This document shows positions 1 through 64,000 of a stretch of DNA of 64,000 nucleotides, one piece after another. The notes beneath the pieces are model-generated. The model had not been told where the DNA came from. It ran no database searches and worked only from the letters and a program-made list of their open reading frames with translations. The translations under genes were made by a program, and so were the position numbers. The stretch is from assembly GCA_050173015.1 (NCBI GenBank), contig JBFXLE010000004.1, forward strand, positions 192,001-256,000, written 5' to 3'. Position 1 is the stretch's first letter. Every line of letters begins with the position of its first letter. The stretch comes from Calditrichaceae bacterium. GTDB taxonomy: Bacteria > Calditrichota > Calditrichia > Calditrichales > JBFXGD01.

Positions 1-206
1 TTTCATATCGGATTCCTGTCTGAAAACGGAATGAGAAATATTACAAAGCGCGCCGCTATGTAACAAGAGTAAAATTAATATATATTATGATTCGTGGGAC
101 GTTGTCTTGCCGGGGCACGCGGAAAGTTAACTATACATTCCGAATGCGGGATGAACGATTTCGGTCAATTTTCAAATTAGGGAATGCAATTTATATAAAA
201 ATCAAT

Positions 207-242
207 CAGCCGAATGATTAATTCATGAAAATCATTCGGCTG
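207..242. terminator. 13-bp perfect hairpin downstream of the sigma factor gene; probable terminator
   Basis: cagccgaatgatt ... aatcattcggctg inverted repeat ~120 bp after the stop codon. Confidence 0.5.
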
Positions 243-361
243 TGATAAAATTAAATATCATTATACTTGAGATCAGGCAGACACCTGCGGCAAATCGGGT
301 CTGATATCAGAGAATCGATAGGCCAATTCTGAAACGTCCGATAAATTATAATCCAAAAAGT

Positions 362-1192
362 TTACCCCAGATACTGGCGCAGCACTTTACTACGTGAATT
401 CTGCCGTAGTTTCATCAGGGCTTTTTCCTTGATCTGCCTTATCCGTTCCCGTGTCAGTTTGAATTCTATTCCGACTTCTTCCAGTGTTCTTGCTTTTTTT
501 CCATCCAGGCCAAAATATAATCTTAATATCTTGGCTTCGCGACTCGTCAATCCTTCTAAAAGATGTCTTACTTCTTCTCTTAATGATTCATCCATCAACT
601 CAGACTCAGGAGTCACATCGTCATGATCCTGGATCACATCTATCAGACGGCTGTTGCTGTTCGATAAAATGGGTGAATCAATTGAGCTCACACGGGCGGC
701 TTTTTTGACCGTATAGGTGATTTCATTAGGGTCCATTTCCAGTATACCGGCAATTTCTTCATTGGTAGGGGAGCGCTCTAATTCCTGTTCAAGTTTACTG
801 TAAACCTTGCCCATTTTTGTCAGGGTACCAACCCGGTTTAGAGGTAAACGGATCATTCTGGTCTTTTCGGCGATGGCCTGTAAAATGGATTGTCTGATCC
901 ACCATACGGCATAAGAGATAAACTTAAATCCGCGTGTTTCATCAAACCGATACGCGGCTTTTATTAGCCCCAGGTTTCCTTCATTGATCAGATCTTCCAA
1001 AGATAATCCGTGATTTTGATATGATTTAGCAACGCTGACTACAAATCTTAGATTGGCATTTACTAATATTTTAAGGGCTTTTTGGTCATTTTGTTTAATT
1101 CTTCGCGCGAGTTCTATTTCTTCATCAGGTGTAATTAGTTGAATCTCGCTGATTTCTTTGTAATAGTTCTCTAAAGAATGTTTGTTATCCAA
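362..1192 (-). CDS. RNA polymerase sigma-70 factor, RpoD/SigA family (short form lacking region 1.1)
   Basis: ANLRFVVSVAK, DLINEGNLGL, KFISYAVWWIRQ, TLEEVG..LTRERIRQI; TTG start with GAGG upstream. Confidence 0.95.
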   Translation of the reverse strand: MDNKHSLENYYKEISEIQLITPDEEIELARRIKQNDQKALKILVNANLRFVVSVAKSYQNHGLSLEDLINEGNLGLIKAAYRFDETRGFKFISYAVWWIRQSILQAIAEKTRMIRLPLNRVGTLTKMGKVYSKLEQELERSPTNEEIAGILEMDPNEITYTVKKAARVSSIDSPILSNSNSRLIDVIQDHDDVTPESELMDESLREEVRHLLEGLTSREAKILRLYFGLDGKKARTLEEVGIEFKLTRERIRQIKEKALMKLRQNSRSKVLRQYLG

Positions 1193-1601
1193 ATTATTGT
1201 TGCCTCATTTTATATTGTTAATGGCGACTGAAGTATCATTTTTTTAGGAGTGAATACTCAATTCAAGTTTGCTTTTCATTCAGTCTGAATATTTGAGTTT
1301 CCGATCATCAAATCACTGTCTTTTTTACAGATATTTGATAAAGAAAAAATCAAGATACGAATTTTTTGTCCGTAAAACGATTTTTTTTTATTTTCAATCC
1401 TGAAAAACTATCTACAGTCAACGATGTTTTCTTAATAAATGTTTCCGATAAATGCAAATAATTTAAATGTTTTTGTATGCCCGGAGCGAATTATTAGTTT
1501 CTCAACATGGTTGGAGTGATGATTGGCGGCTTTTAGAGGGAATTTACGCGGATATTCATGTTTTTAATTCTTTACCTAAAAATTAAAATAATAGGCGTTA
1601 T

Positions 1602-2540
1602 TTAAAATATTGAAATCCCGGTTATGGTGGTAAACAGTTCCAGAGCTTTGGTGCCCGCCAGTGAATTTCCGCTACGATCAAGACCGGGAGACCAAACGCA
1701 GATACTGAATTTTTCCGGCATGATGGCGAGGATACCACCACCAACTCCACTTTTGCATGGCAGACCAACGCGATAAGCGAAATCACCCACCGCGTCATAG
1801 GTTCCGCAGGTTAGCATGAGTGAGTTAATATATTTTGCCCGGTTGGCGGAAATAATTGATTTTTTATTCCATGTCAGTTTACCGCCGTTTGCCAGGTATA
1901 GACCGGCGCGGGCCACTTCATCACAGGTCATCGAAATCGAACAGTGATGAAAATAAGCATCCAGCACCGTTTCCGCGTCATTTTTTAAATTGCCGAAGCT
2001 TTTCAGAAAATAAGCCATGGCTGAATTACGGTATCCGCTCATTTTTTCTGATTTTGCCACGGTCAGATCAAAGTCTATTTCTGATTCATCACTTACTGAT
2101 CTGACAAAATCAAGAACCGTCTGTTTGGCGTTTTCCAGATGGGATAGTATAATATCCGTTACTACAATCGCCCCGGCGTTGATAAACGGGTTCCGGGGGA
2201 TACCCTTTTCATACTCAAGCTGGACCAGTGAATTAAAAGCGGTGCCGGATGGCTCCCTTCCAATGCGCTTCCAAATATTATTTCCTTCAAACTGCATGGC
2301 CATGGTCAGGGAAAACACTTTAGAGATACTCTGAATAGAAAATTTTTCCGCTGAATCCCCGACGCGATATTGCTCACCGTCAACCGTATGTACAGCCATA
2401 CCGAACTTTCCTGGAGAAATATGCGCCAGTTCGGGAATATAATCCGCCACATGGCCCTGATTTAGCAAGGGTTGAACCTGCTGATATATTTCTTCCAGAA
2501 TTTTAGAATAATCCATTCCCGCCTCATTATTTTTCTGCAT
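1602..2540 (-). CDS. glsA: Glutaminase
   Basis: VADYIPEL, FSIQSISKVF, NPFINAGAI, PCKSGVGGG. Confidence 0.95.
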   Translation of the reverse strand: MQKNNEAGMDYSKILEEIYQQVQPLLNQGHVADYIPELAHISPGKFGMAVHTVDGEQYRVGDSAEKFSIQSISKVFSLTMAMQFEGNNIWKRIGREPSGTAFNSLVQLEYEKGIPRNPFINAGAIVVTDIILSHLENAKQTVLDFVRSVSDESEIDFDLTVAKSEKMSGYRNSAMAYFLKSFGNLKNDAETVLDAYFHHCSISMTCDEVARAGLYLANGGKLTWNKKSIISANRAKYINSLMLTCGTYDAVGDFAYRVGLPCKSGVGGGILAIMPEKFSICVWSPGLDRSGNSLAGTKALELFTTITGISIF

Positions 2541-2659
2541 TCTTGCTTCCCATTTCTGGCACCGAATACCGCGCCTATCTTTTATCTTTTATCTTTTTTC
2601 TTTTTTCTTCATTTTTTACTTCCTACTTCCTACTTCCTACTTCTTACTTTGCTTCCCCA

Positions 2660-2832
2660 CACCGGCCTTCAGAAAAAATCGATGGAAATTCAGGTGAGCG
2701 GAACGTCAGAAATTCTTGCTGTCTGAGCCCATAGGGCGAGTTTAAGAATTTCAGTGCAGCGAGCCGTAGAATATCCCGATTTTTTCTGACAGCCTTGATC
2801 TTTTGGTTCTTTTCCATCAAGGGAAAAGAACA
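2660..2832 (-). repeat. Structured non-coding element with nested hairpins; same family as module B of the 4.6-5.9 kb array
   Basis: Stems cagaaaaaatcg/cgattttttctg, gaaattctt/aagaatttc, gccc/gggc and gttcttttcc/ggaaaagaac; flanked by heptamer runs. Confidence 0.7.
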
Positions 2833-3081
2833 TAGAAGCCTCCAATACAGGAGATGACCAGTTCCCTGCAACTAACTTCAACATGTCATTCAGGAGGAAG
2901 CCCTTTCTTTGTTTGAATAAATATCCAGAGCAAGCAGAAGATTCCTCTATCTAAAATCCGCCTCTGGCGGGCAGGATGACGTGCTGCGGCAGTCGTCAAG
3001 CGCGGGCACGCCTACTCTTAACTCATAACTCTTTTCTCTTAACTCTTAACTTTTCTTACTTCCCACTTCCTACTTCCCACT

Positions 3082-4551
3082 TCACCTTAGCAGCAGCATC
3101 TTTCGAGAGACAGCGCCGGCGTTATCAGTCTGCAAACGGTAGATATATATCCCGCTTGGCAGGGGCTTTCCGAATTCGTCCAGTCCATCCCATGTTACAC
3201 GAAATTCACCGGGACCGGTGTTCCCATGAAAAAGTACACGGACTTTTTCACCGATCGTGTTATAAACTGTAACACGGACCCGGGATGACTTTTCCAGAAC
3301 ATATTTTATATGCGTTTCTGGATTGAACGGATTCGGGTAATTTTGAGACAAGTGAAACCTATTCGGGTGGTTCTCCGGATGTCCGGCGGAGGTCTGTGTC
3401 GCGGGAAAAAACATCAGCAGGGCATCATCGATATGCGCCCGCCAGAATCCCCAGCTGTGTCCTTCATGATATTCATTATATATATAGGTATAACCCTTTT
3501 CATCAATCACGGGTATGAAATTCCTTACAAGTGGAATCAGCGACGGGATATCGTAAGTGCCAAGATCCATATAAATTTTGAGATCAAGCGTCGGTCCCGT
3601 CTGAAATCCAATATGGATTTTGGTCTGGATATTGCTTGACTGCGCCGCGACGTTTCCGAATATCTCCGGATGAGAAAGAGCCAGCCAGAGAGCGATATTG
3701 CCGCCGTTGGACGCGCCCATAACCGCAAAATTATCCGGCGCGGGTAGGGTACGGAATCGCCGGTTTATCCAGGGGACCACTTCTTCGGTAATAAACAGAG
3801 TAAACTCATCCTGCAGCGTCCCGGCATATTCATCTGTGCGGTTTACCGGCGGAATAAATACACCGATGACCGGTTTGATATATCCTCTGTTAATCATGTA
3901 ATCCAGAACATTGTTAGCATTGGCCAGCGAGATATATTCAAGACCATCATTAAATATTATCACAGGACAGCGTTCAGAAGAAGAGTTGTAAAATGGAGGT
4001 AGATAAACTCGGATTTTACGTGAATTGTTGAGATTCGCGCTATAGAAGGTAGTATCGATCAGGGTGCCGTGAGATAGTTCCGGTCGATAATTAATCTCCT
4101 CAGGGAAAATATAACCGGGCATCCGCAGCTCTGAATTCGGGCCATAACCGCCTGTAACCGTCAGCGGATTTCTGGGGTCCAGAATCCAGTTGGAGCCGTT
4201 CAGCACAAATTTATAGTCAAGCCGGGCGTCATTTTCATACACTACGGATTTAGACCAAAAATTAGTTCCGCTGATTCTGCCCATCGGTGATTCCGAGATC
4301 GACCACGAATTGGCGTCTCCGGGGATGGACACGCTGTTCACATTCCCCGTATAGATAAAATGCGCCAGGGTATCGTTTTCGATATAGGGGAAAGAAGGAA
4401 CCGTTGTCAGGAAACTGTCAATCTTCGCCTGACGTTCATTTTCAGGCAGGGAGTTCACATAGGTGACAAATTCATCAAATGACTGCGCCTGAAGCAGGGC
4501 AGTAAATAATGCAAAAAAAATGATTAAAATATGACTTCTCATTCTTAACAT
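3082..4551 (-). CDS. Secreted alpha/beta-hydrolase (Fes/enterochelin-esterase-like) with N-terminal Ig/CBM48-like domain and C-terminal FlgD/T9SS-A-like domain
   Basis: Signal peptide; YKFVLNG..WILDP.N; GASNGG nucleophile elbow; [27 protein letters not shown]. Confidence 0.85.
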   Translation of the reverse strand: MLRMRSHILIIFFALFTALLQAQSFDEFVTYVNSLPENERQAKIDSFLTTVPSFPYIENDTLAHFIYTGNVNSVSIPGDANSWSISESPMGRISGTNFWSKSVVYENDARLDYKFVLNGSNWILDPRNPLTVTGGYGPNSELRMPGYIFPEEINYRPELSHGTLIDTTFYSANLNNSRKIRVYLPPFYNSSSERCPVIIFNDGLEYISLANANNVLDYMINRGYIKPVIGVFIPPVNRTDEYAGTLQDEFTLFITEEVVPWINRRFRTLPAPDNFAVMGASNGGNIALWLALSHPEIFGNVAAQSSNIQTKIHIGFQTGPTLDLKIYMDLGTYDIPSLIPLVRNFIPVIDEKGYTYIYNEYHEGHSWGFWRAHIDDALLMFFPATQTSAGHPENHPNRFHLSQNYPNPFNPETHIKYVLEKSSRVRVTVYNTIGEKVRVLFHGNTGPGEFRVTWDGLDEFGKPLPSGIYIYRLQTDNAGAVSRKMLLLR

Positions 4552-4620
4552 CTCATACTCCAGATTTCTAAGTTTATTAAATGATTCTCTTAGACCGGAT
4601 TTTATTTTGGCTGATTAAAA

Positions 4621-5925
4621 CATAGCTGAAATCCATCTCTTTTATCTTTTTTCCTAATTCCACCTGCCGCCGGAGGTGACGCGGCTTTGTAGAGCATGGA
4701 ATCCCGATGTCATTGTTCGACCCCGACGGGGTCGTGGGATGTCGCGGGGTCCGTTTTTCTACAAAAATGTCATCCCTTCGGGATTACAAACTCAATTTTT
4801 CGTGGTTAACTGCATTCGGTCCGTCCCTACTCTTAACTCTTAACTCTTTTCTCTTAACGCTCTTAATCTTTTTTCTTAAAATTCCTACTTCCTACTTCCT
4901 ACTTCTTACTTTTCTTTTTTCTTCCTACTTTTTGAAGGCTAAAAAGTAGCAAAAAGCCCCGGCGAATTTTAACTCGTGTATCATTCAGCCATTTTTCAAT
5001 TTCTTCCACTCGAACAGAAAATTCGCCCAAAAGGATCCCGCAACACCATAGCTGAATCTTCAACTCTTAATTCTTTTTTCTTTTGTCTTTTTTCCTAATT
5101 TCACCTGCCGCCGGAGGCGACGCGGCTTTGTAGAGCATGGAATCCCGATGTCATTGTTCGACCCCGACGGGGTCGCGGGATGTCGCGGGGTCCGTTTTTC
5201 TACAAAAATGTCATCCCTTCGGGATTACAAACTCAATTTTTCGTGGTTAACTGCATTCGGTCCGTCCCTACTCTTAACTCTTAACTCTTTTCTCTTAACG
5301 CTCTTAATCTTTTTTCTTAAAATTCCTACTTCCTACTTCTTACTTCTTACTTCCTACTTTTCTTTCTCTCCCTACTTTTTGAATGGCCAAAAAGTAGCAA
5401 AAAGCCCTGGCGAATTTTAACTCGTGTAAAATTTATCCGTTTTTAAATTTACTCCACTCGGACAGAAAATTCGCCCCAAAGAATCCCGCAACACCATAGC
5501 TGAATCTTCAACTCTTAATTCTTTTTTCTTTTGTCTTTTTTCCTAATTTCACCTGCCGCCGGAGGTGACGCGGCTTTGTAGAGCATGGAATCCCGATGTC
5601 ATTGTTCGACCCCGACGGGGTCGCGGGATGTCGCGGGGTCCGTTTTTCTACAAAAATGTCATCCCTTCGGGATTACAAACTCAATTTTTCGTGGTTAACT
5701 GCATTCGGTCCGTCCCTACTCTTAACTCTTAACTCTTTTCTCTTAACGCTCTTAATCTTTTTTCTTAAAATTCCTACTTCCTACTTCCTACTTTTTGAAG
5801 GCTAAAAAGTAGCAAAAAGCCCCGGCGAATTTTAACTCGTGTATCATTCAGCCATTTTTCAATTTCTTCCACTCGAACAGAAAATTCGCCCCAAAGAATC
5901 CCGCTACACAATAGTTGAATCTGAA
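4621..5925. repeat. Three tandem copies of a ~441-448 bp non-coding palindromic unit
   Basis: Near-identical blocks with equivalent positions at 4707, 5148 and 5596. Confidence 0.95.
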
Positions 5926-5972
5926 TCTCCAACTCTTTTTTCTTTTATCTTTTTTCTTTTTTCTTATCATTC

Positions 5973-6620
5973 CTACTTGGCCAACTCTACATCCGACTGA
6001 TCCAGAATGTCCTGCAAACGATTTAAATATCTCGATACATGTAGCGCGTCCATTAGGGAATGATGGACTTCAACAGAAATAGGCATCATTAACCGACCGT
6101 TTTTAGTCTGATATTTTCCAAACACGATTTTCGGGATGGAATCTTCGCGTCCAAAACGCCGGGAATGCGAAAGACCGGTGAATGCAATCCAGGGAATCAC
6201 CGAATAATGAATCATATTATCATCATTGGCCCGCGCATCCAGTGACTGTTTGTCTTCACTGTTTTTCCGGAGAACCGACGTCATTTCACTTTTGAAGTCA
6301 TCAAAGGAATCATGGAAATCAAAATAACAAAAACTGAAAGTTTCGTTATCATTCATTACGGTGGAACCCGCGTGAATCCTGTCATATATAATGACCTGGT
6401 CATTTTTTATGCGGTACCGGAATTCTTCCACTTCATTTACCGCTTTTTGTGAAGCGAAAAGGGACGCGATAAAAAAGGAAATGTTTTTTTCTTTCGTAAA
6501 CTTCATCAGAGCCGTTATATCGACTTCGGTGCAGATATTAAAGAAAGGGTTATCGTAATCTTTAAAAAACAGATATTGTTCCCTGCGACTCCAGCTATTC
6601 ATATCAAGAATTTTATACAT
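5973..6620 (-). CDS. Chloramphenicol acetyltransferase (CatA-like) family protein
   Basis: W.RRE...FF, YSVIPW..F, IPKIVFGK, VHHSLMDALH catalytic motif. Confidence 0.85.
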   Translation of the reverse strand: MYKILDMNSWSRREQYLFFKDYDNPFFNICTEVDITALMKFTKEKNISFFIASLFASQKAVNEVEEFRYRIKNDQVIIYDRIHAGSTVMNDNETFSFCYFDFHDSFDDFKSEMTSVLRKNSEDKQSLDARANDDNMIHYSVIPWIAFTGLSHSRRFGREDSIPKIVFGKYQTKNGRLMMPISVEVHHSLMDALHVSRYLNRLQDILDQSDVELAK

Positions 6621-7062
6621 TTACATACGCCGATCACATAAATTTTGTGTTTTTGTTGTAATATTTATTAAAAATTTAACGACGGCGGTTATAAGAAACA
6701 AACGTTTTAATCAATTGGCCACGCCGGTATCCGGATAAAGCCGGTAGTTAATATATTTTCTCCAAATAATTTTTGTTTTTCACCAACTTATGACTATATT
6801 CAGGATTCGCTAACAACCGGTGTATTCCAAACCGGGGCTGATCACGCAGAGTTGGCGGCAGATTTGATGAACTGAAAGGTAAGACCCTCCGGCAAATATC
6901 CCTTTTCTGACTTTCATTATCCGTTCACTGCCTGATTCAGAAAAACATTTTTTTGGAAAAGTCAGGGACAATCACGATTATTTTCATCGGAATGTCCGCT
7001 GATCATTACGCGATGTTGTTGGTATAATTTTATAGTACTTTTATTTAATGTAATGGAAAAAT

Positions 7063-8676
7063 ATGAACGAATTTAAAGATCTCGGTCTCTCAGATAAAAC
7101 GCTAAAGGCGATCCATCAAAAAGGATTTGAGGAGCCGACCGAAATACAAAGATTAACCATACCGCTGCTGCTTGAAAATAAACTGGATATTATCGCCCAG
7201 GCTCAGACCGGAACCGGGAAAACCGCGGCGTTTGCCTTACCGCTTATCGAAAATATCCGTGAATCAGGAAGGGATGTTCAGGCGATTATTCTGGCACCGA
7301 CGAGAGAACTTGTTATCCAGGTTTGTGAAGAAATCAATGCTCTTAAAGGGGAGAATCGTCTGGTTGTCGCGCCGATATACGGCGGTCAGTCCATTGAGCT
7401 TCAGCTCAAAAAATTAAAAAGAGGCATTTCCGTGGTAGTAGGTACCCCGGGCAGAATTCTTGATCATCTCAAACGCAGAAGTCTCGATCTGTCAAATATC
7501 CGATATTTTATTCTTGACGAAGCGGATGAAATGCTCAATATGGGCTTTATTGACGATATTGAGAAAATTCTTCAATCCACACCCCAGGAAAAACGTGTGC
7601 TGCTGTTTTCCGCGACCATGCCCGCTCCCATAAAAAAATTAGCTGAAAAATACATGGGAAAATACACTCATGTAAAAACCAAGACGGAATTGACGACAAA
7701 GCTGACAGATCAGATTTATTTTGAAGTGTCAAGGCAGGATAAATTTGAAGCCCTGAGCAGGATTGTGGACATCGAAAGCGATTTCTATGGATTAGTCTTT
7801 TGCAGAACCAAGGTAGAAGTGGGCGAAATCGCCAATAAACTGATTGAAAGAGGGTATGCCGCGGACGGTCTGCACGGTGATATTTCACAGTCGATGCGCG
7901 AAAGTATTCTCGCGCGATTCAGGAAAAAAAAGATATCCATCCTGGTTGCCACCGATGTTGCCGCGAGAGGCATTGACGTCGCCAACCTGACGCATGTCAT
8001 CAATTATTCACTGCCGCAGAATCCTGAATCCTATATCCATCGAATTGGAAGAACGGGCAGAGCGGGGAGTCAGGGAACAGCCATCACTTTTGTGACTCCG
8101 GATGAATTTAAAAATCTGGGCTTTATCAAGCGCGTCGCCAATGTTGACATCCGCAAAAAAGAAGTACCAAATATCAGCCAGATTGTCAACGCGAAAATGA
8201 AGAAAATTACGGATGACCTGAGAACGGTGCTGTCTGATAATAATCTTGAAGACTATCGTGAATGGGTTGCGCAACTTACCGCGAATAATTCACCGGAAGA
8301 TATTCTGGCGGCTATTCTGAAATATTCATACGGAAAGCAGCTGGATTCCAGGAATTACCGTGAATTGAGACCCATTTTAAAAAACACGGAGCGGAAGAGG
8401 GGCAGAACCTTGGTGGAGGAAGAGGGGAAAACAAGGCTGTTTATCGCCAAAGGGAAAAATGGCCAGACGACGACGGCAAAACTGCTGGATTTTATCACCA
8501 GAAAAACGGGTACCCCGAAAAATCTGATAGAAAACATAGAGATCTATGATGATTTCTCCTTCATCACAGTACCATTCGCCGAAGCGGAATTTATTCTGAA
8601 GAAATTCAGAAAAATTAAAGTGGGGAGAAGATCAATCGTAATGAAAGCCAAAACAGAAGGCAGAAGCAGAAGGTAA
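7063..8676 (+). CDS. DEAD-box RNA helicase (DeaD/CshA type) with C-terminal DbpA-type RNA-binding domain
   Basis: AQTGTGKT, PTREL, TPGR, DEAD, SAT, ARGID, HRIGRTGR. Confidence 0.95.
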   Translation: MNEFKDLGLSDKTLKAIHQKGFEEPTEIQRLTIPLLLENKLDIIAQAQTGTGKTAAFALPLIENIRESGRDVQAIILAPTRELVIQVCEEINALKGENRLVVAPIYGGQSIELQLKKLKRGISVVVGTPGRILDHLKRRSLDLSNIRYFILDEADEMLNMGFIDDIEKILQSTPQEKRVLLFSATMPAPIKKLAEKYMGKYTHVKTKTELTTKLTDQIYFEVSRQDKFEALSRIVDIESDFYGLVFCRTKVEVGEIANKLIERGYAADGLHGDISQSMRESILARFRKKKISILVATDVAARGIDVANLTHVINYSLPQNPESYIHRIGRTGRAGSQGTAITFVTPDEFKNLGFIKRVANVDIRKKEVPNISQIVNAKMKKITDDLRTVLSDNNLEDYREWVAQLTANNSPEDILAAILKYSYGKQLDSRNYRELRPILKNTERKRGRTLVEEEGKTRLFIAKGKNGQTTTAKLLDFITRKTGTPKNLIENIEIYDDFSFITVPFAEAEFILKKFRKIKVGRRSIVMKAKTEGRSRR

Positions 8677-8777
8677 GTTCAAAAAAGCCCAACGGGTAAT
8701 GTGGAGCCGCATTGCCCGGTGGATTTATGCATCCAAAGCTATAACTAAAATAAAGACGATTGCCAAAAGATATCATC

Positions 8778-9861
8778 TTAAGAACGAAAACTCGCGCGAA
8801 GTACAAAATAGCCGACAACGCCCGAGACAAGTGAACCCAGGATAATACCCAGCCTCTCATCAAACAATAAATTAACACCCGTTTCTTCAAAGGCGAGGGA
8901 GCCGATAAACAGGCTCATGGTAAAACATACACCGCACAACAAAGCCGTACTGTACAACGACATCCAGGACATTCCGGAGGCAATCTGGTAAATTTTAGTT
9001 TAATGCAAAGCCAGCACATCCCAAAAACCCCGACCTGTTTGCCTATAAATAAGCCGAGGGCAATACCCATCGGAACTGTGTGAAAAAATTGTTCAGAACC
9101 AATATCAAGAAAACTTAATCCCGCATTTGCAAACGCGAAGACGGGCAAGACAAAAAAAGCGACTACTGTATGAAGATCGTGCTCCAAACTTTTCAGGGGC
9201 GAATAATGAGGCTCGGTTTTAGATTTTATGGGAATAAACATAGCCACTATCACACCGGTAAGTATCGCGTGAACACCCGATTTTAACATTGCCACCCACA
9301 TTATGACCCCGACCGGCAAAAACGCGCTTTTTGATTCCGTCCCGCGTTTACTTAGAAAGAAAAGCATGGATACACAAGAAGCAACGACCAAAAGGGCGTT
9401 AAATGATATAGATGCTGTGTAGAAAAGGGCTATTATTAAAATAGCGCCTATATCATCAAATATTGCTAGCGAAGTGAGAAATACCTTAATGCCGGCAGGA
9501 ACTCTTGACCCGAGCAAAGATAATATGCCCAGTGCAAAAGTAATATCGGTCGCCGCGGGAATTGCCCAGCCTTTTATGGCCACGGGATCTCCCGCGTTAA
9601 AATAAGCATAAATTAAGGCCGGTAGCAACATGCCGCCAATCGCCCCAATAAACCATCATTAATCCAGAGTAATAGTGGTTTCGCTATCTCAAACACGCCA
9701 ACCCGAATTACAACGGGAGTATCAAGAAGCAATGTGAATTAAGATTGCAGGGGTGTATTTGCCAGCAACATGGCAAGCGCAGCGGTGAACATAAGCATAA
9801 TGCCGCCGGCAAATTCGAGTTTGAAAAAGCTTGCTATGAAAGATTCATTGTTATTGTTCAT
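8778..9861 (-). pseudogene. nhaA: Na+/H+ antiporter NhaA, disrupted
   Basis: ATG 9861 MNNNNESF..AGGIML..LANTP, in-frame TAA, WINDGL joined almost directly to GAIGGM (deletion), GWAIPAATD, LAIFDD, frameshift near 8970 before GVCFTMSLFI. Confidence 0.9.
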
Positions 9862-9994
9862 GGTATTCCATCCATTCCGGATATGAAAAATTCGAACAGA
9901 CACTGTTTGGTAGCGCTTAGTAACACGTAATTTCTGAAATTTATCATTATTGTGTTGTTTAACTCTTAGCCGCTGTAATTAAGGGAATCGCGTC

Positions 9995-11044
9995 TTATTT
10001 TTTATCCTTAATTTTTAGATTTTTTTTACGAATTTCCCATTTTTTCTTTGCCAGTTCCTGCATATTTACTTCAATGTCCTTCTCATCCATAATTTCTAAT
10101 CCAAGCAATGTCTCGATTATATCTTCCATCGTAACCAAACCTTGCATACCACCATATTCATTGATAATCAATGCTATATGTTCTTTTTTTACAAGTAATT
10201 CTTCGAGTAGTTTTGAAATAGAAAAGTTCTCGTAAAAGACGATTATAAAACGCTTTAAATCTTTAAGTTTTAGACTGTGCTTATCATTAGCCAGTTCTTC
10301 CAGTACATCCGATTTAAGAATATATCCCGTCACGTTATCAATACTTCCTGAATAAACAGGGATTCTGGAGTATTGCAGATATTCCTTCTGCTTTATAAAA
10401 TCATCAAGAAACATTTCTTCAGGCGCCGATAGGACAACAGTGCGCGGAGTCATAATTTCACGTACATTAATCTTCCTAAGTCTGATTAAATTGTCTATAA
10501 CTTTACTTTCACTTTCTTTTAGCGCGCCGTCTTTTGTGCCTATATGCGCCAAGGCGACAACTTCTTCCCTGCTAACCTTTTGGGGTTTTTTGTTTTTTGA
10601 AATAAGTTTTGTTATGAATTCAGACAAAATTACCAACGGATAAGAAATGTAAATCATCCCTATTATTACAAAGGCCGATGGCAAAGCCAGTTTTCTCCAG
10701 AAGATAGCTCCGATGGTTTTCGGAATAATTTCCGAAAAAAACAAAATCAAAATGGTAAGAGTGGCTGAAATTACTCCAAAATAGATCTCACCAAATACGG
10801 CGACCGCCTGGGCGCCGACACCGGCCGCGCCAATCGTATGCGCCACCGTATTGATGGTTAATATTGCCGATAGAGGCCGGTCGATTTTGTTTTTTAGATC
10901 TTTTAGATATTTGGCGGATGCCTTTCCTTCAATTTCTTTGATTTTAATGAAAGGGGCTGAAACTGACAGAATTACAGCTTCAGCGATTGAGCAGACAAAG
11001 GATACAACCAAAGCTAAAGCTAAATAAAAAAGAAGAAGCGTCAT
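9995..11044 (-). CDS. CNNM (DUF21)-CBS domain membrane protein, CorC/HlyC hemolysin-like family
   Basis: SFVCSIAEA, SEIIPKT, IMTPR, YSRIPVY, EYGG..GLVTMEDIIE. Confidence 0.9.
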   Translation of the reverse strand: MTLLLFYLALALVVSFVCSIAEAVILSVSAPFIKIKEIEGKASAKYLKDLKNKIDRPLSAILTINTVAHTIGAAGVGAQAVAVFGEIYFGVISATLTILILFFSEIIPKTIGAIFWRKLALPSAFVIIGMIYISYPLVILSEFITKLISKNKKPQKVSREEVVALAHIGTKDGALKESESKVIDNLIRLRKINVREIMTPRTVVLSAPEEMFLDDFIKQKEYLQYSRIPVYSGSIDNVTGYILKSDVLEELANDKHSLKLKDLKRFIIVFYENFSISKLLEELLVKKEHIALIINEYGGMQGLVTMEDIIETLLGLEIMDEKDIEVNMQELAKKKWEIRKKNLKIKDKK

Positions 11045-11217
11045 AATTATATATGTTCCTATGATAAAACTTTTAGAATAATTAAGTATAAAAGGGTATT
11101 ATGTAGTTTTCAATACTTTTATCAGATAAGTTCTGTCAAGCGGAGTAACCTTATTTTATAATACAAAGGTCAAAAAAACAAAAATAAGGTGAGAAGAGTT
11201 TAGCGAATCAATTAGGC

Positions 11218-11321
11218 GCATAACGGATAAAGCTTGGTGTCGTCCGTCGATTGACAACGATTGAAATTCATGACGGCAACAACAAGGCTCCATAAAGCAC
11301 GTTTTTTGGCGTAGGTTAGTA
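11218..11321 (-). mobile_element. Degenerate attC-like site
   Basis: On minus strand TACTAAC right after the stop codon, imperfect stem gagccttgttgttgccgtc/gacggacgacaccaagc, ends GTTATGC. Confidence 0.55.
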
Positions 11322-11322
11322 T

Positions 11323-11904
11323 TTATTTTACAATGCTTTTAAACAAAGCCCCAAATTTTGGGATATACATGGGTGTCGTTTCCTTGTATTTCAGGTAATC
11401 AACTCCAAGTCTTTTTTCGAGTTCCGGCTCTTCGATGTATTTCAATTCAAGACTGTTAAACAGTATATATAATGGTGTAAAAATTACGACAAGAGAAAAA
11501 CTCTCAATCATGATACCAAGGCCGAATAAAAATAAATACAAACCGCTAATCATCGGATTTCGTGTATAGCCATACGGTCCTGCTTTAACTATTTCCGGCG
11601 GAGGATTTATAGGTACGGGTGTCCCATTAACTTTTAAAAAACAGAAGGCGGACCAGAAGGTCAGAAAAGAACCGAAGATGATCAGAGGCGCTGATAAATA
11701 TAGATTGTACGGATAGCTTAGAATTGGAGCTATATTTAGAAATTTATCTGTTTCAACGGAAATCAGAATGAATATGAATGTAAAAACGCCAAAAATCAGC
11801 ACTCCTAAAGGTGTCAGAACATTTCTGACATGTTTCGCGCTTGTAGCAGCTTTATATATGAGATTGATCCAGGAAGACTTTAATCCCATTGAACATGTTC
11901 CCAA
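11323..11904 (-). CDS. Isoprenylcysteine carboxyl methyltransferase (Ste14/PEMT) family membrane protein; gene cassette
   Basis: GTP.P..PP..V.AGPY..TRNPM, EEPEL.KR.G..Y..Y; begins just after GTTAGAC; true start may be a few codons downstream. Confidence 0.85.
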   Translation of the reverse strand: MGTCSMGLKSSWINLIYKAATSAKHVRNVLTPLGVLIFGVFTFIFILISVETDKFLNIAPILSYPYNLYLSAPLIIFGSFLTFWSAFCFLKVNGTPVPINPPPEIVKAGPYGYTRNPMISGLYLFLFGLGIMIESFSLVVIFTPLYILFNSLELKYIEEPELEKRLGVDYLKYKETTPMYIPKFGALFKSIVK

Positions 11905-11930
11905 TGTATTGATATCACTAAATTACGTAG

Positions 11931-12061
11931 GTCTAACGACCCGGCATAAGCGGCGCGCGACCAGGCGGCCGCTACTTTTGACGAAACCGCTGCTCGACCG
12001 GATTGAAAAACCGCAAAAACCGCCCGGCTGTTAACCTCCGCCTTAATGCCGTTTGTTATGG
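11931..12061 (-). mobile_element. attC site (131 bp)
   Basis: Minus strand: CCATAAC-aaac-ggcattaaggcgg ... ccgcttatgcc-gggtc-GTTAGAC, with two extrahelical bases on the R''/L'' arm. Confidence 0.85.
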
Positions 12062-12168
12062 CGCCAACCACAAAACAGCAGGGTAGCCAAACATACAAAA
12101 CCCGCTGAAACCAGCCCAAAAAAACTTATACATAAAAGATAATTTCACATAGAGCATAAGCCGGGCTT

Positions 12169-12235
12169 GCCCAACAAAGGGTTCAGATTGTGGTTTGCAA
12201 AAAACGCTCATACAATCAAACCCTATTCGTTATAC
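12169..12235 (-). mobile_element. attC site (67 bp)
   Basis: Minus strand: GTATAAC 6 bp after stop codon, stem gggtttgattgt/acaatctgaaccc, ends GTTGGGC. Confidence 0.8.
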
Positions 12236-12241
12236 GCTCAC

Positions 12242-13228
12242 TCAATCATTTATCATTTTAATCACTTTATAGCTGAAGTTGATTAGATTTTCAAGCCCAG
12301 CTGAATAAGTAGTATGAAAATAATAAACTTTATTATCAATTTTCATAAGTAACATCTGGTTTGCCATCATGTCCCCATCATAATAGACCACAGTTCCCAA
12401 ATCTCTATAATTTTGTAAGCCATATATTCCCATTCCGACTAAATGATTTTGCTTATCTTGATCTTCAATCCAATTAGTCATCAGCTTATACTCCGGTTGC
12501 CTGGATATGTATGAAAATGTTTTTATTGCGTCTTTTGCTGGTGAAATCAATCCACCTGCAAACCCTGTAGCCGACCAATGAAATGGCCAGGGATTTTGAT
12601 AGCCGAGTGGGTAATTTCCTTTTCCGTCATCCATTCTAAGCGACGGAGCGATATTACCAAAATACTCTTTGATAATCGTATTAAAATCCTTTTTTAAAAT
12701 CTTCTCAAGGATTATTCCTAAAATATTGTAATTTGTATTTGAATATTGAAATTTTCCCCCTGGTTGGAATTCCAGTTCTTTATCCTGATATGCTGCCTGA
12801 ATAGTCTGTAATGGGGTAATTATTAGGTTGGGATCAATTTTAATGTATTTGATATATTCTTGTATACCACTTGTGTTATATAAAAGCATTTTTAGTGTAA
12901 TAGAATCGGATTTTGTATATCCATATTCTTTGGGAAACCATTTTTCAATGGTCAAATCTAAGTCTATTTTTTCTTTTAAATATATATAACTAATACACGA
13001 TTTAGTGCTCGGACAAGCGAGTTTCAAATCATTATTCTCATTAATTCTTCCAGCGGTTAAAATGGTTAAACTGTCTGTAATTTCATCATAGAATCCGAAC
13101 AATAATCCGTTGTCATCATTCTGAATAAATTGTTTCATAGATATTTGAACAGAATCGAGTATGGTTTGCGGAAAAACGGAGTTGGAACTTAAAAATAAAA
13201 ACAACAATAGAACTTTAAACTTTCTCAT
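12242..13228 (-). CDS. Serine hydrolase / class C beta-lactamase-like fold protein, secreted; gene cassette
   Basis: Signal peptide from MRKFK (AGGGG RBS); ITLKMLL.NTSG, F.PG.KFQYSNTNY..LG, AGGLIS; SxxK motif atypical. Confidence 0.8.
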   Translation of the reverse strand: MRKFKVLLLFLFLSSNSVFPQTILDSVQISMKQFIQNDDNGLLFGFYDEITDSLTILTAGRINENNDLKLACPSTKSCISYIYLKEKIDLDLTIEKWFPKEYGYTKSDSITLKMLLYNTSGIQEYIKYIKIDPNLIITPLQTIQAAYQDKELEFQPGGKFQYSNTNYNILGIILEKILKKDFNTIIKEYFGNIAPSLRMDDGKGNYPLGYQNPWPFHWSATGFAGGLISPAKDAIKTFSYISRQPEYKLMTNWIEDQDKQNHLVGMGIYGLQNYRDLGTVVYYDGDMMANQMLLMKIDNKVYYFHTTYSAGLENLINFSYKVIKMIND

Positions 13229-13264
13229 AATTTCCCCTTTTGGCGTATAGCATTTTGATTCGAC

Positions 13265-14030
13265 GTCTCTGTTAATCGTCATTTTATTCTGATATTAGAA
13301 AAATTAATCGTCGAAAACAGTTCGCTCCTCCGTTTAATAGAATAGGATTTTTTTTAGACACACCACAAATCACTAGTTGCATGTTTTCATAAATCCGGCC
13401 CGATATTGTATCCAAATAATGAGCTGACATCTATATCAAAAAATCAACTGTCATCGTTTTCAAGGATTGAAGCAAAAAGAAAAGATTAAATAAAATCGAT
13501 ATAATTATAATTAAAAGAAATGTAAATTTCAACATCTAAAAATTCACATGCTATTCTTAATTCATAACACCATTATTTTGCCGGTCCATCGGCCAATTGC
13601 CGGGAGGAGATTCCGATAATCCACTTCGTCCCTCCCTGGCAAAGGGAAAGCATCTTATTCATCTTTAATAAAGGGTAGGGGGGTGATTCTACGGTGGGTT
13701 TGGCATGAGTAATCCGCGCGTCATATACAGATATAAAATGAAGCTTATTAAAAATATGTAAAAATTTTTAACCCGATGTCGGGAATTTTAAATTCCGTTT
13801 GGCAATAGATTTCAACCTTAGTGGCAAAACAGCACCACACCATTCCTTTATTATTCGGCATTAATGGTTGCCGTTCAAAATCGCTAAATATTAAATGGGT
13901 GAAAGATTGTTGGATTAAGTTCGTACCCAATAAGGTAATAAGGTTTGAAAGATTGGTTGATTTTATCCTACTAAGGTTAAAAAAAACAAAAATAAGGTGC
14001 TAAGAGTTTAGCGAATCAACTTTACGCGCA
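13265..14030. repeat. Non-coding block, copy 1 (homologous to 15013-15837)
   Basis: 13265-13510 aligns with 15013-15270; 13814-14030 aligns with 15622-15837. Confidence 0.9.
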
Positions 14031-14124
14031 TAACGTTTGACATAAGCTGTGCGTAAGTCCGATGCTTTAAAAGTTGCCATTTTATGCTCCGAAGTGTGCG
14101 TCCTACTCAATGCCATTGGTATGT
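14028..14124 (-). mobile_element. attC-like site overlapping the 3' end of the lipoprotein gene
   Basis: Minus strand ACATACC-aatgg-CATTGAG ... gcttatgtc-aaac-GTTATGC; R'' deviates from RYYYAAC. Confidence 0.65.
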
Positions 14125-14981
14125 TTACTTTTAATGATATCAACTATATTGTATTTGTTTTTAGAGATTATTCGCCAGACATTTTCCTTGTCATAGTCAA
14201 TTTCAGACTTCACAATGTTAATGCTGTTTTGATTAGAGTCGAATGAATATTCCAGTTTTTCACTATGTGGATTTGCTTCAGCCGAGGGAAAACATTTTTC
14301 CAGGAGAAATGTTTCGTTCTTCATATTTTTAGGAAAGTAATGAATAGCTATCGTTTGATAACCTTCCTGCTGATTGTTTCCAATATAATAAAAGCTTGAG
14401 TCATTGAAAATCTTGTGATCTTCAAATTTTATTTCACCAATTCCGGTAATATCCATTTTTGAAAACATTCTATCAATAGTATAACCATTATCGCCAACTT
14501 TAAGTAATCCGTATGCATAGCAGATTCTTTCAAAACCAAAATACTCAACAAAAATCCCTAGTTGTAGCGTATCATTCACATCCTTTATTTCTTTTAAATA
14601 AAACAATCCATCATTCACATAGTGGCTCCTGGATCGCAAATGATTTTCTTTTACAAAATATTCAATTATCCTCGAGAATTTATCTTTTCTTAACTGAAAG
14701 TTAAAAGCAAAACTCGTATCGATACTATTATCAAAAAGAGTAAAATTACTTGAATTTTCTTTTCCTCGCGCTTGATCATGATATTTTATCACATACAATC
14801 GATAAAATAGTGAGTCGTGAGTCAAAATTGAATTTTTTGATTCTATTTCTGGCTTGGTTTTGTTTACTTTTAACTCATTATCCTGTGAAGTGACATGAGT
14901 TTTATTCTCATCAGAAGGCTTATTTTCATTTTGTTGACAGGAAAGAAACAAAAAAAATAAAATAAGAAGGATTTTCATCAT
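14103..14981 (-). CDS. Hypothetical lipoprotein; gene cassette
   Basis: Lipobox FLSC after a hydrophobic stretch; AT-rich; ends in attC. Confidence 0.75.
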   Translation of the reverse strand: MMKILLILFFLFLSCQQNENKPSDENKTHVTSQDNELKVNKTKPEIESKNSILTHDSLFYRLYVIKYHDQARGKENSSNFTLFDNSIDTSFAFNFQLRKDKFSRIIEYFVKENHLRSRSHYVNDGLFYLKEIKDVNDTLQLGIFVEYFGFERICYAYGLLKVGDNGYTIDRMFSKMDITGIGEIKFEDHKIFNDSSFYYIGNNQQEGYQTIAIHYFPKNMKNETFLLEKCFPSAEANPHSEKLEYSFDSNQNSINIVKSEIDYDKENVWRIISKNKYNIVDIIKSKHTNGIE

Positions 14982-15012
14982 TGACCCTGTAAATATGACA
15001 TATTGCGTAATT

Positions 15013-15837
15013 GTCTCTGTTAATTATCGTTTAGTATTATGTTAGAAAAAATCTTTCTAATATTAGAAAAATTAATCATCGCAAACAGTTCGCTCCTCCG
15101 TTCTACAGAATAAAAACTTTTTAAGATTCACCCCAAACCATTCTTTGTATTTGAAATCCGGAATGAGATTCTATCCAAATAATGCGCTGACATCTATATC
15201 AATAAATCAACTGTTATCGTTTTCAACGATTGAAGCAAAAATAAAGGCTTAACTAAATACGTTATTATTATAAACAAATGTCATAAAGTTTTCAACCATT
15301 AAAAAATCTTCTGCTGTATTTTAAAGAATAGCTTGTGATAAGTACAAGCACAAAGGCATTTACAGCCAGAGCTTTTGATAAGACACTTAGTTCCCGATTG
15401 ACATGGTGGAAACGCCTGAGCCTCACTAAAAAAATAGGTAGGGCAGGGGGCTAATGTGATTTTGGCCCGGGTAATCCCTGACCCATTGACTGATATAAAA
15501 TGATACATATCTGACGATGTCTAAATTAGTAACCAAAAGTGGGGAATTTTAAATAATGCCACCTACCGAAAATACTTTCATTCGAGACTCTCAATCGGTA
15601 AAACCTTATTTCCTAGTCTTTAACCTTAGTAGAAAAACAGTCCCACACAATTCCTTTACGTTTTGGAATGAATGGTTGCCTTTCAAAATCGCTAAATATA
15701 AAATGGGTGAAAGATTGTTGGGTTAAGTTCGTACCCAATAAGGTAATAAGGTTTGATCGTATGGTTGGTATTATGCTACTAAGGTCAAAAAAACAAAAAT
15801 AAGGTGAGAAGAGTTTAGCGAATTAACTTTACGCGCA
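15013..15837. repeat. Non-coding block, copy 2
   Basis: Homologous to 13265-14030; partial third copy at 11166-11224. Confidence 0.9.
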
Positions 15838-15854
15838 GGACTTCTGTTCTTTTA

Positions 15855-17174
15855 TTATTCAGAGAAATGCGACAATACCTGTTGGATATTCGCTACAAAC
15901 GGCGTGGATGAATAACGGCTGATGGTCCAGGGGTTGATGAGTCCAATGACGGAAATGATCAATGAAATCGTAAAAAATATATTGAAAACACGCTGTCTGG
16001 CCACGCGGGATATCCGGAGGCGCGGATAAAGAAAGAAAAACCACAGGGGAATAAAGGGAACAAACCAGCGGATACTGTAGCTGTCCCCCGCGTAATTGTT
16101 TGTCATCAGCAGATAATACAAAATCATGATCAGCGAGGCGGTTCCAATCACTAATGCTTCTTTGCGGAATTTGCTTTTATTTTTGATTTCCCTGATTAAA
16201 AGGGGTAACGCGATCCATAAAAATGGATTATAAAGCAGAAAACCTTTCGGCCCGATCATCATCTGCGCACTGTATTCTAAAAAAACCGGCAGCGAATTCA
16301 CCGAAATACCTGATAATTCATTGGATCCGTTCCAGGGGGAACCGGGATATTCAAAATAAGAACGGTCAATCTGAGCGGGAATGATACTGCCCGTGATCAG
16401 ATAGCTCAGAAGAAGGGCGGGCAGGGCGGTAAATAGGAGTGGTATAAAATAAAACACCGCTTTTTTTCGTAAGGGTGGATTTGTCAGGATATACGCGGCG
16501 AATCCCGCGTAGAAAACAGATGTCGGAATATCCATCGCCGCGGCTAAAGCAAGAAAGAATCCGCCGTAAAACACATCTTTACTGTCAGATTCAGCATATC
16601 GCGCCCGGAGCAGAAAATAATATCCCGTCATTAGCATTGACGCGGCCAGGGAATGATTGTTAAAGGTGGATGACCATGTAAAATGAAGCGAAGCAATTCC
16701 CAGCGCCAGAGTCAGCCAGAATCGTTTCCTGTTGCTGATTCCGGTGAATCCAAGCGCGGAATAGAAGGCGGCCAATCCGATAATCCAGAATAATTTGACC
16801 GTAAATAAAGTGATCAGGTAATACGACGCGTTCCATCCATAATCAAGTCTTATTCCGAGATGATACAGCGGCCAATAAACCGCCGCGCCAAGTATCGCCG
16901 GAAGCGCCGGTTTGTCGGAATAAAAATGCCCGTTTACAAAAATTTTATCTCCCGTGTCGGAAAAAACCGAACGGTCGATGGCAAAGGTGCCATGCTCCAC
17001 CAGGGACTGCACAACGGCCATGCGACTGGAATCATTCCACGAAGCCGCTTTGGGTTTAACAGAGATGATTGAAATGAGAATCAGCAGTAAAATTAAATTG
17101 CGAAGCGCGAATTTACGGTCTGCAGATAAAGCGGGTGTATTACTTCCGGAAATAACTTGAGAAACAAAACGCAA
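15855..17174 (-). CDS. Polytopic membrane protein, probable GT-C/ArnT-like glycosyltransferase
   Basis: WNDSSR loop after TM1, YSDKP, about 10 hydrophobic segments, GDSYSIRW. Confidence 0.6.
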   Translation of the reverse strand: MRFVSQVISGSNTPALSADRKFALRNLILLLILISIISVKPKAASWNDSSRMAVVQSLVEHGTFAIDRSVFSDTGDKIFVNGHFYSDKPALPAILGAAVYWPLYHLGIRLDYGWNASYYLITLFTVKLFWIIGLAAFYSALGFTGISNRKRFWLTLALGIASLHFTWSSTFNNHSLAASMLMTGYYFLLRARYAESDSKDVFYGGFFLALAAAMDIPTSVFYAGFAAYILTNPPLRKKAVFYFIPLLFTALPALLLSYLITGSIIPAQIDRSYFEYPGSPWNGSNELSGISVNSLPVFLEYSAQMMIGPKGFLLYNPFLWIALPLLIREIKNKSKFRKEALVIGTASLIMILYYLLMTNNYAGDSYSIRWFVPFIPLWFFFLYPRLRISRVARQRVFNIFFTISLIISVIGLINPWTISRYSSTPFVANIQQVLSHFSE

Positions 17175-17396
17175 TATTATTCTCCATATTCGGCTTTATT
17201 TGTCTGAACTCTGACCGGATGAAAGCTAAAGTAGGAAGTAGGAAGTAGGAAGTAAGAAGGTCAGGAATAATCTGTTTCCCCCTTGATCAAAGGTGGACTA
17301 AGGGGGTTGTTTCTTGACCCGAGAAAGTAAAATGAAAAAGTGTCTGAACTGTGATTATCGGTGTTCTAATCATAGCCCGTCATTTAATCATTTCCA

Positions 17397-17575
17397 CCCG
17401 CCAGAGGCGGGCAGGTCAGAGTTCAAACCGTTCTTCATCTTTTTTCTTTTTTCGTTTATCTTTTTTCTTATCCTTCCTACTTCTCAAGGCGCATGATCAT
17501 GCACCCCTACAGTTTCTTGCTTCTTCCCAGGGCGCGAGCATCGCGCCCCTACTTCCTACTTCTTACTTCTTACTT
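17397..17575. repeat. Composite repeat cluster with two GTAG-type REP-like hairpins and heptamer runs
   Basis: ggcgcatgatcatgcacccctac 17488-17510; gggcgcgagcatcgcgcccctac 17530-17552. Confidence 0.75.
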
Positions 17576-18180
17576 CAGATTTTTTCTCCGTGCGGCGGGA
17601 TCGGTTTTAGTATCAAAACGGTAGCGTTCCCCAGCCGGACTTCAATTAATTTAATATCCTCTTTCAGATTTCTCAAAGAATTTTCACCCTTCCAGAATTC
17701 TTCCATATATTCGGCGTTGTGAGATTGGGGATTGCGCATACCGATGATTTTCCAAAAATCGGATGGCAGTTCCAGCTTGAATTCAACTGCTTCATTTGGT
17801 CTGATCAGGTTTTTGGACGGGTATTTTTCCCGGCTTCCCTTGATAAGAATCATTTTATCATCACTTACGGTATAAATGATAAACTGGTCGGAATTATAAT
17901 TATAGGTCAATGGATAAACATCTGTATTTACCACCTTAATCATCACCGCCTCGATGTCGAATTCCGCGTAGGCGTATATTTTCGGATTCATGTCGCTGGT
18001 TCGTTTATACCGGGCGCCTTCCGCCTGAGTGTAAGATACAATTTTGAATTCGTTTGATTCATCGGCGTTCATTTTTATGCCAAAAAAGTCATTCATACTT
18101 CTGGGCGAACAGGAAAGAATGATGAGCATAATTAAAAAAATGGCAAATACATTTTTTAAAAAAGCAATATTTTTATCCAT
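17575..18180 (-). CDS. Hypothetical lipoprotein
   Basis: Likely start MDKNIAF, lipobox ILSC; the longer ORF start lies inside palindromic repeats. Confidence 0.7.
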   Translation of the reverse strand: MDKNIAFLKNVFAIFLIMLIILSCSPRSMNDFFGIKMNADESNEFKIVSYTQAEGARYKRTSDMNPKIYAYAEFDIEAVMIKVVNTDVYPLTYNYNSDQFIIYTVSDDKMILIKGSREKYPSKNLIRPNEAVEFKLELPSDFWKIIGMRNPQSHNAEYMEEFWKGENSLRNLKEDIKLIEVRLGNATVLILKPIPPHGEKI

Positions 18181-18475
18181 TTTCACCGCCTTTCTGATTA
18201 AACGATTAAATACTACTATCAACCATTCCCCTTTTCGAAAGGGGACAAGGTGTTTCCCCCTGGCCAAACGGGGACTAAGGGGGTTACTTCCACAAAAACG
18301 TTTTAAATGAACCGGACCGAAGAATCACAACCCCCTAACCCCCTTTATTAAGGTGTTCCCCCCTTGCCAAACGGGTTATTATCTATTCGTCTTCCTCGCC
18401 CAAACCACCGCGAATAATATACCGATGCCAATCCTTACGTACCAGAAAAATTATCTTCGGCGGATCTGTGCCGGA

Positions 18476-19369
18476 TTATTTAGTGACAGCGCTTTTAATC
18501 ACAGAACCCTTAGCATAGGGGAGATCGAGACCCAATAAATAACCGATGGTCGGCGCCATATCGAACTGTGTATATTCGTTGGAGTCGATGAGACCCGCGG
18601 GTGTATCGGGTCCGATGACCAGCAGCATAATATGCCGGCATCCTTCGCATCCATCGCCGTGACCGCTGAAATCGCGCGTATGTCTTCCGTGATCATTGGT
18701 GATAAACAACGCCGTTTGATTCGCGTAAAAAGAATCGGTTTGTACCACTCGCCAGAGTTCATTTACAAGACTGTCCGCTTGACGCAGCGCCTGTGTATAT
18801 TGCTGTTGGTTACCGCTGTGTCCCCCAATATCCGTTTCCGCCAGATTCACCATGACTAGGCGGGGATGTCGCGTTGAAATGATACCCCTGAGATTTTCCC
18901 AAGTGACGAGATCGCTTTCCGGCTCTGCCGATGGTTTTACAAATGCTCCATAACTTTCACCATAATCCGGATGATCGCTAAAGGCCGTAATATCCAGTTT
19001 GTCCTTTCCTAAAATGACAAAACAGTCATTTTGAGCCGCTCCGGTTTGTTTCCGGAAATATTCAAAAAGTGTCGGTTGACGCGGGCGTTCGGAACCGTCA
19101 TTGGCGATATCCTGCCGGGTTCCGGTCAGGATGGCCGAATGTCCCGGATTGGTCAGTGTTGGCCCGGCGTTATAAAACGAAGTGAAAATAACTCCTTTCG
19201 GTCTCAGCTCATTCCAGATTTTCGGGATAAACCGATGTGACTCATCGCCAAAGGTTTCAGAATACCTCGCGCCGTCAATCACGATGATAAATACATTATT
19301 AGTCGAAGCGGAATTAACATCACCGATTTTCAGAAAAATTACGGTAGTGATCATAAGCAGATATTTCAT
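18476..19369 (-). CDS. Alkaline phosphatase/sulfatase superfamily metalloenzyme, secreted
   Basis: Start MKYLL; IIVIDGAR, TNPGH.AILTG, ETDIGGH, ITNDHGRH, QFDMAPTI. Confidence 0.85.
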   Translation of the reverse strand: MKYLLMITTVIFLKIGDVNSASTNNVFIIVIDGARYSETFGDESHRFIPKIWNELRPKGVIFTSFYNAGPTLTNPGHSAILTGTRQDIANDGSERPRQPTLFEYFRKQTGAAQNDCFVILGKDKLDITAFSDHPDYGESYGAFVKPSAEPESDLVTWENLRGIISTRHPRLVMVNLAETDIGGHSGNQQQYTQALRQADSLVNELWRVVQTDSFYANQTALFITNDHGRHTRDFSGHGDGCEGCRHIMLLVIGPDTPAGLIDSNEYTQFDMAPTIGYLLGLDLPYAKGSVIKSAVTK

Positions 19370-19618
19370 CGGTTCCCCTGTCTTTACCATATAGAACATG
19401 AGTGGCAATATGAATATTTCAGCATGAAAACGCGTGGAAAATTTATCATTTTTCGGCGGGGTTTTAGAAAGGGGAAATACTCGGGACCATATAATCAGTA
19501 CCAGCTGTGATCCTTTACGCGAAATATTCATTGATGGCGTTGATTGGAGAATAGTCTGAACTTTGATTAGTGTGATTAAAGGATGGCCTATGATTTGAAC
19601 ATGGTAATCATGCGCATT

Positions 19619-19810
19619 CGCCAAAGGCGGACAGGTCACGGTTCAGACATTTTCCCATTCTTCAAGTCTCACTTCCAGCTTCTTGCTTCTTTCCAGGGCG
19701 CGAGCATCGCGCCCCTACTCTTTTTTCTTATCCTTCTTACTTCTCAAGGCGCATAATCATGCGCCCCTACTCTTAACTTCCTACTTCTTACTTCCTACTT
19801 CCTACTTTAT
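19619..19810. repeat. Composite repeat cluster with two GTAG-type REP-like hairpins and heptamer runs
   Basis: Hairpins at 19696-19718 and 19748-19770, same types as at 17488-17552. Confidence 0.75.
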
Positions 19811-20327
19811 CTTCCACGTTATCAGCCGGCGCGTAAAGCTTCAGTTCCGCGCCGTCCCCCGGTAAACTGATCATTTTTTCAAATCTCATACCCAGCTTTT
19901 CAAGAACTTTGATCGATTTGTCATTGTCGCGCGTGGTGATGGCCACAATCCGCTCCAAACCAAAAACATCTTTTCCATAGGTTAACAGGGTGGAAGCCGA
20001 CTCGGTCGCGTATCCCTTACCGGTAAACGCCGGCATAAAGGCAAAACCGATGTCCACATCCGTCAGATAATCCCTTTTTATCAATCCGCACATCCCAATC
20101 GGGATACCGCTGTCTTTTAATCCGACCAGGTACAGCCCGAATCCAAACTGTTTATAGCTTTGAACCGGTCCGTTCAATATATAGTCACGCGCGTCATCAA
20201 GCGTACGCACACCCTTGTCACCGATATAACGCAGCCATGAAGGGTCATTGACGAGCTCAAGGATAAACGGAGCGTCCTCAACGGTAAGCTCCCGCAGCGC
20301 CAGCCTTTCAGTTTCAAGAATTGTCAT
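19788..20327 (-). CDS. GNAT N-acetyltransferase, RimJ/RimL family
   Basis: LETERL.LR, IGMCGL, DIGFAF..FTGKGYATE, N..SIKVLEKLGM. Confidence 0.9.
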   Translation of the reverse strand: MTILETERLALRELTVEDAPFILELVNDPSWLRYIGDKGVRTLDDARDYILNGPVQSYKQFGFGLYLVGLKDSGIPIGMCGLIKRDYLTDVDIGFAFMPAFTGKGYATESASTLLTYGKDVFGLERIVAITTRDNDKSIKVLEKLGMRFEKMISLPGDGAELKLYAPADNVEDKVGSRK

Positions 20328-20536
20328 GTAGAAAATCCATTCATTTTCTCTAAAATATATATAGTAATTTTAATACAACCGGCTTTCCCCCAAAAAACGG
20401 AAAGTTAAAAGTACACTCAAAATCATTTGAAGATAATCGTTTAGAAAGAATATTCCAAAGGATATTCCCGGTGATGATCATAAATTGATACCTTGTCGAG
20501 AATATTTGAGCCTCCGCAGAGCGCATCAGGCAATTT

Positions 20537-21283
20537 TCAGCGGGAAACACCAACCGCTTTTCCCAAATATGTGTTGTCCGATAACCGGTTTAGCATAAAA
20601 TCGGCCACATCCGCCCGTGAAATGCGCGCCGTCCAAAGGTAATTACCGATACCCGTACCATGCCGGTATTTACCGCTCCGTTTACCGTTGGTCAGCATGG
20701 AGGGACGGACGATTACCCATTCCGTAGCACTTTCCGAAATGATTCGTTCCTGACGGGTTTTATCCCAAAAATAGAAGGGCAGGATAAAAGGAATGACAAA
20801 AAAGGTGTAATACAATCCCATTCGTCCGGCGCTGGCGCCGATACCCAGGGATGTTTCGCAAATTAAGCGCTTTACTCCCGTTTTTTCCATAGCGCGGATA
20901 ATATTAGCGGTGCCTTCGGACAGAATGCGGGTCGGACCGAAAAACTGTTTATGGCCGAGAGCGGATACCACCGCGTCCTGACCTTGTACCGCCTTTTCAA
21001 TTGACCCGAAATCCAAAACATCTCCCTTTACCACCTGAAGTTGAGAATGTTTGATTTTGAATTTGTCAGGATTTCTTACCAATGCCGTGACGAAAAAACC
21101 TTTTTCAATGGCTTGCTCCACAAGTTGAAGACCGGTGCCGCCGGTCGCGCCGATGATCAGAATACGGTTTATTTTGTCACCGGCCGGGTGAGACGGGATG
21201 TCATTATCCTCACGAAGTCCGTTGTAAGCGAGCAGGGCAGTAAGGATGAGGGCATAAATAACAAGGATCGCTAACGTAATCAT
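20537..21283 (-). CDS. NAD(P)-binding atypical SDR (flavin/biliverdin reductase B-like) with N-terminal hydrophobic segment
   Basis: IIGATGGTG, ALVRNP, GDVLD, WVIVRP, ISRADVA. Confidence 0.85.
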   Translation of the reverse strand: MITLAILVIYALILTALLAYNGLREDNDIPSHPAGDKINRILIIGATGGTGLQLVEQAIEKGFFVTALVRNPDKFKIKHSQLQVVKGDVLDFGSIEKAVQGQDAVVSALGHKQFFGPTRILSEGTANIIRAMEKTGVKRLICETSLGIGASAGRMGLYYTFFVIPFILPFYFWDKTRQERIISESATEWVIVRPSMLTNGKRSGKYRHGTGIGNYLWTARISRADVADFMLNRLSDNTYLGKAVGVSR

Positions 21284-21740
21284 TGCAGTTACTCCATTTG
21301 ATTAAAAGGCGAATATTCAGGAAATTCAGCCAAAATATATTTAAATTTTAATTTGGAAATACGATAAATATTACTATTCGATCAAAAACAGCATCAAAAT
21401 GTTAGTTCACAACGGATTTCCCGGAAATAAAAATTGAAACCGGCTACAATCATAGATTAATCCTTATGGTTATAATAATGAATGTTTTTAAAATTGATGT
21501 TCTAAACCCTTATCAATTTGATCTTGATACGAAAAATGCAAAGGAAAGTTTAAAAATTTGATTTGGGAATATTCCGGGAATCATGAGAGTTTTTAAAAAG
21601 AATTTTTATTTTTAATCAGACCGTCGGGAAGCGCTGAAACCGCCTTTCTTTCGTATGACTTTTATGCAGTGGGGCAGAACTGTCACCGGTTCCGCTCATG
21701 GCTATAAATAGAATGACCGGATGATGAAAGGAAATTTACT

Positions 21741-22394
21741 ATGTTTATTGGACATTTTGGTGCCGGATTGGCAGCAAAGAAACTGGATAACAGACCATCT
21801 TTGGCTACCTTTTTCATGGCCGCGCAATTTATTGATCTGATCTGGCCAATATTTTTGTTGTTTGGGATAGAGCGTGTGGAAATTGATCCCGGAAATACCG
21901 CGTTTACGCCATTGAATTTTGTGTATTACCCGTTCACCCACAGTTTTCTCGGTGTGTTGTTCTGGGCTGTTCTTTTTGGGGGCGTGTACTACATTATTAA
22001 AAAAAATCAAAAAAGCGCCTTAATACTTGGCGGCTTGGTCATGAGTCACTGGGCGCTGGATTTATTGGTTCACCGTCCGGATCTTCCGTTATTTCCCTGG
22101 ACCGATTTGAAAGTTGGATTAGGTCTCTGGCAGTCAGTACTTCTGACGATTGTGGTAGAAGGATTAATCTTTTCCGCCGGTGTTTATTTTTATTTAAAAA
22201 CAACAAAAGCGGAGAATAAAAAGGGAGTGATCGGTTTCTGGAGTCTGATTGTATTTTTAGTGTTGGTTTATTTCATGAATGTCTTTGGCCCGCCACCGGA
22301 GACCGCGGAACCTATCGCCGTGCTGGGATTGTCACAATGGATACTGGTGGCCTGGACATATTGGATTGATAAAAACCGTAAAGTGATCAATTAA
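21741..22394 (+). CDS. Membrane-bound metal-dependent hydrolase family protein
   Basis: MFIGHF, AQFIDLIWP, YPFTHS, SHWALDLLVH.PDL. Confidence 0.8.
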   Translation: MFIGHFGAGLAAKKLDNRPSLATFFMAAQFIDLIWPIFLLFGIERVEIDPGNTAFTPLNFVYYPFTHSFLGVLFWAVLFGGVYYIIKKNQKSALILGGLVMSHWALDLLVHRPDLPLFPWTDLKVGLGLWQSVLLTIVVEGLIFSAGVYFYLKTTKAENKKGVIGFWSLIVFLVLVYFMNVFGPPPETAEPIAVLGLSQWILVAWTYWIDKNRKVIN

Positions 22395-22549
22395 ATTTTG
22401 TCTGCCGGAAACCTGTCATCACGGACAAATCTGTTAGGGTGTCATGTCTCGCGGGGAACTAAAACAGGCTTTCGAAGATTCCACGATGGGGGGGGCTCTC
22501 TTTTCGCCTGATCTAAATCAGGTGTTATGATGCACCGGTAATGAATTTG

Positions 22550-23155
22550 TTATTCAGCCAAATATTTTAAACTGGACAGTTCAGACAACTGATTCACTAA
22601 TTTATTCCTGGCAGAACCAATGGGTTCCTTTTCGAGTAAAATCCTGAGTTCGATGTTTCTTTCCCGGTATTTCCTGAATCTTTCTGATTCACAGGTTTGA
22701 GTCAGCCAGATTCTCGATTCATTATCCCATAATTTTTCATATTCAGGAGGAATATAATCGATATACAATTTATCTTCGGATGATGAATCATGATAAATAT
22801 CTTTTTGATCCTGAGCCTTCCCAAGAATGGCTGGAATTAGATACAAATTCAAAAGCATAGTCTGAATTAATTTGTTTTCAGCTTCTTTCAGCTTCCCTTT
22901 TTTAAAAAGGGTTAAGGACCAGCAAAGATATTGCAGAGGATCACCCACATCATCCGGGAAGTTTTTTTCAAACCAACGAAATGATTTTAATGCTGAATCT
23001 ACGTCATCCATCAATAGATACAACGGTCCAATCGTATATCTCAAACCGGCGCCGTCGATAAAATCTCCGTATGTCCTTTTTTCATAGCGCAGCGCTTTCT
23101 CATACCGGGATATCAATCCCTTTATACCCCTTGGAGTTTTTGGCATATCCGTCAT
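22550..23155 (-). CDS. Hypothetical protein (helical, TPR-like)
   Basis: 201-aa ORF with plausible composition; no recognised motif. Confidence 0.65.
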   Translation of the reverse strand: MTDMPKTPRGIKGLISRYEKALRYEKRTYGDFIDGAGLRYTIGPLYLLMDDVDSALKSFRWFEKNFPDDVGDPLQYLCWSLTLFKKGKLKEAENKLIQTMLLNLYLIPAILGKAQDQKDIYHDSSSEDKLYIDYIPPEYEKLWDNESRIWLTQTCESERFRKYRERNIELRILLEKEPIGSARNKLVNQLSELSSLKYLAE

Positions 23156-23399
23156 ATCAATTTTCCCGTTAGTGATATTCGTTTATTTTATCGGTTATAT
23201 CCAAGATAAAAATTTTTTGAATGCAATCAAACAAGAACCGAAGCATCAGGTAATTCTTTTATCAGCGGATTTACATCGAGCTTCGGTTCAGGCGGAGTGG
23301 ACCGGACGCTATGATCATCTACAAATGATCTACTGATCCGGGCGACGGTCTCTTAAATATTGATATTGAAAATACATTCTGTGTTTGCGTGTCGCCTTT

Positions 23400-23801
23400 T
23401 CATTTTAGTTTAGAATAAGGCGTGGATCGTAAGAATTTTGTAGTGATTTTTTTGGCGTACAAATCCAGCTTTTTGCTCATCACCTTCCATTCATCGCTGC
23501 CCAGCCATTTTATACGCGCCTTGTTGTAGGCCTCCATATTGACAAATTCCGCGACGAAAATCACCTGCTCAATATCTCCGACGATGGTCTGCCATACGAC
23601 CACAGGTTTGTATCCGTATCTGTCCATAGCGGGAGACATTTCCTTACCGTTAAAATCATGGAAGTCGGCAAGTTTACCCATGGATACATCGATCGTGACC
23701 ATCCAGTAAACTTTTTCGTCCATTTGCTGCCCGTAACCGTTGTACGGGTGAATCGATAACAAAGCGATAATTATAGCGATGATGATTAAGAACTTATGCA
23801 T
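23400..23801 (-). CDS. Secreted NIPSNAP-like dimeric alpha/beta barrel protein
   Basis: Signal peptide; GK..DF, WQTIVGD..Q, FL..TPYS.LK C-terminus; GGGGG RBS. Confidence 0.7.
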   Translation of the reverse strand: MHKFLIIIAIIIALLSIHPYNGYGQQMDEKVYWMVTIDVSMGKLADFHDFNGKEMSPAMDRYGYKPVVVWQTIVGDIEQVIFVAEFVNMEAYNKARIKWLGSDEWKVMSKKLDLYAKKITTKFLRSTPYSKLK

Positions 23802-24295
23802 TTTTCCCCCCTGGAAGTGTCTGTTATGCGTTCCCGGAATGATAAAAAAACATCCGGGATTGTTTAGTTAATTTCATTAAAAACGCTGAGAGATGCCCGG
23901 TCATATAGGCGGGATGTCCGGATGCGGGATTTGACTGGTCGGGAACATCATACGTTACCTCCTTTCCGGAATGCGGTACGGATCACCGGTTTTATTAAAT
24001 AGAGTGGTCATTGACAGATTGTGTCACATCAATATTTTTTTCACTGAAATCAATCCTCAGGATAGTCATATCCGTGAGTACATTTATGTTTTATGGAGTC
24101 AACCGCGCGGAATATGGTTAAAGTAAATCCATACTATATTTGGGGGGATTTTTAAACCGTTAACATAAAATAAAAGTCTGAATATTCCCGTATAAAAAAT
24201 AAAGCGCAATGGCGCGGGTACGGTAATGATATTTACCCGCGAGAGTAAATCTTTGGTATTTGTACTGTTTTTGTGTGATTTCGTTTATTACCGGT

Positions 24296-24700
24296 TTACC
24301 GCGGCATCCGGGCGGGATCCATCCAAAACACTTCCCAGATATGGCTGTCCGGATCTTCGAAAGCCCGTCCATACATGAAATCATGGTTTTCCGCTTCACG
24401 CTGTTCCTTCCCGCCGGCGGACAAGACCTTGCTCATAAACTGATCAACCTGTTCTCTGCTTTCAACCTGAAGCGCCAGAAGCATTTCAGTAGTATTTGCC
24501 GAATTTGCAATTTCCTTCCCGGTGAAGCGTCGGATGCTGTCATGAGTGTGAAGCATGGCATGGATGTGATCTGAAATCACAAGAGCTGCCGCCTGATCAT
24601 TTGAAAACTGCTTATTAAAAGATAAACCCAGCGCCTCAAAAAAAGTCACAGACCGTTTAAGATCCGCGACGGCTAGATTGATATATATGGCCTTTGGCAT
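24296..24700 (-). CDS. VOC/glyoxalase family protein
   Basis: Start MPKA after GGAG; INLAVADL.RS..FF..LG, FMYGRAFEDPD.HIWEV. Confidence 0.9.
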   Translation of the reverse strand: MPKAIYINLAVADLKRSVTFFEALGLSFNKQFSNDQAAALVISDHIHAMLHTHDSIRRFTGKEIANSANTTEMLLALQVESREQVDQFMSKVLSAGGKEQREAENHDFMYGRAFEDPDSHIWEVFWMDPARMPR

Positions 24701-24743
24701 GTATTTCTCCTTATTGGAAAAGATTGACAAATGAATTATCAAT

Positions 24744-25688
24744 TTATTCAAGAACTTCCACAAAGACAGGCGCCTGCTGATATTTATAAGAAGAATCCGT
24801 CAGGACGGTCATTTCTTTCGCGCGCCAGTCCATCAGAGCAATATGAAACTGAGATTCCGATAAATCGAATATCTCTACGGCCAGCCAGTTACCATCGCTG
24901 CTCCATTCATGCCAGCCCTCATTTACAGGATTGCCGGTCAGTTTCCACTGTTTTTCGCCGTCAGGGGTTACCGCGAACAGACTGTACTTACCTTTTTGTT
25001 GAGATTGATAACTGATAAAATTGTCCCTATTATTCCATTTTGGGGGCCCCGCTTTATAGGCGTACCACTTTGCGGTGGTGTCATTCGGAGGGTAATGGGT
25101 TAACCGGCGTAAGTCGGATCCGTCTTCATTGATGGAATAAAGTTCGTCAACAAATCCTTTTTCTCTTTTGGATTTTTTTATACTTCCTCTGAAAATAATT
25201 CTCGAGCCATCCGGCGAGAAAATGGGGTCACTGGCGAAGGCTAATCCGGTTTCCACCGTCTTCAGCTTTTTTCCGTCTAAATCCTGAATATAAAATACAG
25301 AATCTATTGATGGATGCGGGTTAACGATTATTTGAGTGCCATCGTAACGGCTTCCAAGCCAGCTGTCCCTGAGTTTTAAGTCCGAAATCTTTCTGACATT
25401 TTTGCCCTCAGCATCCATTTCATATAAAAAATAAGATCTATGGGTTGTGTCCCGGTCAGAGATAAAATAGAGTTTATCCTTCCAGGCATAATAAACCCAA
25501 TCGACACCTTCCCGATTTGAAATATTTTTTTTGTTATGGCCGTCCATATCCATGACAAATACTTCGTAATTATCTTTTTCCATATCATATAATACATTAT
25601 AGGCGATCTTATATTTTTTTTCGGACCGGCATCCGGAAACCGCGATCAATACCGCGGACATAATAATAAATAGTTTAAATTTCATCAC
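24744..25688 (-). CDS. TolB-like beta-propeller (PD40 repeat) lipoprotein
   Basis: Lipobox VSGC; PIFSPDG, WSSDG and MD.DG repeats. Confidence 0.8.
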   Translation of the reverse strand: MMKFKLFIIMSAVLIAVSGCRSEKKYKIAYNVLYDMEKDNYEVFVMDMDGHNKKNISNREGVDWVYYAWKDKLYFISDRDTTHRSYFLYEMDAEGKNVRKISDLKLRDSWLGSRYDGTQIIVNPHPSIDSVFYIQDLDGKKLKTVETGLAFASDPIFSPDGSRIIFRGSIKKSKREKGFVDELYSINEDGSDLRRLTHYPPNDTTAKWYAYKAGPPKWNNRDNFISYQSQQKGKYSLFAVTPDGEKQWKLTGNPVNEGWHEWSSDGNWLAVEIFDLSESQFHIALMDWRAKEMTVLTDSSYKYQQAPVFVEVLE

Positions 25689-25833
25689 TACAATTTCCCC
25701 ATGGTTAGATGAGTATTATTTTTAATCCGGAGTCAGAGAGATTTTTATAATTATCCGGTGGACGTGGGGAGAGGGTGAATGGTCCTCGCGGGAGACGGGA
25801 ATGCGGTTTTTCGCGATTCTGCAACCGGAGCCG

Positions 25834-26217
25834 CTAAACCTGATGAAGTTGAATGAGATTACCGCAGGTATCATTAAATATGGCGACGGACGCCCAATCC
25901 GTTTTTGTCGGTTTCATGGTAAATACGACTCCCCGTGAAATAAGCCTTTCGTATTCCTTTTGGATATCTTTCACGGCAAAAGAAGTTGCCGGTATGCCAT
26001 CTTTGAATATGGCTTTCTGATAGGTCTTTGCCGCGGGGTGAGCGTTTGGCTCCAGGACTAATTCCACGTCATCCGGTCCTTCCGGAGAAACGACGGTTAG
26101 CCAGCTGAATTCCCCAAAAGGCAGATCCGTTTTTTTTATAAATCCCAGAACTTCGGTATAAAATTGAAGCGCCTTTTTCTGATCGTTTACAAACACACTC
26201 ACCAATTGAATTTTCAT
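25834..26217 (-). CDS. VOC/glyoxalase family protein
   Basis: VNDQ.KAL.FYTEVLGF, WLTVVSP, DTCGNLIQL. Confidence 0.9.
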   Translation of the reverse strand: MKIQLVSVFVNDQKKALQFYTEVLGFIKKTDLPFGEFSWLTVVSPEGPDDVELVLEPNAHPAAKTYQKAIFKDGIPATSFAVKDIQKEYERLISRGVVFTMKPTKTDWASVAIFNDTCGNLIQLHQV

Positions 26218-26423
26218 GATTCCCCCGCCTTTTATAAATTCGCATCAGTTGCATTAACATTATAGCCTTCACAAAAGGACTTTACCGTCAAACGGGGAAG
26301 TCTGCCGCATACGATTGTAAAGGAGTCCCATTAACAAGCACCTGATGTTTGGGAAAAAAGTAAAATTATACTACTTCCTGATTTATTTAATTAAACAATT
26401 TTCTTCGACATAATATTTTCGTT

Positions 26424-27053
26424 TTAAAAATTTATGTCTTCTTTCTGCAAGCGTCTCAAAATGACACCGTCGGATACCTTAAATTCTGTACATATAACTC
26501 TGGAAATTGCTCCCATTAATAAATCATTATTTTCATCCCCAATAACTGAGCGATATTTTTCAATTTTATCCTTTTGATTTTGAATGGATCGTTTTAAAGC
26601 ATTTATTGGAACGAGTAATCTACCAGCAAACTCATATGCCTGCTGTTCAAAAAAGAATAAATCTTCTTCTTGCATATCTTCCCTGAAGTGCAACCAGTCA
26701 TTTTCGTTACGAAATTGACATTGTTGAATTTCTTTGGCATGGAGGACAAAATGTCCAACTTCATGTGCAAACGTAAATCTTAATCTATTTAAATATCGAT
26801 CATCGAAATACATATCCTGATCCACATAAATAGACTTAAGATCATTTGATAGAAACGCATCTACATCAATTGACTTTTGCATATTAGGGATTGGAATAGG
26901 AGTTATTTGTAATTTTAGTTCGACGATATCAATAATGGGTACAGGAATTATTTCTGGTGGATTTACAAACTCCTGCCTGAACTCTTCGGCTTTCGATCTA
27001 ATAAAGTTACGACAAAGTTTTTGCGGTCTTATGTAGTCCACCCATAACCTCAT
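26424..27053 (-). CDS. ImmA/IrrE family Zn metallopeptidase
   Basis: RLRFTFAHEVGH, EQQAYEFAGRLLVP. Confidence 0.9.
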   Translation of the reverse strand: MRLWVDYIRPQKLCRNFIRSKAEEFRQEFVNPPEIIPVPIIDIVELKLQITPIPIPNMQKSIDVDAFLSNDLKSIYVDQDMYFDDRYLNRLRFTFAHEVGHFVLHAKEIQQCQFRNENDWLHFREDMQEEDLFFFEQQAYEFAGRLLVPINALKRSIQNQKDKIEKYRSVIGDENNDLLMGAISRVICTEFKVSDGVILRRLQKEDINF

Positions 27054-27059
27054 AGATTG

Positions 27060-27425
27060 TTATTCATTTTCATCCGCCAGAATTTTTAAAATTTTTTCTA
27101 ATTCTTGTCTTGTTGGTTTTTCACCACGTAAAGTTCTAAAAAATATAGGCAATTTATCTAAAATTGTTTGATCAGAAACTAAATGTGCAGGAATTTGACT
27201 GATCGCTGCCAAGTCTAATAATGTCTGAAAGTCCTCTGAACCGGCCGTCATATTTAATGATTTTGCGATAGAAGTAAGAACTTGTCTGCTTTTAGGTGGT
27301 GATAAAATTCCACGTTCAATTTTGCTCCAATTGCTGGGATCTAATTTATTTATTCTGCAAAATTCTCTTAAAGTCATTTTTTGCTTAATCCGGTAATTCT
27401 TTACAAATTCACCAAAATTAACCAT
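27060..27425 (-). CDS. XRE-family HTH transcriptional regulator
   Basis: FGEFVK..R..TLREFC..DPSNWSKIERG..PP. Confidence 0.9.
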   Translation of the reverse strand: MVNFGEFVKNYRIKQKMTLREFCRINKLDPSNWSKIERGILSPPKSRQVLTSIAKSLNMTAGSEDFQTLLDLAAISQIPAHLVSDQTILDKLPIFFRTLRGEKPTRQELEKILKILADENE

Positions 27426-27455
27426 ACTTTACACCCCTTTTAATAAAGTACAATT

Positions 27456-27509
27456 GTGGTATGATTTTTACTACGTGGTAAATATATACCACACTAAATG
27501 TGATGTCAA
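27456..27509 (-). promoter_or_regulatory. Sigma-70 promoter of the XRE-ImmA pair overlapped by two palindromic operators
   Basis: TTGACA(27509-27504)-N17-TATATT(27486-27481); GTGGTA-N6-TACCAC 27475-27492 and GTGGTA-N7-TACTAC 27456-27474. Confidence 0.8.
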
Positions 27510-27651
27510 GAAAATTTTATAAATGTGTGAGATTTTGACAGAATTTGATTTTTTTAAACATCTTTATAACCCTTTAAAATTTTACAAGAAAAAAATTATA
27601 CTTTTGTTTTGCGTCTGAGTAGACAAAAGGGAAGAATTAAAATGGCGGCAT

Positions 27652-28947
27652 TTATGAATTTAGCCCGGTGCCGATCACATTCTTCACTGCCCGGTTCAAA
27701 CTGGTTTTTATTTTAGCCGGGGAGACTTTTTCAAATTGTATGGACTCACAAACGTTGAACCGCGCGAATTCCGCCAGCTTGTTTGCGAAAACGGCAAAAA
27801 ACTTATCATACTCGTTAAAATGGGGCTCAAAAACAAGATTTTGGATCAGAAGAGTTTTCTTCTTCCTGTCCGCTTTTGGATCCAGTCTCGCCACAAACCG
27901 TTCCCCGAAGAGAATGGGTAATGTGAAATAACCAAATTTTCTTTTCTTTTCGGGTAGATAGCATTCAAGGGTATAGTCAAATCCAAAAAGGCTTTTGAGT
28001 CTGTCCCGCTGAATAATCAGGTTATCAAACGGGGACAGCAGATGGATCCGCGGCGGATCTGATTGAAGATGGGCTGAATATTTTAGCGCGGCGGACTGCG
28101 CGTAGAATACACTGTTGTCGATTCCTTCAATTTTTATCGGGGTAATCTCTTTTTCTTCCAGCAAATGATTAATGGCGGTCTTCAAAACATCCTTATTCGC
28201 CACCTGAAGATCTGAGTCTCTGGATGTTTCCGGCTGAAGATATTTTTGTATTTCCCCGGCGTTGGCCACACCAAAGGCTGATAGCGCGCGTTTTACGAGA
28301 AACCGACCGAGTTCTTCTTTATCCGGCATCGTAACATTTAACGTTGACGGCAAAACCCGTTCGGTCAGATCATAAATTTTCTGAAAGTTTTTTCTTTCGG
28401 TAATCATAAGATCACCCCTCCAGAATAGCAGCTCAAGTGCGACTTTAGCGGGTTTCCAGTCCCACCAGGTTCCACCTTTTTTATCGGACGGATGAGAAAA
28501 ATCCTTCGAGCTCAGCGGTCCTTCATCGCGGATACGCTCCAGAACCGGTTGGAGCAAATGTCCGCTTTGTTGGAATTGATGTTTTGCCCATTTACTGGAT
28601 GGATTTTCAAAATTTTTCATCCTGGGTAAAAAAAAGCGGTAATCGGACATGGGGAGATAAGACATGGCGTGTCCCCAGTATTCAAAAACGGCCCGGTCAG
28701 TAGTCTGGAGATCATGGAGCATATTTTCATGATAATCTAAGGCGCGTGTCCAAAAGGTGTGATGATGAGCCCGCTTGATAATAGCGATGGTATCGATCTG
28801 AACATATCCGAGTTTATTGATGATATGAAGTATGCCCTGCCTGCCCTCGGGGAGCGTTTCCGCTCCGTCCAGTAGTTGGGATTTCAAAATCAAATTTCTG
28901 GCTTTTTCGAGTGGGATAGAAATTGTTTCCATGTTTACCCGGATCAT
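27652..28947 (-). CDS. ycaQ: YcaQ/AlkZ-family (HTH_42) crosslink-repair DNA glycosylase
   Basis: LGYVQIDTI (QxD), FEYWGH, WWDWKP.K, LLSPFDNL, RKFGYF.LPIL. Confidence 0.85.
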   Translation of the reverse strand: MIRVNMETISIPLEKARNLILKSQLLDGAETLPEGRQGILHIINKLGYVQIDTIAIIKRAHHHTFWTRALDYHENMLHDLQTTDRAVFEYWGHAMSYLPMSDYRFFLPRMKNFENPSSKWAKHQFQQSGHLLQPVLERIRDEGPLSSKDFSHPSDKKGGTWWDWKPAKVALELLFWRGDLMITERKNFQKIYDLTERVLPSTLNVTMPDKEELGRFLVKRALSAFGVANAGEIQKYLQPETSRDSDLQVANKDVLKTAINHLLEEKEITPIKIEGIDNSVFYAQSAALKYSAHLQSDPPRIHLLSPFDNLIIQRDRLKSLFGFDYTLECYLPEKKRKFGYFTLPILFGERFVARLDPKADRKKKTLLIQNLVFEPHFNEYDKFFAVFANKLAEFARFNVCESIQFEKVSPAKIKTSLNRAVKNVIGTGLNS

Positions 28948-29338
28948 TTTTGGAATTAATCATTTCAATGGATTATATCGCTCAAATATTTCGGAATGCC
29001 TGAGCAAATGATTCAATATTGCAAAATTTAAAATAAATTTGGCAAAAAAACCAAAAAAAAGGGCGTGATTAAATGCATGAAGTTCGATGATAAAATGACA
29101 GGGATGTATGAACGGGTGTTGTTAGACAACGCATACGAGCCGAATTAGCGAAACTGATTTTATGGGAGAAAACAGGGGATTCTGACCTGTCAAACAGAAT
29201 TCATAAAAGTTGTATTCAGCAAATCAATGATATTGTCAGAATCCCCGGACTAAAAAGTCAATAAAACGATCCACGAGTAAACACCAAAGTCCATTCGCAA
29301 ATTCTTAATGACCCGTTTTTGCGGGCAAAGCAATAATA

Positions 29339-29548
29339 TTATTCACGAAATTTAAAAGAAAGGCTGAGTTTTGTCCTGAAGGCCACGACTTTGCCTTTCT
29401 CAATTTTTACATCCTGGGCCATTACCTGAGCGATGCGAAGATCTTCCAGGGTTTGGCCGGCGCGTTCAACCGCTTTTTTTGCGGCGTCTTCCCAGGAAAC
29501 GGTGCTTGTCCCGACCACATCCACTACCTTATAAATACTGTCTGACAT
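29339..29548 (-). CDS. Dodecin family protein
   Basis: YKVVDVVGTS..SWEDAA..AV..A..TL.DLR, LSFK; GAGGAGG RBS. Confidence 0.9.
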   Translation of the reverse strand: MSDSIYKVVDVVGTSTVSWEDAAKKAVERAGQTLEDLRIAQVMAQDVKIEKGKVVAFRTKLSLSFKFRE

Positions 29549-29686
29549 AATAACCTCCTCATTTTGTTAGATGATAATTGATTTATGTTTTGCTGACCAG
29601 AGAATTCTATATTACTGTTTATCCCTTTTCAAGCAGGATCAATTTCAATTTCATCGGATATTGAGAGTATCAGGTGTAAATAATGG

Positions 29687-30220
29687 TTATTCAGACCGCG
29701 GAGTATTTCCTGTAAATTGAACCGGCAGATCGCGCCGTTCCGTCATAATCATGTGGAGAGGGGAAACACATGCATCGCACATGCCTAAAGGCTTAAGATC
29801 TCCGACGGGAACAAATAAAGTATCCGCGTAAATATAAATATTTTCAATCGACGGACTTTCATTGCCGCATCCCGAATATTTACAATAATCGCCCCAGAAT
29901 ACCCCGATGACCATATTGTTAGAAAAGTCGATGGATGGCGGCGGGGTTTTTTGACCGGTTCCGTCGAACGCGTTCCAGTAAAGATCCCAAAACCCGATCC
30001 AATCGTTGCTGTCCTTAAAAACACGGATACCGGGGTCTTTTACAAAAAATGTTCCGTACCCCTCAACATCCTGAAAACTAACCTGAATGGTATCTTCCGT
30101 ACTTATAAGGCGAATAGGTGGTTTTTCATTTTCTGCTTCAGATTCGTCGGTAATCTGTGTGCATGTGATTATGAGCGAGAGGGGTAGGATCACAGAAAGT
30201 ATATAAACAACTACTTTCAT
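29687..30220 (-). CDS. Exported protein/lipoprotein, PrcB C-terminal-like
   Basis: Signal with Cys; W...W, P.IDFS..MVI.VF.G. Confidence 0.55.
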   Translation of the reverse strand: MKVVVYILSVILPLSLIITCTQITDESEAENEKPPIRLISTEDTIQVSFQDVEGYGTFFVKDPGIRVFKDSNDWIGFWDLYWNAFDGTGQKTPPPSIDFSNNMVIGVFWGDYCKYSGCGNESPSIENIYIYADTLFVPVGDLKPLGMCDACVSPLHMIMTERRDLPVQFTGNTPRSE

Positions 30221-30483
30221 CTGGTTACTCCTAACTGTGTGTTTAGGAAATCATGCTGCTATACTTTACAAAAATATTTATCGGATAAACAAGAGATAAA
30301 AATTATTTTTGCGAATGAGGGGATTTTAAAGATGATGCTATAAGATGGGTTAAGGGTTAAGAGTTAAGGGTATAAGAGTTAAGAGAAAACCACGAAATGA
30401 AGTGAGTTGTTATAAGCGATTCGAACTTTACCGGGGCAGGCTCTATGATTGGAAGCCAATGTTAATCAAGTTGATATAAACTA

Positions 30484-30518
30484 AAATCCCCCGGCGGTTC
30501 AGGGACCACCGGGGGAAG
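30484..30518 (-). terminator. Rho-independent terminator after the DUF6448 gene
   Basis: tcccccgg...ccggggga stem followed by a T run on the minus strand. Confidence 0.6.
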
Positions 30519-30544
30519 TTATGTGATAACCGCGGCGCGGTTGA

Positions 30545-31174
30545 TTAGTGTTGATGAGCGCCTGCTCCGCCTTCAGAATGACCGGCTTCAGCGTGGCCGT
30601 GGCCGGCTGCTTTTGTCGCGGTCTCATAGATCGGTTCTACGTAGTGTAAGTATTCGACGTACGCTTTTACAAAATCGCGTCCGGCTTTAACATCGTTTTT
30701 ATCATAATTCTTTTTTTCCTGAACTTCCATAAATCTGGTGTGCAAGCCGCCGTGGACCGCGTCATTTAGCATCTGAAGTACTTCTTTTGCTGAACCGGAT
30801 TCAATGGATTTGTCAGCCGCGGGAATTGCGGGGCCAAGGTCACGGCCCGCGGGTTTAATTCCTGTATAGGGAGCGCCTTCACCGGCGCGATGGACGCGTA
30901 CTAATGTTTCAAAAAAGTACATATCGGCAAGTTCTTTGGCTTCCGCGCCAAGTTTGCGAACTTTAATCGTGTGATCAAAAGCGGCTTTTATGTTCGCTTC
31001 ATCATCCGGCTGAACCCAGATAAGAATAAGATTGACATTGTTGGTGTCAAGGGCTTTTATCGCGGCTGTAACAACGGGGCCGTCAAGACCGTCACAATGG
31101 GCCGAAGCGGTGTCCGGTTTAAAAAGAACGACTGCTAACATTAAAGCGAAAATTGAAAATAAATAACGTCTCAT
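30545..31174 (-). CDS. DUF6448-type secreted protein with His-rich tail
   Basis: AHCD..DGPVV, FFETLVRVHRAGEGAPYTG.KP, GR.FV.AYV.Y.HYVE. Confidence 0.75.
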   Translation of the reverse strand: MRRYLFSIFALMLAVVLFKPDTASAHCDGLDGPVVTAAIKALDTNNVNLILIWVQPDDEANIKAAFDHTIKVRKLGAEAKELADMYFFETLVRVHRAGEGAPYTGIKPAGRDLGPAIPAADKSIESGSAKEVLQMLNDAVHGGLHTRFMEVQEKKNYDKNDVKAGRDFVKAYVEYLHYVEPIYETATKAAGHGHAEAGHSEGGAGAHQH

Positions 31175-31215
31175 GATTCTCTCCTTTATGGGTTTGGTTT
31201 GTAACTTTCACTACC

Positions 31216-31266
31216 AATATAAATACTACATGTTGGTAGTTAAATGATATAGATTAATTAACTGCA
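31216..31266 (-). promoter_or_regulatory. FNR-like box plus -10 element (class II spacing) upstream of DUF6448
   Basis: TTAAT-ctat-ATCAT within a 26-bp motif 23/26 identical to 33571-33596; TATATT at 31221-31216. Confidence 0.7.
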
Positions 31267-31275
31267 TTATTTTAT

Positions 31276-33183
31276 TTATTTAATTCGTAATAATCGCATT
31301 CCGTTAAATATGACGATCATAACCGATGCTTCATGAATCAGCATTCCTCCGGCCATGTGGACTTCGCCGAGGAGGACACCGGCCAACAGCGCGGAAACAG
31401 TAGCAAGCGCCACAAATACATTCTGGCGGATATTCTTTAATGTCGCTTTAGAGATACGGATCGCTTCCGGTATTTTCATCAGGTCATCGGACATCAGCGC
31501 GATATCCGCCGTTTCAATGGCGATATCTGTGCCGGCGGCGCCCATGGCGATACCAATATCCGCGGCGGCAAGCGCCGGAGCGTCATTGATACCGTCTCCA
31601 ACCATCGCGACGACCAGTTTTCTGGATTTTAACTCATGGATGGCCGCCAGTTTGTCCTCCGGCAGTAATTCCGCCCGGATATTTGTAATTCCGGTTTCCC
31701 TGCCGACAACTCGCGCTGTTTTTTCGTCATCGCCCGTAAGCATGACAATTTCCTTTAAATCCATACTTTTTAATTTATTGATCATAGAGGAAGAGGATTC
31801 TCTTATGGTGTCCGCGATGCCGAGAATTCCCATTGCGAATTTATCAACAGATACTATCACCGCCGTTTTACCCGATGATTTTAATTGATCAAGATGAAAT
31901 CCGGTTTCATCCGGAACCAGTACATCAAGTTCTCTCATTAATTCAAAATTTCCAATACTGATTAACCGGTTCCCAAAAAGGGCAGTGATGCCTTTGCCGG
32001 GATAATTATTAAACTCCCTTGCATAGGGAATGTCTCCCAGATATTGTATTTGATCCATTATGGATCTCGCGAGAGGGTGTTCTGAGCCTGCTTCGGCAAT
32101 GGCAGCCCATCTCAGCAATTCTAATTGTTCCTTTGTCCAGGGTGTATTAGTATCTTCGTCGATGCTGACAAAATCACCCGCCGGGATAAGAGCGTGTTCC
32201 AGAACAACGATATCTGTCAGACGCGGTTTTCCATAAGTTAGAGTTCCCGTTTTGTCCATTGCAATCGCGGATATTTTGCCGGCATTTTCAAGGTGTTCCC
32301 CTCCTTTTATCAGGATACCGCTCTTCGCGGCGCGCCCAATTCCAGCCACAATAGAAACCGGTGTTGATATCACAAGCGCGCCGGGACATCCGATGACGAG
32401 AAGCGTAAGCGACAGTTCAATATCCCATGTAATCAAAAAGACAACCACACTCAATCCGATGATAAACGGGGTATACCATTTCGCGAATTTTTCGATAAAT
32501 CTCTGTGTGGGCGCTTTTTCTTCCTGTGCTTCTTCGACTCTTCGAATGATACGGGCCAGGGTTGTATCCGCTCCGATACCGGTTGCCCGTACTCTTATCA
32601 GTCCATCCTGGTTCACCGTACCCGCGAAAACTAATGAATCCAACGATTTTTCCTCCGGCATCGGTTCACCGGTGATCGAGCTTTCATCAACAGATGAGCG
32701 TCCGTCAATGACTTTGCCGTCAACAGGTATTTTGGTACCGGGTTTAATAATAACGGTCTCATAGGGCAAAACTTCGCGCGGCATAACCTCCTGCTGCCGT
32801 CCGTCACGAATCACAATAGCGGTTGTTGGTGTCAGATCCAATAATCCTTTCAGAACATTCCGGGTTCTGCTAAGTGTGCGCGCCTCAAGATAAGCGCCGA
32901 AAATGAACAGGAAAGTTACCGCGGCGGATTCCCAGTATTCACCAATAAATAAGGCTCCTGTCGCCGCGATGGTAACAAGCAGTTCGATACTGATGTATTT
33001 ATTCATCAGATTCTTCCAGGCTCGAACGGCAATATCCGAACCCGCCACAATGGCCGCGCCGATCATTAATAAATTTTCAATATTCTGAGCGCCAAACTGT
33101 CCGGCGGTAAAAGCCGCTAATATCAACGACGCGCTGCTGATCGTCAGTACTTGTTTGCGTTGTTGCAGATTTAATTTTTTCAT
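31276..33183 (-). CDS. Heavy-metal P1B-type ATPase (CPG motif, no N-terminal metal-binding domain)
   Basis: ITGEP, GCPGAL, DKTGTLT, SEHP, GDGINDAP, HEAS in last TM. Confidence 0.95.
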   Translation of the reverse strand: MKKLNLQQRKQVLTISSASLILAAFTAGQFGAQNIENLLMIGAAIVAGSDIAVRAWKNLMNKYISIELLVTIAATGALFIGEYWESAAVTFLFIFGAYLEARTLSRTRNVLKGLLDLTPTTAIVIRDGRQQEVMPREVLPYETVIIKPGTKIPVDGKVIDGRSSVDESSITGEPMPEEKSLDSLVFAGTVNQDGLIRVRATGIGADTTLARIIRRVEEAQEEKAPTQRFIEKFAKWYTPFIIGLSVVVFLITWDIELSLTLLVIGCPGALVISTPVSIVAGIGRAAKSGILIKGGEHLENAGKISAIAMDKTGTLTYGKPRLTDIVVLEHALIPAGDFVSIDEDTNTPWTKEQLELLRWAAIAEAGSEHPLARSIMDQIQYLGDIPYAREFNNYPGKGITALFGNRLISIGNFELMRELDVLVPDETGFHLDQLKSSGKTAVIVSVDKFAMGILGIADTIRESSSSMINKLKSMDLKEIVMLTGDDEKTARVVGRETGITNIRAELLPEDKLAAIHELKSRKLVVAMVGDGINDAPALAAADIGIAMGAAGTDIAIETADIALMSDDLMKIPEAIRISKATLKNIRQNVFVALATVSALLAGVLLGEVHMAGGMLIHEASVMIVIFNGMRLLRIK

Positions 33184-33286
33184 TGTTATCTCCGTTAGTT
33201 ATAACCCGGAAGTTAGACCGACTCCCAATTCGGAACTTGAATACGAAGCCGGCCTATATTCCGGAAGATGCATATGACCGCCTGTT

Positions 33287-33502
33287 TTAGAATGCGGACA
33301 CTTTGGATTCATACCCGATTTCACGAACTTTTTTTACAAAATCTTCGCTTTTGGCGGTTTCGGGATTGTGCTCGATTTCAATGCGTCCCGTGTTGAAAAA
33401 TACTTTCGCCTTTTCGACACCCTCAATGGCCGATAATCCTTTTTCAATTTTGACAATACATGAAGGGCAGGAAAGATCGTCACTTCTCAATATGGTTTTC
33501 AT
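33287..33502 (-). CDS. HMA-domain metallochaperone
   Basis: LSCPSC, IEK.L..GV..V.FNTG, GY. Confidence 0.9.
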   Translation of the reverse strand: MKTILRSDDLSCPSCIVKIEKGLSAIEGVEKAKVFFNTGRIEIEHNPETAKSEDFVKKVREIGYESKVSAF

Positions 33503-33545
33503 TTGGTACTCCTTGATTTATTTGATTGTTTTTAAACTCGGTATC

Positions 33546-33596
33546 ATAATAAGGAATCGGATTCTGCAACTAAATGATCTGGCTTAATTAACTGCA
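33546..33596 (-). promoter_or_regulatory. FNR-like box plus -10 element (class II spacing) upstream of HMA-ATPase
   Basis: TTAAG-ccag-ATCAT; TATTAT at 33551-33546, same spacing as the 31.2-kb copy. Confidence 0.7.
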
Positions 33597-33754
33597 GGAG
33601 ATGAAATTTTTTGATGAAATCGCAAAGAAATCCCGGTGAGATGTGAGTAATGCTAAGAATGGAGCAGGCGGAAGGTATAATAAAATAATCCGGTTTTCTT
33701 GTATTCCGGATTAAAAACAATATTTTATTTTACGTATTGATGGGGGATAAAAAA

Positions 33755-34531
33755 TCAATCGACTTCGGCAATGGCCGATAGTTTTTTAATATCGGTGATC
33801 GCTACCCACTGCCTGCCGGTTTTAATAAGCCCGTCTTTTTGAAAGTGACTCATTATTCTGCTGGCGGTTTCGGTTGTAGTGCCGGTCATTTCCGCCAAAT
33901 CATACCGGGAGAGAGGAATCTGGATAAGCAGGCCGATATCCTTTTGTTCTCCCAGCTTATCACTGAGTTTGAGCAGGGTGTAGGCGATTCTTCTTTCAAC
34001 AGAATGCGTACTGAGCTGCCGCATCATTTCATGCGCGCCGCGCAGTCTCTCGGCGGTGATATCAAGAACGCTGAGAGCGGCAGTCGGATAATTGTTAAGA
34101 ATTGTGCGAAAATCTTCAGCGTTTATTGTCATGATACAGGAGACGGTCTGCGCTTCGGATGTTTCGGAATAAACATTGTCGCCAAGAGCCGAAAGACTTC
34201 CAAAAAATTCGCCCGGTTTTAAAATATCGATGAGCACATTCTGACCGATAGCGCTGTGCCGCAGAAGTTTTACGCTGCCGGAAGCCACTACACAAAGACG
34301 TGTCGCGGTATCGCCCGTAAAATAAATGGTGTCGCCGGGAGCATAATGATAATCCCTGAACAGTTTATTGATTTCATGAATATTTTCATGGGTGAGATTC
34401 TTGAAAAACGGGAGATTATGAAGGATTTCCAGACGTAAATCGATTGTACAACTATGCGCGTCCACTTCATCATGATCAATAGGAGATTTTCTTCGTTCAC
34501 TCATCATTTGCCTCATAAATAGATGGGTCAA
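33755..34531 (-). CDS. Crp/Fnr family transcriptional regulator
   Basis: SGSVKL, PGEFFG, ERRIA..LL, LSR.DLAEM.GTT.ETASR; N-terminal His/Cys segment. Confidence 0.95.
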   Translation of the reverse strand: MTHLFMRQMMSERRKSPIDHDEVDAHSCTIDLRLEILHNLPFFKNLTHENIHEINKLFRDYHYAPGDTIYFTGDTATRLCVVASGSVKLLRHSAIGQNVLIDILKPGEFFGSLSALGDNVYSETSEAQTVSCIMTINAEDFRTILNNYPTAALSVLDITAERLRGAHEMMRQLSTHSVERRIAYTLLKLSDKLGEQKDIGLLIQIPLSRYDLAEMTGTTTETASRIMSHFQKDGLIKTGRQWVAITDIKKLSAIAEVD

Positions 34532-34714
34532 TTTTTAGCTCATAACAAACGCGTTAAGCTTTACTTTGTTTCACATAGTCATTAAAATTCCACCGAAACC
34601 GATTGGTCTGTTTATGAATCGGATTTTTGGAATGAGAAAAGATACTGAATCAGATCTTGATGATCAATGGTTAAAATGGTAATCATTCCTTTTCGCGCTA
34701 CTATATGGTCTTGG

Positions 34715-35362
34715 TTACTGACTTAATTGCCACAAAAGGATGTTTCGATAAATACTTTTAACATAAGTTGTGGGCATGCTTTTTGACCGGGCGAATAGTT
34801 CAATCATTTTTTCATCAATGTCATCCAGGGAAGAGATCGATGATATATGATAATTCATCAGATCATTAAAAATCTGTTTTTCCTCCGGCAACGGTTCGGG
34901 AGGTATGGGTGTGGTCTCCCATGAATAAAGACGGACGGTTAATCTTCCATTTTTTTTGTAGTGGCTGATTAAAAAAGGTTTGTCATGGATAGAATAAAAG
35001 TATGGATATACCCGTACTTCTTCTTTGGCTTTCTCGGCCTCGGTCGGACATAAACCATAGTAAATGATCAGCTGGATCAGGACCTGATCAAGTTCATAGG
35101 TTTGAGGGATTCTAATTATTGTTATATTTCTACCGTTCTTCGATTCAGATCTCACAATTGAAAAACGAATATCTGACATCCTGAAATGATTTTTTATTGA
35201 GTCAATTAAATTCGGTTTAATATCACGGGAGGAATCGTTGACAATAATTTGCATATGATCAGATAAAGTAAGCGCCGGCATCTCCTGCGCCCGGCCGGGA
35301 ATTAGCAATATTAGTGTAAAATATATTATAAAATAACAATGTTTCAATCTGCCATCCCTCAT
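34715..35362 (-). CDS. Hypothetical exported protein
   Basis: Signal-peptide-like N-terminus, 215 aa. Confidence 0.6.
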   Translation of the reverse strand: MRDGRLKHCYFIIYFTLILLIPGRAQEMPALTLSDHMQIIVNDSSRDIKPNLIDSIKNHFRMSDIRFSIVRSESKNGRNITIIRIPQTYELDQVLIQLIIYYGLCPTEAEKAKEEVRVYPYFYSIHDKPFLISHYKKNGRLTVRLYSWETTPIPPEPLPEEKQIFNDLMNYHISSISSLDDIDEKMIELFARSKSMPTTYVKSIYRNILLWQLSQ

Positions 35363-35613
35363 ATGAAGATCATCTTATAATATTCAGCTCTGATAATCAC
35401 TGAAATCAAAATCATCTCACCAACGATGACTAAAAACCGTCACCACTCAGATAGTTTCGCTTATAAAATCAAATTTGGTTCTGAACAGACCTAATCTCCC
35501 GGTGACGGTCTGAATATTTTCGCCATATCAGTTTAACGAGCAATCAGATCAAAATATTCATCACCGGAACCAATCCTATTTTCAGTTGCTGATCTGCCTG
35601 AGACAGGTGTCGT

Positions 35614-36009
35614 TTAATTTTGATTGATAAGATCGATCAGTGATGGAAGATTAAAGCCGAGCGCCATCAATCCTATCAGCATGCCGCCAAAAATAATGAT
35701 GATCAATATCCCCTGCACGACAAAATATAAGCGCAGCTTATCCAGCATTATCATCAGTTCCAGGGGATTGTTCCTCAGTTGCGCGTCACTCGCGCGTGAT
35801 CCCGCCTGCCACAACAAAACACCAAGCCAGATAGGCAGCCAGGCGATCAGGATACCAATGATGGACAAGGCGGAAATAATGCCGCCGATGATCGTTACAA
35901 TACCGACAAATTTTAACCAGCCTGACATATTCAGGGCGGAGATTTTTAGATCATTCAATAATTTTGTCTGATCCTGCGCGGATATTTCCATGATTTGTAC
36001 CTCATTCAT
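35614..36009 (-). CDS. DUF5362-like membrane protein
   Basis: W.KFVGI..GILIAWLPIWLGVLL.QA, L..YF..QG; start uncertain. Confidence 0.65.
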   Translation of the reverse strand: MNEVQIMEISAQDQTKLLNDLKISALNMSGWLKFVGIVTIIGGIISALSIIGILIAWLPIWLGVLLWQAGSRASDAQLRNNPLELMIMLDKLRLYFVVQGILIIIIFGGMLIGLMALGFNLPSLIDLINQN

Positions 36010-36126
36010 GAGTTTTGATTGATTTTTTATTCGGGGATAGCTTGAATATAAATATAGATAATGAGTAAGGGAGATCAAATGCAATAAATAAAGAAAAAAA
36101 TTTCGCGGGATTATTTCGTTAAATGT

Positions 36127-37290
36127 TTATTCTTTACGAATGGACTCAAATTCTATAAGTGAAAGAGGCTTGCTGATGTTAAATTCAGGATGCCTCTCAA
36201 ACAGAGCGTGTTTGGTTTCAGTTACCGTATAACCGGAAGCGAATGAGTTAAGAATGGCGTGTCTGACTCTTCTGAACTGAAGAAAAATATAACTTATGGG
36301 AAGCCAGCGGTAAAAGACATCGGCCAGGCGTCGGCTGTTAAAGAGATCTCTTCTCATATCTTTTATGGCATCGCGGAAAAGATGATTTGCATTTTCACCA
36401 TCACGACGAGCGGAAATAATGGCTTTTGCGGCCAGCTGACCGGAATGAACGGCATTATGAATTCCTTCTCCCCAGATACATTCGGCAAAACCCGCGGCGT
36501 CGCCCACCAAAAATATTCTCGCGGATTTCGGTTCATAGTGGTCTCCGCCGGTGCCAATAGGATAACCGGTGATTCTATCAATTTGATCTGTGCCCAGCCT
36601 TTTTTGTACATATTTTCTGAGTCTGGATTTATTGATCTCATCTTCTTCCGGTTTACGGGTGTAAATTCCGACATTGATGTGATTATCTTTGGGGAATAAC
36701 CAGCCGTAACCGTTTTTCACGACTCCATAGTCAAATGTGAGTTCAGGAATTGATTTGCATCTCGATAAAGGAACGATACCTTCCAGGGCGAGTGCGCTCG
36801 TATCAGGTACAAACTCTCCTGTTATCGTACGGACACGGCTGCGCGCGCCGTCAGCGCCGATGAGATAACGGCATTGAAGCTCTTCCTGTCCATCAATATC
36901 TAAAGAGACTAAATCACTTTTTTCAACAATTCCTAAAATTTGATCTATTTGCAGAAATTTTACACCCTTCGCGAGAGTCCGTTCAAAGCAGTATTGATCC
37001 AGTTCTTCGCGCACAGTTGTGACCAGAATAGGATACTCGCCCCTGAGGTGAGACTGACTCAACGTGCCATACCCCACGACTTTGGAAGAAACTGCCGTCT
37101 TAATTACCGGAGCGATGGAAAAACGAAACCGGTTTAATGTTTTGATGGTCAATGCACCGCCGCATGCTTTGAATCGGGGAAAAGTCCGTTTGTCGATGAG
37201 AAGGACATCCAGGCCGGCATCCGCCATGTCATATGCTGCGGAAGAACCCGCGGGGCCTCCGCCGACAACGATGGCATCATATATATGCAA
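36127..37290 (-). CDS. Geranylgeranyl reductase family FAD-dependent oxidoreductase
   Basis: VVGGGPAGS, FPR.KACGG, IGADGA.S, GYGWLFPK, LVGDAAG..GEGI. Confidence 0.9.
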   Translation of the reverse strand: MHIYDAIVVGGGPAGSSAAYDMADAGLDVLLIDKRTFPRFKACGGALTIKTLNRFRFSIAPVIKTAVSSKVVGYGTLSQSHLRGEYPILVTTVREELDQYCFERTLAKGVKFLQIDQILGIVEKSDLVSLDIDGQEELQCRYLIGADGARSRVRTITGEFVPDTSALALEGIVPLSRCKSIPELTFDYGVVKNGYGWLFPKDNHINVGIYTRKPEEDEINKSRLRKYVQKRLGTDQIDRITGYPIGTGGDHYEPKSARIFLVGDAAGFAECIWGEGIHNAVHSGQLAAKAIISARRDGENANHLFRDAIKDMRRDLFNSRRLADVFYRWLPISYIFLQFRRVRHAILNSFASGYTVTETKHALFERHPEFNISKPLSLIEFESIRKE

Positions 37291-37415
37291 TTTCTAATCT
37301 CTCCAATGAATTTATCATGATGTATGATTGTAATATAAGCCGTCTGAATTATTCTATCAATTCAATCCGGAAGAAAGTATCTAATTTGTTATTAAAATCG
37401 GGATTGACTGTCCGT

Positions 37416-38288
37416 CTAATTTCCCGATATCGCTTCGAAAAGTTTTTGCAGATCAGATTTAAGCGAAGGATCGGCGGAGATTAAATAATCGATATACCAG
37501 GATCCGCCTGTGTAAAATACGATTCTGTTAAACGGCGGCTCATTGCCATAATTATTGGAGGGGATTTCCAATTTTGCCAGTATCTTGTTTTCTACATATC
37601 TCGCGAAACCCTCCTTCCATTCCTGCCAGCACATGTATTCAAAATCGAGCGGATTTAAATGTTCTTTCAGCATTCTTCGGTCCATTATTATTTTTGTATT
37701 GTCCCGTTCTTTAAGATGCTCAAGAAAATCCCCGTAAATTTTAGTGAAAACCGGATCATCATAAGGGAATGAATGGTTCAGTTCCCACATAAAATTTTTA
37801 TTACGCATGGCGTTTTGATAAATCAGCAATTCCTGCTTAATTTTTTGTTCGGATGTATTCATTTGTTTGCAATGTATAAATTCATGAAAAATAGTCGCGT
37901 ATCCCTGCGGAGAAGCAAACACGGCGCCGTCTGTCACACAAGCGGGGCGGTTTTCATAAAAATCAAGCGGAAATGAGGCGCGGATTTCTTTTGAGATTGA
38001 CCACGCGACAGGCGCGTCTTTCTTAAAAACATATCTTGTTCCCGAAGAGTCAAGATCAAATACATAAAACCGGTCGTTTTCAACGATGGCGACGGGATAG
38101 AGTTCAGCAAGAAACGGATGCGCGTCTTTGATGGTATCCCGCATTTCAAAAATTTTCTGAAGACTTTCATGATATTTTCGCGCCACAGAATCGGCTTCAA
38201 TCCCGGATGTAAAAACGAAACCGGGGATAGAGAGAAAAAGAATCAGGATGGAAAGATTGATTTTTAAAAATCCGGCATATTTCTTCAT
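37416..38288 (-). CDS. Exported protein with HEXXH zinc-metallopeptidase-like motif
   Basis: HEFIH plus downstream EGFARYVE. Confidence 0.6.
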
Positions 38289-38698
38289 ACTGAATTGTAC
38301 TCCGGATCATCAGTAACCGCGTCGGCTTCAATTTCAACAAGTATTTTAGGATCAATCAGCCTTCTGACCTCAACCATTGTCGCCGCGGGACGGATATGGC
38401 CAAAGTATTCCCCGTGCGCTCGTCCGATTTCTTCCCAATCATCGATGTTCACCACGTAGATTCTTGTTCGGACAACGTTTTTAATTGAGGCGCCGGCTTT
38501 ATTCAATGCGCTTTCAATGTTTTTGAGAATCTGGATTGTCTGCGCGTACGGATCGTTGATGCCGGTGATATTTCCATCTTTGTCGGTTGAGGTTGTGCCG
38601 GAGACAAATATGAGGGAGCCAAAACGGACGGCGCGGGAGTATCCCACAAGGGACTCCCACTTTGCGCCCGAAGAGATATTTTTTCTTTTCATACCCAA
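38285..38698 (-). CDS. RidA (YjgF/YER057c) family protein
   Basis: [41 protein letters not shown]. Confidence 0.95.
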
Positions 38699-38730
38699 AC
38701 TTGGCGATGAAAAGAAAAAAATGCAAGAAG

Positions 38731-39615
38731 TTATTTCATCAGAATCATGCGTTTCATTTCCTGAAAATTATTTGCCTGAATCCGGTAGAAGTAGATTCCG
38801 CTGGCTATATTATCCGCCGCAAATTGAATTTCATGGTAACCGGCTTCTTTGTTACCATCGAACAGAGTTTTGATTTTCTTTCCCGTTACGTCAAAAATAT
38901 CGATCCGGACAAGGCCGGATTCAGGCAAACCGAATTTTATTCGGGTAGTAGGATTGAACGGATTGGGATAGTTCTGCAACAATGTTATCCGGTCGGGAAT
39001 CTGAGACGCGAACGGATCGTCTCCGATTCCGGTGACAACGGATGTAACATCGATCTGAATTGATTTTGTATCCCAGAAACCATAAGGATCCTGTACTTTT
39101 AGAGAAAATCCTGCCGGTCCTGTATATGTGGCCGGTGAAGGAATCAGAATAAGTTCAGATCCATTCTGTGTCACTTCCAGATGATTTAATTGTGATATTT
39201 CAAGTTCTAATTCCCAAAGCTCATTGTCCCGGTCAGAAAGAAAATCCTGAAAGGGGACATAGGTTGACTGGTTTGTGAAAATGTCATCTGTTCCCCAGTC
39301 TATTTTCGGGAGGGCAACGGAGACCACATCCGACATATTGGATTGATTTCCGTATATATCAACAGCACAGACGCCATAGGCATACTGATCACCGGGTGTG
39401 ATGTTCTGATCATCGGTGAATGTGGTATCCGGATGGGTTACGGTTGCGTGATATTTTAAATCGGTTGTGCTGTTAACTCCGCGGTAAACACGATATTGTG
39501 CAATATCAGGTTCCCCGTTTGCGAGCCATACTAACGTTAATGAGCTGGTCTGAGCAAATAGCTGATTTAGTCCAAAAAGGATTAAGAGAGCGGATAGTAA
39601 AATTTTGTATTTCAT
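38731..39615 (-). CDS. Secreted FN3/Ig-domain protein with C-terminal T9SS-A-like sorting domain
   Basis: [39 protein letters not shown]. Confidence 0.85.
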
Positions 39616-39694
39616 CTGATTCTCCGACTGTTATATTCATCATTTTGTGTTCAGGTATTTTCACATCATAGGATGCAACCTGTCATCTACTATC

Positions 39695-39709
39695 TCAAAC
39701 ATTGTGCCA
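39695..39709 (-). promoter_or_regulatory. Possible sigma-54 promoter
   Basis: TGGCAC-N5-TTGA (consensus TGGCAC-N5-TTGC) ~80 bp upstream of the FN3 gene. Confidence 0.3.
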
Positions 39710-40180
39710 GTTTGGAAACCGGGAGAACCGGATGATGAAAAGCGGGAGAATCACACCAGCTAAATATATAAATAACAACAATATAATGAATTCAATAATT
39801 TAATCGGTTACATTTCAGGATTTGAATACCGAAAAAATCTATCACTGATGAGAATTGAAATAAAATAAAATGTGGTAATTGATTGATATTACAAGATTTG
39901 TCTATTCTAATTGTGACATATTTTGTTAGAGCAAAAAATGCCCGGAAAAAACTCTTTACACCATCTAAGTTTAAAAAATATAATATATTATGTGTAATTT
40001 TACCTGGGTAGGAAAGTAAATAAATTAAATCAGACGGGAAACGAGAAAAAATTTCACAGTCCGGCATGAATTTATTCTTTAATTCAAATCGGGGGATGTT
40101 GATCTTCAGAGGATAACACTTAGAGAGTCCATTAAATATAGAGACTCTTTATGGTGACTTTTTAAATGTCATGACCCATT

Positions 40181-40759
40181 TTAATAGTGAAACTGTGGTT
40201 TCCATTCGTTGATCCCGTCTGATAAAAGAGCGAATAAATGCCAAACACTGTTATAAGGGTCAAAAGGGCCGAACACAGCCTGTGCTACCCTATAAATACT
40301 TCCGTCATCCGATTTTGTAAATGTTGAAACACCGGGCATCCATCCGAGTTCAGATTTAAAACCCATGTCATTTATGAATGTTGAATCTTCCCCGGAGTAC
40401 ATTTCAAATTTCCAGCCTCTTTCGCGCGCGAAATTTTGCTGAACCAATGGCCCGTCCGGGGAGACTACGGCAAAAGCGGTCCTGTTTTTAAGATGATCCA
40501 ATAGTCCGTTAAATCCGTCAGCCCAGAGCGTGCAATATTTGCAACCGATTCCCATATTATGGATAATGATCAAATCTTTTTTTCCATTGAACAGGGAGGA
40601 TAAGCTGACCGGTCCCTTGATACCTTTCAGTATATAATCATCAATTTTTTCCCGGGGTGATTCGCGTTTTAGTTTTGCCAGTAGTTTCTGTTTTTCCATT
40701 ATTTCCGATTCAAGGGTCAGTATATCAGAATTTGGTTTCATGATTAAAGTTACCTCCAT
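40181..40759 (-). CDS. DUF899 thioredoxin-like protein
   Basis: LF.GK.DLIIIHNMG..CKYCTLWADGFNG, PGVSTF. Confidence 0.85.
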   Translation of the reverse strand: MEVTLIMKPNSDILTLESEIMEKQKLLAKLKRESPREKIDDYILKGIKGPVSLSSLFNGKKDLIIIHNMGIGCKYCTLWADGFNGLLDHLKNRTAFAVVSPDGPLVQQNFARERGWKFEMYSGEDSTFINDMGFKSELGWMPGVSTFTKSDDGSIYRVAQAVFGPFDPYNSVWHLFALLSDGINEWKPQFHY

Positions 40760-40871
40760 TAAAGATAGGAAAACGGAATACCAGATTTAACTTAAATCAT
40801 GGAAAATATATTCTGGGCTGATTTTTTATTAAAATTAAACATTGGGAGGAAGTGGATGTGGTTTTTGTAAT

Positions 40872-41819
40872 TTATAACCAGGGAATTTTGGACAGATCGA
40901 CATTGCCTCCGGTCAAAATGATTCCGGTTCGTTTATTTCTGAATTTATCCGGATTCGCGAGAACCGCGGCCAACGGCACCGCGGAAGACGGTTCGATGAT
41001 AATCTTCAGACGCTCCCAGGTGAGCCGCATGGCGTTAATGATGTCCTGTTCATCGACGGTAATGATTTCGGAAACGTATTTTTGAATAATGGGGAATGTA
41101 AGGGATCCCAGAGAAGTACGCAGACCGTCGGCGATGGTATCGGGATTGATCACGGGAATAATTTTTCCGGCTTTGAATGACCGGAACGCGTCATCCGCCT
41201 GTGACGGCTCCGCGGCAATTACGGATGTCCCCGGGAAGAGAGCGGAGGTTGTCAGGCATGTCCCGCTCAGCAAGCCTCCTCCCCCGACCGGGGTGACAAC
41301 AATATCCAGCTCACCGGTTTCTTCCAGAAGTTCCAATACCGACGTCCCCTGACCGGCAATTACTTTTGGATTATTATAAGGATGAATAAACCCGGCGCCG
41401 GTTCTTTTTACAACATCGTCGAGTGTCTTTTCGCGGGCCTGCAAGGTTGGCTCGCAAAATATGATTTCCGCTCCGTAACTTGCAACGGCATCCTTTTTGA
41501 CCTGAGGGGCATTTTCGGGCATGACGACAAATGCTTTTATACCGCGCCATTTAGCCGCCAGGGCGATGGCCGCGGCATGATTCCCCGATGAATGGGTGGT
41601 GACTCCGGCGGATGCTTCATCCTGAGTGAGTGATAACACCGCGTTGCAGGCTCCGCGGATTTTGAATGCTCCGGCTTTTTGGAAATTTTCACATTTGAAG
41701 TAAATATCCGCGCCGGTAATTTGGTTCAGATTTTCAGATGTCATTACGGGAGTATGATGTATAAAAGGTTTGATTATTTTATGCGCCTGTTGAATATCGG
41801 ATAAGGTCGGAAACTGCAT
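40872..41819 (-). CDS. PLP-dependent serine/threonine dehydratase / serine racemase family
   Basis: FKCENFQKAGAFKIRGA, SSGNHA, PVGGGGLLSG, EPSSAV, TGGNVD. Confidence 0.95.
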   Translation of the reverse strand: MQFPTLSDIQQAHKIIKPFIHHTPVMTSENLNQITGADIYFKCENFQKAGAFKIRGACNAVLSLTQDEASAGVTTHSSGNHAAAIALAAKWRGIKAFVVMPENAPQVKKDAVASYGAEIIFCEPTLQAREKTLDDVVKRTGAGFIHPYNNPKVIAGQGTSVLELLEETGELDIVVTPVGGGGLLSGTCLTTSALFPGTSVIAAEPSQADDAFRSFKAGKIIPVINPDTIADGLRTSLGSLTFPIIQKYVSEIITVDEQDIINAMRLTWERLKIIIEPSSAVPLAAVLANPDKFRNKRTGIILTGGNVDLSKIPWL

Positions 41820-41979
41820 CTCTATTCTTCCTTTAAGGATTATGCCGGACTTTTATTAAGAAACAGGTAAAATATTCTAATTGTTAAACTTCAAATAAGA
41901 TAAATCATTCGTCTGTATTTTGCATATAAAAATTGCCGTGTTTGAATTCGTTTATTTCGGACGACAGGCAGCATGCGGA

Positions 41980-42852
41980 TTATCGGTGGGGGTGAGACTG
42001 AAGTATTTGATTGGCTTTTTCCCTGATTTCTGTCAAAGATGCCGGTTTTAATATAAATGGCAGATTATTTTCTTCAAGAAACCGGCTATGATCAGGAGAG
42101 GATAAGGACGTTAGGAACAGGATGTTCTTTTTTATTTCAGGATCCTGTTTGACCGCTTTTTCATAAAACTCGATACCGCTCATAATCGGCATATCGATAT
42201 CGGTGATAATCAAATCATAATAATTGTTCATGGTTTTGTAAAATCCTGTTTCGCCGTTCTCCGCCGTTTCGGTGATGCCTTCCTGTTCAAATAAGCTTTC
42301 CAGTAACTCCAGGATCGCGCGCGAATCATCAAGAATGAGTATATTTGGTTTCCAAATTTGAGAGAGTTTCCTCAGTTGATTCAAATATTTTTGTCCTTCG
42401 GGTATTGAGGCAAACAGTTTTTCCGTTTCTGATTTATGTTTTTGGATTATTGATACCGCCCGCTGGAAATCACGGGATTCATTTTTTAACATAGTTACTA
42501 CATATAAAAACAGTTCATTCCACTCAGAAAATTCAATGGATGCGATACATTCAAGTATATCATCTTTTGTCAGTTTACCTGTTTTCAGAAGTTGTTTGTT
42601 TTTATTAATCGGACCTTCCACGTTTTTCTTTGTTTGCTCGTCAATTCGAATATCTGATATATATTCCACTGACTCATTTCCGAGCAGGCGTGAGGCCGAC
42701 ATCATGGTATGTCTATGCCATAACTCATCCCTGGAAAGCAGAGTTAATTGTTCTGAAAGTAATTCATCGTCTTTAAAGTAATTCGCCGCATCGCGGTAGA
42801 GCTCAAAAGCGTGATTCTCAATTGATACCAGCCAATCCACAAGATTTTTCAA
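41980..42852 (-). CDS. Response regulator: ferritin/rubrerythrin-like N-terminus plus C-terminal receiver domain
   Basis: IE..A.ELY..DE.WH; ILILDD, DLIITDIDMP.MSG, FLT, KP. Confidence 0.8.
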   Translation of the reverse strand: MKNLVDWLVSIENHAFELYRDAANYFKDDELLSEQLTLLSRDELWHRHTMMSASRLLGNESVEYISDIRIDEQTKKNVEGPINKNKQLLKTGKLTKDDILECIASIEFSEWNELFLYVVTMLKNESRDFQRAVSIIQKHKSETEKLFASIPEGQKYLNQLRKLSQIWKPNILILDDSRAILELLESLFEQEGITETAENGETGFYKTMNNYYDLIITDIDMPIMSGIEFYEKAVKQDPEIKKNILFLTSLSSPDHSRFLEENNLPFILKPASLTEIREKANQILQSHPHR

Positions 42853-42947
42853 TTTGTTCTCTGCATTTGTTTCAAATGGTTTATATATTTTCGTATGAAA
42901 TTCAATTCAACAAAGTTTCATTCACCGGAGATTCAATTTTAACCGGC

Positions 42948-43601
42948 TCAATCTTGTTTCAAATATGCTTTGGCGGCGTTTAAAAGGATTTCAGATTTAA
43001 TCCTGACGCGATGATCGGGATTTACATATTCGAACTTGATAAGACCATCCGTTCCGATGATAAAAACGGCGGGAACGGGTAAAATATGATGATTTTCCCC
43101 GGAAGCCGCCTCTATATCCATTTCATGCGATTTATACATAGCCACTTTCTCATCATCAAGTTTGTAGGCAACGCCAAAGGCCTTCGCGCTTTTTAACTTG
43201 CTGTCTGAAAGCAGTTTGTAAGTTAACCGGTGGCGATTGACACTTTCAGAAAGTTTTTCCGGCCGATCGGCACTGATCCCGATGATCTGGTATCCTAAAT
43301 TTATTAAATCCTGCTCAATGTCCTGCAGTTGACCCAACTGCAAATTACAATACGGTCACCAACCGCCGCGGTAGATGATCAGAATGGTCGGTGTTTTTGA
43401 AACTGATTTTGTTAAATCATAAGAATTGCCATCCAGGTCCTTAAGAACCAGATTCGGTACCTGACTACCCACAAGCAGCGGGCAGATCTCGGTCGGCGAA
43501 GACGCGACTTGTCGCGATCCTTGTGAGACGCTTGAAAGTGGAAATAAGAGCAAAATCAAAGGTATGATTAGTACTGCAAAGTTAATCAATTTAAAATTCA
43601 T
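42948..43601 (-). CDS. Peroxiredoxin-like AhpC/TSA selenoprotein (UxxC), 217 aa with UGA read as Sec
   Basis: ORFs 43356-43601 and 42948-43343 are in frame: YRGGW-TGA-PYC; downstream hairpin; later PVPAVFII..G.I.F.YVNPD.R.R. Confidence 0.9.
43324..43358 (-). promoter_or_regulatory. Bacterial SECIS-like hairpin
   Basis: TGA-ccgtattgtaatt-TGCAGTTG-ggt-CAACTGCA: perfect 8-bp stem, G-containing loop 21 nt after UGA. Confidence 0.75.
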
Positions 43602-43649
43602 TGATTCCCCCGGTTTTATTTATAAAGTAAAATTCTTTAGTTCGGAAAA

Positions 43650-44366
43650 CTATCCCGCCTGATCCAGGCAGACGATCTCTTTTAAGGCCTCCGTTCTAAT
43701 TGAGCCGTTGTAAAGCGCGCTTCCAAACATGATCGAGTCGGCGTCGGATTCCCGGATACGTTTAATGTCATTTGTTTGGCTGAAATCAGAATTTATAATT
43801 AATTTAATTTCCGGAAATTGCCGTTTGATCTGAAGGCAAATGTCTGAAATACTCTGATTAAACTGAAAGTCCCTGTTTGACAAGGTGCAGATGAATTCTC
43901 TGACACCGGCTTGATAGAATCCGCCTATAAATTGAAGGACATCAGAATCCGGTAAACTGGATTGATTCGCCATTTCGGCTTCGATGATAATATTTGACGC
44001 TCCAAATTTGGTAAGCCATGAGCGTACCAGGATTTTCCTTCGGTCGGCGATATTACCGGCGGATATTTTATCCGCTCCGCATTCAAGGGCTGTCCGGACA
44101 TCATCGGTGGATTCGACTCCTCCGGCTAAAATGACGTTCGCGCCGGGAAGTTCGGAAAGACGCTCAAGCGTCTGCCAATTGACAAGAGTTTTTTGCAGCA
44201 CTCCGTCAAGATCAAACATATAGAATCTATAAACTCCCAAATCCATAAAATACCGGGCGACCGATACCGGATCTTCAGTATAGATATTTTTTTCGAATTC
44301 ATCGTCGGAACTCAATTTACGGCATTTCCCGCCGGTTACTTCTATGATGGGTACGATAGATTTCAT
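43650..44366 (-). CDS. Divergent HisA/HisF-like TIM-barrel protein
   Basis: VPIIE..GGKC.KL, DP...A, DLDG, AGGV, GAD, GSALY.G; several HisA residues altered. Confidence 0.7.
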   Translation of the reverse strand: MKSIVPIIEVTGGKCRKLSSDDEFEKNIYTEDPVSVARYFMDLGVYRFYMFDLDGVLQKTLVNWQTLERLSELPGANVILAGGVESTDDVRTALECGADKISAGNIADRRKILVRSWLTKFGASNIIIEAEMANQSSLPDSDVLQFIGGFYQAGVREFICTLSNRDFQFNQSISDICLQIKRQFPEIKLIINSDFSQTNDIKRIRESDADSIMFGSALYNGSIRTEALKEIVCLDQAG

Positions 44367-44456
44367 GAAAAGATGATCCTTAAAATTTTATCTGGCGTCA
44401 ATTACAGTTTTTGTTTCTGTCGATTAAAAATTTAAAAACTTACAATAATTTTTATT

Positions 44457-45326
44457 TTATGATTCAAAAACATCTTTAAATGTTAATAACCTTTTCGATA
44501 CCGCGGGGTGAGAATAATTTAGACCGTCAAATCCTCTTCCGCCGATAAACAATTTTATGCTGAAACGGTCGCATAAGTCGCAGATGTTATCAAATTCGGC
44601 CTGGGTACGCACGGGATCTTCAAAATAGGTGCTGGAAATGTACATTCGCTCAGGCGCGAAATGTTCAAATATGTGTTCCAAACGCGTCTGTGGCGTTTTT
44701 TGTCCGCTAAAAAGCACTTTGAAACCGCGTAGTTCCAATATATGATCGACCATTTTCAGCGCGATATCATGAAGTTCAAGATCGAAGTTCATGCACATTG
44801 CCATCCCGACCCTTTTTTGTGGCATTCGAATAATTCCCTGCAGACGAATGAGACTATCTTTTATAGTCTGAGACGCGAAATGTTCCTCCGTGATCGAGAT
44901 GATCTCTTTTTCCCACAGGTCACCAATTTGATAGAGAAGTGGGGTGACCAGCCGGTCATAAATTTCATATAACGGATATTGCGCAAGATATAAGCCGTTC
45001 AATACCTGTTGTACACGGCTCCGGTTACAGTTTAACGCCTGCTGTAGTGTGTAGGCAATAAGATAGTCGAAATCATGATGAAAAATATGGTAACTGATCT
45101 GTAAATCTTCTTCTTTTTCAATAGGAATGACCTGAATTTTTGATGAATATTTATTATTCTCGTCAATAAATTTTTTCAAATGTTCAATTAAAAATTTCCG
45201 GTGACCGCCTGCTGTCTTGACACACTCCAGCTTACCTGATTCCGTCCATCGTTTGATGGAGGATACATTTACACCGAGCAGGACTGCTGCCTCCTCCGTA
45301 CTAAAATATTGTATTTTTCCTTTCAT
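44457..45326 (-). CDS. CarH/LitR-like regulator: HTH (MerR/excisionase-like) plus B12-binding domains
   Basis: SSIKRW..G.L..KTAGGHR; W-x9-EH (WEKEIISITEEH); ELHDIA cobalamin motif; GGRG. Confidence 0.85.
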   Translation of the reverse strand: MKGKIQYFSTEEAAVLLGVNVSSIKRWTESGKLECVKTAGGHRKFLIEHLKKFIDENNKYSSKIQVIPIEKEEDLQISYHIFHHDFDYLIAYTLQQALNCNRSRVQQVLNGLYLAQYPLYEIYDRLVTPLLYQIGDLWEKEIISITEEHFASQTIKDSLIRLQGIIRMPQKRVGMAMCMNFDLELHDIALKMVDHILELRGFKVLFSGQKTPQTRLEHIFEHFAPERMYISSTYFEDPVRTQAEFDNICDLCDRFSIKLFIGGRGFDGLNYSHPAVSKRLLTFKDVFES

Positions 45327-45400
45327 CGCTACCTCCCTATGAACAGAGCCGGCTTAAAATACAATCTCCCGGATGATTAAATTAGTTGTACCCAATAAAA

Positions 45401-45596
45401 AACGCTTATTTCGCTCATAAAATGAATTTAAGCTGAAAATATTGAAAGAACAACAGAAAATGAATAAAATCACCATCTCCCGGCTTTAGTATATCTAAAC
45501 GGTTCTCTATAATGAAAAAAATATATTAAAAATTCCGGAATTATTTTTAGATGTATGAAGTTATTTAAAACAAAATGAGCGATATGAGCGAAATAA
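45401..45596. promoter_or_regulatory. Candidate operator repeats in the divergent regulator/crt promoter region
   Basis: tatgagcgaaataa (45583-45596) is the exact reverse complement of 45406-45419; 9-bp-period repeats at both sites. Confidence 0.6.
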
Positions 45597-45716
45597 TTTT
45601 GATTTGGACAAAAAGTATAACTCGAGGCGATAACCTATACAAAGCTGTTCGGATCAGTTAAATGAAAAATCTATGAATAGTTTAAAACAAGGCAGATCAG
45701 GGAGAAATAAATAATA

Positions 45717-46397
45717 GTGATGAAAGCAGAATATCTGATTTTTAATTTACTGATTGTTTCGGGCCCGGTTGTTCTGAGTTTTGACCGCAGAGTAAATTTC
45801 TATGGATTGTGGGCGAAAGCATTGACGGCATCGATAATCACGCTTGTGCCGTTTGTCATATGGGATATACTGGTTGCCGGAAAACACTGGTGGTTTAATG
45901 ATGCCTATATAACGGGAATCAGGATTGCGGGACTACCTGTCGAAGAACTGATGTTTTTTGTGACCGTTCCATTTGCCTGCATTTTCATCTGGGAAGTTCT
46001 CGGCGCGTATGTTTCTGATTACAGAATAGAAAAAGCAGCCCTGTTTAGATTTATCCTGTATTTTTTGTTATTTCCGGCCGCCTTTTATTTGTTGAACGGC
46101 AAAATATACACGGCGCTTGTCCTTACTGCCATCAGTCTGACGGCGTTGCTGGACAGGATTCTCCAAACGGATATTTTTACCAGATCGAGAACATATCTGC
46201 AGTTTATGCTTGTTACATTCTTAATTTTAATATTTAACGGATATCTTACCTCGAGACCAATCGTATTGTATGATCCCGTTTATCAAATCAACTTTAGAAT
46301 TATGACGGTGCCTTTGGAAGATTTCTTTTACGGATATGCTCATGTTTTCTCATCGGTCATAGTTTATTTGAAACTGAAAGGAGATATCCGTGGCTAA
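45717..46397 (+). CDS. crtY: Lycopene cyclase, membrane CrtYcd-type (two-domain)
   Basis: WD..W.FN..GLPVEE.MFF and second repeat NGYLT..VPLEDFFY. Confidence 0.85.
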   Translation: MMKAEYLIFNLLIVSGPVVLSFDRRVNFYGLWAKALTASIITLVPFVIWDILVAGKHWWFNDAYITGIRIAGLPVEELMFFVTVPFACIFIWEVLGAYVSDYRIEKAALFRFILYFLLFPAAFYLLNGKIYTALVLTAISLTALLDRILQTDIFTRSRTYLQFMLVTFLILIFNGYLTSRPIVLYDPVYQINFRIMTVPLEDFFYGYAHVFSSVIVYLKLKGDIRG

Positions 46398-47901
46398 ACG
46401 AGTGACAGTGATAGGAGCCGGCTTGGGAGGCTTATCGGCAGCGATTCGACTTGCAAGCATGGGTTTTAAAGTAACTGTTTTCGAAAAAAACGAGAAACCC
46501 GGCGGCAAGATGAATGAAATAATAAATCATGCATATCGTTTTGACACGGGGCCATCCCTGCTTACCATGCCGTTTGTAATTGATGAGTTGTTTGAATACG
46601 CCGGTTTTAAACGCTTTGATTTTCTTGAATTCAAACCTGTTGATCCGGTGTGCCGCTACTTTTTTAACGATGGCAGTACGTTTGATACCTTTAATAATCC
46701 TGAGGAAATGATCTTTTCTCTCGCGGGCTTCGCGCCGGAGGAAGTTGAAAATTACCAAAAATTCATGGCTTATTCCCGTGATCTTTATGAAAGAGCCGGT
46801 CACCTGTTTTTGACCACACCTATTCATGAGAAAGCTAAAATGTTCAGGCCGGGCATCTTCTCCCTCATCGCGGGGATACATAAAATAGATCCATTCCGCA
46901 CAGTCCACCAGGGAGTATCCGGTTTTTTTAATGACAAGCGTCTCATTCAGTTATTTGACCGTTACGCGACGTACAACGGATCAGATCCCTACAGGGCGCC
47001 GGCTACGCTTAATATGATTCCTTATCTGGAAACTCATCCGGGGGCTTTCTATATAAGCGGAGGGATGTACCGGCTGGTTGACACAATGGTAAAAATCGCG
47101 GAAACACTCCAAATCGATATCCGGACTTCCACAATTGTAGAACAGATTATACATAAGAACAAAAAGGTGGAAGCGGTGAGTATCGACGGGCATGAATTGA
47201 AAACAGATTATGTGGTATGCAACGCCGACGTTGTTTCCGCTTATACCGGATTGATAGACGGTTTGCCCAAAAAAACAAAACGTTACCAGAAACTGGAACC
47301 ATCGCTTTCCGGGATGGTATTCCTGTGGGGAATTAAAGGGACTCATTCAGGGTTAAAACATCATAATATCCTTTTTAGCAAAAACTATAAAAAAGAATTC
47401 GCTCGTATATTTAATGATCTTCAACATCCCGATGACCCCACGGTTTATATTGCCATAACCAGTAAAACAGATCCGGAACACGCCCCGGAAAATGGTGAAA
47501 ACTGGTTTGTACTTGTGAATATGCCTTATCTGGCTGTTCAAAATAAATGGACATCTGACATTGATTCGGTTCGAAAAACTATATTTAGAAAACTTGCTGA
47601 ACACGGGATTGATGTAGCCGGTAAAATCGAAACAGAGAAGGTGCTCACCCCCGAAACTTTTCAAAATTTATATGGCGCGAACCGCGGCAGTATTTACGGG
47701 TTATCTTCAAATAGTCGGTTAAGCGCGTTCTTAAGACCGGCCAACCGAAGCCGTGAAATCGAAGGCCTGTATTTTGTCGGTGGATCCGCGCATCCGGGCG
47801 GCGGAATTCCACTTGTCATTTTATCGGGAAAAATGACAGCTGACCTGATCGGCGAAACGGTTAGCTTCACACAAAAAAACAGATATAAAGTAAAGGCTTA
47901 A
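46390..47901 (+). CDS. crtD: CrtI-family desaturase, most likely 1-hydroxycarotenoid 3,4-desaturase
   Basis: IGAGLGGL, FDTGPSLLTMP, LFDRYATYNGSDPY.APA, GSIYG.SSN, HPGGGIPL. Confidence 0.7.
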   Translation: MAKRVTVIGAGLGGLSAAIRLASMGFKVTVFEKNEKPGGKMNEIINHAYRFDTGPSLLTMPFVIDELFEYAGFKRFDFLEFKPVDPVCRYFFNDGSTFDTFNNPEEMIFSLAGFAPEEVENYQKFMAYSRDLYERAGHLFLTTPIHEKAKMFRPGIFSLIAGIHKIDPFRTVHQGVSGFFNDKRLIQLFDRYATYNGSDPYRAPATLNMIPYLETHPGAFYISGGMYRLVDTMVKIAETLQIDIRTSTIVEQIIHKNKKVEAVSIDGHELKTDYVVCNADVVSAYTGLIDGLPKKTKRYQKLEPSLSGMVFLWGIKGTHSGLKHHNILFSKNYKKEFARIFNDLQHPDDPTVYIAITSKTDPEHAPENGENWFVLVNMPYLAVQNKWTSDIDSVRKTIFRKLAEHGIDVAGKIETEKVLTPETFQNLYGANRGSIYGLSSNSRLSAFLRPANRSREIEGLYFVGGSAHPGGGIPLVILSGKMTADLIGETVSFTQKNRYKVKA

Positions 47902-47903
47902 TA

Positions 47904-49442
47904 ATGTTAAAAATAAAAGAGAGCACTCAATCACATAAACTAAAAGCAGTGGTGATAGGTTCGGGTTTTGGAGGTTTGGCTGAAGCAATTCGCTTGCAGG
48001 CCCGTGGTTTTGAAGTCACCATCATTGAGAAGCAGGATAAGGCAGGCGGCAAAGCTCATCAGATAAAAAAAGACGGGTATGTGTTTGATATGGGACCGTC
48101 ACTCATCACAGCTCCGGATATCATAAAACGGGTTTTTGATGCGGCCGGAAAGCGGATGGAAGATTATATCGATCTGATCCGTCTCGATCCCGGTTACAGG
48201 ATCTATTTTCATGACGGAACACATATTGAGTACACCTCCGATTCACAAAGAATGAAAGAACAAATGCGCGCGTTCCATCCCGGCGACGCGGAAAACTATG
48301 ATGAATTTATGGAACAGACGCGAAAGCTGTATCATGCGGTTATAACCGAAGGTATGGGTTCGACACCTTTTCATGATATAAAAAAGTTGATCCAGTTTTT
48401 ACCGAGAGCCTTGAGATTAAGCGCGCTTACCCCGGCTTATAGCTTTGTGAAACGGTATTTTGATGACCCCAGACACCGGTTTACTTTTTCGTTTCATCCG
48501 CTTTTTATCGGTGGAAGTCCTTTTAAGATCCCTTCTGTCTATCTGATGATCCCCTACCTTGAAAAAACGGGTGGAATCTGGTTTGCCCGCGGAGGCATGT
48601 ATAGTCTGGTAGAAGCCTTTGCCAAAGTATTTGTGGAAATCGGCGGAACGCTTATAACAGGGGTTCCGGTGGAAGAAATCATCACGGAAAACGGCAAGGC
48701 AAGAGGTGTCAGAACTTCGACTTCATTTTATGAAGCGGATGTGGTCATATCCAACGCGGATTTTGCGCATACTTATAAAGATTTAATCAAGTCTGAAGAC
48801 CGTAAGAAATGGACGGATAGAAAAATCGATAGTTTAGATTATTCAATGAGCGCGTTTCTAATATATTTGGGAGTGAAAAAGCAGTATCCCAAATTACTCC
48901 ATCATACACTGATTCTTTCAGAAAGATATAAAAAATTGGTCACTGATATTTTTGATAAAAAAATACTGCCGGATGATTTTTCAATGTACCTGCACGCGCC
49001 TACGCGTACCGATCCGTCAATGGCGCCCGATGGACATGAAAGTCTATATGTGCTCATACCCGTGGCCAATCTGAAGGGTAAGATTGACTGGGAGAGTGAA
49101 AAGAAAAAGTACGCGGATAAAGTCATTGATTTTCTGGAGAAGGATTTTGGGATGATTGATCTCAGGGAAAATATCGAAGTACAGGAGATTTTCACACCGG
49201 TTGATTTCAAAGAAAAACAAAATGCCTATCTCGGCAGCGCCTGGGGAGTGGAACCAAAGTTGATGCAAACCGCTTATTTCAGGCCGCACAACCGGAGCGA
49301 AGATATCAAAAATCTATATTTTGTTGGAGCAAGCACTCATCCGGGAGCGGGAGTTCCCGGCGTGTTGCTTACCGCGGAAACGACAGAAAATGTAATATTG
49401 TCAGATTTTGGATTGCAGCAATTTAATCTAAAGAGCGCCTGA
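47904..49442 (+). CDS. crtI: Phytoene desaturase
   Basis: [50 protein letters not shown]. Confidence 0.9.
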   Translation: MLKIKESTQSHKLKAVVIGSGFGGLAEAIRLQARGFEVTIIEKQDKAGGKAHQIKKDGYVFDMGPSLITAPDIIKRVFDAAGKRMEDYIDLIRLDPGYRIYFHDGTHIEYTSDSQRMKEQMRAFHPGDAENYDEFMEQTRKLYHAVITEGMGSTPFHDIKKLIQFLPRALRLSALTPAYSFVKRYFDDPRHRFTFSFHPLFIGGSPFKIPSVYLMIPYLEKTGGIWFARGGMYSLVEAFAKVFVEIGGTLITGVPVEEIITENGKARGVRTSTSFYEADVVISNADFAHTYKDLIKSEDRKKWTDRKIDSLDYSMSAFLIYLGVKKQYPKLLHHTLILSERYKKLVTDIFDKKILPDDFSMYLHAPTRTDPSMAPDGHESLYVLIPVANLKGKIDWESEKKKYADKVIDFLEKDFGMIDLRENIEVQEIFTPVDFKEKQNAYLGSAWGVEPKLMQTAYFRPHNRSEDIKNLYFVGASTHPGAGVPGVLLTAETTENVILSDFGLQQFNLKSA

Positions 49443-49459
49443 ACAAAAATGGGGGATGT

Positions 49460-50401
49460 ATGGACCTTTTTAATGATAAATCAATGGAAGCCGCGTTTCG
49501 CTATGCCAGGGCGCAAACCGCCCATTATTCAAAAAGTTTTTATCTCTCGTCGGCAATGTTACCTAAGGAAAGGCGCTGGGCAACGTATGCTCTTTACGGT
49601 TTTTGCAGATACGCGGATAATATTATCGATAATCCGAGAAACAGGTCTGCCCAGGAGTTAATTGATGAAATCGATTATATGTCGAATGAGCTTGTCATCG
49701 CTTACCACAGATGGGAATCTGAACATCCGATTTTAAAACCTTTTATCTGGGTTGCTCAAAAACACGGAATACCCATTGAATATCCCCTCGATCTGTTGAA
49801 GGGGGTAAAAATGGATATTCAAAAAAACAGGTATGAAAATTTTGATGAATTGTATCTGTTCTGCTATCGTGTCGCTGGTGTTGTCGGCCTTATGATGACG
49901 CATGTTCTCGGATATAAATCAAAAGACGCTTTCTTCTATGCGGAAAAACTCGGGATAGCCATGCAGCTTACAAATATCCTGAGAGATGTGCAGGAAGACA
50001 AGAATATGAACCGCATTTATCTGCCTATGGATGAATTGGAAGCCCACGGCCTTGTCACGAAGGATGTGATGAATGAACGGATGAACGGTAAAATGAAAAA
50101 ATTTATGCGCTTTCAGATTAAACGCGCGCTTCAGTATTATTCTGAAGCAAATCAGGGTATTCGTCTGCTCAACACAGAGACACAATTCGCGATTTACGCG
50201 GCAAGCAGAATTTATGAAGGCATCTTAAAGAAGATAGAAGCCCGGAATTATGATCCCTTTAAAGGACGGGTTTATGTAAAACAGGGAAAAAAATTCTTGA
50301 TTTTGCTATTCGAAATAATAAAAACAAAAATCAATCAGTTTGGAGAATTAATTTTTCCTTCAGCTTATATGGCGGGAATGGATGATAAGGGCAAAGCATA
50401 G
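49460..50401 (+). CDS. crtB: Phytoene synthase
   Basis: SKSFY, YGFCRYADNIID, CYRVAGVVG, AMQLTNILRDVQED..RIYLP. Confidence 0.95.
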   Translation: MDLFNDKSMEAAFRYARAQTAHYSKSFYLSSAMLPKERRWATYALYGFCRYADNIIDNPRNRSAQELIDEIDYMSNELVIAYHRWESEHPILKPFIWVAQKHGIPIEYPLDLLKGVKMDIQKNRYENFDELYLFCYRVAGVVGLMMTHVLGYKSKDAFFYAEKLGIAMQLTNILRDVQEDKNMNRIYLPMDELEAHGLVTKDVMNERMNGKMKKFMRFQIKRALQYYSEANQGIRLLNTETQFAIYAASRIYEGILKKIEARNYDPFKGRVYVKQGKKFLILLFEIIKTKINQFGELIFPSAYMAGMDDKGKA

Positions 50402-51077
50402 TATCTGGGCAGACAAGCTATTTGAAAAGTATTTGAATCGTCTATTAAAAAATCATTTTTATTCAATCAATGTGTTGTCAGAGTATCCGGTTATAAAAAC
50501 CGATTTACCATTGATTATTATACCGAATCACAGTACCTGGTGGGATGGTTTTCTCATTTATCATTTAAATAAAAGAATTTTTGGCCGCCGGATGTTTGTG
50601 ATGATGGAGGAGAAACAATTAAAAAAATTCCCTTTTTTTTCCAAACTTGGAGCTTTCGGTGTTAACGCGAAAAGTGTAAAAAGCATATTAAAATCCCTTA
50701 AGTACGCAAACAGCATTCTTAAAAACGCCGAAAGTATGCTCTGTGTTTTTCCCCAGGGAGTTCTGGAAAGATGGCACAAAAGACCCGTGAAGTATAAAAG
50801 GGGTATAGAGAAGATTGTTGAAAGCATGGAAGGAGATTCGGTTCTGCTTCCGCTGGGTATTCGCGCGGAATTTACCGGCGAGCAACGGCCTGAAATTTTT
50901 CTGAATTTCGGAAAATCAATGTTGGTGAATAAAACAAATTTTCCCGGTATTCAAGCGTTGGAATCACAACATGAACGGTTGTTGGATCAGCTTGAAAACA
51001 AAGTAAAAAATGGTGATAAAGGGGAAAAAATTTTTACGGGAAAAAAATCTCTGAGTGAAAGCAAATTAAAAAGATGA
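50382..51077 (+). CDS. PlsC-like acyltransferase (CruD-like carotenoid glycoside acyltransferase)
   Basis: PNHSTWWDG, FF.KLGAF, VFPQG, RPE. Confidence 0.8.
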   Translation: MIRAKHSIWADKLFEKYLNRLLKNHFYSINVLSEYPVIKTDLPLIIIPNHSTWWDGFLIYHLNKRIFGRRMFVMMEEKQLKKFPFFSKLGAFGVNAKSVKSILKSLKYANSILKNAESMLCVFPQGVLERWHKRPVKYKRGIEKIVESMEGDSVLLPLGIRAEFTGEQRPEIFLNFGKSMLVNKTNFPGIQALESQHERLLDQLENKVKNGDKGEKIFTGKKSLSESKLKR

Positions 51078-52210
51078 TAGAGATATCCTTAATTCTGTTG
51101 GTATTAATGTTGATCGTTGCTATAGAAAACATAGTGAACGGACCTGATTTGCGAAAAAAGCAGGACGGGAAAGGTTTTCTGAAAGTTTCCATATTGATCC
51201 CGGCGCGTAATGAAGTAGATGTTCTGGAATCATGTCTCGAAAGTCTGGTTAAACAAAAATATGCAGATTTTGAAATTATTGTTTTGAATGATCAATCAAC
51301 TGACAGCACAGGTGATGTGATAAAACAGTATGCCGGAATGTATCATACAGTACGCGGGGTTGAAGGAAGTCCGGTTCCTGACGGATGGATCGGAAAAAAC
51401 TGGGCGTGCTGGCAGCTAAGCCTTGAAGCTTCGGGAGATATTTTATTTTTCACTGACGCGGACACTATTCACAGACCCGATTCCGTTTCTCACGCGGTAA
51501 GCTGGATGCAATCCCGACAGGCTGAGGCTTTTTCAGTTTTTCCCCAACAAATCACAGGGACGACGGCTGAAAAATTATTGGTGCCGTTGATAGATTTTAT
51601 TCTCTATAGTCTTTTACCGCTTCGGCTGATATATAAATCATCTTTTCCTTCGCTGTCCGCCGCAAACGGGCAGCTGCTTGTTTTTACCAGGCGGGCGTAC
51701 AACAGCATAGGAGGACATCAGGCGGTAAAAAATAAAATTGTGGAAGATGTGGAACTGTTCCGAAAGGCAAAATCAATAAAACTAAAAGCTATGACGGTAA
51801 GCGGAACCGGAGTCGTTTTCTGCAGAATGTACAGAGGGCAACGACAGTTAATGAACGGATTGACTAAGATTTTGTTTGGGTTGACAGGAAATAAAATCGT
51901 AGCGCTCCTGATTTTTACCGGGATCATGTTTATGGCAAATCTCTATCCGTTCGTTTACCTGTTTAGCCAGAAATTCACAATCGCCTTATTCATCCCGGCA
52001 GGTATGGTTTTAATAATCAGGCTGGCAGTGGCATTAAGATACCGGCACCCGGCTTTTATTAGTGTTTTTTTGCATCCGCTGGCGGTGACAATCATTATTT
52101 TTATGGCCTTTAATTCATTTTTAAAAACAAAATGGGGTCGTTTCGAGTGGAAGGGTCGCGACATTGTTCTGAAAAAAATTAATCATTATCCGAATCATAT
52201 TATAAAATGA
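51074..52210 (+). CDS. GT2 glycosyltransferase (CruC/CrtQ-like carotenoid glycosyltransferase)
   Basis: IPARNE, DQSTD.T, GWIGKNWAC, FTDAD, ANGQ, VEDV, RMY, WKGR. Confidence 0.85.
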   Translation: MIEISLILLVLMLIVAIENIVNGPDLRKKQDGKGFLKVSILIPARNEVDVLESCLESLVKQKYADFEIIVLNDQSTDSTGDVIKQYAGMYHTVRGVEGSPVPDGWIGKNWACWQLSLEASGDILFFTDADTIHRPDSVSHAVSWMQSRQAEAFSVFPQQITGTTAEKLLVPLIDFILYSLLPLRLIYKSSFPSLSAANGQLLVFTRRAYNSIGGHQAVKNKIVEDVELFRKAKSIKLKAMTVSGTGVVFCRMYRGQRQLMNGLTKILFGLTGNKIVALLIFTGIMFMANLYPFVYLFSQKFTIALFIPAGMVLIIRLAVALRYRHPAFISVFLHPLAVTIIIFMAFNSFLKTKWGRFEWKGRDIVLKKINHYPNHIIK

Positions 52211-54540
52211 AGAACTTAAAATATTTAATACTAATCATCTTTTTAATATCGTCAGCTCTGGCTGATGCTACCGGCCGAATCACCGGAAGGATTATCGATC
52301 GGCAGACCAAAGAACCGCTCGCGGGAGTGAATGTGAGTTTACTCCTGACAAGCCTGGGATCTTCATCCGGGGAGGATGGGCGGTTTTTGATAAGTAATGT
52401 GCCGGAAGGCACACATCGACTTGAGTTTACTTACGCGGGTTACCAAAAACGAGTCGTGTCTGATATTCCTGTTACCTCCGTTAAAGCCGCTATCGTAAAT
52501 ATACAGCTGATTGAGGAGATTTATGAAGGTGAAAAAATTATAGTGACAGCCGGTTATTTTTCGGAAGAAACGCAAGTTCAGCCGGGTGTCTTTTCATTGT
52601 CAAGAGAGGAAATCCGCAGATTTCCGGGGGGATTTGAAGATGTGGTTCGTACTGTTTCCACATTGCCCGGAGTCGCAATAAATGTAACAGGTGGGAGAAA
52701 TGATCTCCTTGTGCGCGGCGGCGGGCCTTCTGAAAATCTGTATGTAATTAACAATATCGAAATACCAAATATAAATCATTTTGGCGGACAGGGAACCGGC
52801 AGCGGTTCTCTGAGCTTTCTAAATCTTGACTTTGTAAATAATGTCAGTTTTTCAACAGGTGGTTTTTCAGTGGACTACGGCGATAAAATGTCGTCTGTAT
52901 TGGAATTGACTATGACTGAAGGGCGTTCAGACAGGATCGGCGGCAAACTTCTGCTATCCGCGACACAATTTGGTTTAAATGGCGAAGGGCCTTTGGGAAA
53001 TAATGGTAATTTTATTGTATCCGCCCGGAAAAGTTACCTGGATCTGATTTTTAAAGCGGCCGGATTACCCTTTATTCCTGTTTATACGGACTATAATGTT
53101 TTGTTAAATTTTCAACCAACTAATCGGGACAGGATTGTGCTTTTGGGATTAGCCGCGGTGGACCGGGTGGAACGGGATCAGAGCTCTCAGGAAAATCGCG
53201 TAACGAACTCCGGCATCCTCGGAAACTCGCAGAATCAGTTTATCGCGGGAATGGATTACAGACACCTTTTGAACAGCGGCTATATAAATCTGACAACAAG
53301 CTGGAATTTGAATCAATTTCGTCTGAATCAGAAGGATGAAAATGAAATTGATTATTTTAACAGCAGGGCAGATGAACAAGAGCTGAATTTAAAGCTACAG
53401 CATTTTACGCTTATGAGTAAAAAACTGGGGATTAAGACCGGATTATCCCAAAAGTTTATTTTCAGTGACAATCAGTCTGTTTTTGCGGACAGCATTTTTG
53501 ACAGAAACGGGAAAAAACTGCCGGTCGAAGCGATCGGTGTCAGTAAAGAAAATTTTCAAAATATCAGTGCATCCAAATCAGCACTGTTTTTTGAAGCGGA
53601 ATGGTTCGCGAATAAAAATGTGACCGTGAAGAGCGGATTTCGCGCGGATTACTTTTCCTTTCTTGAACAGCCCCTCTATATCGCGCCCAGAATGGCTTTG
53701 AAATATCAGATATCGCCCCGGTTTCAATTGAAGACAAGCGGAGGCGTTTACTATCAGTCCCCGTCCTATGTGTGGCTTGTGAATCGGGAGAACAGATACC
53801 TAAAAGCGCTTGAGAATAAAATGATTGTCGCGGGTTTTGATTATCTCCTTCGGGAAGATACCAGGGTGTCACTGGAGACCTATTATAAACGTTACGACAA
53901 TTTGCCCTCAGGGGCTGCTGCCGGTCTGAATGATTACCTGGTAATAACCAACACGGGAACTTCTTACGGAGGGCGTGATGATGATTTCCAGTCCTTCGGT
54001 TATTTTCCTCTTAAATCATCCGGAGATGGTTACGCGTATGGATTCGAATGGCTGGTTCAGAAACGGTTTTCTGATATACCGCTTTATGGACAGATGAGTT
54101 TTTCGTATGCCAGGTCCGGGTATAAGGCAGAAAACGGTAAGATTTATCCCGGTCAGTACGATCAGCGGGTCATCTTCAATATATCAAGCGGTTATATATT
54201 TAATAAAAAGTGGGAGATGAGCGGAAAATTCAGATATTTTACCGGGATTCCCTATACGCCGGTTTACAGACCGTCAGAAAACAATATTCAACCCGGATCC
54301 GTTCAGAATTTACCGGATGAATATCTTTCGGGGAGACTTGCCCCGGCGCATCATCTGGACTTACGGGTTGACCGGTATTTTAACTTTCCCAAATGGATGT
54401 TGATAATATTCGTAGACATCCAAAATATCTATAACTTTAAAATTCCGTCCCCTCCGGAGTATGATTTTTGGGAAGATAAGATTGTCACCGCGTCGAACAT
54501 TGGAATATTACCGTCAATTGGTATCAGCTTTGAGTATTAG
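52207..54540 (+). CDS. TonB-dependent receptor with N-terminal carboxypeptidase-regulatory-like domain
   Basis: Signal peptide; G.I.D..T.EPL.G.NV; plug VRGG.PSENL..IPNINHF; barrel with aromatic C-terminus SFEY. Confidence 0.9.
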   Translation: MKNLKYLILIIFLISSALADATGRITGRIIDRQTKEPLAGVNVSLLLTSLGSSSGEDGRFLISNVPEGTHRLEFTYAGYQKRVVSDIPVTSVKAAIVNIQLIEEIYEGEKIIVTAGYFSEETQVQPGVFSLSREEIRRFPGGFEDVVRTVSTLPGVAINVTGGRNDLLVRGGGPSENLYVINNIEIPNINHFGGQGTGSGSLSFLNLDFVNNVSFSTGGFSVDYGDKMSSVLELTMTEGRSDRIGGKLLLSATQFGLNGEGPLGNNGNFIVSARKSYLDLIFKAAGLPFIPVYTDYNVLLNFQPTNRDRIVLLGLAAVDRVERDQSSQENRVTNSGILGNSQNQFIAGMDYRHLLNSGYINLTTSWNLNQFRLNQKDENEIDYFNSRADEQELNLKLQHFTLMSKKLGIKTGLSQKFIFSDNQSVFADSIFDRNGKKLPVEAIGVSKENFQNISASKSALFFEAEWFANKNVTVKSGFRADYFSFLEQPLYIAPRMALKYQISPRFQLKTSGGVYYQSPSYVWLVNRENRYLKALENKMIVAGFDYLLREDTRVSLETYYKRYDNLPSGAAAGLNDYLVITNTGTSYGGRDDDFQSFGYFPLKSSGDGYAYGFEWLVQKRFSDIPLYGQMSFSYARSGYKAENGKIYPGQYDQRVIFNISSGYIFNKKWEMSGKFRYFTGIPYTPVYRPSENNIQPGSVQNLPDEYLSGRLAPAHHLDLRVDRYFNFPKWMLIIFVDIQNIYNFKIPSPPEYDFWEDKIVTASNIGILPSIGISFEY

Positions 54541-54584
54541 ATGTAGAGTGTTTTGCCATTATGCGAATTGAATAAAGAGTCAGA

Positions 54585-55307
54585 ATGAAAGAAAAATCAA
54601 TTTTATTGTCATTGGTATTTACCCACAAAGATTCCATAAAACTTCTGGTCCTATATGTATTAATGATCGCCGGAGGCATATGGCATCTTTTGGGATGGTT
54701 TCAACCGGTTATGCAAAATTCGGCATCACTGGCCATGGGATTGATCACGCTCTGGATTGTTTATGAATATTACGGGCTATACCAATCCGTGAAAAAGAAT
54801 GACCGGGATAAAAGAAGTGATTTTTTTCGTTTACTTATATGGATCATGTCAGTTTTTATTATTTCTATTGCCATTGAAGAGATTGGCGTATCTACCGGTA
54901 TGATTTTCGGCGAGTATAAATACGGGGAGACGCTCTTTCCGTTTTTTATAAATGTCCCGGTCGCGATCGGATTTTCCTGGATAAATCTTTTGCTCGGATC
55001 CATGGCGGTGGTCAGTGTGATAATTCCCGGATATTCCCGCGCGAATCCTGTTCTGATTTCTATAATGATCGCGGTATTGATGGTCGTGTTCGATTTTCTG
55101 ATGGAGCCCGCGGCCATAAAGCTGGGTTATTGGGAATGGAAAGATAGCATGATTCCGGTCTGGAATTATCTTTCCTGGTTTGTCTTTGGGTTTTTGTTTG
55201 CCTGGTCCGCCTTCGGAACAGGTATATTGAGACGGGGAATTCCCGGCATTACGATGCATGCCTGGTTCGCGCAATTAGCTTATTTTTTTATGGTTACCCT
55301 AAAATAA
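54585..55307 (+). CDS. cruF: Carotenoid 1,2-hydratase CruF-like (DUF422)
   Basis: E.IGV.TG.IFG.Y.YG..L, VP..IG..W, D..MEP.A..LGYW.W, P.WNY..WF. Confidence 0.8.
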   Translation: MKEKSILLSLVFTHKDSIKLLVLYVLMIAGGIWHLLGWFQPVMQNSASLAMGLITLWIVYEYYGLYQSVKKNDRDKRSDFFRLLIWIMSVFIISIAIEEIGVSTGMIFGEYKYGETLFPFFINVPVAIGFSWINLLLGSMAVVSVIIPGYSRANPVLISIMIAVLMVVFDFLMEPAAIKLGYWEWKDSMIPVWNYLSWFVFGFLFAWSAFGTGILRRGIPGITMHAWFAQLAYFFMVTLK

Positions 55308-55317
55308 GGTCTTACGG

Positions 55318-56070
55318 ATGAACACGCTTTCAGAGACATCAAGAAATTCGGGTGGTTTAATGATAGCTTTTGGGATCATTTTTACCTGGGGTATTAGTCT
55401 GATATATTTACTGTCTCTGCATATTAAATGGTCGATGTTTTTCTGGATTCCGCTGGTATTATGGCAGACTTTTTTCTATACCGGTTTGTTTATAACCGCT
55501 CATGACGCGATGCATGGCAGTGTATATCCGCGAAATAGAAAATTAAATGACGCCATAGGCGCCATGGCGGTTATGTTATATGCTTTGTTTTCATACAGGA
55601 AATTAAAGCAGAAGCACTCCGAACATCATCAGTTTCCGGGGACCCGGAAGGACCCTGATTTCCATGACGGGCATAAAAGAGGCATTGTAAGCTGGTATTT
55701 TCATTTTTTAAGAGGCTATATCGGCTGGACACAACTGACCGGAATGGCGGTTATTTTTAATATTCTTGAACATTTGTTCAATGTACCGGTTCTGAATTTG
55801 CTTGTTTTTTGGATTATACCGTCGCTTATGAGCACGGTCCAACTGTTTTATTTCGGCACCTATCTGCCGCACCGTGAAACGGAGATCGCCTTCGCGGACC
55901 GCCACCGGGCGAGAAGTAACGATTATCCGGTATTCTGGTCGTTTCTCACGTGTTATCATTTCGGATATCACTTGGAGCATCATCTTGTTCCGTCGGCTTC
56001 CTGGTGGAGATTGCCGGTGGTGAGGAATAAATTGAAAGATCGTTTATTGATGCAAAATAAGGATGAATAA
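55318..56070 (+). CDS. crtW: Beta-carotene ketolase
   Basis: [19 protein letters not shown]...[26 protein letters not shown]. Confidence 0.9.
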
Positions 56071-57572
56071 TGAAAAAAATTATTGTCATAGGAAGCGGAT
56101 TTGGAGGTTTGGCCGCGGCCAACAGGCTTGCGTCCATGGGACATGAGGTTCATATTTTCGAAAAACGTGACCGTCTGGGCGGAAGGGCGTATCAGTATGA
56201 AATAAACGGTTTTAAGTTCGACGGCGGACCCACGGTGATAACAGCGCCGTATATTTTTGATGAAATTTTTGAAGCCGCCGGGAAAAAGCGTGATGATTAT
56301 TTTAAGCTTGTGCCGCTCGATCCATTCTATCGTCTGTTCAATCACGAAGGACGTTCTTTTGATTATCGTCATCTTTTTGAAGACACGCTAAAGGAGATCG
56401 CCAAATGGAATCCCTCAGATCAGGAAGGATACCGAAAGCTACATAAACATACGCGCTCCATATTTGAATTTTTTCACCCCTATACCGATCAGCCATTCCT
56501 AAAATTGAGCGAGATGCTAAAAATTATGCCTCAGGTGATTCGATTGGAAGGGTACAGGGGCACCTACGGCTATGTCTCCAAATTTATCAAAAATGATTTT
56601 CTCAGAAGAGCGTTTTCATTCCATCCTCTTTTGATCGGCGGTAATCCGTTTGATACGCCGTCGCTATACACGCTCATCCTCCAGTTCGAAAAGGAGTGGG
56701 GCGTCCATTATGCCATTGGCGGAACCGGAGCGATCGTTGATGGGCTTGGCAGATTGTTTGCCGAATCAGGAGGAAAGGTCCGATTAAACACGGAAGTCAG
56801 TAAAATTCTTGTAAAGGGTCACCGTGTGACGGGGGTAAAATTAGCAGACGGGACCACACATGAGGGGGATATCATAGTCAGTAACGGAGATGTCGCGTTT
56901 ACTTACAGAAATCTCATCGAAGAAAAATACCGTCGAAAATATTCCAACAAAAAAATAGAACGCATGGACTACAGCATGTCCCTGTTTGTAATCTATTTCG
57001 GGACGAAGAAAAGATATCTTGATTCCAAACTTCACCACCACAATATCATATTGAATAAAAGGTATAAAGGACTTCTCAAAGAAATTTTTAACGGTCATAA
57101 GATGCCGGAAGACTTTTCTCTCTATCTTCACATGCCGACGCTAACCGATCCGTCTATCGCTCCGGAGGGTTGTGAATCTTTTTATGTCCTTTCTCTGGTG
57201 CCCCACCTTGATTCCGGTGTGGACTGGAAGACGGCAGCCAAACCATATCGTGATAAGATTATGCAATTTCTTGAGGATAATTATTTGCCGGATTTACAAA
57301 ATAATATTATCGCGGAACACTATATCGATCCTTTACATTTTCAGGACACACTCAACAGTTACAAAGGCGCGGCTTTTTCGGTAAAACCAAGTTTAATCCA
57401 GTCCGCGTATTTCAGGCCGCACAACCGGTCTGAAGATTTAGAAAATCTTTATTTCGTCGGCGCCGGCACTCACCCCGGAGCCGGAGTCCCGGCGGTGTTG
57501 TCTTCGGGAAAGATAACGGCAAATTTGATACAATCATCAAACGGGACGGGAAAAAATGACAGAATTCTTTGA
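56070..57572 (+). CDS. crtI: Second phytoene desaturase paralog
   Basis: [48 protein letters not shown]. Confidence 0.9.
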
Positions 57573-58968
57573 GCTTGGATTTTCACAAACAAAAAATGAA
57601 ATTCAACTGGACTCCATCCCGGTTAAAGGTGTGATTCCACCATGGCTGACGGGGACATTGATTCGCAACGGGCCCGGCACTTTTAATGTTGGAAATAGAA
57701 GTTACCGTCATTGGTTTGACGGTCTGGCAATGCTTCACAAATTTTCATTCAAAACCGGTGAAGTGTCCTATTCGAATAAGTTTCTAGAATGTAAGGCATA
57801 TAACGAGGCAATGGAGAAGGGGAAGATATCGTATTCTGAATTTGCCACAGATCCCTGCCGTTCGCTGTTCGGAAAACTAACGGCGGTCTTTAATCAAAAA
57901 ATCACCGACAGCGCCAAGGTCAATGTAGGGCAGATAGGGGAGCAGTTTTTGGCGCTTGGCGAAACTCCGATGCAGATCGAATTTGATCCGATCACCCTGG
58001 AATCGCTGGGTGTGTATAAATATGAAGAGAAATTTAAACAGCATATCACCACAGTTCACCCGCAATTCGATTTTAAAAGCGGTGAAGTGTACAATTTGGT
58101 AACACGATTTAACCGGATCAGCCACTACAGGATTAAACGGGTTTTGGATGGCCGTTCTGAGGTGGCGGCGGAGATACCTGTAAAAGAACCGGCTTATATA
58201 CACAGTTTCGGTATGAGTGAAAAATATCTAATTCTGACCGAGTATCCTCTGGTGGTAAATCCGCTCAAATTATTGTTTCAGATCAAGCCGTTCATCGAGA
58301 ATTTTATCTGGAAGCCCAAAAATGGCGCCCGCTTTCTTATCTTTGAAAAGAAAACAGGCAAATTAGCGGCTGAAGTCAAAACCGATGCCTTTTTCGCTTT
58401 TCATCATATCAACGCGTTCGATGATGGAGAGGATCTTGTCATCGATATTAACGCGTATCCCGATGCTGACATTATTCACGCATTTTATCTAAACAGATTG
58501 AAGGACAAAAAATCCCGTCTGCCATTCGGAGAATTCCGTCGTTATCACCTCAATCCGGCAAACGGAAGCATCCGATATGAAAAGATCTCCGATGAATGCA
58601 TCGAACTGGCGAGGTACGATTATGAACGGCTGAATATGAATAAAGACTATCGGTATGTTTACGCCGTCAGCGTCAATAAAAAGGCGCCGGAGGGATTCTA
58701 TAATCAGTTAGTAAAAATAGACATACACAATAAGAAATCTAAAAATTGGTTTACTGAACATTGCTACCCGGGAGAACCGGTATTTGTCGGCAGGCCCGGA
58801 CGTACAGATGAAGATGAAGGAGTGGTGCTTTCGGTGGTGCTAAATGAAAAAAAGGGAAACTCGTTTTTACTCATTCTTGACGCGGCTACATTCACTGAAA
58901 TTGCCAGAGCAGAAATCCCGCATCCCGTATTGTTCGGTTATCATGGAGAATTTTTTGATCAAATTTAA
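57556..58968 (+). CDS. Carotenoid cleavage oxygenase (RPE65/CCD family)
   Basis: G.IP.WL.G.L.RNGPG, HWFDG.AM; four Fe-ligand His (TVHP, IHSF, FHHIN, GYHG); GEPVFV, EDEG. Confidence 0.9.
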
Positions 58969-61354
58969 TCTGAATTTAAAAGCAACCATAGCGATCTTTA
59001 ATTTGCTTGCCGTGACTATCTTATTCGCCGCGGGAAACAAAGGACATATCGGCGGTATGGTTTCCGATAAACGGACGCTGCAGCCCCTGGCCGGCGCGAA
59101 TATAGTCATTGAAAGTCTCGGCAGCGGGGCGGCAACCGATACTGACGGTCATTTTTCCATTTTAAATCTGGAACCCGGGAGCTACAATATCGACGTGTAC
59201 TATCTCGGATACAAGACGCTTAAAAAGGGGAATGTAATCGTCAATCCAAACCGCACTACGGTTTTGGAACTGGTGATGGACGAAGACCTTCTCGAAAGCG
59301 AAACCATTGACGTAACGGCAAGCTATTTCGACAAACCGAAAAACGCGGTTGTCAGCGCCCGTTCAATGGATTTTGAGGAAATCCGCCGCAGTCCGGGGGA
59401 TGTTCTGGATATACAGAGGGCGGTTCAGGCCCTGCCGGCAGTGGTATCGGGCAGTGATCAGCTTAATGAAATCATTATCCGCGGGGGGTATCCGGGTGAA
59501 AATCTGTTCATAATGGATAATATCGAAATTCCCAATCCGAATCATTTTGCGATCCAGGGAGCCGGGGGCGGGCCGATTAACATGCTCAACAGCTATATGG
59601 TTCGTAATGTGGATTTCTACGCGGGAGCGTTTTCCGCGAAATATGGGGATAAGGCCTCATCTGTCATGGATATATCCCTTCGAAACGGATCCACCGAGCG
59701 GTTTCGGGCTGAAGGCAGTCTGGGAATGGCCGGTGTAGGCGGTCTTATCGAAGGACCGGTCTCGGACGTGGGCAGTTACATTTTTTCAGCCAGAAAAAGT
59801 TATCTTGATCTAATCATTTCTTCAACCGGTCTGACTGCGGTTCCTCATTACTACAATCTACAGGGGAAAATGACACTGAATCTGAATCCAAAGAACACTT
59901 TATTTTTTAATGCTGTATACGGACGTGACAGGATAAATATTGAAGATGAGGAAGAAGCCGGTTATGGGCGCGGCGCGGAAAATGTAAATACACATAACAG
60001 CCAGACCATTGCCGGTCTGACTCTCCGAACTTTCTGGGCGAAAAAACTTTATTCCTTCACTACTTTATCGGCGGTTCAAAATGACTATGATGTGGATGTG
60101 TATGAGTTCAGGCCGGAAAGACACACGTTTTTCACCAATCGTTCAAAGGAAACAGAATACACATTCAAGTCAGATTTTGTATATCAGTTGAGTAAACATA
60201 TTGAGTTTGATTTCGGCGCCTCGGTTAAGCAGCTTAATTTTGATTATGATGTCTGGTCGGAAGCGGATACTCTGTTTCTTTATGATCCGGGAACATCAAA
60301 TTCTGATTCAGCAATCGGTATTTTCCGGGCCTATCCGGAATATTTAATTGATCAAAATGAGAAAACGTATAAAAGCGCGGGATACTTACAGGCATCCGTG
60401 GATTTAATAAAAAAATTCCGCTTAACCGGCGGCCTGCGTTATGATTATTTTGATTATAATAATTTTAGCTCAGTCAGTCCGCGTACAGGTCTGTCTTATT
60501 TTTTTAGTCCTAAAACCACATTCAATCTGGCTTACGGCAAACATTTTCAGTCACCCGCCTATGTTGAACTTGCCGCGAACATTAATAATAACAAATTAAA
60601 AAGCAAATACACCGATCAGTATGTGGTTGGCATTGAACATCTTTTCCGGGATGATATGAAACTTGTGGTCGAGGCTTATTATAAAACTTACAAAGATCTG
60701 GCAGTAAAGAAGACTTTGACGACGCCCGATCCATATGATTATGATGACGGGACCTATCTCAATGCCGGCAAAGGCGATTCAAAAGGAATTGAATTTTTTT
60801 TCCAGAAAAAACTGACCCGCAGTTTCTCAACCATTATTAGTTATTCCCACTCCATTTCACAGGCGGAAGATCCAAGGTACGGTACAAAATTTGACTGGGA
60901 TTATGATTACAGAAATGTATTCACGTTTATTACCGGGTACAAATTCCGGTGGATGAATGATAAATGGTACCGCGATTTAAAAAATAAATGGTGGTTCCAC
61001 GGTTTTTCATGGCTGCCTATCGCTCCGGCTGATGAATTGGAAATCAGTATGAAATTCAGATATCTGGGCGGCCGTCCTTATACACCGCCTGTCTATCATC
61101 CGGAACTGCAGGAATGGGTGGTGGAAGAACAGCAGATTCTCAATCCGGAGCGGTATCCTGAATATCATCGTCTGGATTTGCGAATCGACCGCCGGTTTAT
61201 TTTCAATTCCTGGAATCTGGTTGTATTTTTTGATATCATGAATATTTACGGACGGGATAATATCTGGAGTTATCAGTATAATGACGACGGCACCAGAGAA
61301 CGGGTGCTTCAGTACGAAACCTTACCGATCGGCGGTGTTTCCATCGAATTTTAA
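58943..61354 (+). CDS. Second TonB-dependent receptor, paralogous to 52207-54540
   Basis: Likely start ATG 58943 or TTG 58955; plug IRGG.PGENL..IPNPNHF; ARKSYLDLI; RLDLRIDR; ends SIEF. Confidence 0.9.
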   Translation: MENFLIKFNLNLKATIAIFNLLAVTILFAAGNKGHIGGMVSDKRTLQPLAGANIVIESLGSGAATDTDGHFSILNLEPGSYNIDVYYLGYKTLKKGNVIVNPNRTTVLELVMDEDLLESETIDVTASYFDKPKNAVVSARSMDFEEIRRSPGDVLDIQRAVQALPAVVSGSDQLNEIIIRGGYPGENLFIMDNIEIPNPNHFAIQGAGGGPINMLNSYMVRNVDFYAGAFSAKYGDKASSVMDISLRNGSTERFRAEGSLGMAGVGGLIEGPVSDVGSYIFSARKSYLDLIISSTGLTAVPHYYNLQGKMTLNLNPKNTLFFNAVYGRDRINIEDEEEAGYGRGAENVNTHNSQTIAGLTLRTFWAKKLYSFTTLSAVQNDYDVDVYEFRPERHTFFTNRSKETEYTFKSDFVYQLSKHIEFDFGASVKQLNFDYDVWSEADTLFLYDPGTSNSDSAIGIFRAYPEYLIDQNEKTYKSAGYLQASVDLIKKFRLTGGLRYDYFDYNNFSSVSPRTGLSYFFSPKTTFNLAYGKHFQSPAYVELAANINNNKLKSKYTDQYVVGIEHLFRDDMKLVVEAYYKTYKDLAVKKTLTTPDPYDYDDGTYLNAGKGDSKGIEFFFQKKLTRSFSTIISYSHSISQAEDPRYGTKFDWDYDYRNVFTFITGYKFRWMNDKWYRDLKNKWWFHGFSWLPIAPADELEISMKFRYLGGRPYTPPVYHPELQEWVVEEQQILNPERYPEYHRLDLRIDRRFIFNSWNLVVFFDIMNIYGRDNIWSYQYNDDGTRERVLQYETLPIGGVSIEF

Positions 61355-61470
61355 TTTCGAATTGATACGCGTCATGAGTCCGATGTTGCAATGTCCTCCG
61401 GAACTTTTATAGGTTTTATTCGTGTTGTAGTTTTTAAATATCTTGTCAAATTCGGAAACGGGATAATAAA

Positions 61471-62223
61471 ATGGCTTCATCAGAAAACGGTATCTGGAAT
61501 GAATCCTTCAAAGTTAGGGCTTATGAAGTGGACCCGACCGGCAGAGCGACGATTCAATCCATCTGCAATTATTTTCAGGAAACAGCCGGAAATCACGCGT
61601 CGGACCTGGGTGTGTCGGTCGATACGCTGATCAAAAAAGGTTTGACCTGGGTGTTGTCAAGGCTGCATGTACAAGTCACCAAATATCCTTTCTGGCGGCA
61701 GGATGTACGTCTGGAAACCTGGCCTTCGGGTTTGGACCATTTGTATGCCACACGCGATTTTAAATTATTCAACGAAGCCGGTCAGCTGATCAGTATAGGG
61801 ACCAGTTCGTGGATGTTGCTTGATATCGCCGCGCGAAAACCGATCCGGATGCCTGATTTTATGAAGGAGATCAGAAAAAACACCGGCGGAAGGGCTTTGC
61901 CTGACGACTTTGACAAATTACCGCAAATGGAACGGACGGATCATGAAACCCTGTTTAATGTCAGGTTGAGTGATTTGGATATGAATCAGCATGTCAACAA
62001 TGTAAATTATATTGAGTGGGGACTTGAATCGGTTCCCACAGAGTTCCGGGACACGCGTCATCTTGCCGGCATGGAAGTGAGCTTTCGCGCTGAAAGCGTT
62101 TATGGTGACCGGGTGATTTCCAGAAGTGAAATACGTGATGAGAACACTCTGATTCACCGGCTGATTCGGGAAGGGGATGAAAGGGAACTGGCACAGATGC
62201 GTACCAAATGGATCAAAAAATAG
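61471..62223 (+). CDS. Acyl-ACP thioesterase
   Basis: VRAYEVD, FQE.A..H, WVLSR, ETW, DLDMNQHVNN..Y. Confidence 0.9.
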   Translation: MASSENGIWNESFKVRAYEVDPTGRATIQSICNYFQETAGNHASDLGVSVDTLIKKGLTWVLSRLHVQVTKYPFWRQDVRLETWPSGLDHLYATRDFKLFNEAGQLISIGTSSWMLLDIAARKPIRMPDFMKEIRKNTGGRALPDDFDKLPQMERTDHETLFNVRLSDLDMNQHVNNVNYIEWGLESVPTEFRDTRHLAGMEVSFRAESVYGDRVISRSEIRDENTLIHRLIREGDERELAQMRTKWIKK

Positions 62224-62225
62224 AC

Positions 62226-62266
62226 AAAAAAATCCCCCGCGGATTATTGTCCGTGGGGGATTAAAA
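62226..62266. terminator. Hairpin terminator between convergent genes
   Basis: aatcccccgcgga...tccgtgggggatt flanked by A runs. Confidence 0.8.
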
Positions 62267-62279
62267 TGCATAAAACCTG

Positions 62280-63464
62280 TCAGATTAAATTGAGCGCCTG
62301 ATCAAGGTCTGCCATAATTTCTTCCATGTCTTCAACGCCCACAGAAAGCCGAACAAGCCCGTCTGTAATTCCTGCCTGCTGCCTTAATTCAGGAGACATC
62401 CCCGCGTGTGTCATGGACGCCGGATGTTGGATAAGGGTTTCAACGCCGCCGAGACTTACAGCCAACTGGCATAAATGTACATTATTCATAACCGTTTTTC
62501 CGCCTTCAATCCCGCCGGTAACCTCAAAACTTATCATCGCGCTGAAATCACTCATCTGCTTCTTTGCGAGTTCATGCTGCGGATGGGATTTTAATCCGGG
62601 ATACAAAACTTTTTGCACCTTTGGGTGAGATTCGAGAAATTCGGCAATTCTGCGCGCGTTCCTTGAATGACGTTCCATACGCATGGCGAGTGTCTTGATG
62701 CCCCGGTGAACGAGAAAAGAATTCATCGGATCCAGCACGCCGCCGGTAAGATTGAGTGTTCCCCTAAGTTTTAGATAGCTTTCTTCGGTATCGGTGACGA
62801 TCATACCCGCCACCACATCGGCGTGGCCATTCAGAAATTTAGTCATGCTGTGCACAACGATATTGACTCCGTGTTTCAGGGGTTTTTGCAGAATAGGGCT
62901 GGCGAATGTGTTATCTACTACATGCAACGCTTTTATTTTTCGGGCGATTTCGCTGATTCCGGCCAGATCCGAGACACAAAGAGTGGGGTTGCCCGGGGTT
63001 TCGATATAGATCATCTTTGTGTTTGGTTTTACCGCGGCTTCCACAAGAGAAAGATCACTTGAATCAACGAAAGAGGTTTCCACCCCAAATTTCTCAAAAA
63101 GAGTGCTCAGGAGTGTTGTCGTAGGGCCGTAAACCGATTCGGAGCAGATCACATGATCGCCTTTTTGTAGATAGGCAGCGAAGACCGTGTGGATAGCCGC
63201 CATCCCGCTGGCGCAGGCAAGTCCCTTATGTCCCTGCTCAAGCTGAGCGACAGCATTCTCAAGCGCTTCGACCGTCGGATTGCTCATACGCGTGTAAATA
63301 TAGCCTTCTTCTTTTTTTGCGAAGAGCGCCGCGCCGTGATCGGTGTTTTTAAATTTAAAAGTGGATGTCTGATAAATTGGTGTCGCTACCGCGAGATGTT
63401 CATTATCGGTCATGCCGGCATGAACGCTTTTAGTGGCGTCGGTGTAATTCATGTCAGTTTTCAA
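62280..63464 (-). CDS. PLP-dependent trans-sulfuration enzyme (methionine gamma-lyase/cystathionine gamma-synthase family)
   Basis: PIYQTSTF, YTRMSNPT, ASGMAA, ETPGNP, VDNTF, HSMTKFLNGH.D, VSLGG.E. Confidence 0.95.
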   Translation of the reverse strand: MKTDMNYTDATKSVHAGMTDNEHLAVATPIYQTSTFKFKNTDHGAALFAKKEEGYIYTRMSNPTVEALENAVAQLEQGHKGLACASGMAAIHTVFAAYLQKGDHVICSESVYGPTTTLLSTLFEKFGVETSFVDSSDLSLVEAAVKPNTKMIYIETPGNPTLCVSDLAGISEIARKIKALHVVDNTFASPILQKPLKHGVNIVVHSMTKFLNGHADVVAGMIVTDTEESYLKLRGTLNLTGGVLDPMNSFLVHRGIKTLAMRMERHSRNARRIAEFLESHPKVQKVLYPGLKSHPQHELAKKQMSDFSAMISFEVTGGIEGGKTVMNNVHLCQLAVSLGGVETLIQHPASMTHAGMSPELRQQAGITDGLVRLSVGVEDMEEIMADLDQALNLI

Positions 63465-63560
63465 AATGTCTCCTCAATATTTCAAGGTTCGAAGTTATAA
63501 TTCTGTCGCCTCTAATATAAGGAATAAATTCACTTAATATAAACCTTTTTCAGGAATGGA

Positions 63561-63660
63561 AAAGTAGGAAGTAAGAAGTGAGAAGTAGGAAGTAAGAAGT
63601 AAGAAGTAGGAAGGAAGAATTAAGAAAAAAGATAAAAGACAAAAGAATAAAGATTTAAGA
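63561..63660. repeat. Heptamer tandem repeats (AAGTAGG/AAGTAAG type)
   Basis: aagtagg aagtaag aagtgag aagtagg aagtaag aagtaag aagtagg; same family at ~2620, 3060, 4885, 17228, 19780. Confidence 0.85.
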
Positions 63661-64000
63661 ATTGGAAATGGGGGTATGGGGTGTGTGGCAGAATTGGAAT
63701 AGAAAAAAAGATAAAATATGGCCGCGGCAAAGGAGTCAGTTAGTTACGGGACGTTTCAGTGGTATAGAAATCAGTATTCTTTGGTAAAAAATAATTGGTG
63801 TTCCGGCCGAAATCCTGTGTAAAGCATGGAATAAAAATATTATGATAGGTTGAAAATAAACAATTTGCCATAATTGGAATGTGGCGTTTTTTTGTATAAT
63901 TATAAATGTTGATGCATATATAAAACATGGATAGGTAAGTTACATAAATTCAATAATTTAATTAGTGGGGGGTTGTCTCCGATAATGGTTGCTTTTGTTT

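Follow-up and report, generated by a model that had tools for sequence, protein, structure and literature searches.

Known light-responsive regulons

In the CarH/LitR regulons of Myxococcus, Thermus and Bacillus, the gene for a B12-binding repressor adjoins its carotenoid genes, whose promoter region contains operators built of tandemly arranged direct repeats with an 11-bp nnnnTnnACAn unit (PMC9304148, available sections). CtMerR (8JBS/8JBT) also binds AdoCbl and is converted by light from a tetramer into a monomer; the available sections of the paper (PMC11796333) do not describe its DNA site or target genes. Neither paper mentions TonB, BtuB or the outer membrane in those sections, and our literature search found no published description of a TonB-dependent transporter in a CarH-type light regulon. 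A TonB-dependent transporter can also be needed for outward transport, as Oar is for PopC secretion in Myxococcus (PMC6434023, available sections).

The locus analysed here, from a 4.34-Mb Calditrichota MAG (G000 in our genome comparisons), resembles the CarH/LitR systems in its B12-binding regulator gene next to carotenoid genes, its tandem repeats in the promoter region and the presence of the same box ahead of photolyase-type genes. The repeat (CGCTCA) has a period of 9 bp instead of 11, however, and the regulator has an HTH_17/BldC-like DNA-binding domain and matches CtMerR, not TtCarH, over its full length. Furthermore, and unlike the CarH/LitR regulons in the papers found by our search, the operon includes TonB-dependent transporters (TBDR1 and TBDR2).

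Organization of the carotenoid operon

The window (the whole 64-kb stretch of DNA analysed) contains 12 tightly packed carotenoid operon genes on one strand (45717–61354). ORF calls and Pfam/NCBIfam searches bore out the earlier note on this count and gave the following order, with a thioesterase gene downstream:

45717–46397, +, crtYcd, CrtYcd-type lycopene cyclase (PF18916, E 5.7e-28)
46390–47901, +, crtD, CrtD-like 1-hydroxycarotenoid 3,4-desaturase (NF042421 E 6e-128, below cut-off; TIGR02734 above cut-off)
47904–49442, +, crtI, phytoene desaturase family (PF01593, E 1.3e-40)
49460–50401, +, crtB, CrtB phytoene synthase (PF00494, E 8e-75)
50382–51077, +, acyltransferase, presumed from context to act on carotenoid glycosides (PF01553, E 4.7e-11)
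51074–52210, +, GT2 glycosyltransferase, CruG/HpnB-like (PF00535; NF045692 CruG E 1.9e-29, below cut-off)
52207–54540, +, TBDR1, TonB-dependent transporter of a light-regulon-linked clade (CarboxypepD_reg and Plug; AF2 model)
54585–55307, +, cruF, CruF-like carotenoid 1,2-hydratase (PF04240, E 2e-24; CruF models below cut-off)
55318–56070, +, crtW, CrtW beta-carotene ketolase (NF045690 E 5.6e-99, 330.6 bits against a cut-off of 350)
56070–57572, +, crtI-2 (crtI_B), second crtI-family desaturase (TIGR02734, E 7.9e-173)
57556–58968, +, CCO, carotenoid cleavage oxygenase of the RPE65 family (PF03055, E 2.7e-121)
58844–61354, +, TBDR2, TBDR1 paralog, likely start ATG 58943 (CarboxypepD_reg, Plug and PF00593)
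61471–62223, +, acyl-ACP thioesterase, possibly the final gene of the unit (PF01643, PF20791)

The gene overlaps reported earlier were also found. The GT2 stop and TBDR1 start share ATGA (52207–52210) and crtW and crtI-2 share TAATG, both read directly, and the ORF coordinates place crtI-2 and CCO in a 17-nt overlap. CCO (end 58968) overlaps TBDR2 whether the latter starts at 58844 or at ATG 58943, the likelier start, with a signal-peptide-like stretch after it. GT2, TBDR1 and the rest of the overlapping string are probably co-transcribed. Orthologs of crtI in the crt loci of other genomes are 63–68% identical, and crtI_B is paired with CCO in other genomes as well. The adjacency of TBDR2 and the thioesterase gene was seen elsewhere only in a genome of the same genus. 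A rhodopsin search of the G000 genome gave no match, and its control was equally silent.

A CtMerR-type regulator and its putative operator

A regulator gene with MerR/HTH_17 and B12-binding domains lies divergent to the crt operon, and two candidate boxes lie in the 390 bp between them:

44457–45326, −, CarH-like, CtMerR-type AdoCbl-binding regulator (PF02607, PF12728, PF13411)
45403–45417, +, putative operator box on the regulator side, CGCTTATTTCGCTCA (tandem 9-bp repeat, 1 mismatch)
45576–45590, −, putative operator box on the crt-operon side, CGCTCATATCGCTCA (exact consensus match)

The closest solved relative of the regulator is 8jbs (E 4.5e-28, residues 6–266), whereas TtCarH (5c8d) matches its B12 domain only (E 6.6e-7) and the NCBIfam CarH model falls below cut-off (E 2.9e-10). 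The translation contains GDLW, EEH, the histidine in LELH and GQKTP; at the GxxH signature, Leu replaces Gly.

The box consensus, CGCTCA-WWW-CGCTCA, was derived from sequences preceding carH at other loci. With up to one mismatch it occurs twice in the window (0.12 expected). Of the only two exact copies in the genome, one lies on the promoter side of the crt operon and the other precedes a YbgA-like/SRPBCC/photolyase operon (C4:166813). Five further genomes held 36 exact boxes against one match for a reversed control pattern. The box is the putative operator at which the regulator would act as a repressor.

We propose that TBDR1 and TBDR2 are probably conventional TonB-dependent transporters that were drawn into a light regulon controlled by a CarH-like (CtMerR-type) AdoCbl photoreceptor-repressor. 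In the dark, the regulator would bind the tandem CGCTCA repeats in the divergent region and shut off its own gene and the crt operon. Light, or a shortage of AdoCbl, would release it, so that the whole overlapping string would be expressed and both transporters made together with the carotenoid enzymes, and the photolyase operon, which has the same box, would be switched on at the same time. The transporters, presumably light-induced in this way, would then carry out the energized import of a small molecule wanted in lit cells. Shared control, and not service to a particular carotenoid-modifying step, would explain their place in the crt operon.

Protein features of TBDR1 and TBDR2

The two transporters (~780–800 aa) are paralogs, as first noticed from their shared motifs: they align over their full length (31% identity, E 6e-97), and RGG.P.ENL, NIEIPN.NHF, ARKSYLDLI and LDLR.DR are all present in the alignment. 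Both have CarboxypepD_reg and Plug domains, and TBDR2 also matches the PF00593 barrel. The AF2 model of TBDR1 (pLDDT 87.3) has a plug and a 22-strand barrel, preceded by a signal peptide, an N-terminal beta-sandwich and a disordered segment (109–115, EKIIVTA) that is conserved in 12 orthologs. Foldseek matched it to generic solved TBDTs (TM 0.57–0.63); many matches were equally good, including BtuB and the BtuB-lipoprotein complexes of Bacteroides. Five TonB_C matches in the genome are above cut-off. The TonB-box-like segment, plug and 22-strand barrel in both proteins suggest energized small-molecule import, and TBDR1 and TBDR2 are best read as conventional TonB-dependent outer-membrane importers.

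Neither protein grouped with the characterized clades that the earlier note had named, BtuB and SusC. Both lack a BtuB family match. The N-terminal CarboxypepD_reg-like domain and plug are reminiscent of SusC/RagA transporters of Bacteroidota, but the TIGR04056 model, which spans 981 positions, has no TBDR1 match and matches TBDR2 at its N-terminus only (71 bits against a cut-off of 368). Furthermore, no SusD-like gene adjoining either transporter was found in the operon. Oar also has an N-terminal carboxypeptidase-regulatory-like domain. Its cargo is a protein, however, and nothing at TBDR1 or TBDR2 indicates export.

Association with carotenoid genes

The comparison covered 71 genomes of Calditrichota with a completeness of 85% or more, which are related genomes and not independent samples. 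TBDR1 is present in 27, 26 of them with carH and 26 with crt genes (24 with crtB and two more with a crtI adjoining carH); among the 44 genomes without TBDR1, nine have carH and seven have crtB. Gene-neighbourhood analysis confirmed a genuine, conserved link between the TBDR1 subfamily and crt loci. The placement of the transporters inside the crt operon is more than chance, since the arrangement recurs in other genomes and the G000 genome has only five TBDR1 matches at E ≤ 1e-20, two of them in the operon.

The earlier note had suggested a carotenoid or apocarotenoid cargo for these transporters, with one serving the glycosyl/acyl-transferases and the other the cleavage enzyme. Their role at the outer membrane would be to move, take up or retain esters of carotenoid glycosides or the products of cleavage. 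This fits the translational coupling of TBDR1 within the crt operon and its co-occurrence with crt genes, and Oar/PopC provides an export precedent. TBDR2 orthologs are present in 17 of 40 relatives, and in 7 of these 17 the gene is likewise next to the regulator or crtI_B-CCO. However, seven nearly complete genomes carry the same operon and boxes (carH divergent to crtYcd-crtD-crtI-crtB-acylT-GT2-cruF-crtW) without a TBDR1 ortholog, and a GT2 ortholog is missing in 8 of the 27 TBDR1 genomes, including one with a short crtI-crtB-crtYcd-TBDR1 cluster. In another genome (G043), the only crtI-like match has 36% identity. Three genomes of unknown completeness outside Calditrichota, with box- or regulator-linked homologs, had no crtI-like gene at E ≤ 1e-10 and, for crtB, only an HpnC/D-like pair or nothing. 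The pairing of TBDR2 with the cleavage enzyme fares no better: six genomes with TBDR2 orthologs have neither crtB nor carH, and the genes next to TBDR2 there include LytTR two-component genes. CCO, in which no signal peptide was seen, is predicted to be cytoplasmic. The association with crt loci stands, but a carotenoid cargo is not supported and we regard it as unlikely.

Corrinoids as candidate cargo

The most concrete candidate cargo for import under the proposed light control is a corrinoid that recharges the photoreceptor, although we advance it only tentatively. The earlier note had likewise offered cobalamin import for the regulator as its alternative reading, which may or may not hold. 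As in BtuB systems, a TonB-dependent transporter would be combined here with B12, the ligand of the regulator. TBDR1 would take up cobalamin or another corrinoid, and low AdoCbl or light could, in a possible feedback loop, derepress both the regulator and the importer. The regulator is the commonest neighbour family at 80 TBDR1-homolog loci (clusters of 16 and 7 loci, ahead of DUF2867-SDR with 10, DUF1722 with 9, crtI/D with 9 and crtB with 8), often as the immediately preceding gene on the same strand or in divergent orientation, and it accompanies TBDR1 in nearly all the Calditrichota genomes that have the transporter (see above). TBDR1-carH two-gene units also occur in genomes without detectable crt genes, as on a 135-kb Neomarinimicrobiota contig (L092). 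Furthermore, CbiC was found in 0 of the 71 Calditrichota genomes by a search whose control was detected in 6 of 14 known genomes, which suggests that the phylum as sampled cannot make B12 and must import corrinoids.

Yet TBDR1 has no NCBIfam BtuB match at E ≤ 1e-5. The genome has a separate riboswitch-BtuB-propeller-BtuF-NrdJ locus, whose TBDR matches TIGR01779 (E 2.9e-44) and shows no similarity to TBDR1 (E 4.4). By contrast, no riboswitch or BtuF/G neighbours were found at TBDR1 or TBDR2, the conserved neighbour clusters lack a BtuF, BtuCD or BtuG-like gene, and no cobalamin riboswitch was found in the 566,525 bases of 37 TBDR1-family loci that have no regulator link. The nine genomes with the regulator and without TBDR1 also speak against this reading. 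We rate a corrinoid as a doubtful cargo, if a likelier one than a carotenoid or apocarotenoid, and the remaining likelihood goes to some other molecule.

TBDR1 homologs follow the regulator and box

The clade to which TBDR1 belongs is distinct and tracks the regulator and operator, not any carotenoid enzyme. With up to one mismatch, boxes lie 20–200 bp before the start of TBDR1 homologs in 10 of the 80 loci (11 matches), against ~0.4 expected before TBDR1-family starts given 31 matches in 1.26 Mb. These homologs are from Calditrichota, KSB1, Marinimicrobia and Ignavibacteriales, and five have no regulator gene nearby (L031, L041, L074, L075 and L087). A PWM scored at least 16 for 11 of 78 TBDR1-family genes versus 22 of 859 others, the latter being carH, crt, DUF2867, DUF1722 and ECF sigma genes or divergent partners; the PWM was trained on loci it scored, and the mismatch scan and loci L122–L131 are free of that circularity. 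Further box-preceded cases were found in G028, G040 and G074, whereas none was found at the TBDR1 loci of G007 and G004, and a complete genome (G060) has four exact boxes with no TBDR within ~6 kb of any.

Of the 43 loci in the closer clade, 27 have crt, regulator or photolyase-type genes or the box; the other 16 lack such a neighbour or box, five of them being too short or at a contig edge. Two Neomarinimicrobiota loci (L059 and L092) have the regulator and box beside the TBDR and no crt genes within the flanks examined. An Ignavibacteriota homolog subclade (11 rows) mostly adjoins a PAS histidine kinase instead.

Rearrangement could have placed the transporters in or near crt operons with no functional tie, making their light control incidental. 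TBDR1 does change position, lying between GT2 and cruF in G000, G001, G024 and G002, after crtB in G018, G010 and G008 and after crtYcd in G015; the crt operon also occurs without it, and these genomes have many TBDR paralogs. We consider this explanation very improbable, however, because one orthologous clade keeps the regulator or box link across Calditrichota, KSB1/Zhuqueibacterota, Neomarinimicrobiota and Ignavibacteriales, and stand-alone TBDR1 copies have a box of their own. Furthermore, other TBDRs were recruited in genomes missing the TBDR1 ortholog: G063 has two boxes followed by a 795-aa paralog (29% identity, E 9e-99) and DUF2867, and in G058 a box is accompanied by an amine oxidase gene and a 944-aa TBDR. 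Boxes also lie between TBDR2 and DUF2141-crtI_B-CCO in G010 and G008. Relatives of TBDR1 in several phyla are under the same putative vitamin-B12 light switch.

Gene content of the carotenoid operon

ORF calls and matches to Pfam and NCBIfam models agree with the layout described in the earlier note, in which same-strand carotenoid (crt) genes enclose two TonB-dependent transporter genes (TBDR1 and TBDR2). A gene for a B12-binding regulator lies on the opposite strand.

Genes of the carotenoid region (ORF listing, Pfam and NCBIfam; for the regulator, Pfam)
44457-45326, minus strand (divergent to the crt genes): regulator with an HTH_17/MerR N-terminus and a B12-binding domain
45717-46397, plus strand: crtYcd
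46390-47901, plus strand: crtD-like gene
47904-49442, plus strand: crtI
49460-50401, plus strand: crtB
50382-51077, plus strand: acyltransferase
51074-52210, plus strand: GT2 glycosyltransferase
52207-54540, plus strand: TBDR1
54585-55307, plus strand: cruF-like gene
55318-56070, plus strand: crtW
56070-57572, plus strand: second crtI-family gene (crtI-2/crtI_B)
57556-58968, plus strand: RPE65-type carotenoid oxygenase (CCO)
58844-61354, plus strand: TBDR2
61471-62223, plus strand: acyl-ACP thioesterase

The overlaps claimed in the same note are also present in the sequence (ATGA at 52207-52210, TAATG at the crtW/crtI-2 junction and the CCO/TBDR2 overlap). The last one holds under either TBDR2 start, 58844 or 58943; the ATG at 58943 is the likelier because a signal-peptide-like stretch comes after it. 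The genes probably form a single transcript, and a scan of the region for sigma-70 promoters and terminators was uninformative (48 promoter-like sites versus 42.5 expected). The joint presence of crtB, crtI, cyclase, CrtD, CruF, CrtW, glycosyltransferase and acyltransferase genes identifies a carotenoid operon of the keto-/hydroxy-/glycoside-ester type, with exact product assignments that should be read as predictions because several equivalog models score under their cut-offs.

The second crtI-family gene and the CCO gene (56070-58968) are a conserved pair, found in the window and at three other loci (L109, L111 and L112). In three relatives (G010, G008 and G037), a gene for a secreted DUF2141 protein precedes the pair. 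A search of the window's genome for rhodopsin (PF01036) returned no match, a result of little weight since the control genomes were equally silent.

TBDR1 and TBDR2 as outer membrane transporters

TBDR1 and TBDR2 align over their full length (31% identity, E = 6e-97) and share the motifs quoted in the earlier note, which had rightly called them paralogs. Each protein carries a signal peptide plus two domains, one CarboxypepD_reg-like and the other a Plug (PF07715; E = 1.9e-8 in TBDR1 and 5.1e-8 in TBDR2), and TBDR2 matches the barrel model PF00593 (E = 1.9e-27). An AlphaFold2 model of TBDR1 built from a 76-row alignment (pLDDT 87.3, pTM 0.86) consists of an N-terminal beta-sandwich, a disordered stretch at residues 109-115 (the only one in the model), a plug and a barrel. 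Pfam, the model and Foldseek together describe a plug followed by a 22-strand beta-barrel, as in TonB-dependent transporters (TBDTs). The disordered segment preceding the TBDR1 plug (EKIIVTA) is conserved across 12 TBDR1 orthologs, with I111 and V113 invariant, and TBDR2 has ETIDVTA before its plug. Both resemble a TonB box (consensus xTxVVTA). Furthermore, the window's genome has five matches above cut-off to the TonB_C domain (PF03544) of a TonB partner. Both proteins would be expected to import some substrate.

Foldseek searches of the PDB with the TBDR1 model retrieved PqqU, PirA, Cir, PfeA, FpvA and BtuB at E-values of 1e-28 to 1e-33 (TM 0.57-0.63, 11-14% identity), with many matches equally good and none standing out. 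Because these are generic TBDTs at such identities, the structure search does not point to a cargo. A profile search of PDB sequences with TBDR1 found nothing close, and the ESM Atlas returned only generic 'TonB-dependent receptor' clusters.

Comparison with BtuB and SusC transporters

The family models place neither protein with BtuB or SusC, a grouping that the earlier note had named as grounds for refuting its proposal. TBDR1 and TBDR2 gave no NCBIfam match at E ≤ 1e-5 to TIGR01779 or NF007926, arguing against a BtuB identity. The SusC/RagA model TIGR04056 scored TBDR2 at only 71.1 bits versus a cut-off of 368.25 and did not match TBDR1. No SusD-like gene lies beside the transporters; the downstream genes are cruF (TBDR1) and the acyl-ACP thioesterase gene (TBDR2). 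The immediate neighbors of TBDR1 (GT2 and cruF) include neither the riboswitch nor the BtuF/BtuG partners of a BtuB system. Such a system is found on another contig of the same genome (C6:65571-73017), where the genome's single cobalamin riboswitch (RF00174) is followed by genes for a BtuB-like TBDR, a beta-propeller protein that is possibly BtuG-like, BtuF and the B12-dependent ribonucleotide reductase NrdJ. This TBDR has TIGR01779 (TonB-B12) as its best family match (E = 2.9e-44) and no similarity to TBDR1 (E = 4.4).

These comparisons bear on the possibility that TBDR1 imports corrinoids. The cobalamin biosynthesis gene marker CbiC was absent from all 71 Calditrichota genomes sampled (control: found in 6 of 14), so the phylum as sampled must import corrinoids and looks B12-auxotrophic. 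With no variation in CbiC, a comparison of B12 producers and auxotrophs could not serve as a discriminator. Rfam scans detected no cobalamin riboswitch in 37 of 80 TBDR1-family loci, all without a link to the regulator; L091, L094, L096-L099, L101, L102 and all regulator-linked loci lay outside these scans. An nhmmer search of all loci with the genome's own cobalamin riboswitch returned self matches only. The B12 auxotrophy of the sampled phylum and the close tie of TBDR1 to the regulator gene are consistent with a corrinoid cargo, but family, riboswitch and partner evidence are all absent for TBDR1, and we regard this cargo as rather unlikely, though likelier than a carotenoid or apocarotenoid.

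Family range and conserved neighborhoods

The window's genome is 97% complete (54 contigs), and 12 of 40 relatives have a TBDR1 ortholog (54-88% identity). The association with crt genes recurs elsewhere, as the earlier note required of its proposal: crt genes or the regulator adjoin TBDR1 in 9 of the 12. The order acylT-GT2-TBDR1-cruF-crtW is repeated in three families, and other relatives place TBDR1 after crtB, after crtYcd or beside the regulator alone. Of the remaining three, G007 has DUF2867, SRPBCC, photolyase and TBDR1 genes in this order on one strand, G004 has a fatty-acid desaturase gene adjoining TBDR1, and G028 has the operator box. TBDR2 orthologs occur in 17 of the 40 relatives (53-94% identity), next to crt genes or the regulator in 7; another 6 are in genomes with neither crtB nor the regulator and adjoin LytTR two-component genes and others.

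A pattern scan with the alignment of the 12 TBDR1 orthologs recovered 569 relatives. The best 80 of these (41-88% identity) are spread over Calditrichota, KSB1/Zhuqueibacterota, Neomarinimicrobiota, Ignavibacteriota and a small number of other groups. Three groups separate in a 76-row FastTree tree, which has local support only: a TBDR2 clade (13 rows), TBDR1 clade A (35, mostly Calditrichota and KSB1) and clade B (27, mostly Ignavibacteriota). We called and clustered the ORFs of the 80 wider loci and named the top clusters by Pfam. The B12 regulator is the commonest neighbor family (clusters in 16 and 7 of the 80 loci), followed by a PAS histidine kinase confined to one Ignavibacteriota subclade (14 loci), DUF2867-SDR (10), DUF1722/YbgA-like (9), crtI/D (9) and crtB (8). 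Smaller clusters comprise DUF1731, an SRPBCC protein, AhpC, an ECF sigma factor and SDRs. By manual tally, 27 of 43 clade A loci carry crt, regulator or photolyase-type genes or the operator box; the other 16 show none, 5 of them being too short or at a contig edge. The same features mark 9 of 37 clade B loci.

In the Ignavibacteriota subclade (L073, L079, L081, L088, L090, L093, L095, L096, L098, L099 and L103), the TBDR1-like gene and a PAS-HisKA-HATPase-REC hybrid kinase gene are divergently arranged in every case, in the context of a conserved Sir2/TPR/HD-OB gene block. The kinase may be an alternative means of controlling this transporter family. Another Ignavibacteriota locus (L089) matches the group I intron model RF00028 with 99.7 bits at 21380-21657, about 9 kb from its TBDR gene.

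The regulator and its predicted operator

The regulator is predicted to be an AdoCbl photoreceptor of the CarH/CtMerR type, with an N-terminal HTH (PF12728/PF13411), a B12 module (PF02607) and full-length similarity to a characterized member of its family. Its best solved relative is CtMerR (8jbs; E = 4.5e-28, residues 6-266), whereas TtCarH matches only in the B12 domain. The light-responsive signature consists of GxxW, EH, GxxH and GxxxP (PMC11796333, in the text available). The window's regulator has GDLW, EEH and GQKTP, and retains the histidine of GxxH in LELH, with leucine replacing the glycine.

A tandem direct repeat, CGCTCA-WWW-CGCTCA, is common to the upstream regions of the regulator genes; its period is 9 bp, and there is often one box per side of the divergent region. 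A pattern scan of the window at up to one mismatch found two boxes versus 0.12 expected:

45403-45417, plus strand: box, one mismatch
45576-45590, minus strand: box, exact

Across the entire genome (4.34 Mb), exact matches are limited to two places, on the crt side and at C4:166813. Among the 80 loci (1.26 Mb), we identified 31 boxes at up to one mismatch, 11 of which, from 10 loci, are no more than 200 bp upstream of a TBDR1-family start (about 0.4 expected). These loci include some without a regulator gene nearby, and the TBDR1-upstream boxes extend to KSB1, one Neomarinimicrobiota single-cell genome and three Ignavibacteriales MAGs. A weight matrix, partly circular because it was built from box matches in the same loci, scored at least 16 upstream of 11 of 78 TBDR1-family genes versus 22 of 859 others. 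Those 22 are regulator, crt, DUF2867, DUF1722 or ECF sigma factor genes, or share their intergenic regions. Loci fetched later, outside the matrix training, also have boxes in the intergenic region between the regulator (carH) and crt genes. A box precedes a stand-alone TBDR1 by about 107 bp in G074, another is at the TBDR1 locus of G028, and G010 and G008 have boxes between TBDR2 and the DUF2141-crtI_B-CCO unit. In five further genomes, the exact box occurs 36 times versus once for the reversed control. An incidental association of the TBDRs with the light regulon seems very improbable.

Known CarH operators are tandem 11-bp repeats (PMC9304148, in the text available), from which the 9-bp design differs. 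The accessible text of PMC11796333 gives no DNA site for CtMerR-type regulators. The tandem CGCTCA repeat is a candidate operator of these B12 photoreceptor regulators, predicted from sequence; the regulator would bind it and let go in the light.

Co-occurrence and the role of the transporters

We surveyed 71 Calditrichota genomes with a completeness of at least 85% and found a TBDR1 ortholog in 27 (three as partial matches). The regulator is present in 26 of them and a crtB ortholog in 24; crtI orthologs beside the regulator in G028 and G072 bring the genomes with crt genes to 26, and the other (G043) has only a 36% crtI-like match. The 44 genomes without TBDR1 have the regulator in 9 cases and crtB in 7. 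All 7 carry a carH<>crtYcd-crtD-crtI-crtB-acylT-GT2-cruF-crtW operon with boxes and no TBDR. A GT2 ortholog is found in 19 of the 27 TBDR1 genomes. We rejected a tie of TBDR1 to the glycoside branch, since 8 TBDR1 genomes lack GT2 and 7 GT2 genomes lack TBDR1. Outside Calditrichota, the genomes of L092, L080 and L087 have regulator- or box-linked TBDR1 homologs; in these genomes, whose completeness is uncertain, we found no crtI-like gene at E ≤ 1e-10 and, on the crtB side, only an HpnC/D-like tandem pair or nothing.

The TBDR clade turns up repeatedly in a gene set whose marks are one operator and one B12-binding regulator; carotenoid, photolyase and oxidative-stress genes belong to this set as well. 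Shared control explains such a pattern better than involvement in any single carotenoid step would, and the TBDRs are probably importers within a light regulon. The trafficking of carotenoids or apocarotenoids proposed in the earlier note matches the crt neighborhoods, and has to be weighed with the TBDR-free crt operons and the TBDR1 homologs of genomes without a detected pathway; we consider such a cargo improbable. There is a similarly small chance that the TBDR1 clade is the first carotenoid-dedicated outer membrane transporter, switched by light and taking up or inserting carotenoids or apocarotenoids at the surface, including environmental scavenging in relatives equipped with both light switch and transporter but lacking the pathway. 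The rest of the probability falls to a cargo that is neither corrinoid nor carotenoid or apocarotenoid.

B12-based light regulons are already known to activate intracellular functions, namely carotenoid and DNA-repair genes. Our literature search found no paper tying a TonB-dependent receptor to crt operons or to CarH/LitR control. New here are a B12 light regulon that recurrently includes an energy-coupled outer membrane transporter, in four or more FCB-group phyla, and a predicted operator of novel design. The light response would then reach the cell surface as well, altering what is taken up or positioned there. The transporter clade is now defined and has a clear presumed inducing signal, leaving a choice for TBDR1 between a corrinoid feedback loop, pigment handling and another light-linked nutrient.

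Other box-marked genes

Boxes also precede other TBDRs in two genomes that lack a TBDR1 ortholog. In G063, two boxes are followed by a paralog of 795 aa from the same family (L141 4008-6392), which shares 29% identity with TBDR1 (E = 9e-99), and then by DUF2867; in G058, the order is DUF2867, box, amine oxidase and a 944-aa TBDR (L139 7090-9921). In the complete genome G060, none of the four exact boxes has a TBDR within about 6 kb. The exact box occurs 12 times in G058 and 16 times in G063, which suggests much larger regulons.

In the window's genome, the box at C4:166813 immediately precedes an operon (C4:166875-169760) that lies some 25 kb before the window begins and encodes a YbgA-like protein (DUF523/DUF1722), an SRPBCC protein and a photolyase. 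The SRPBCC protein (p156) was rejected as a periplasmic pigment carrier, having no signal peptide. AhpC genes belong to the box-marked gene set in other loci, and the window has a 131-aa AhpC/TSA-like ORF on the minus strand (42948-43343) that aligns with the Pfam model over the model's C-terminal portion alone and may be truncated or have another start.
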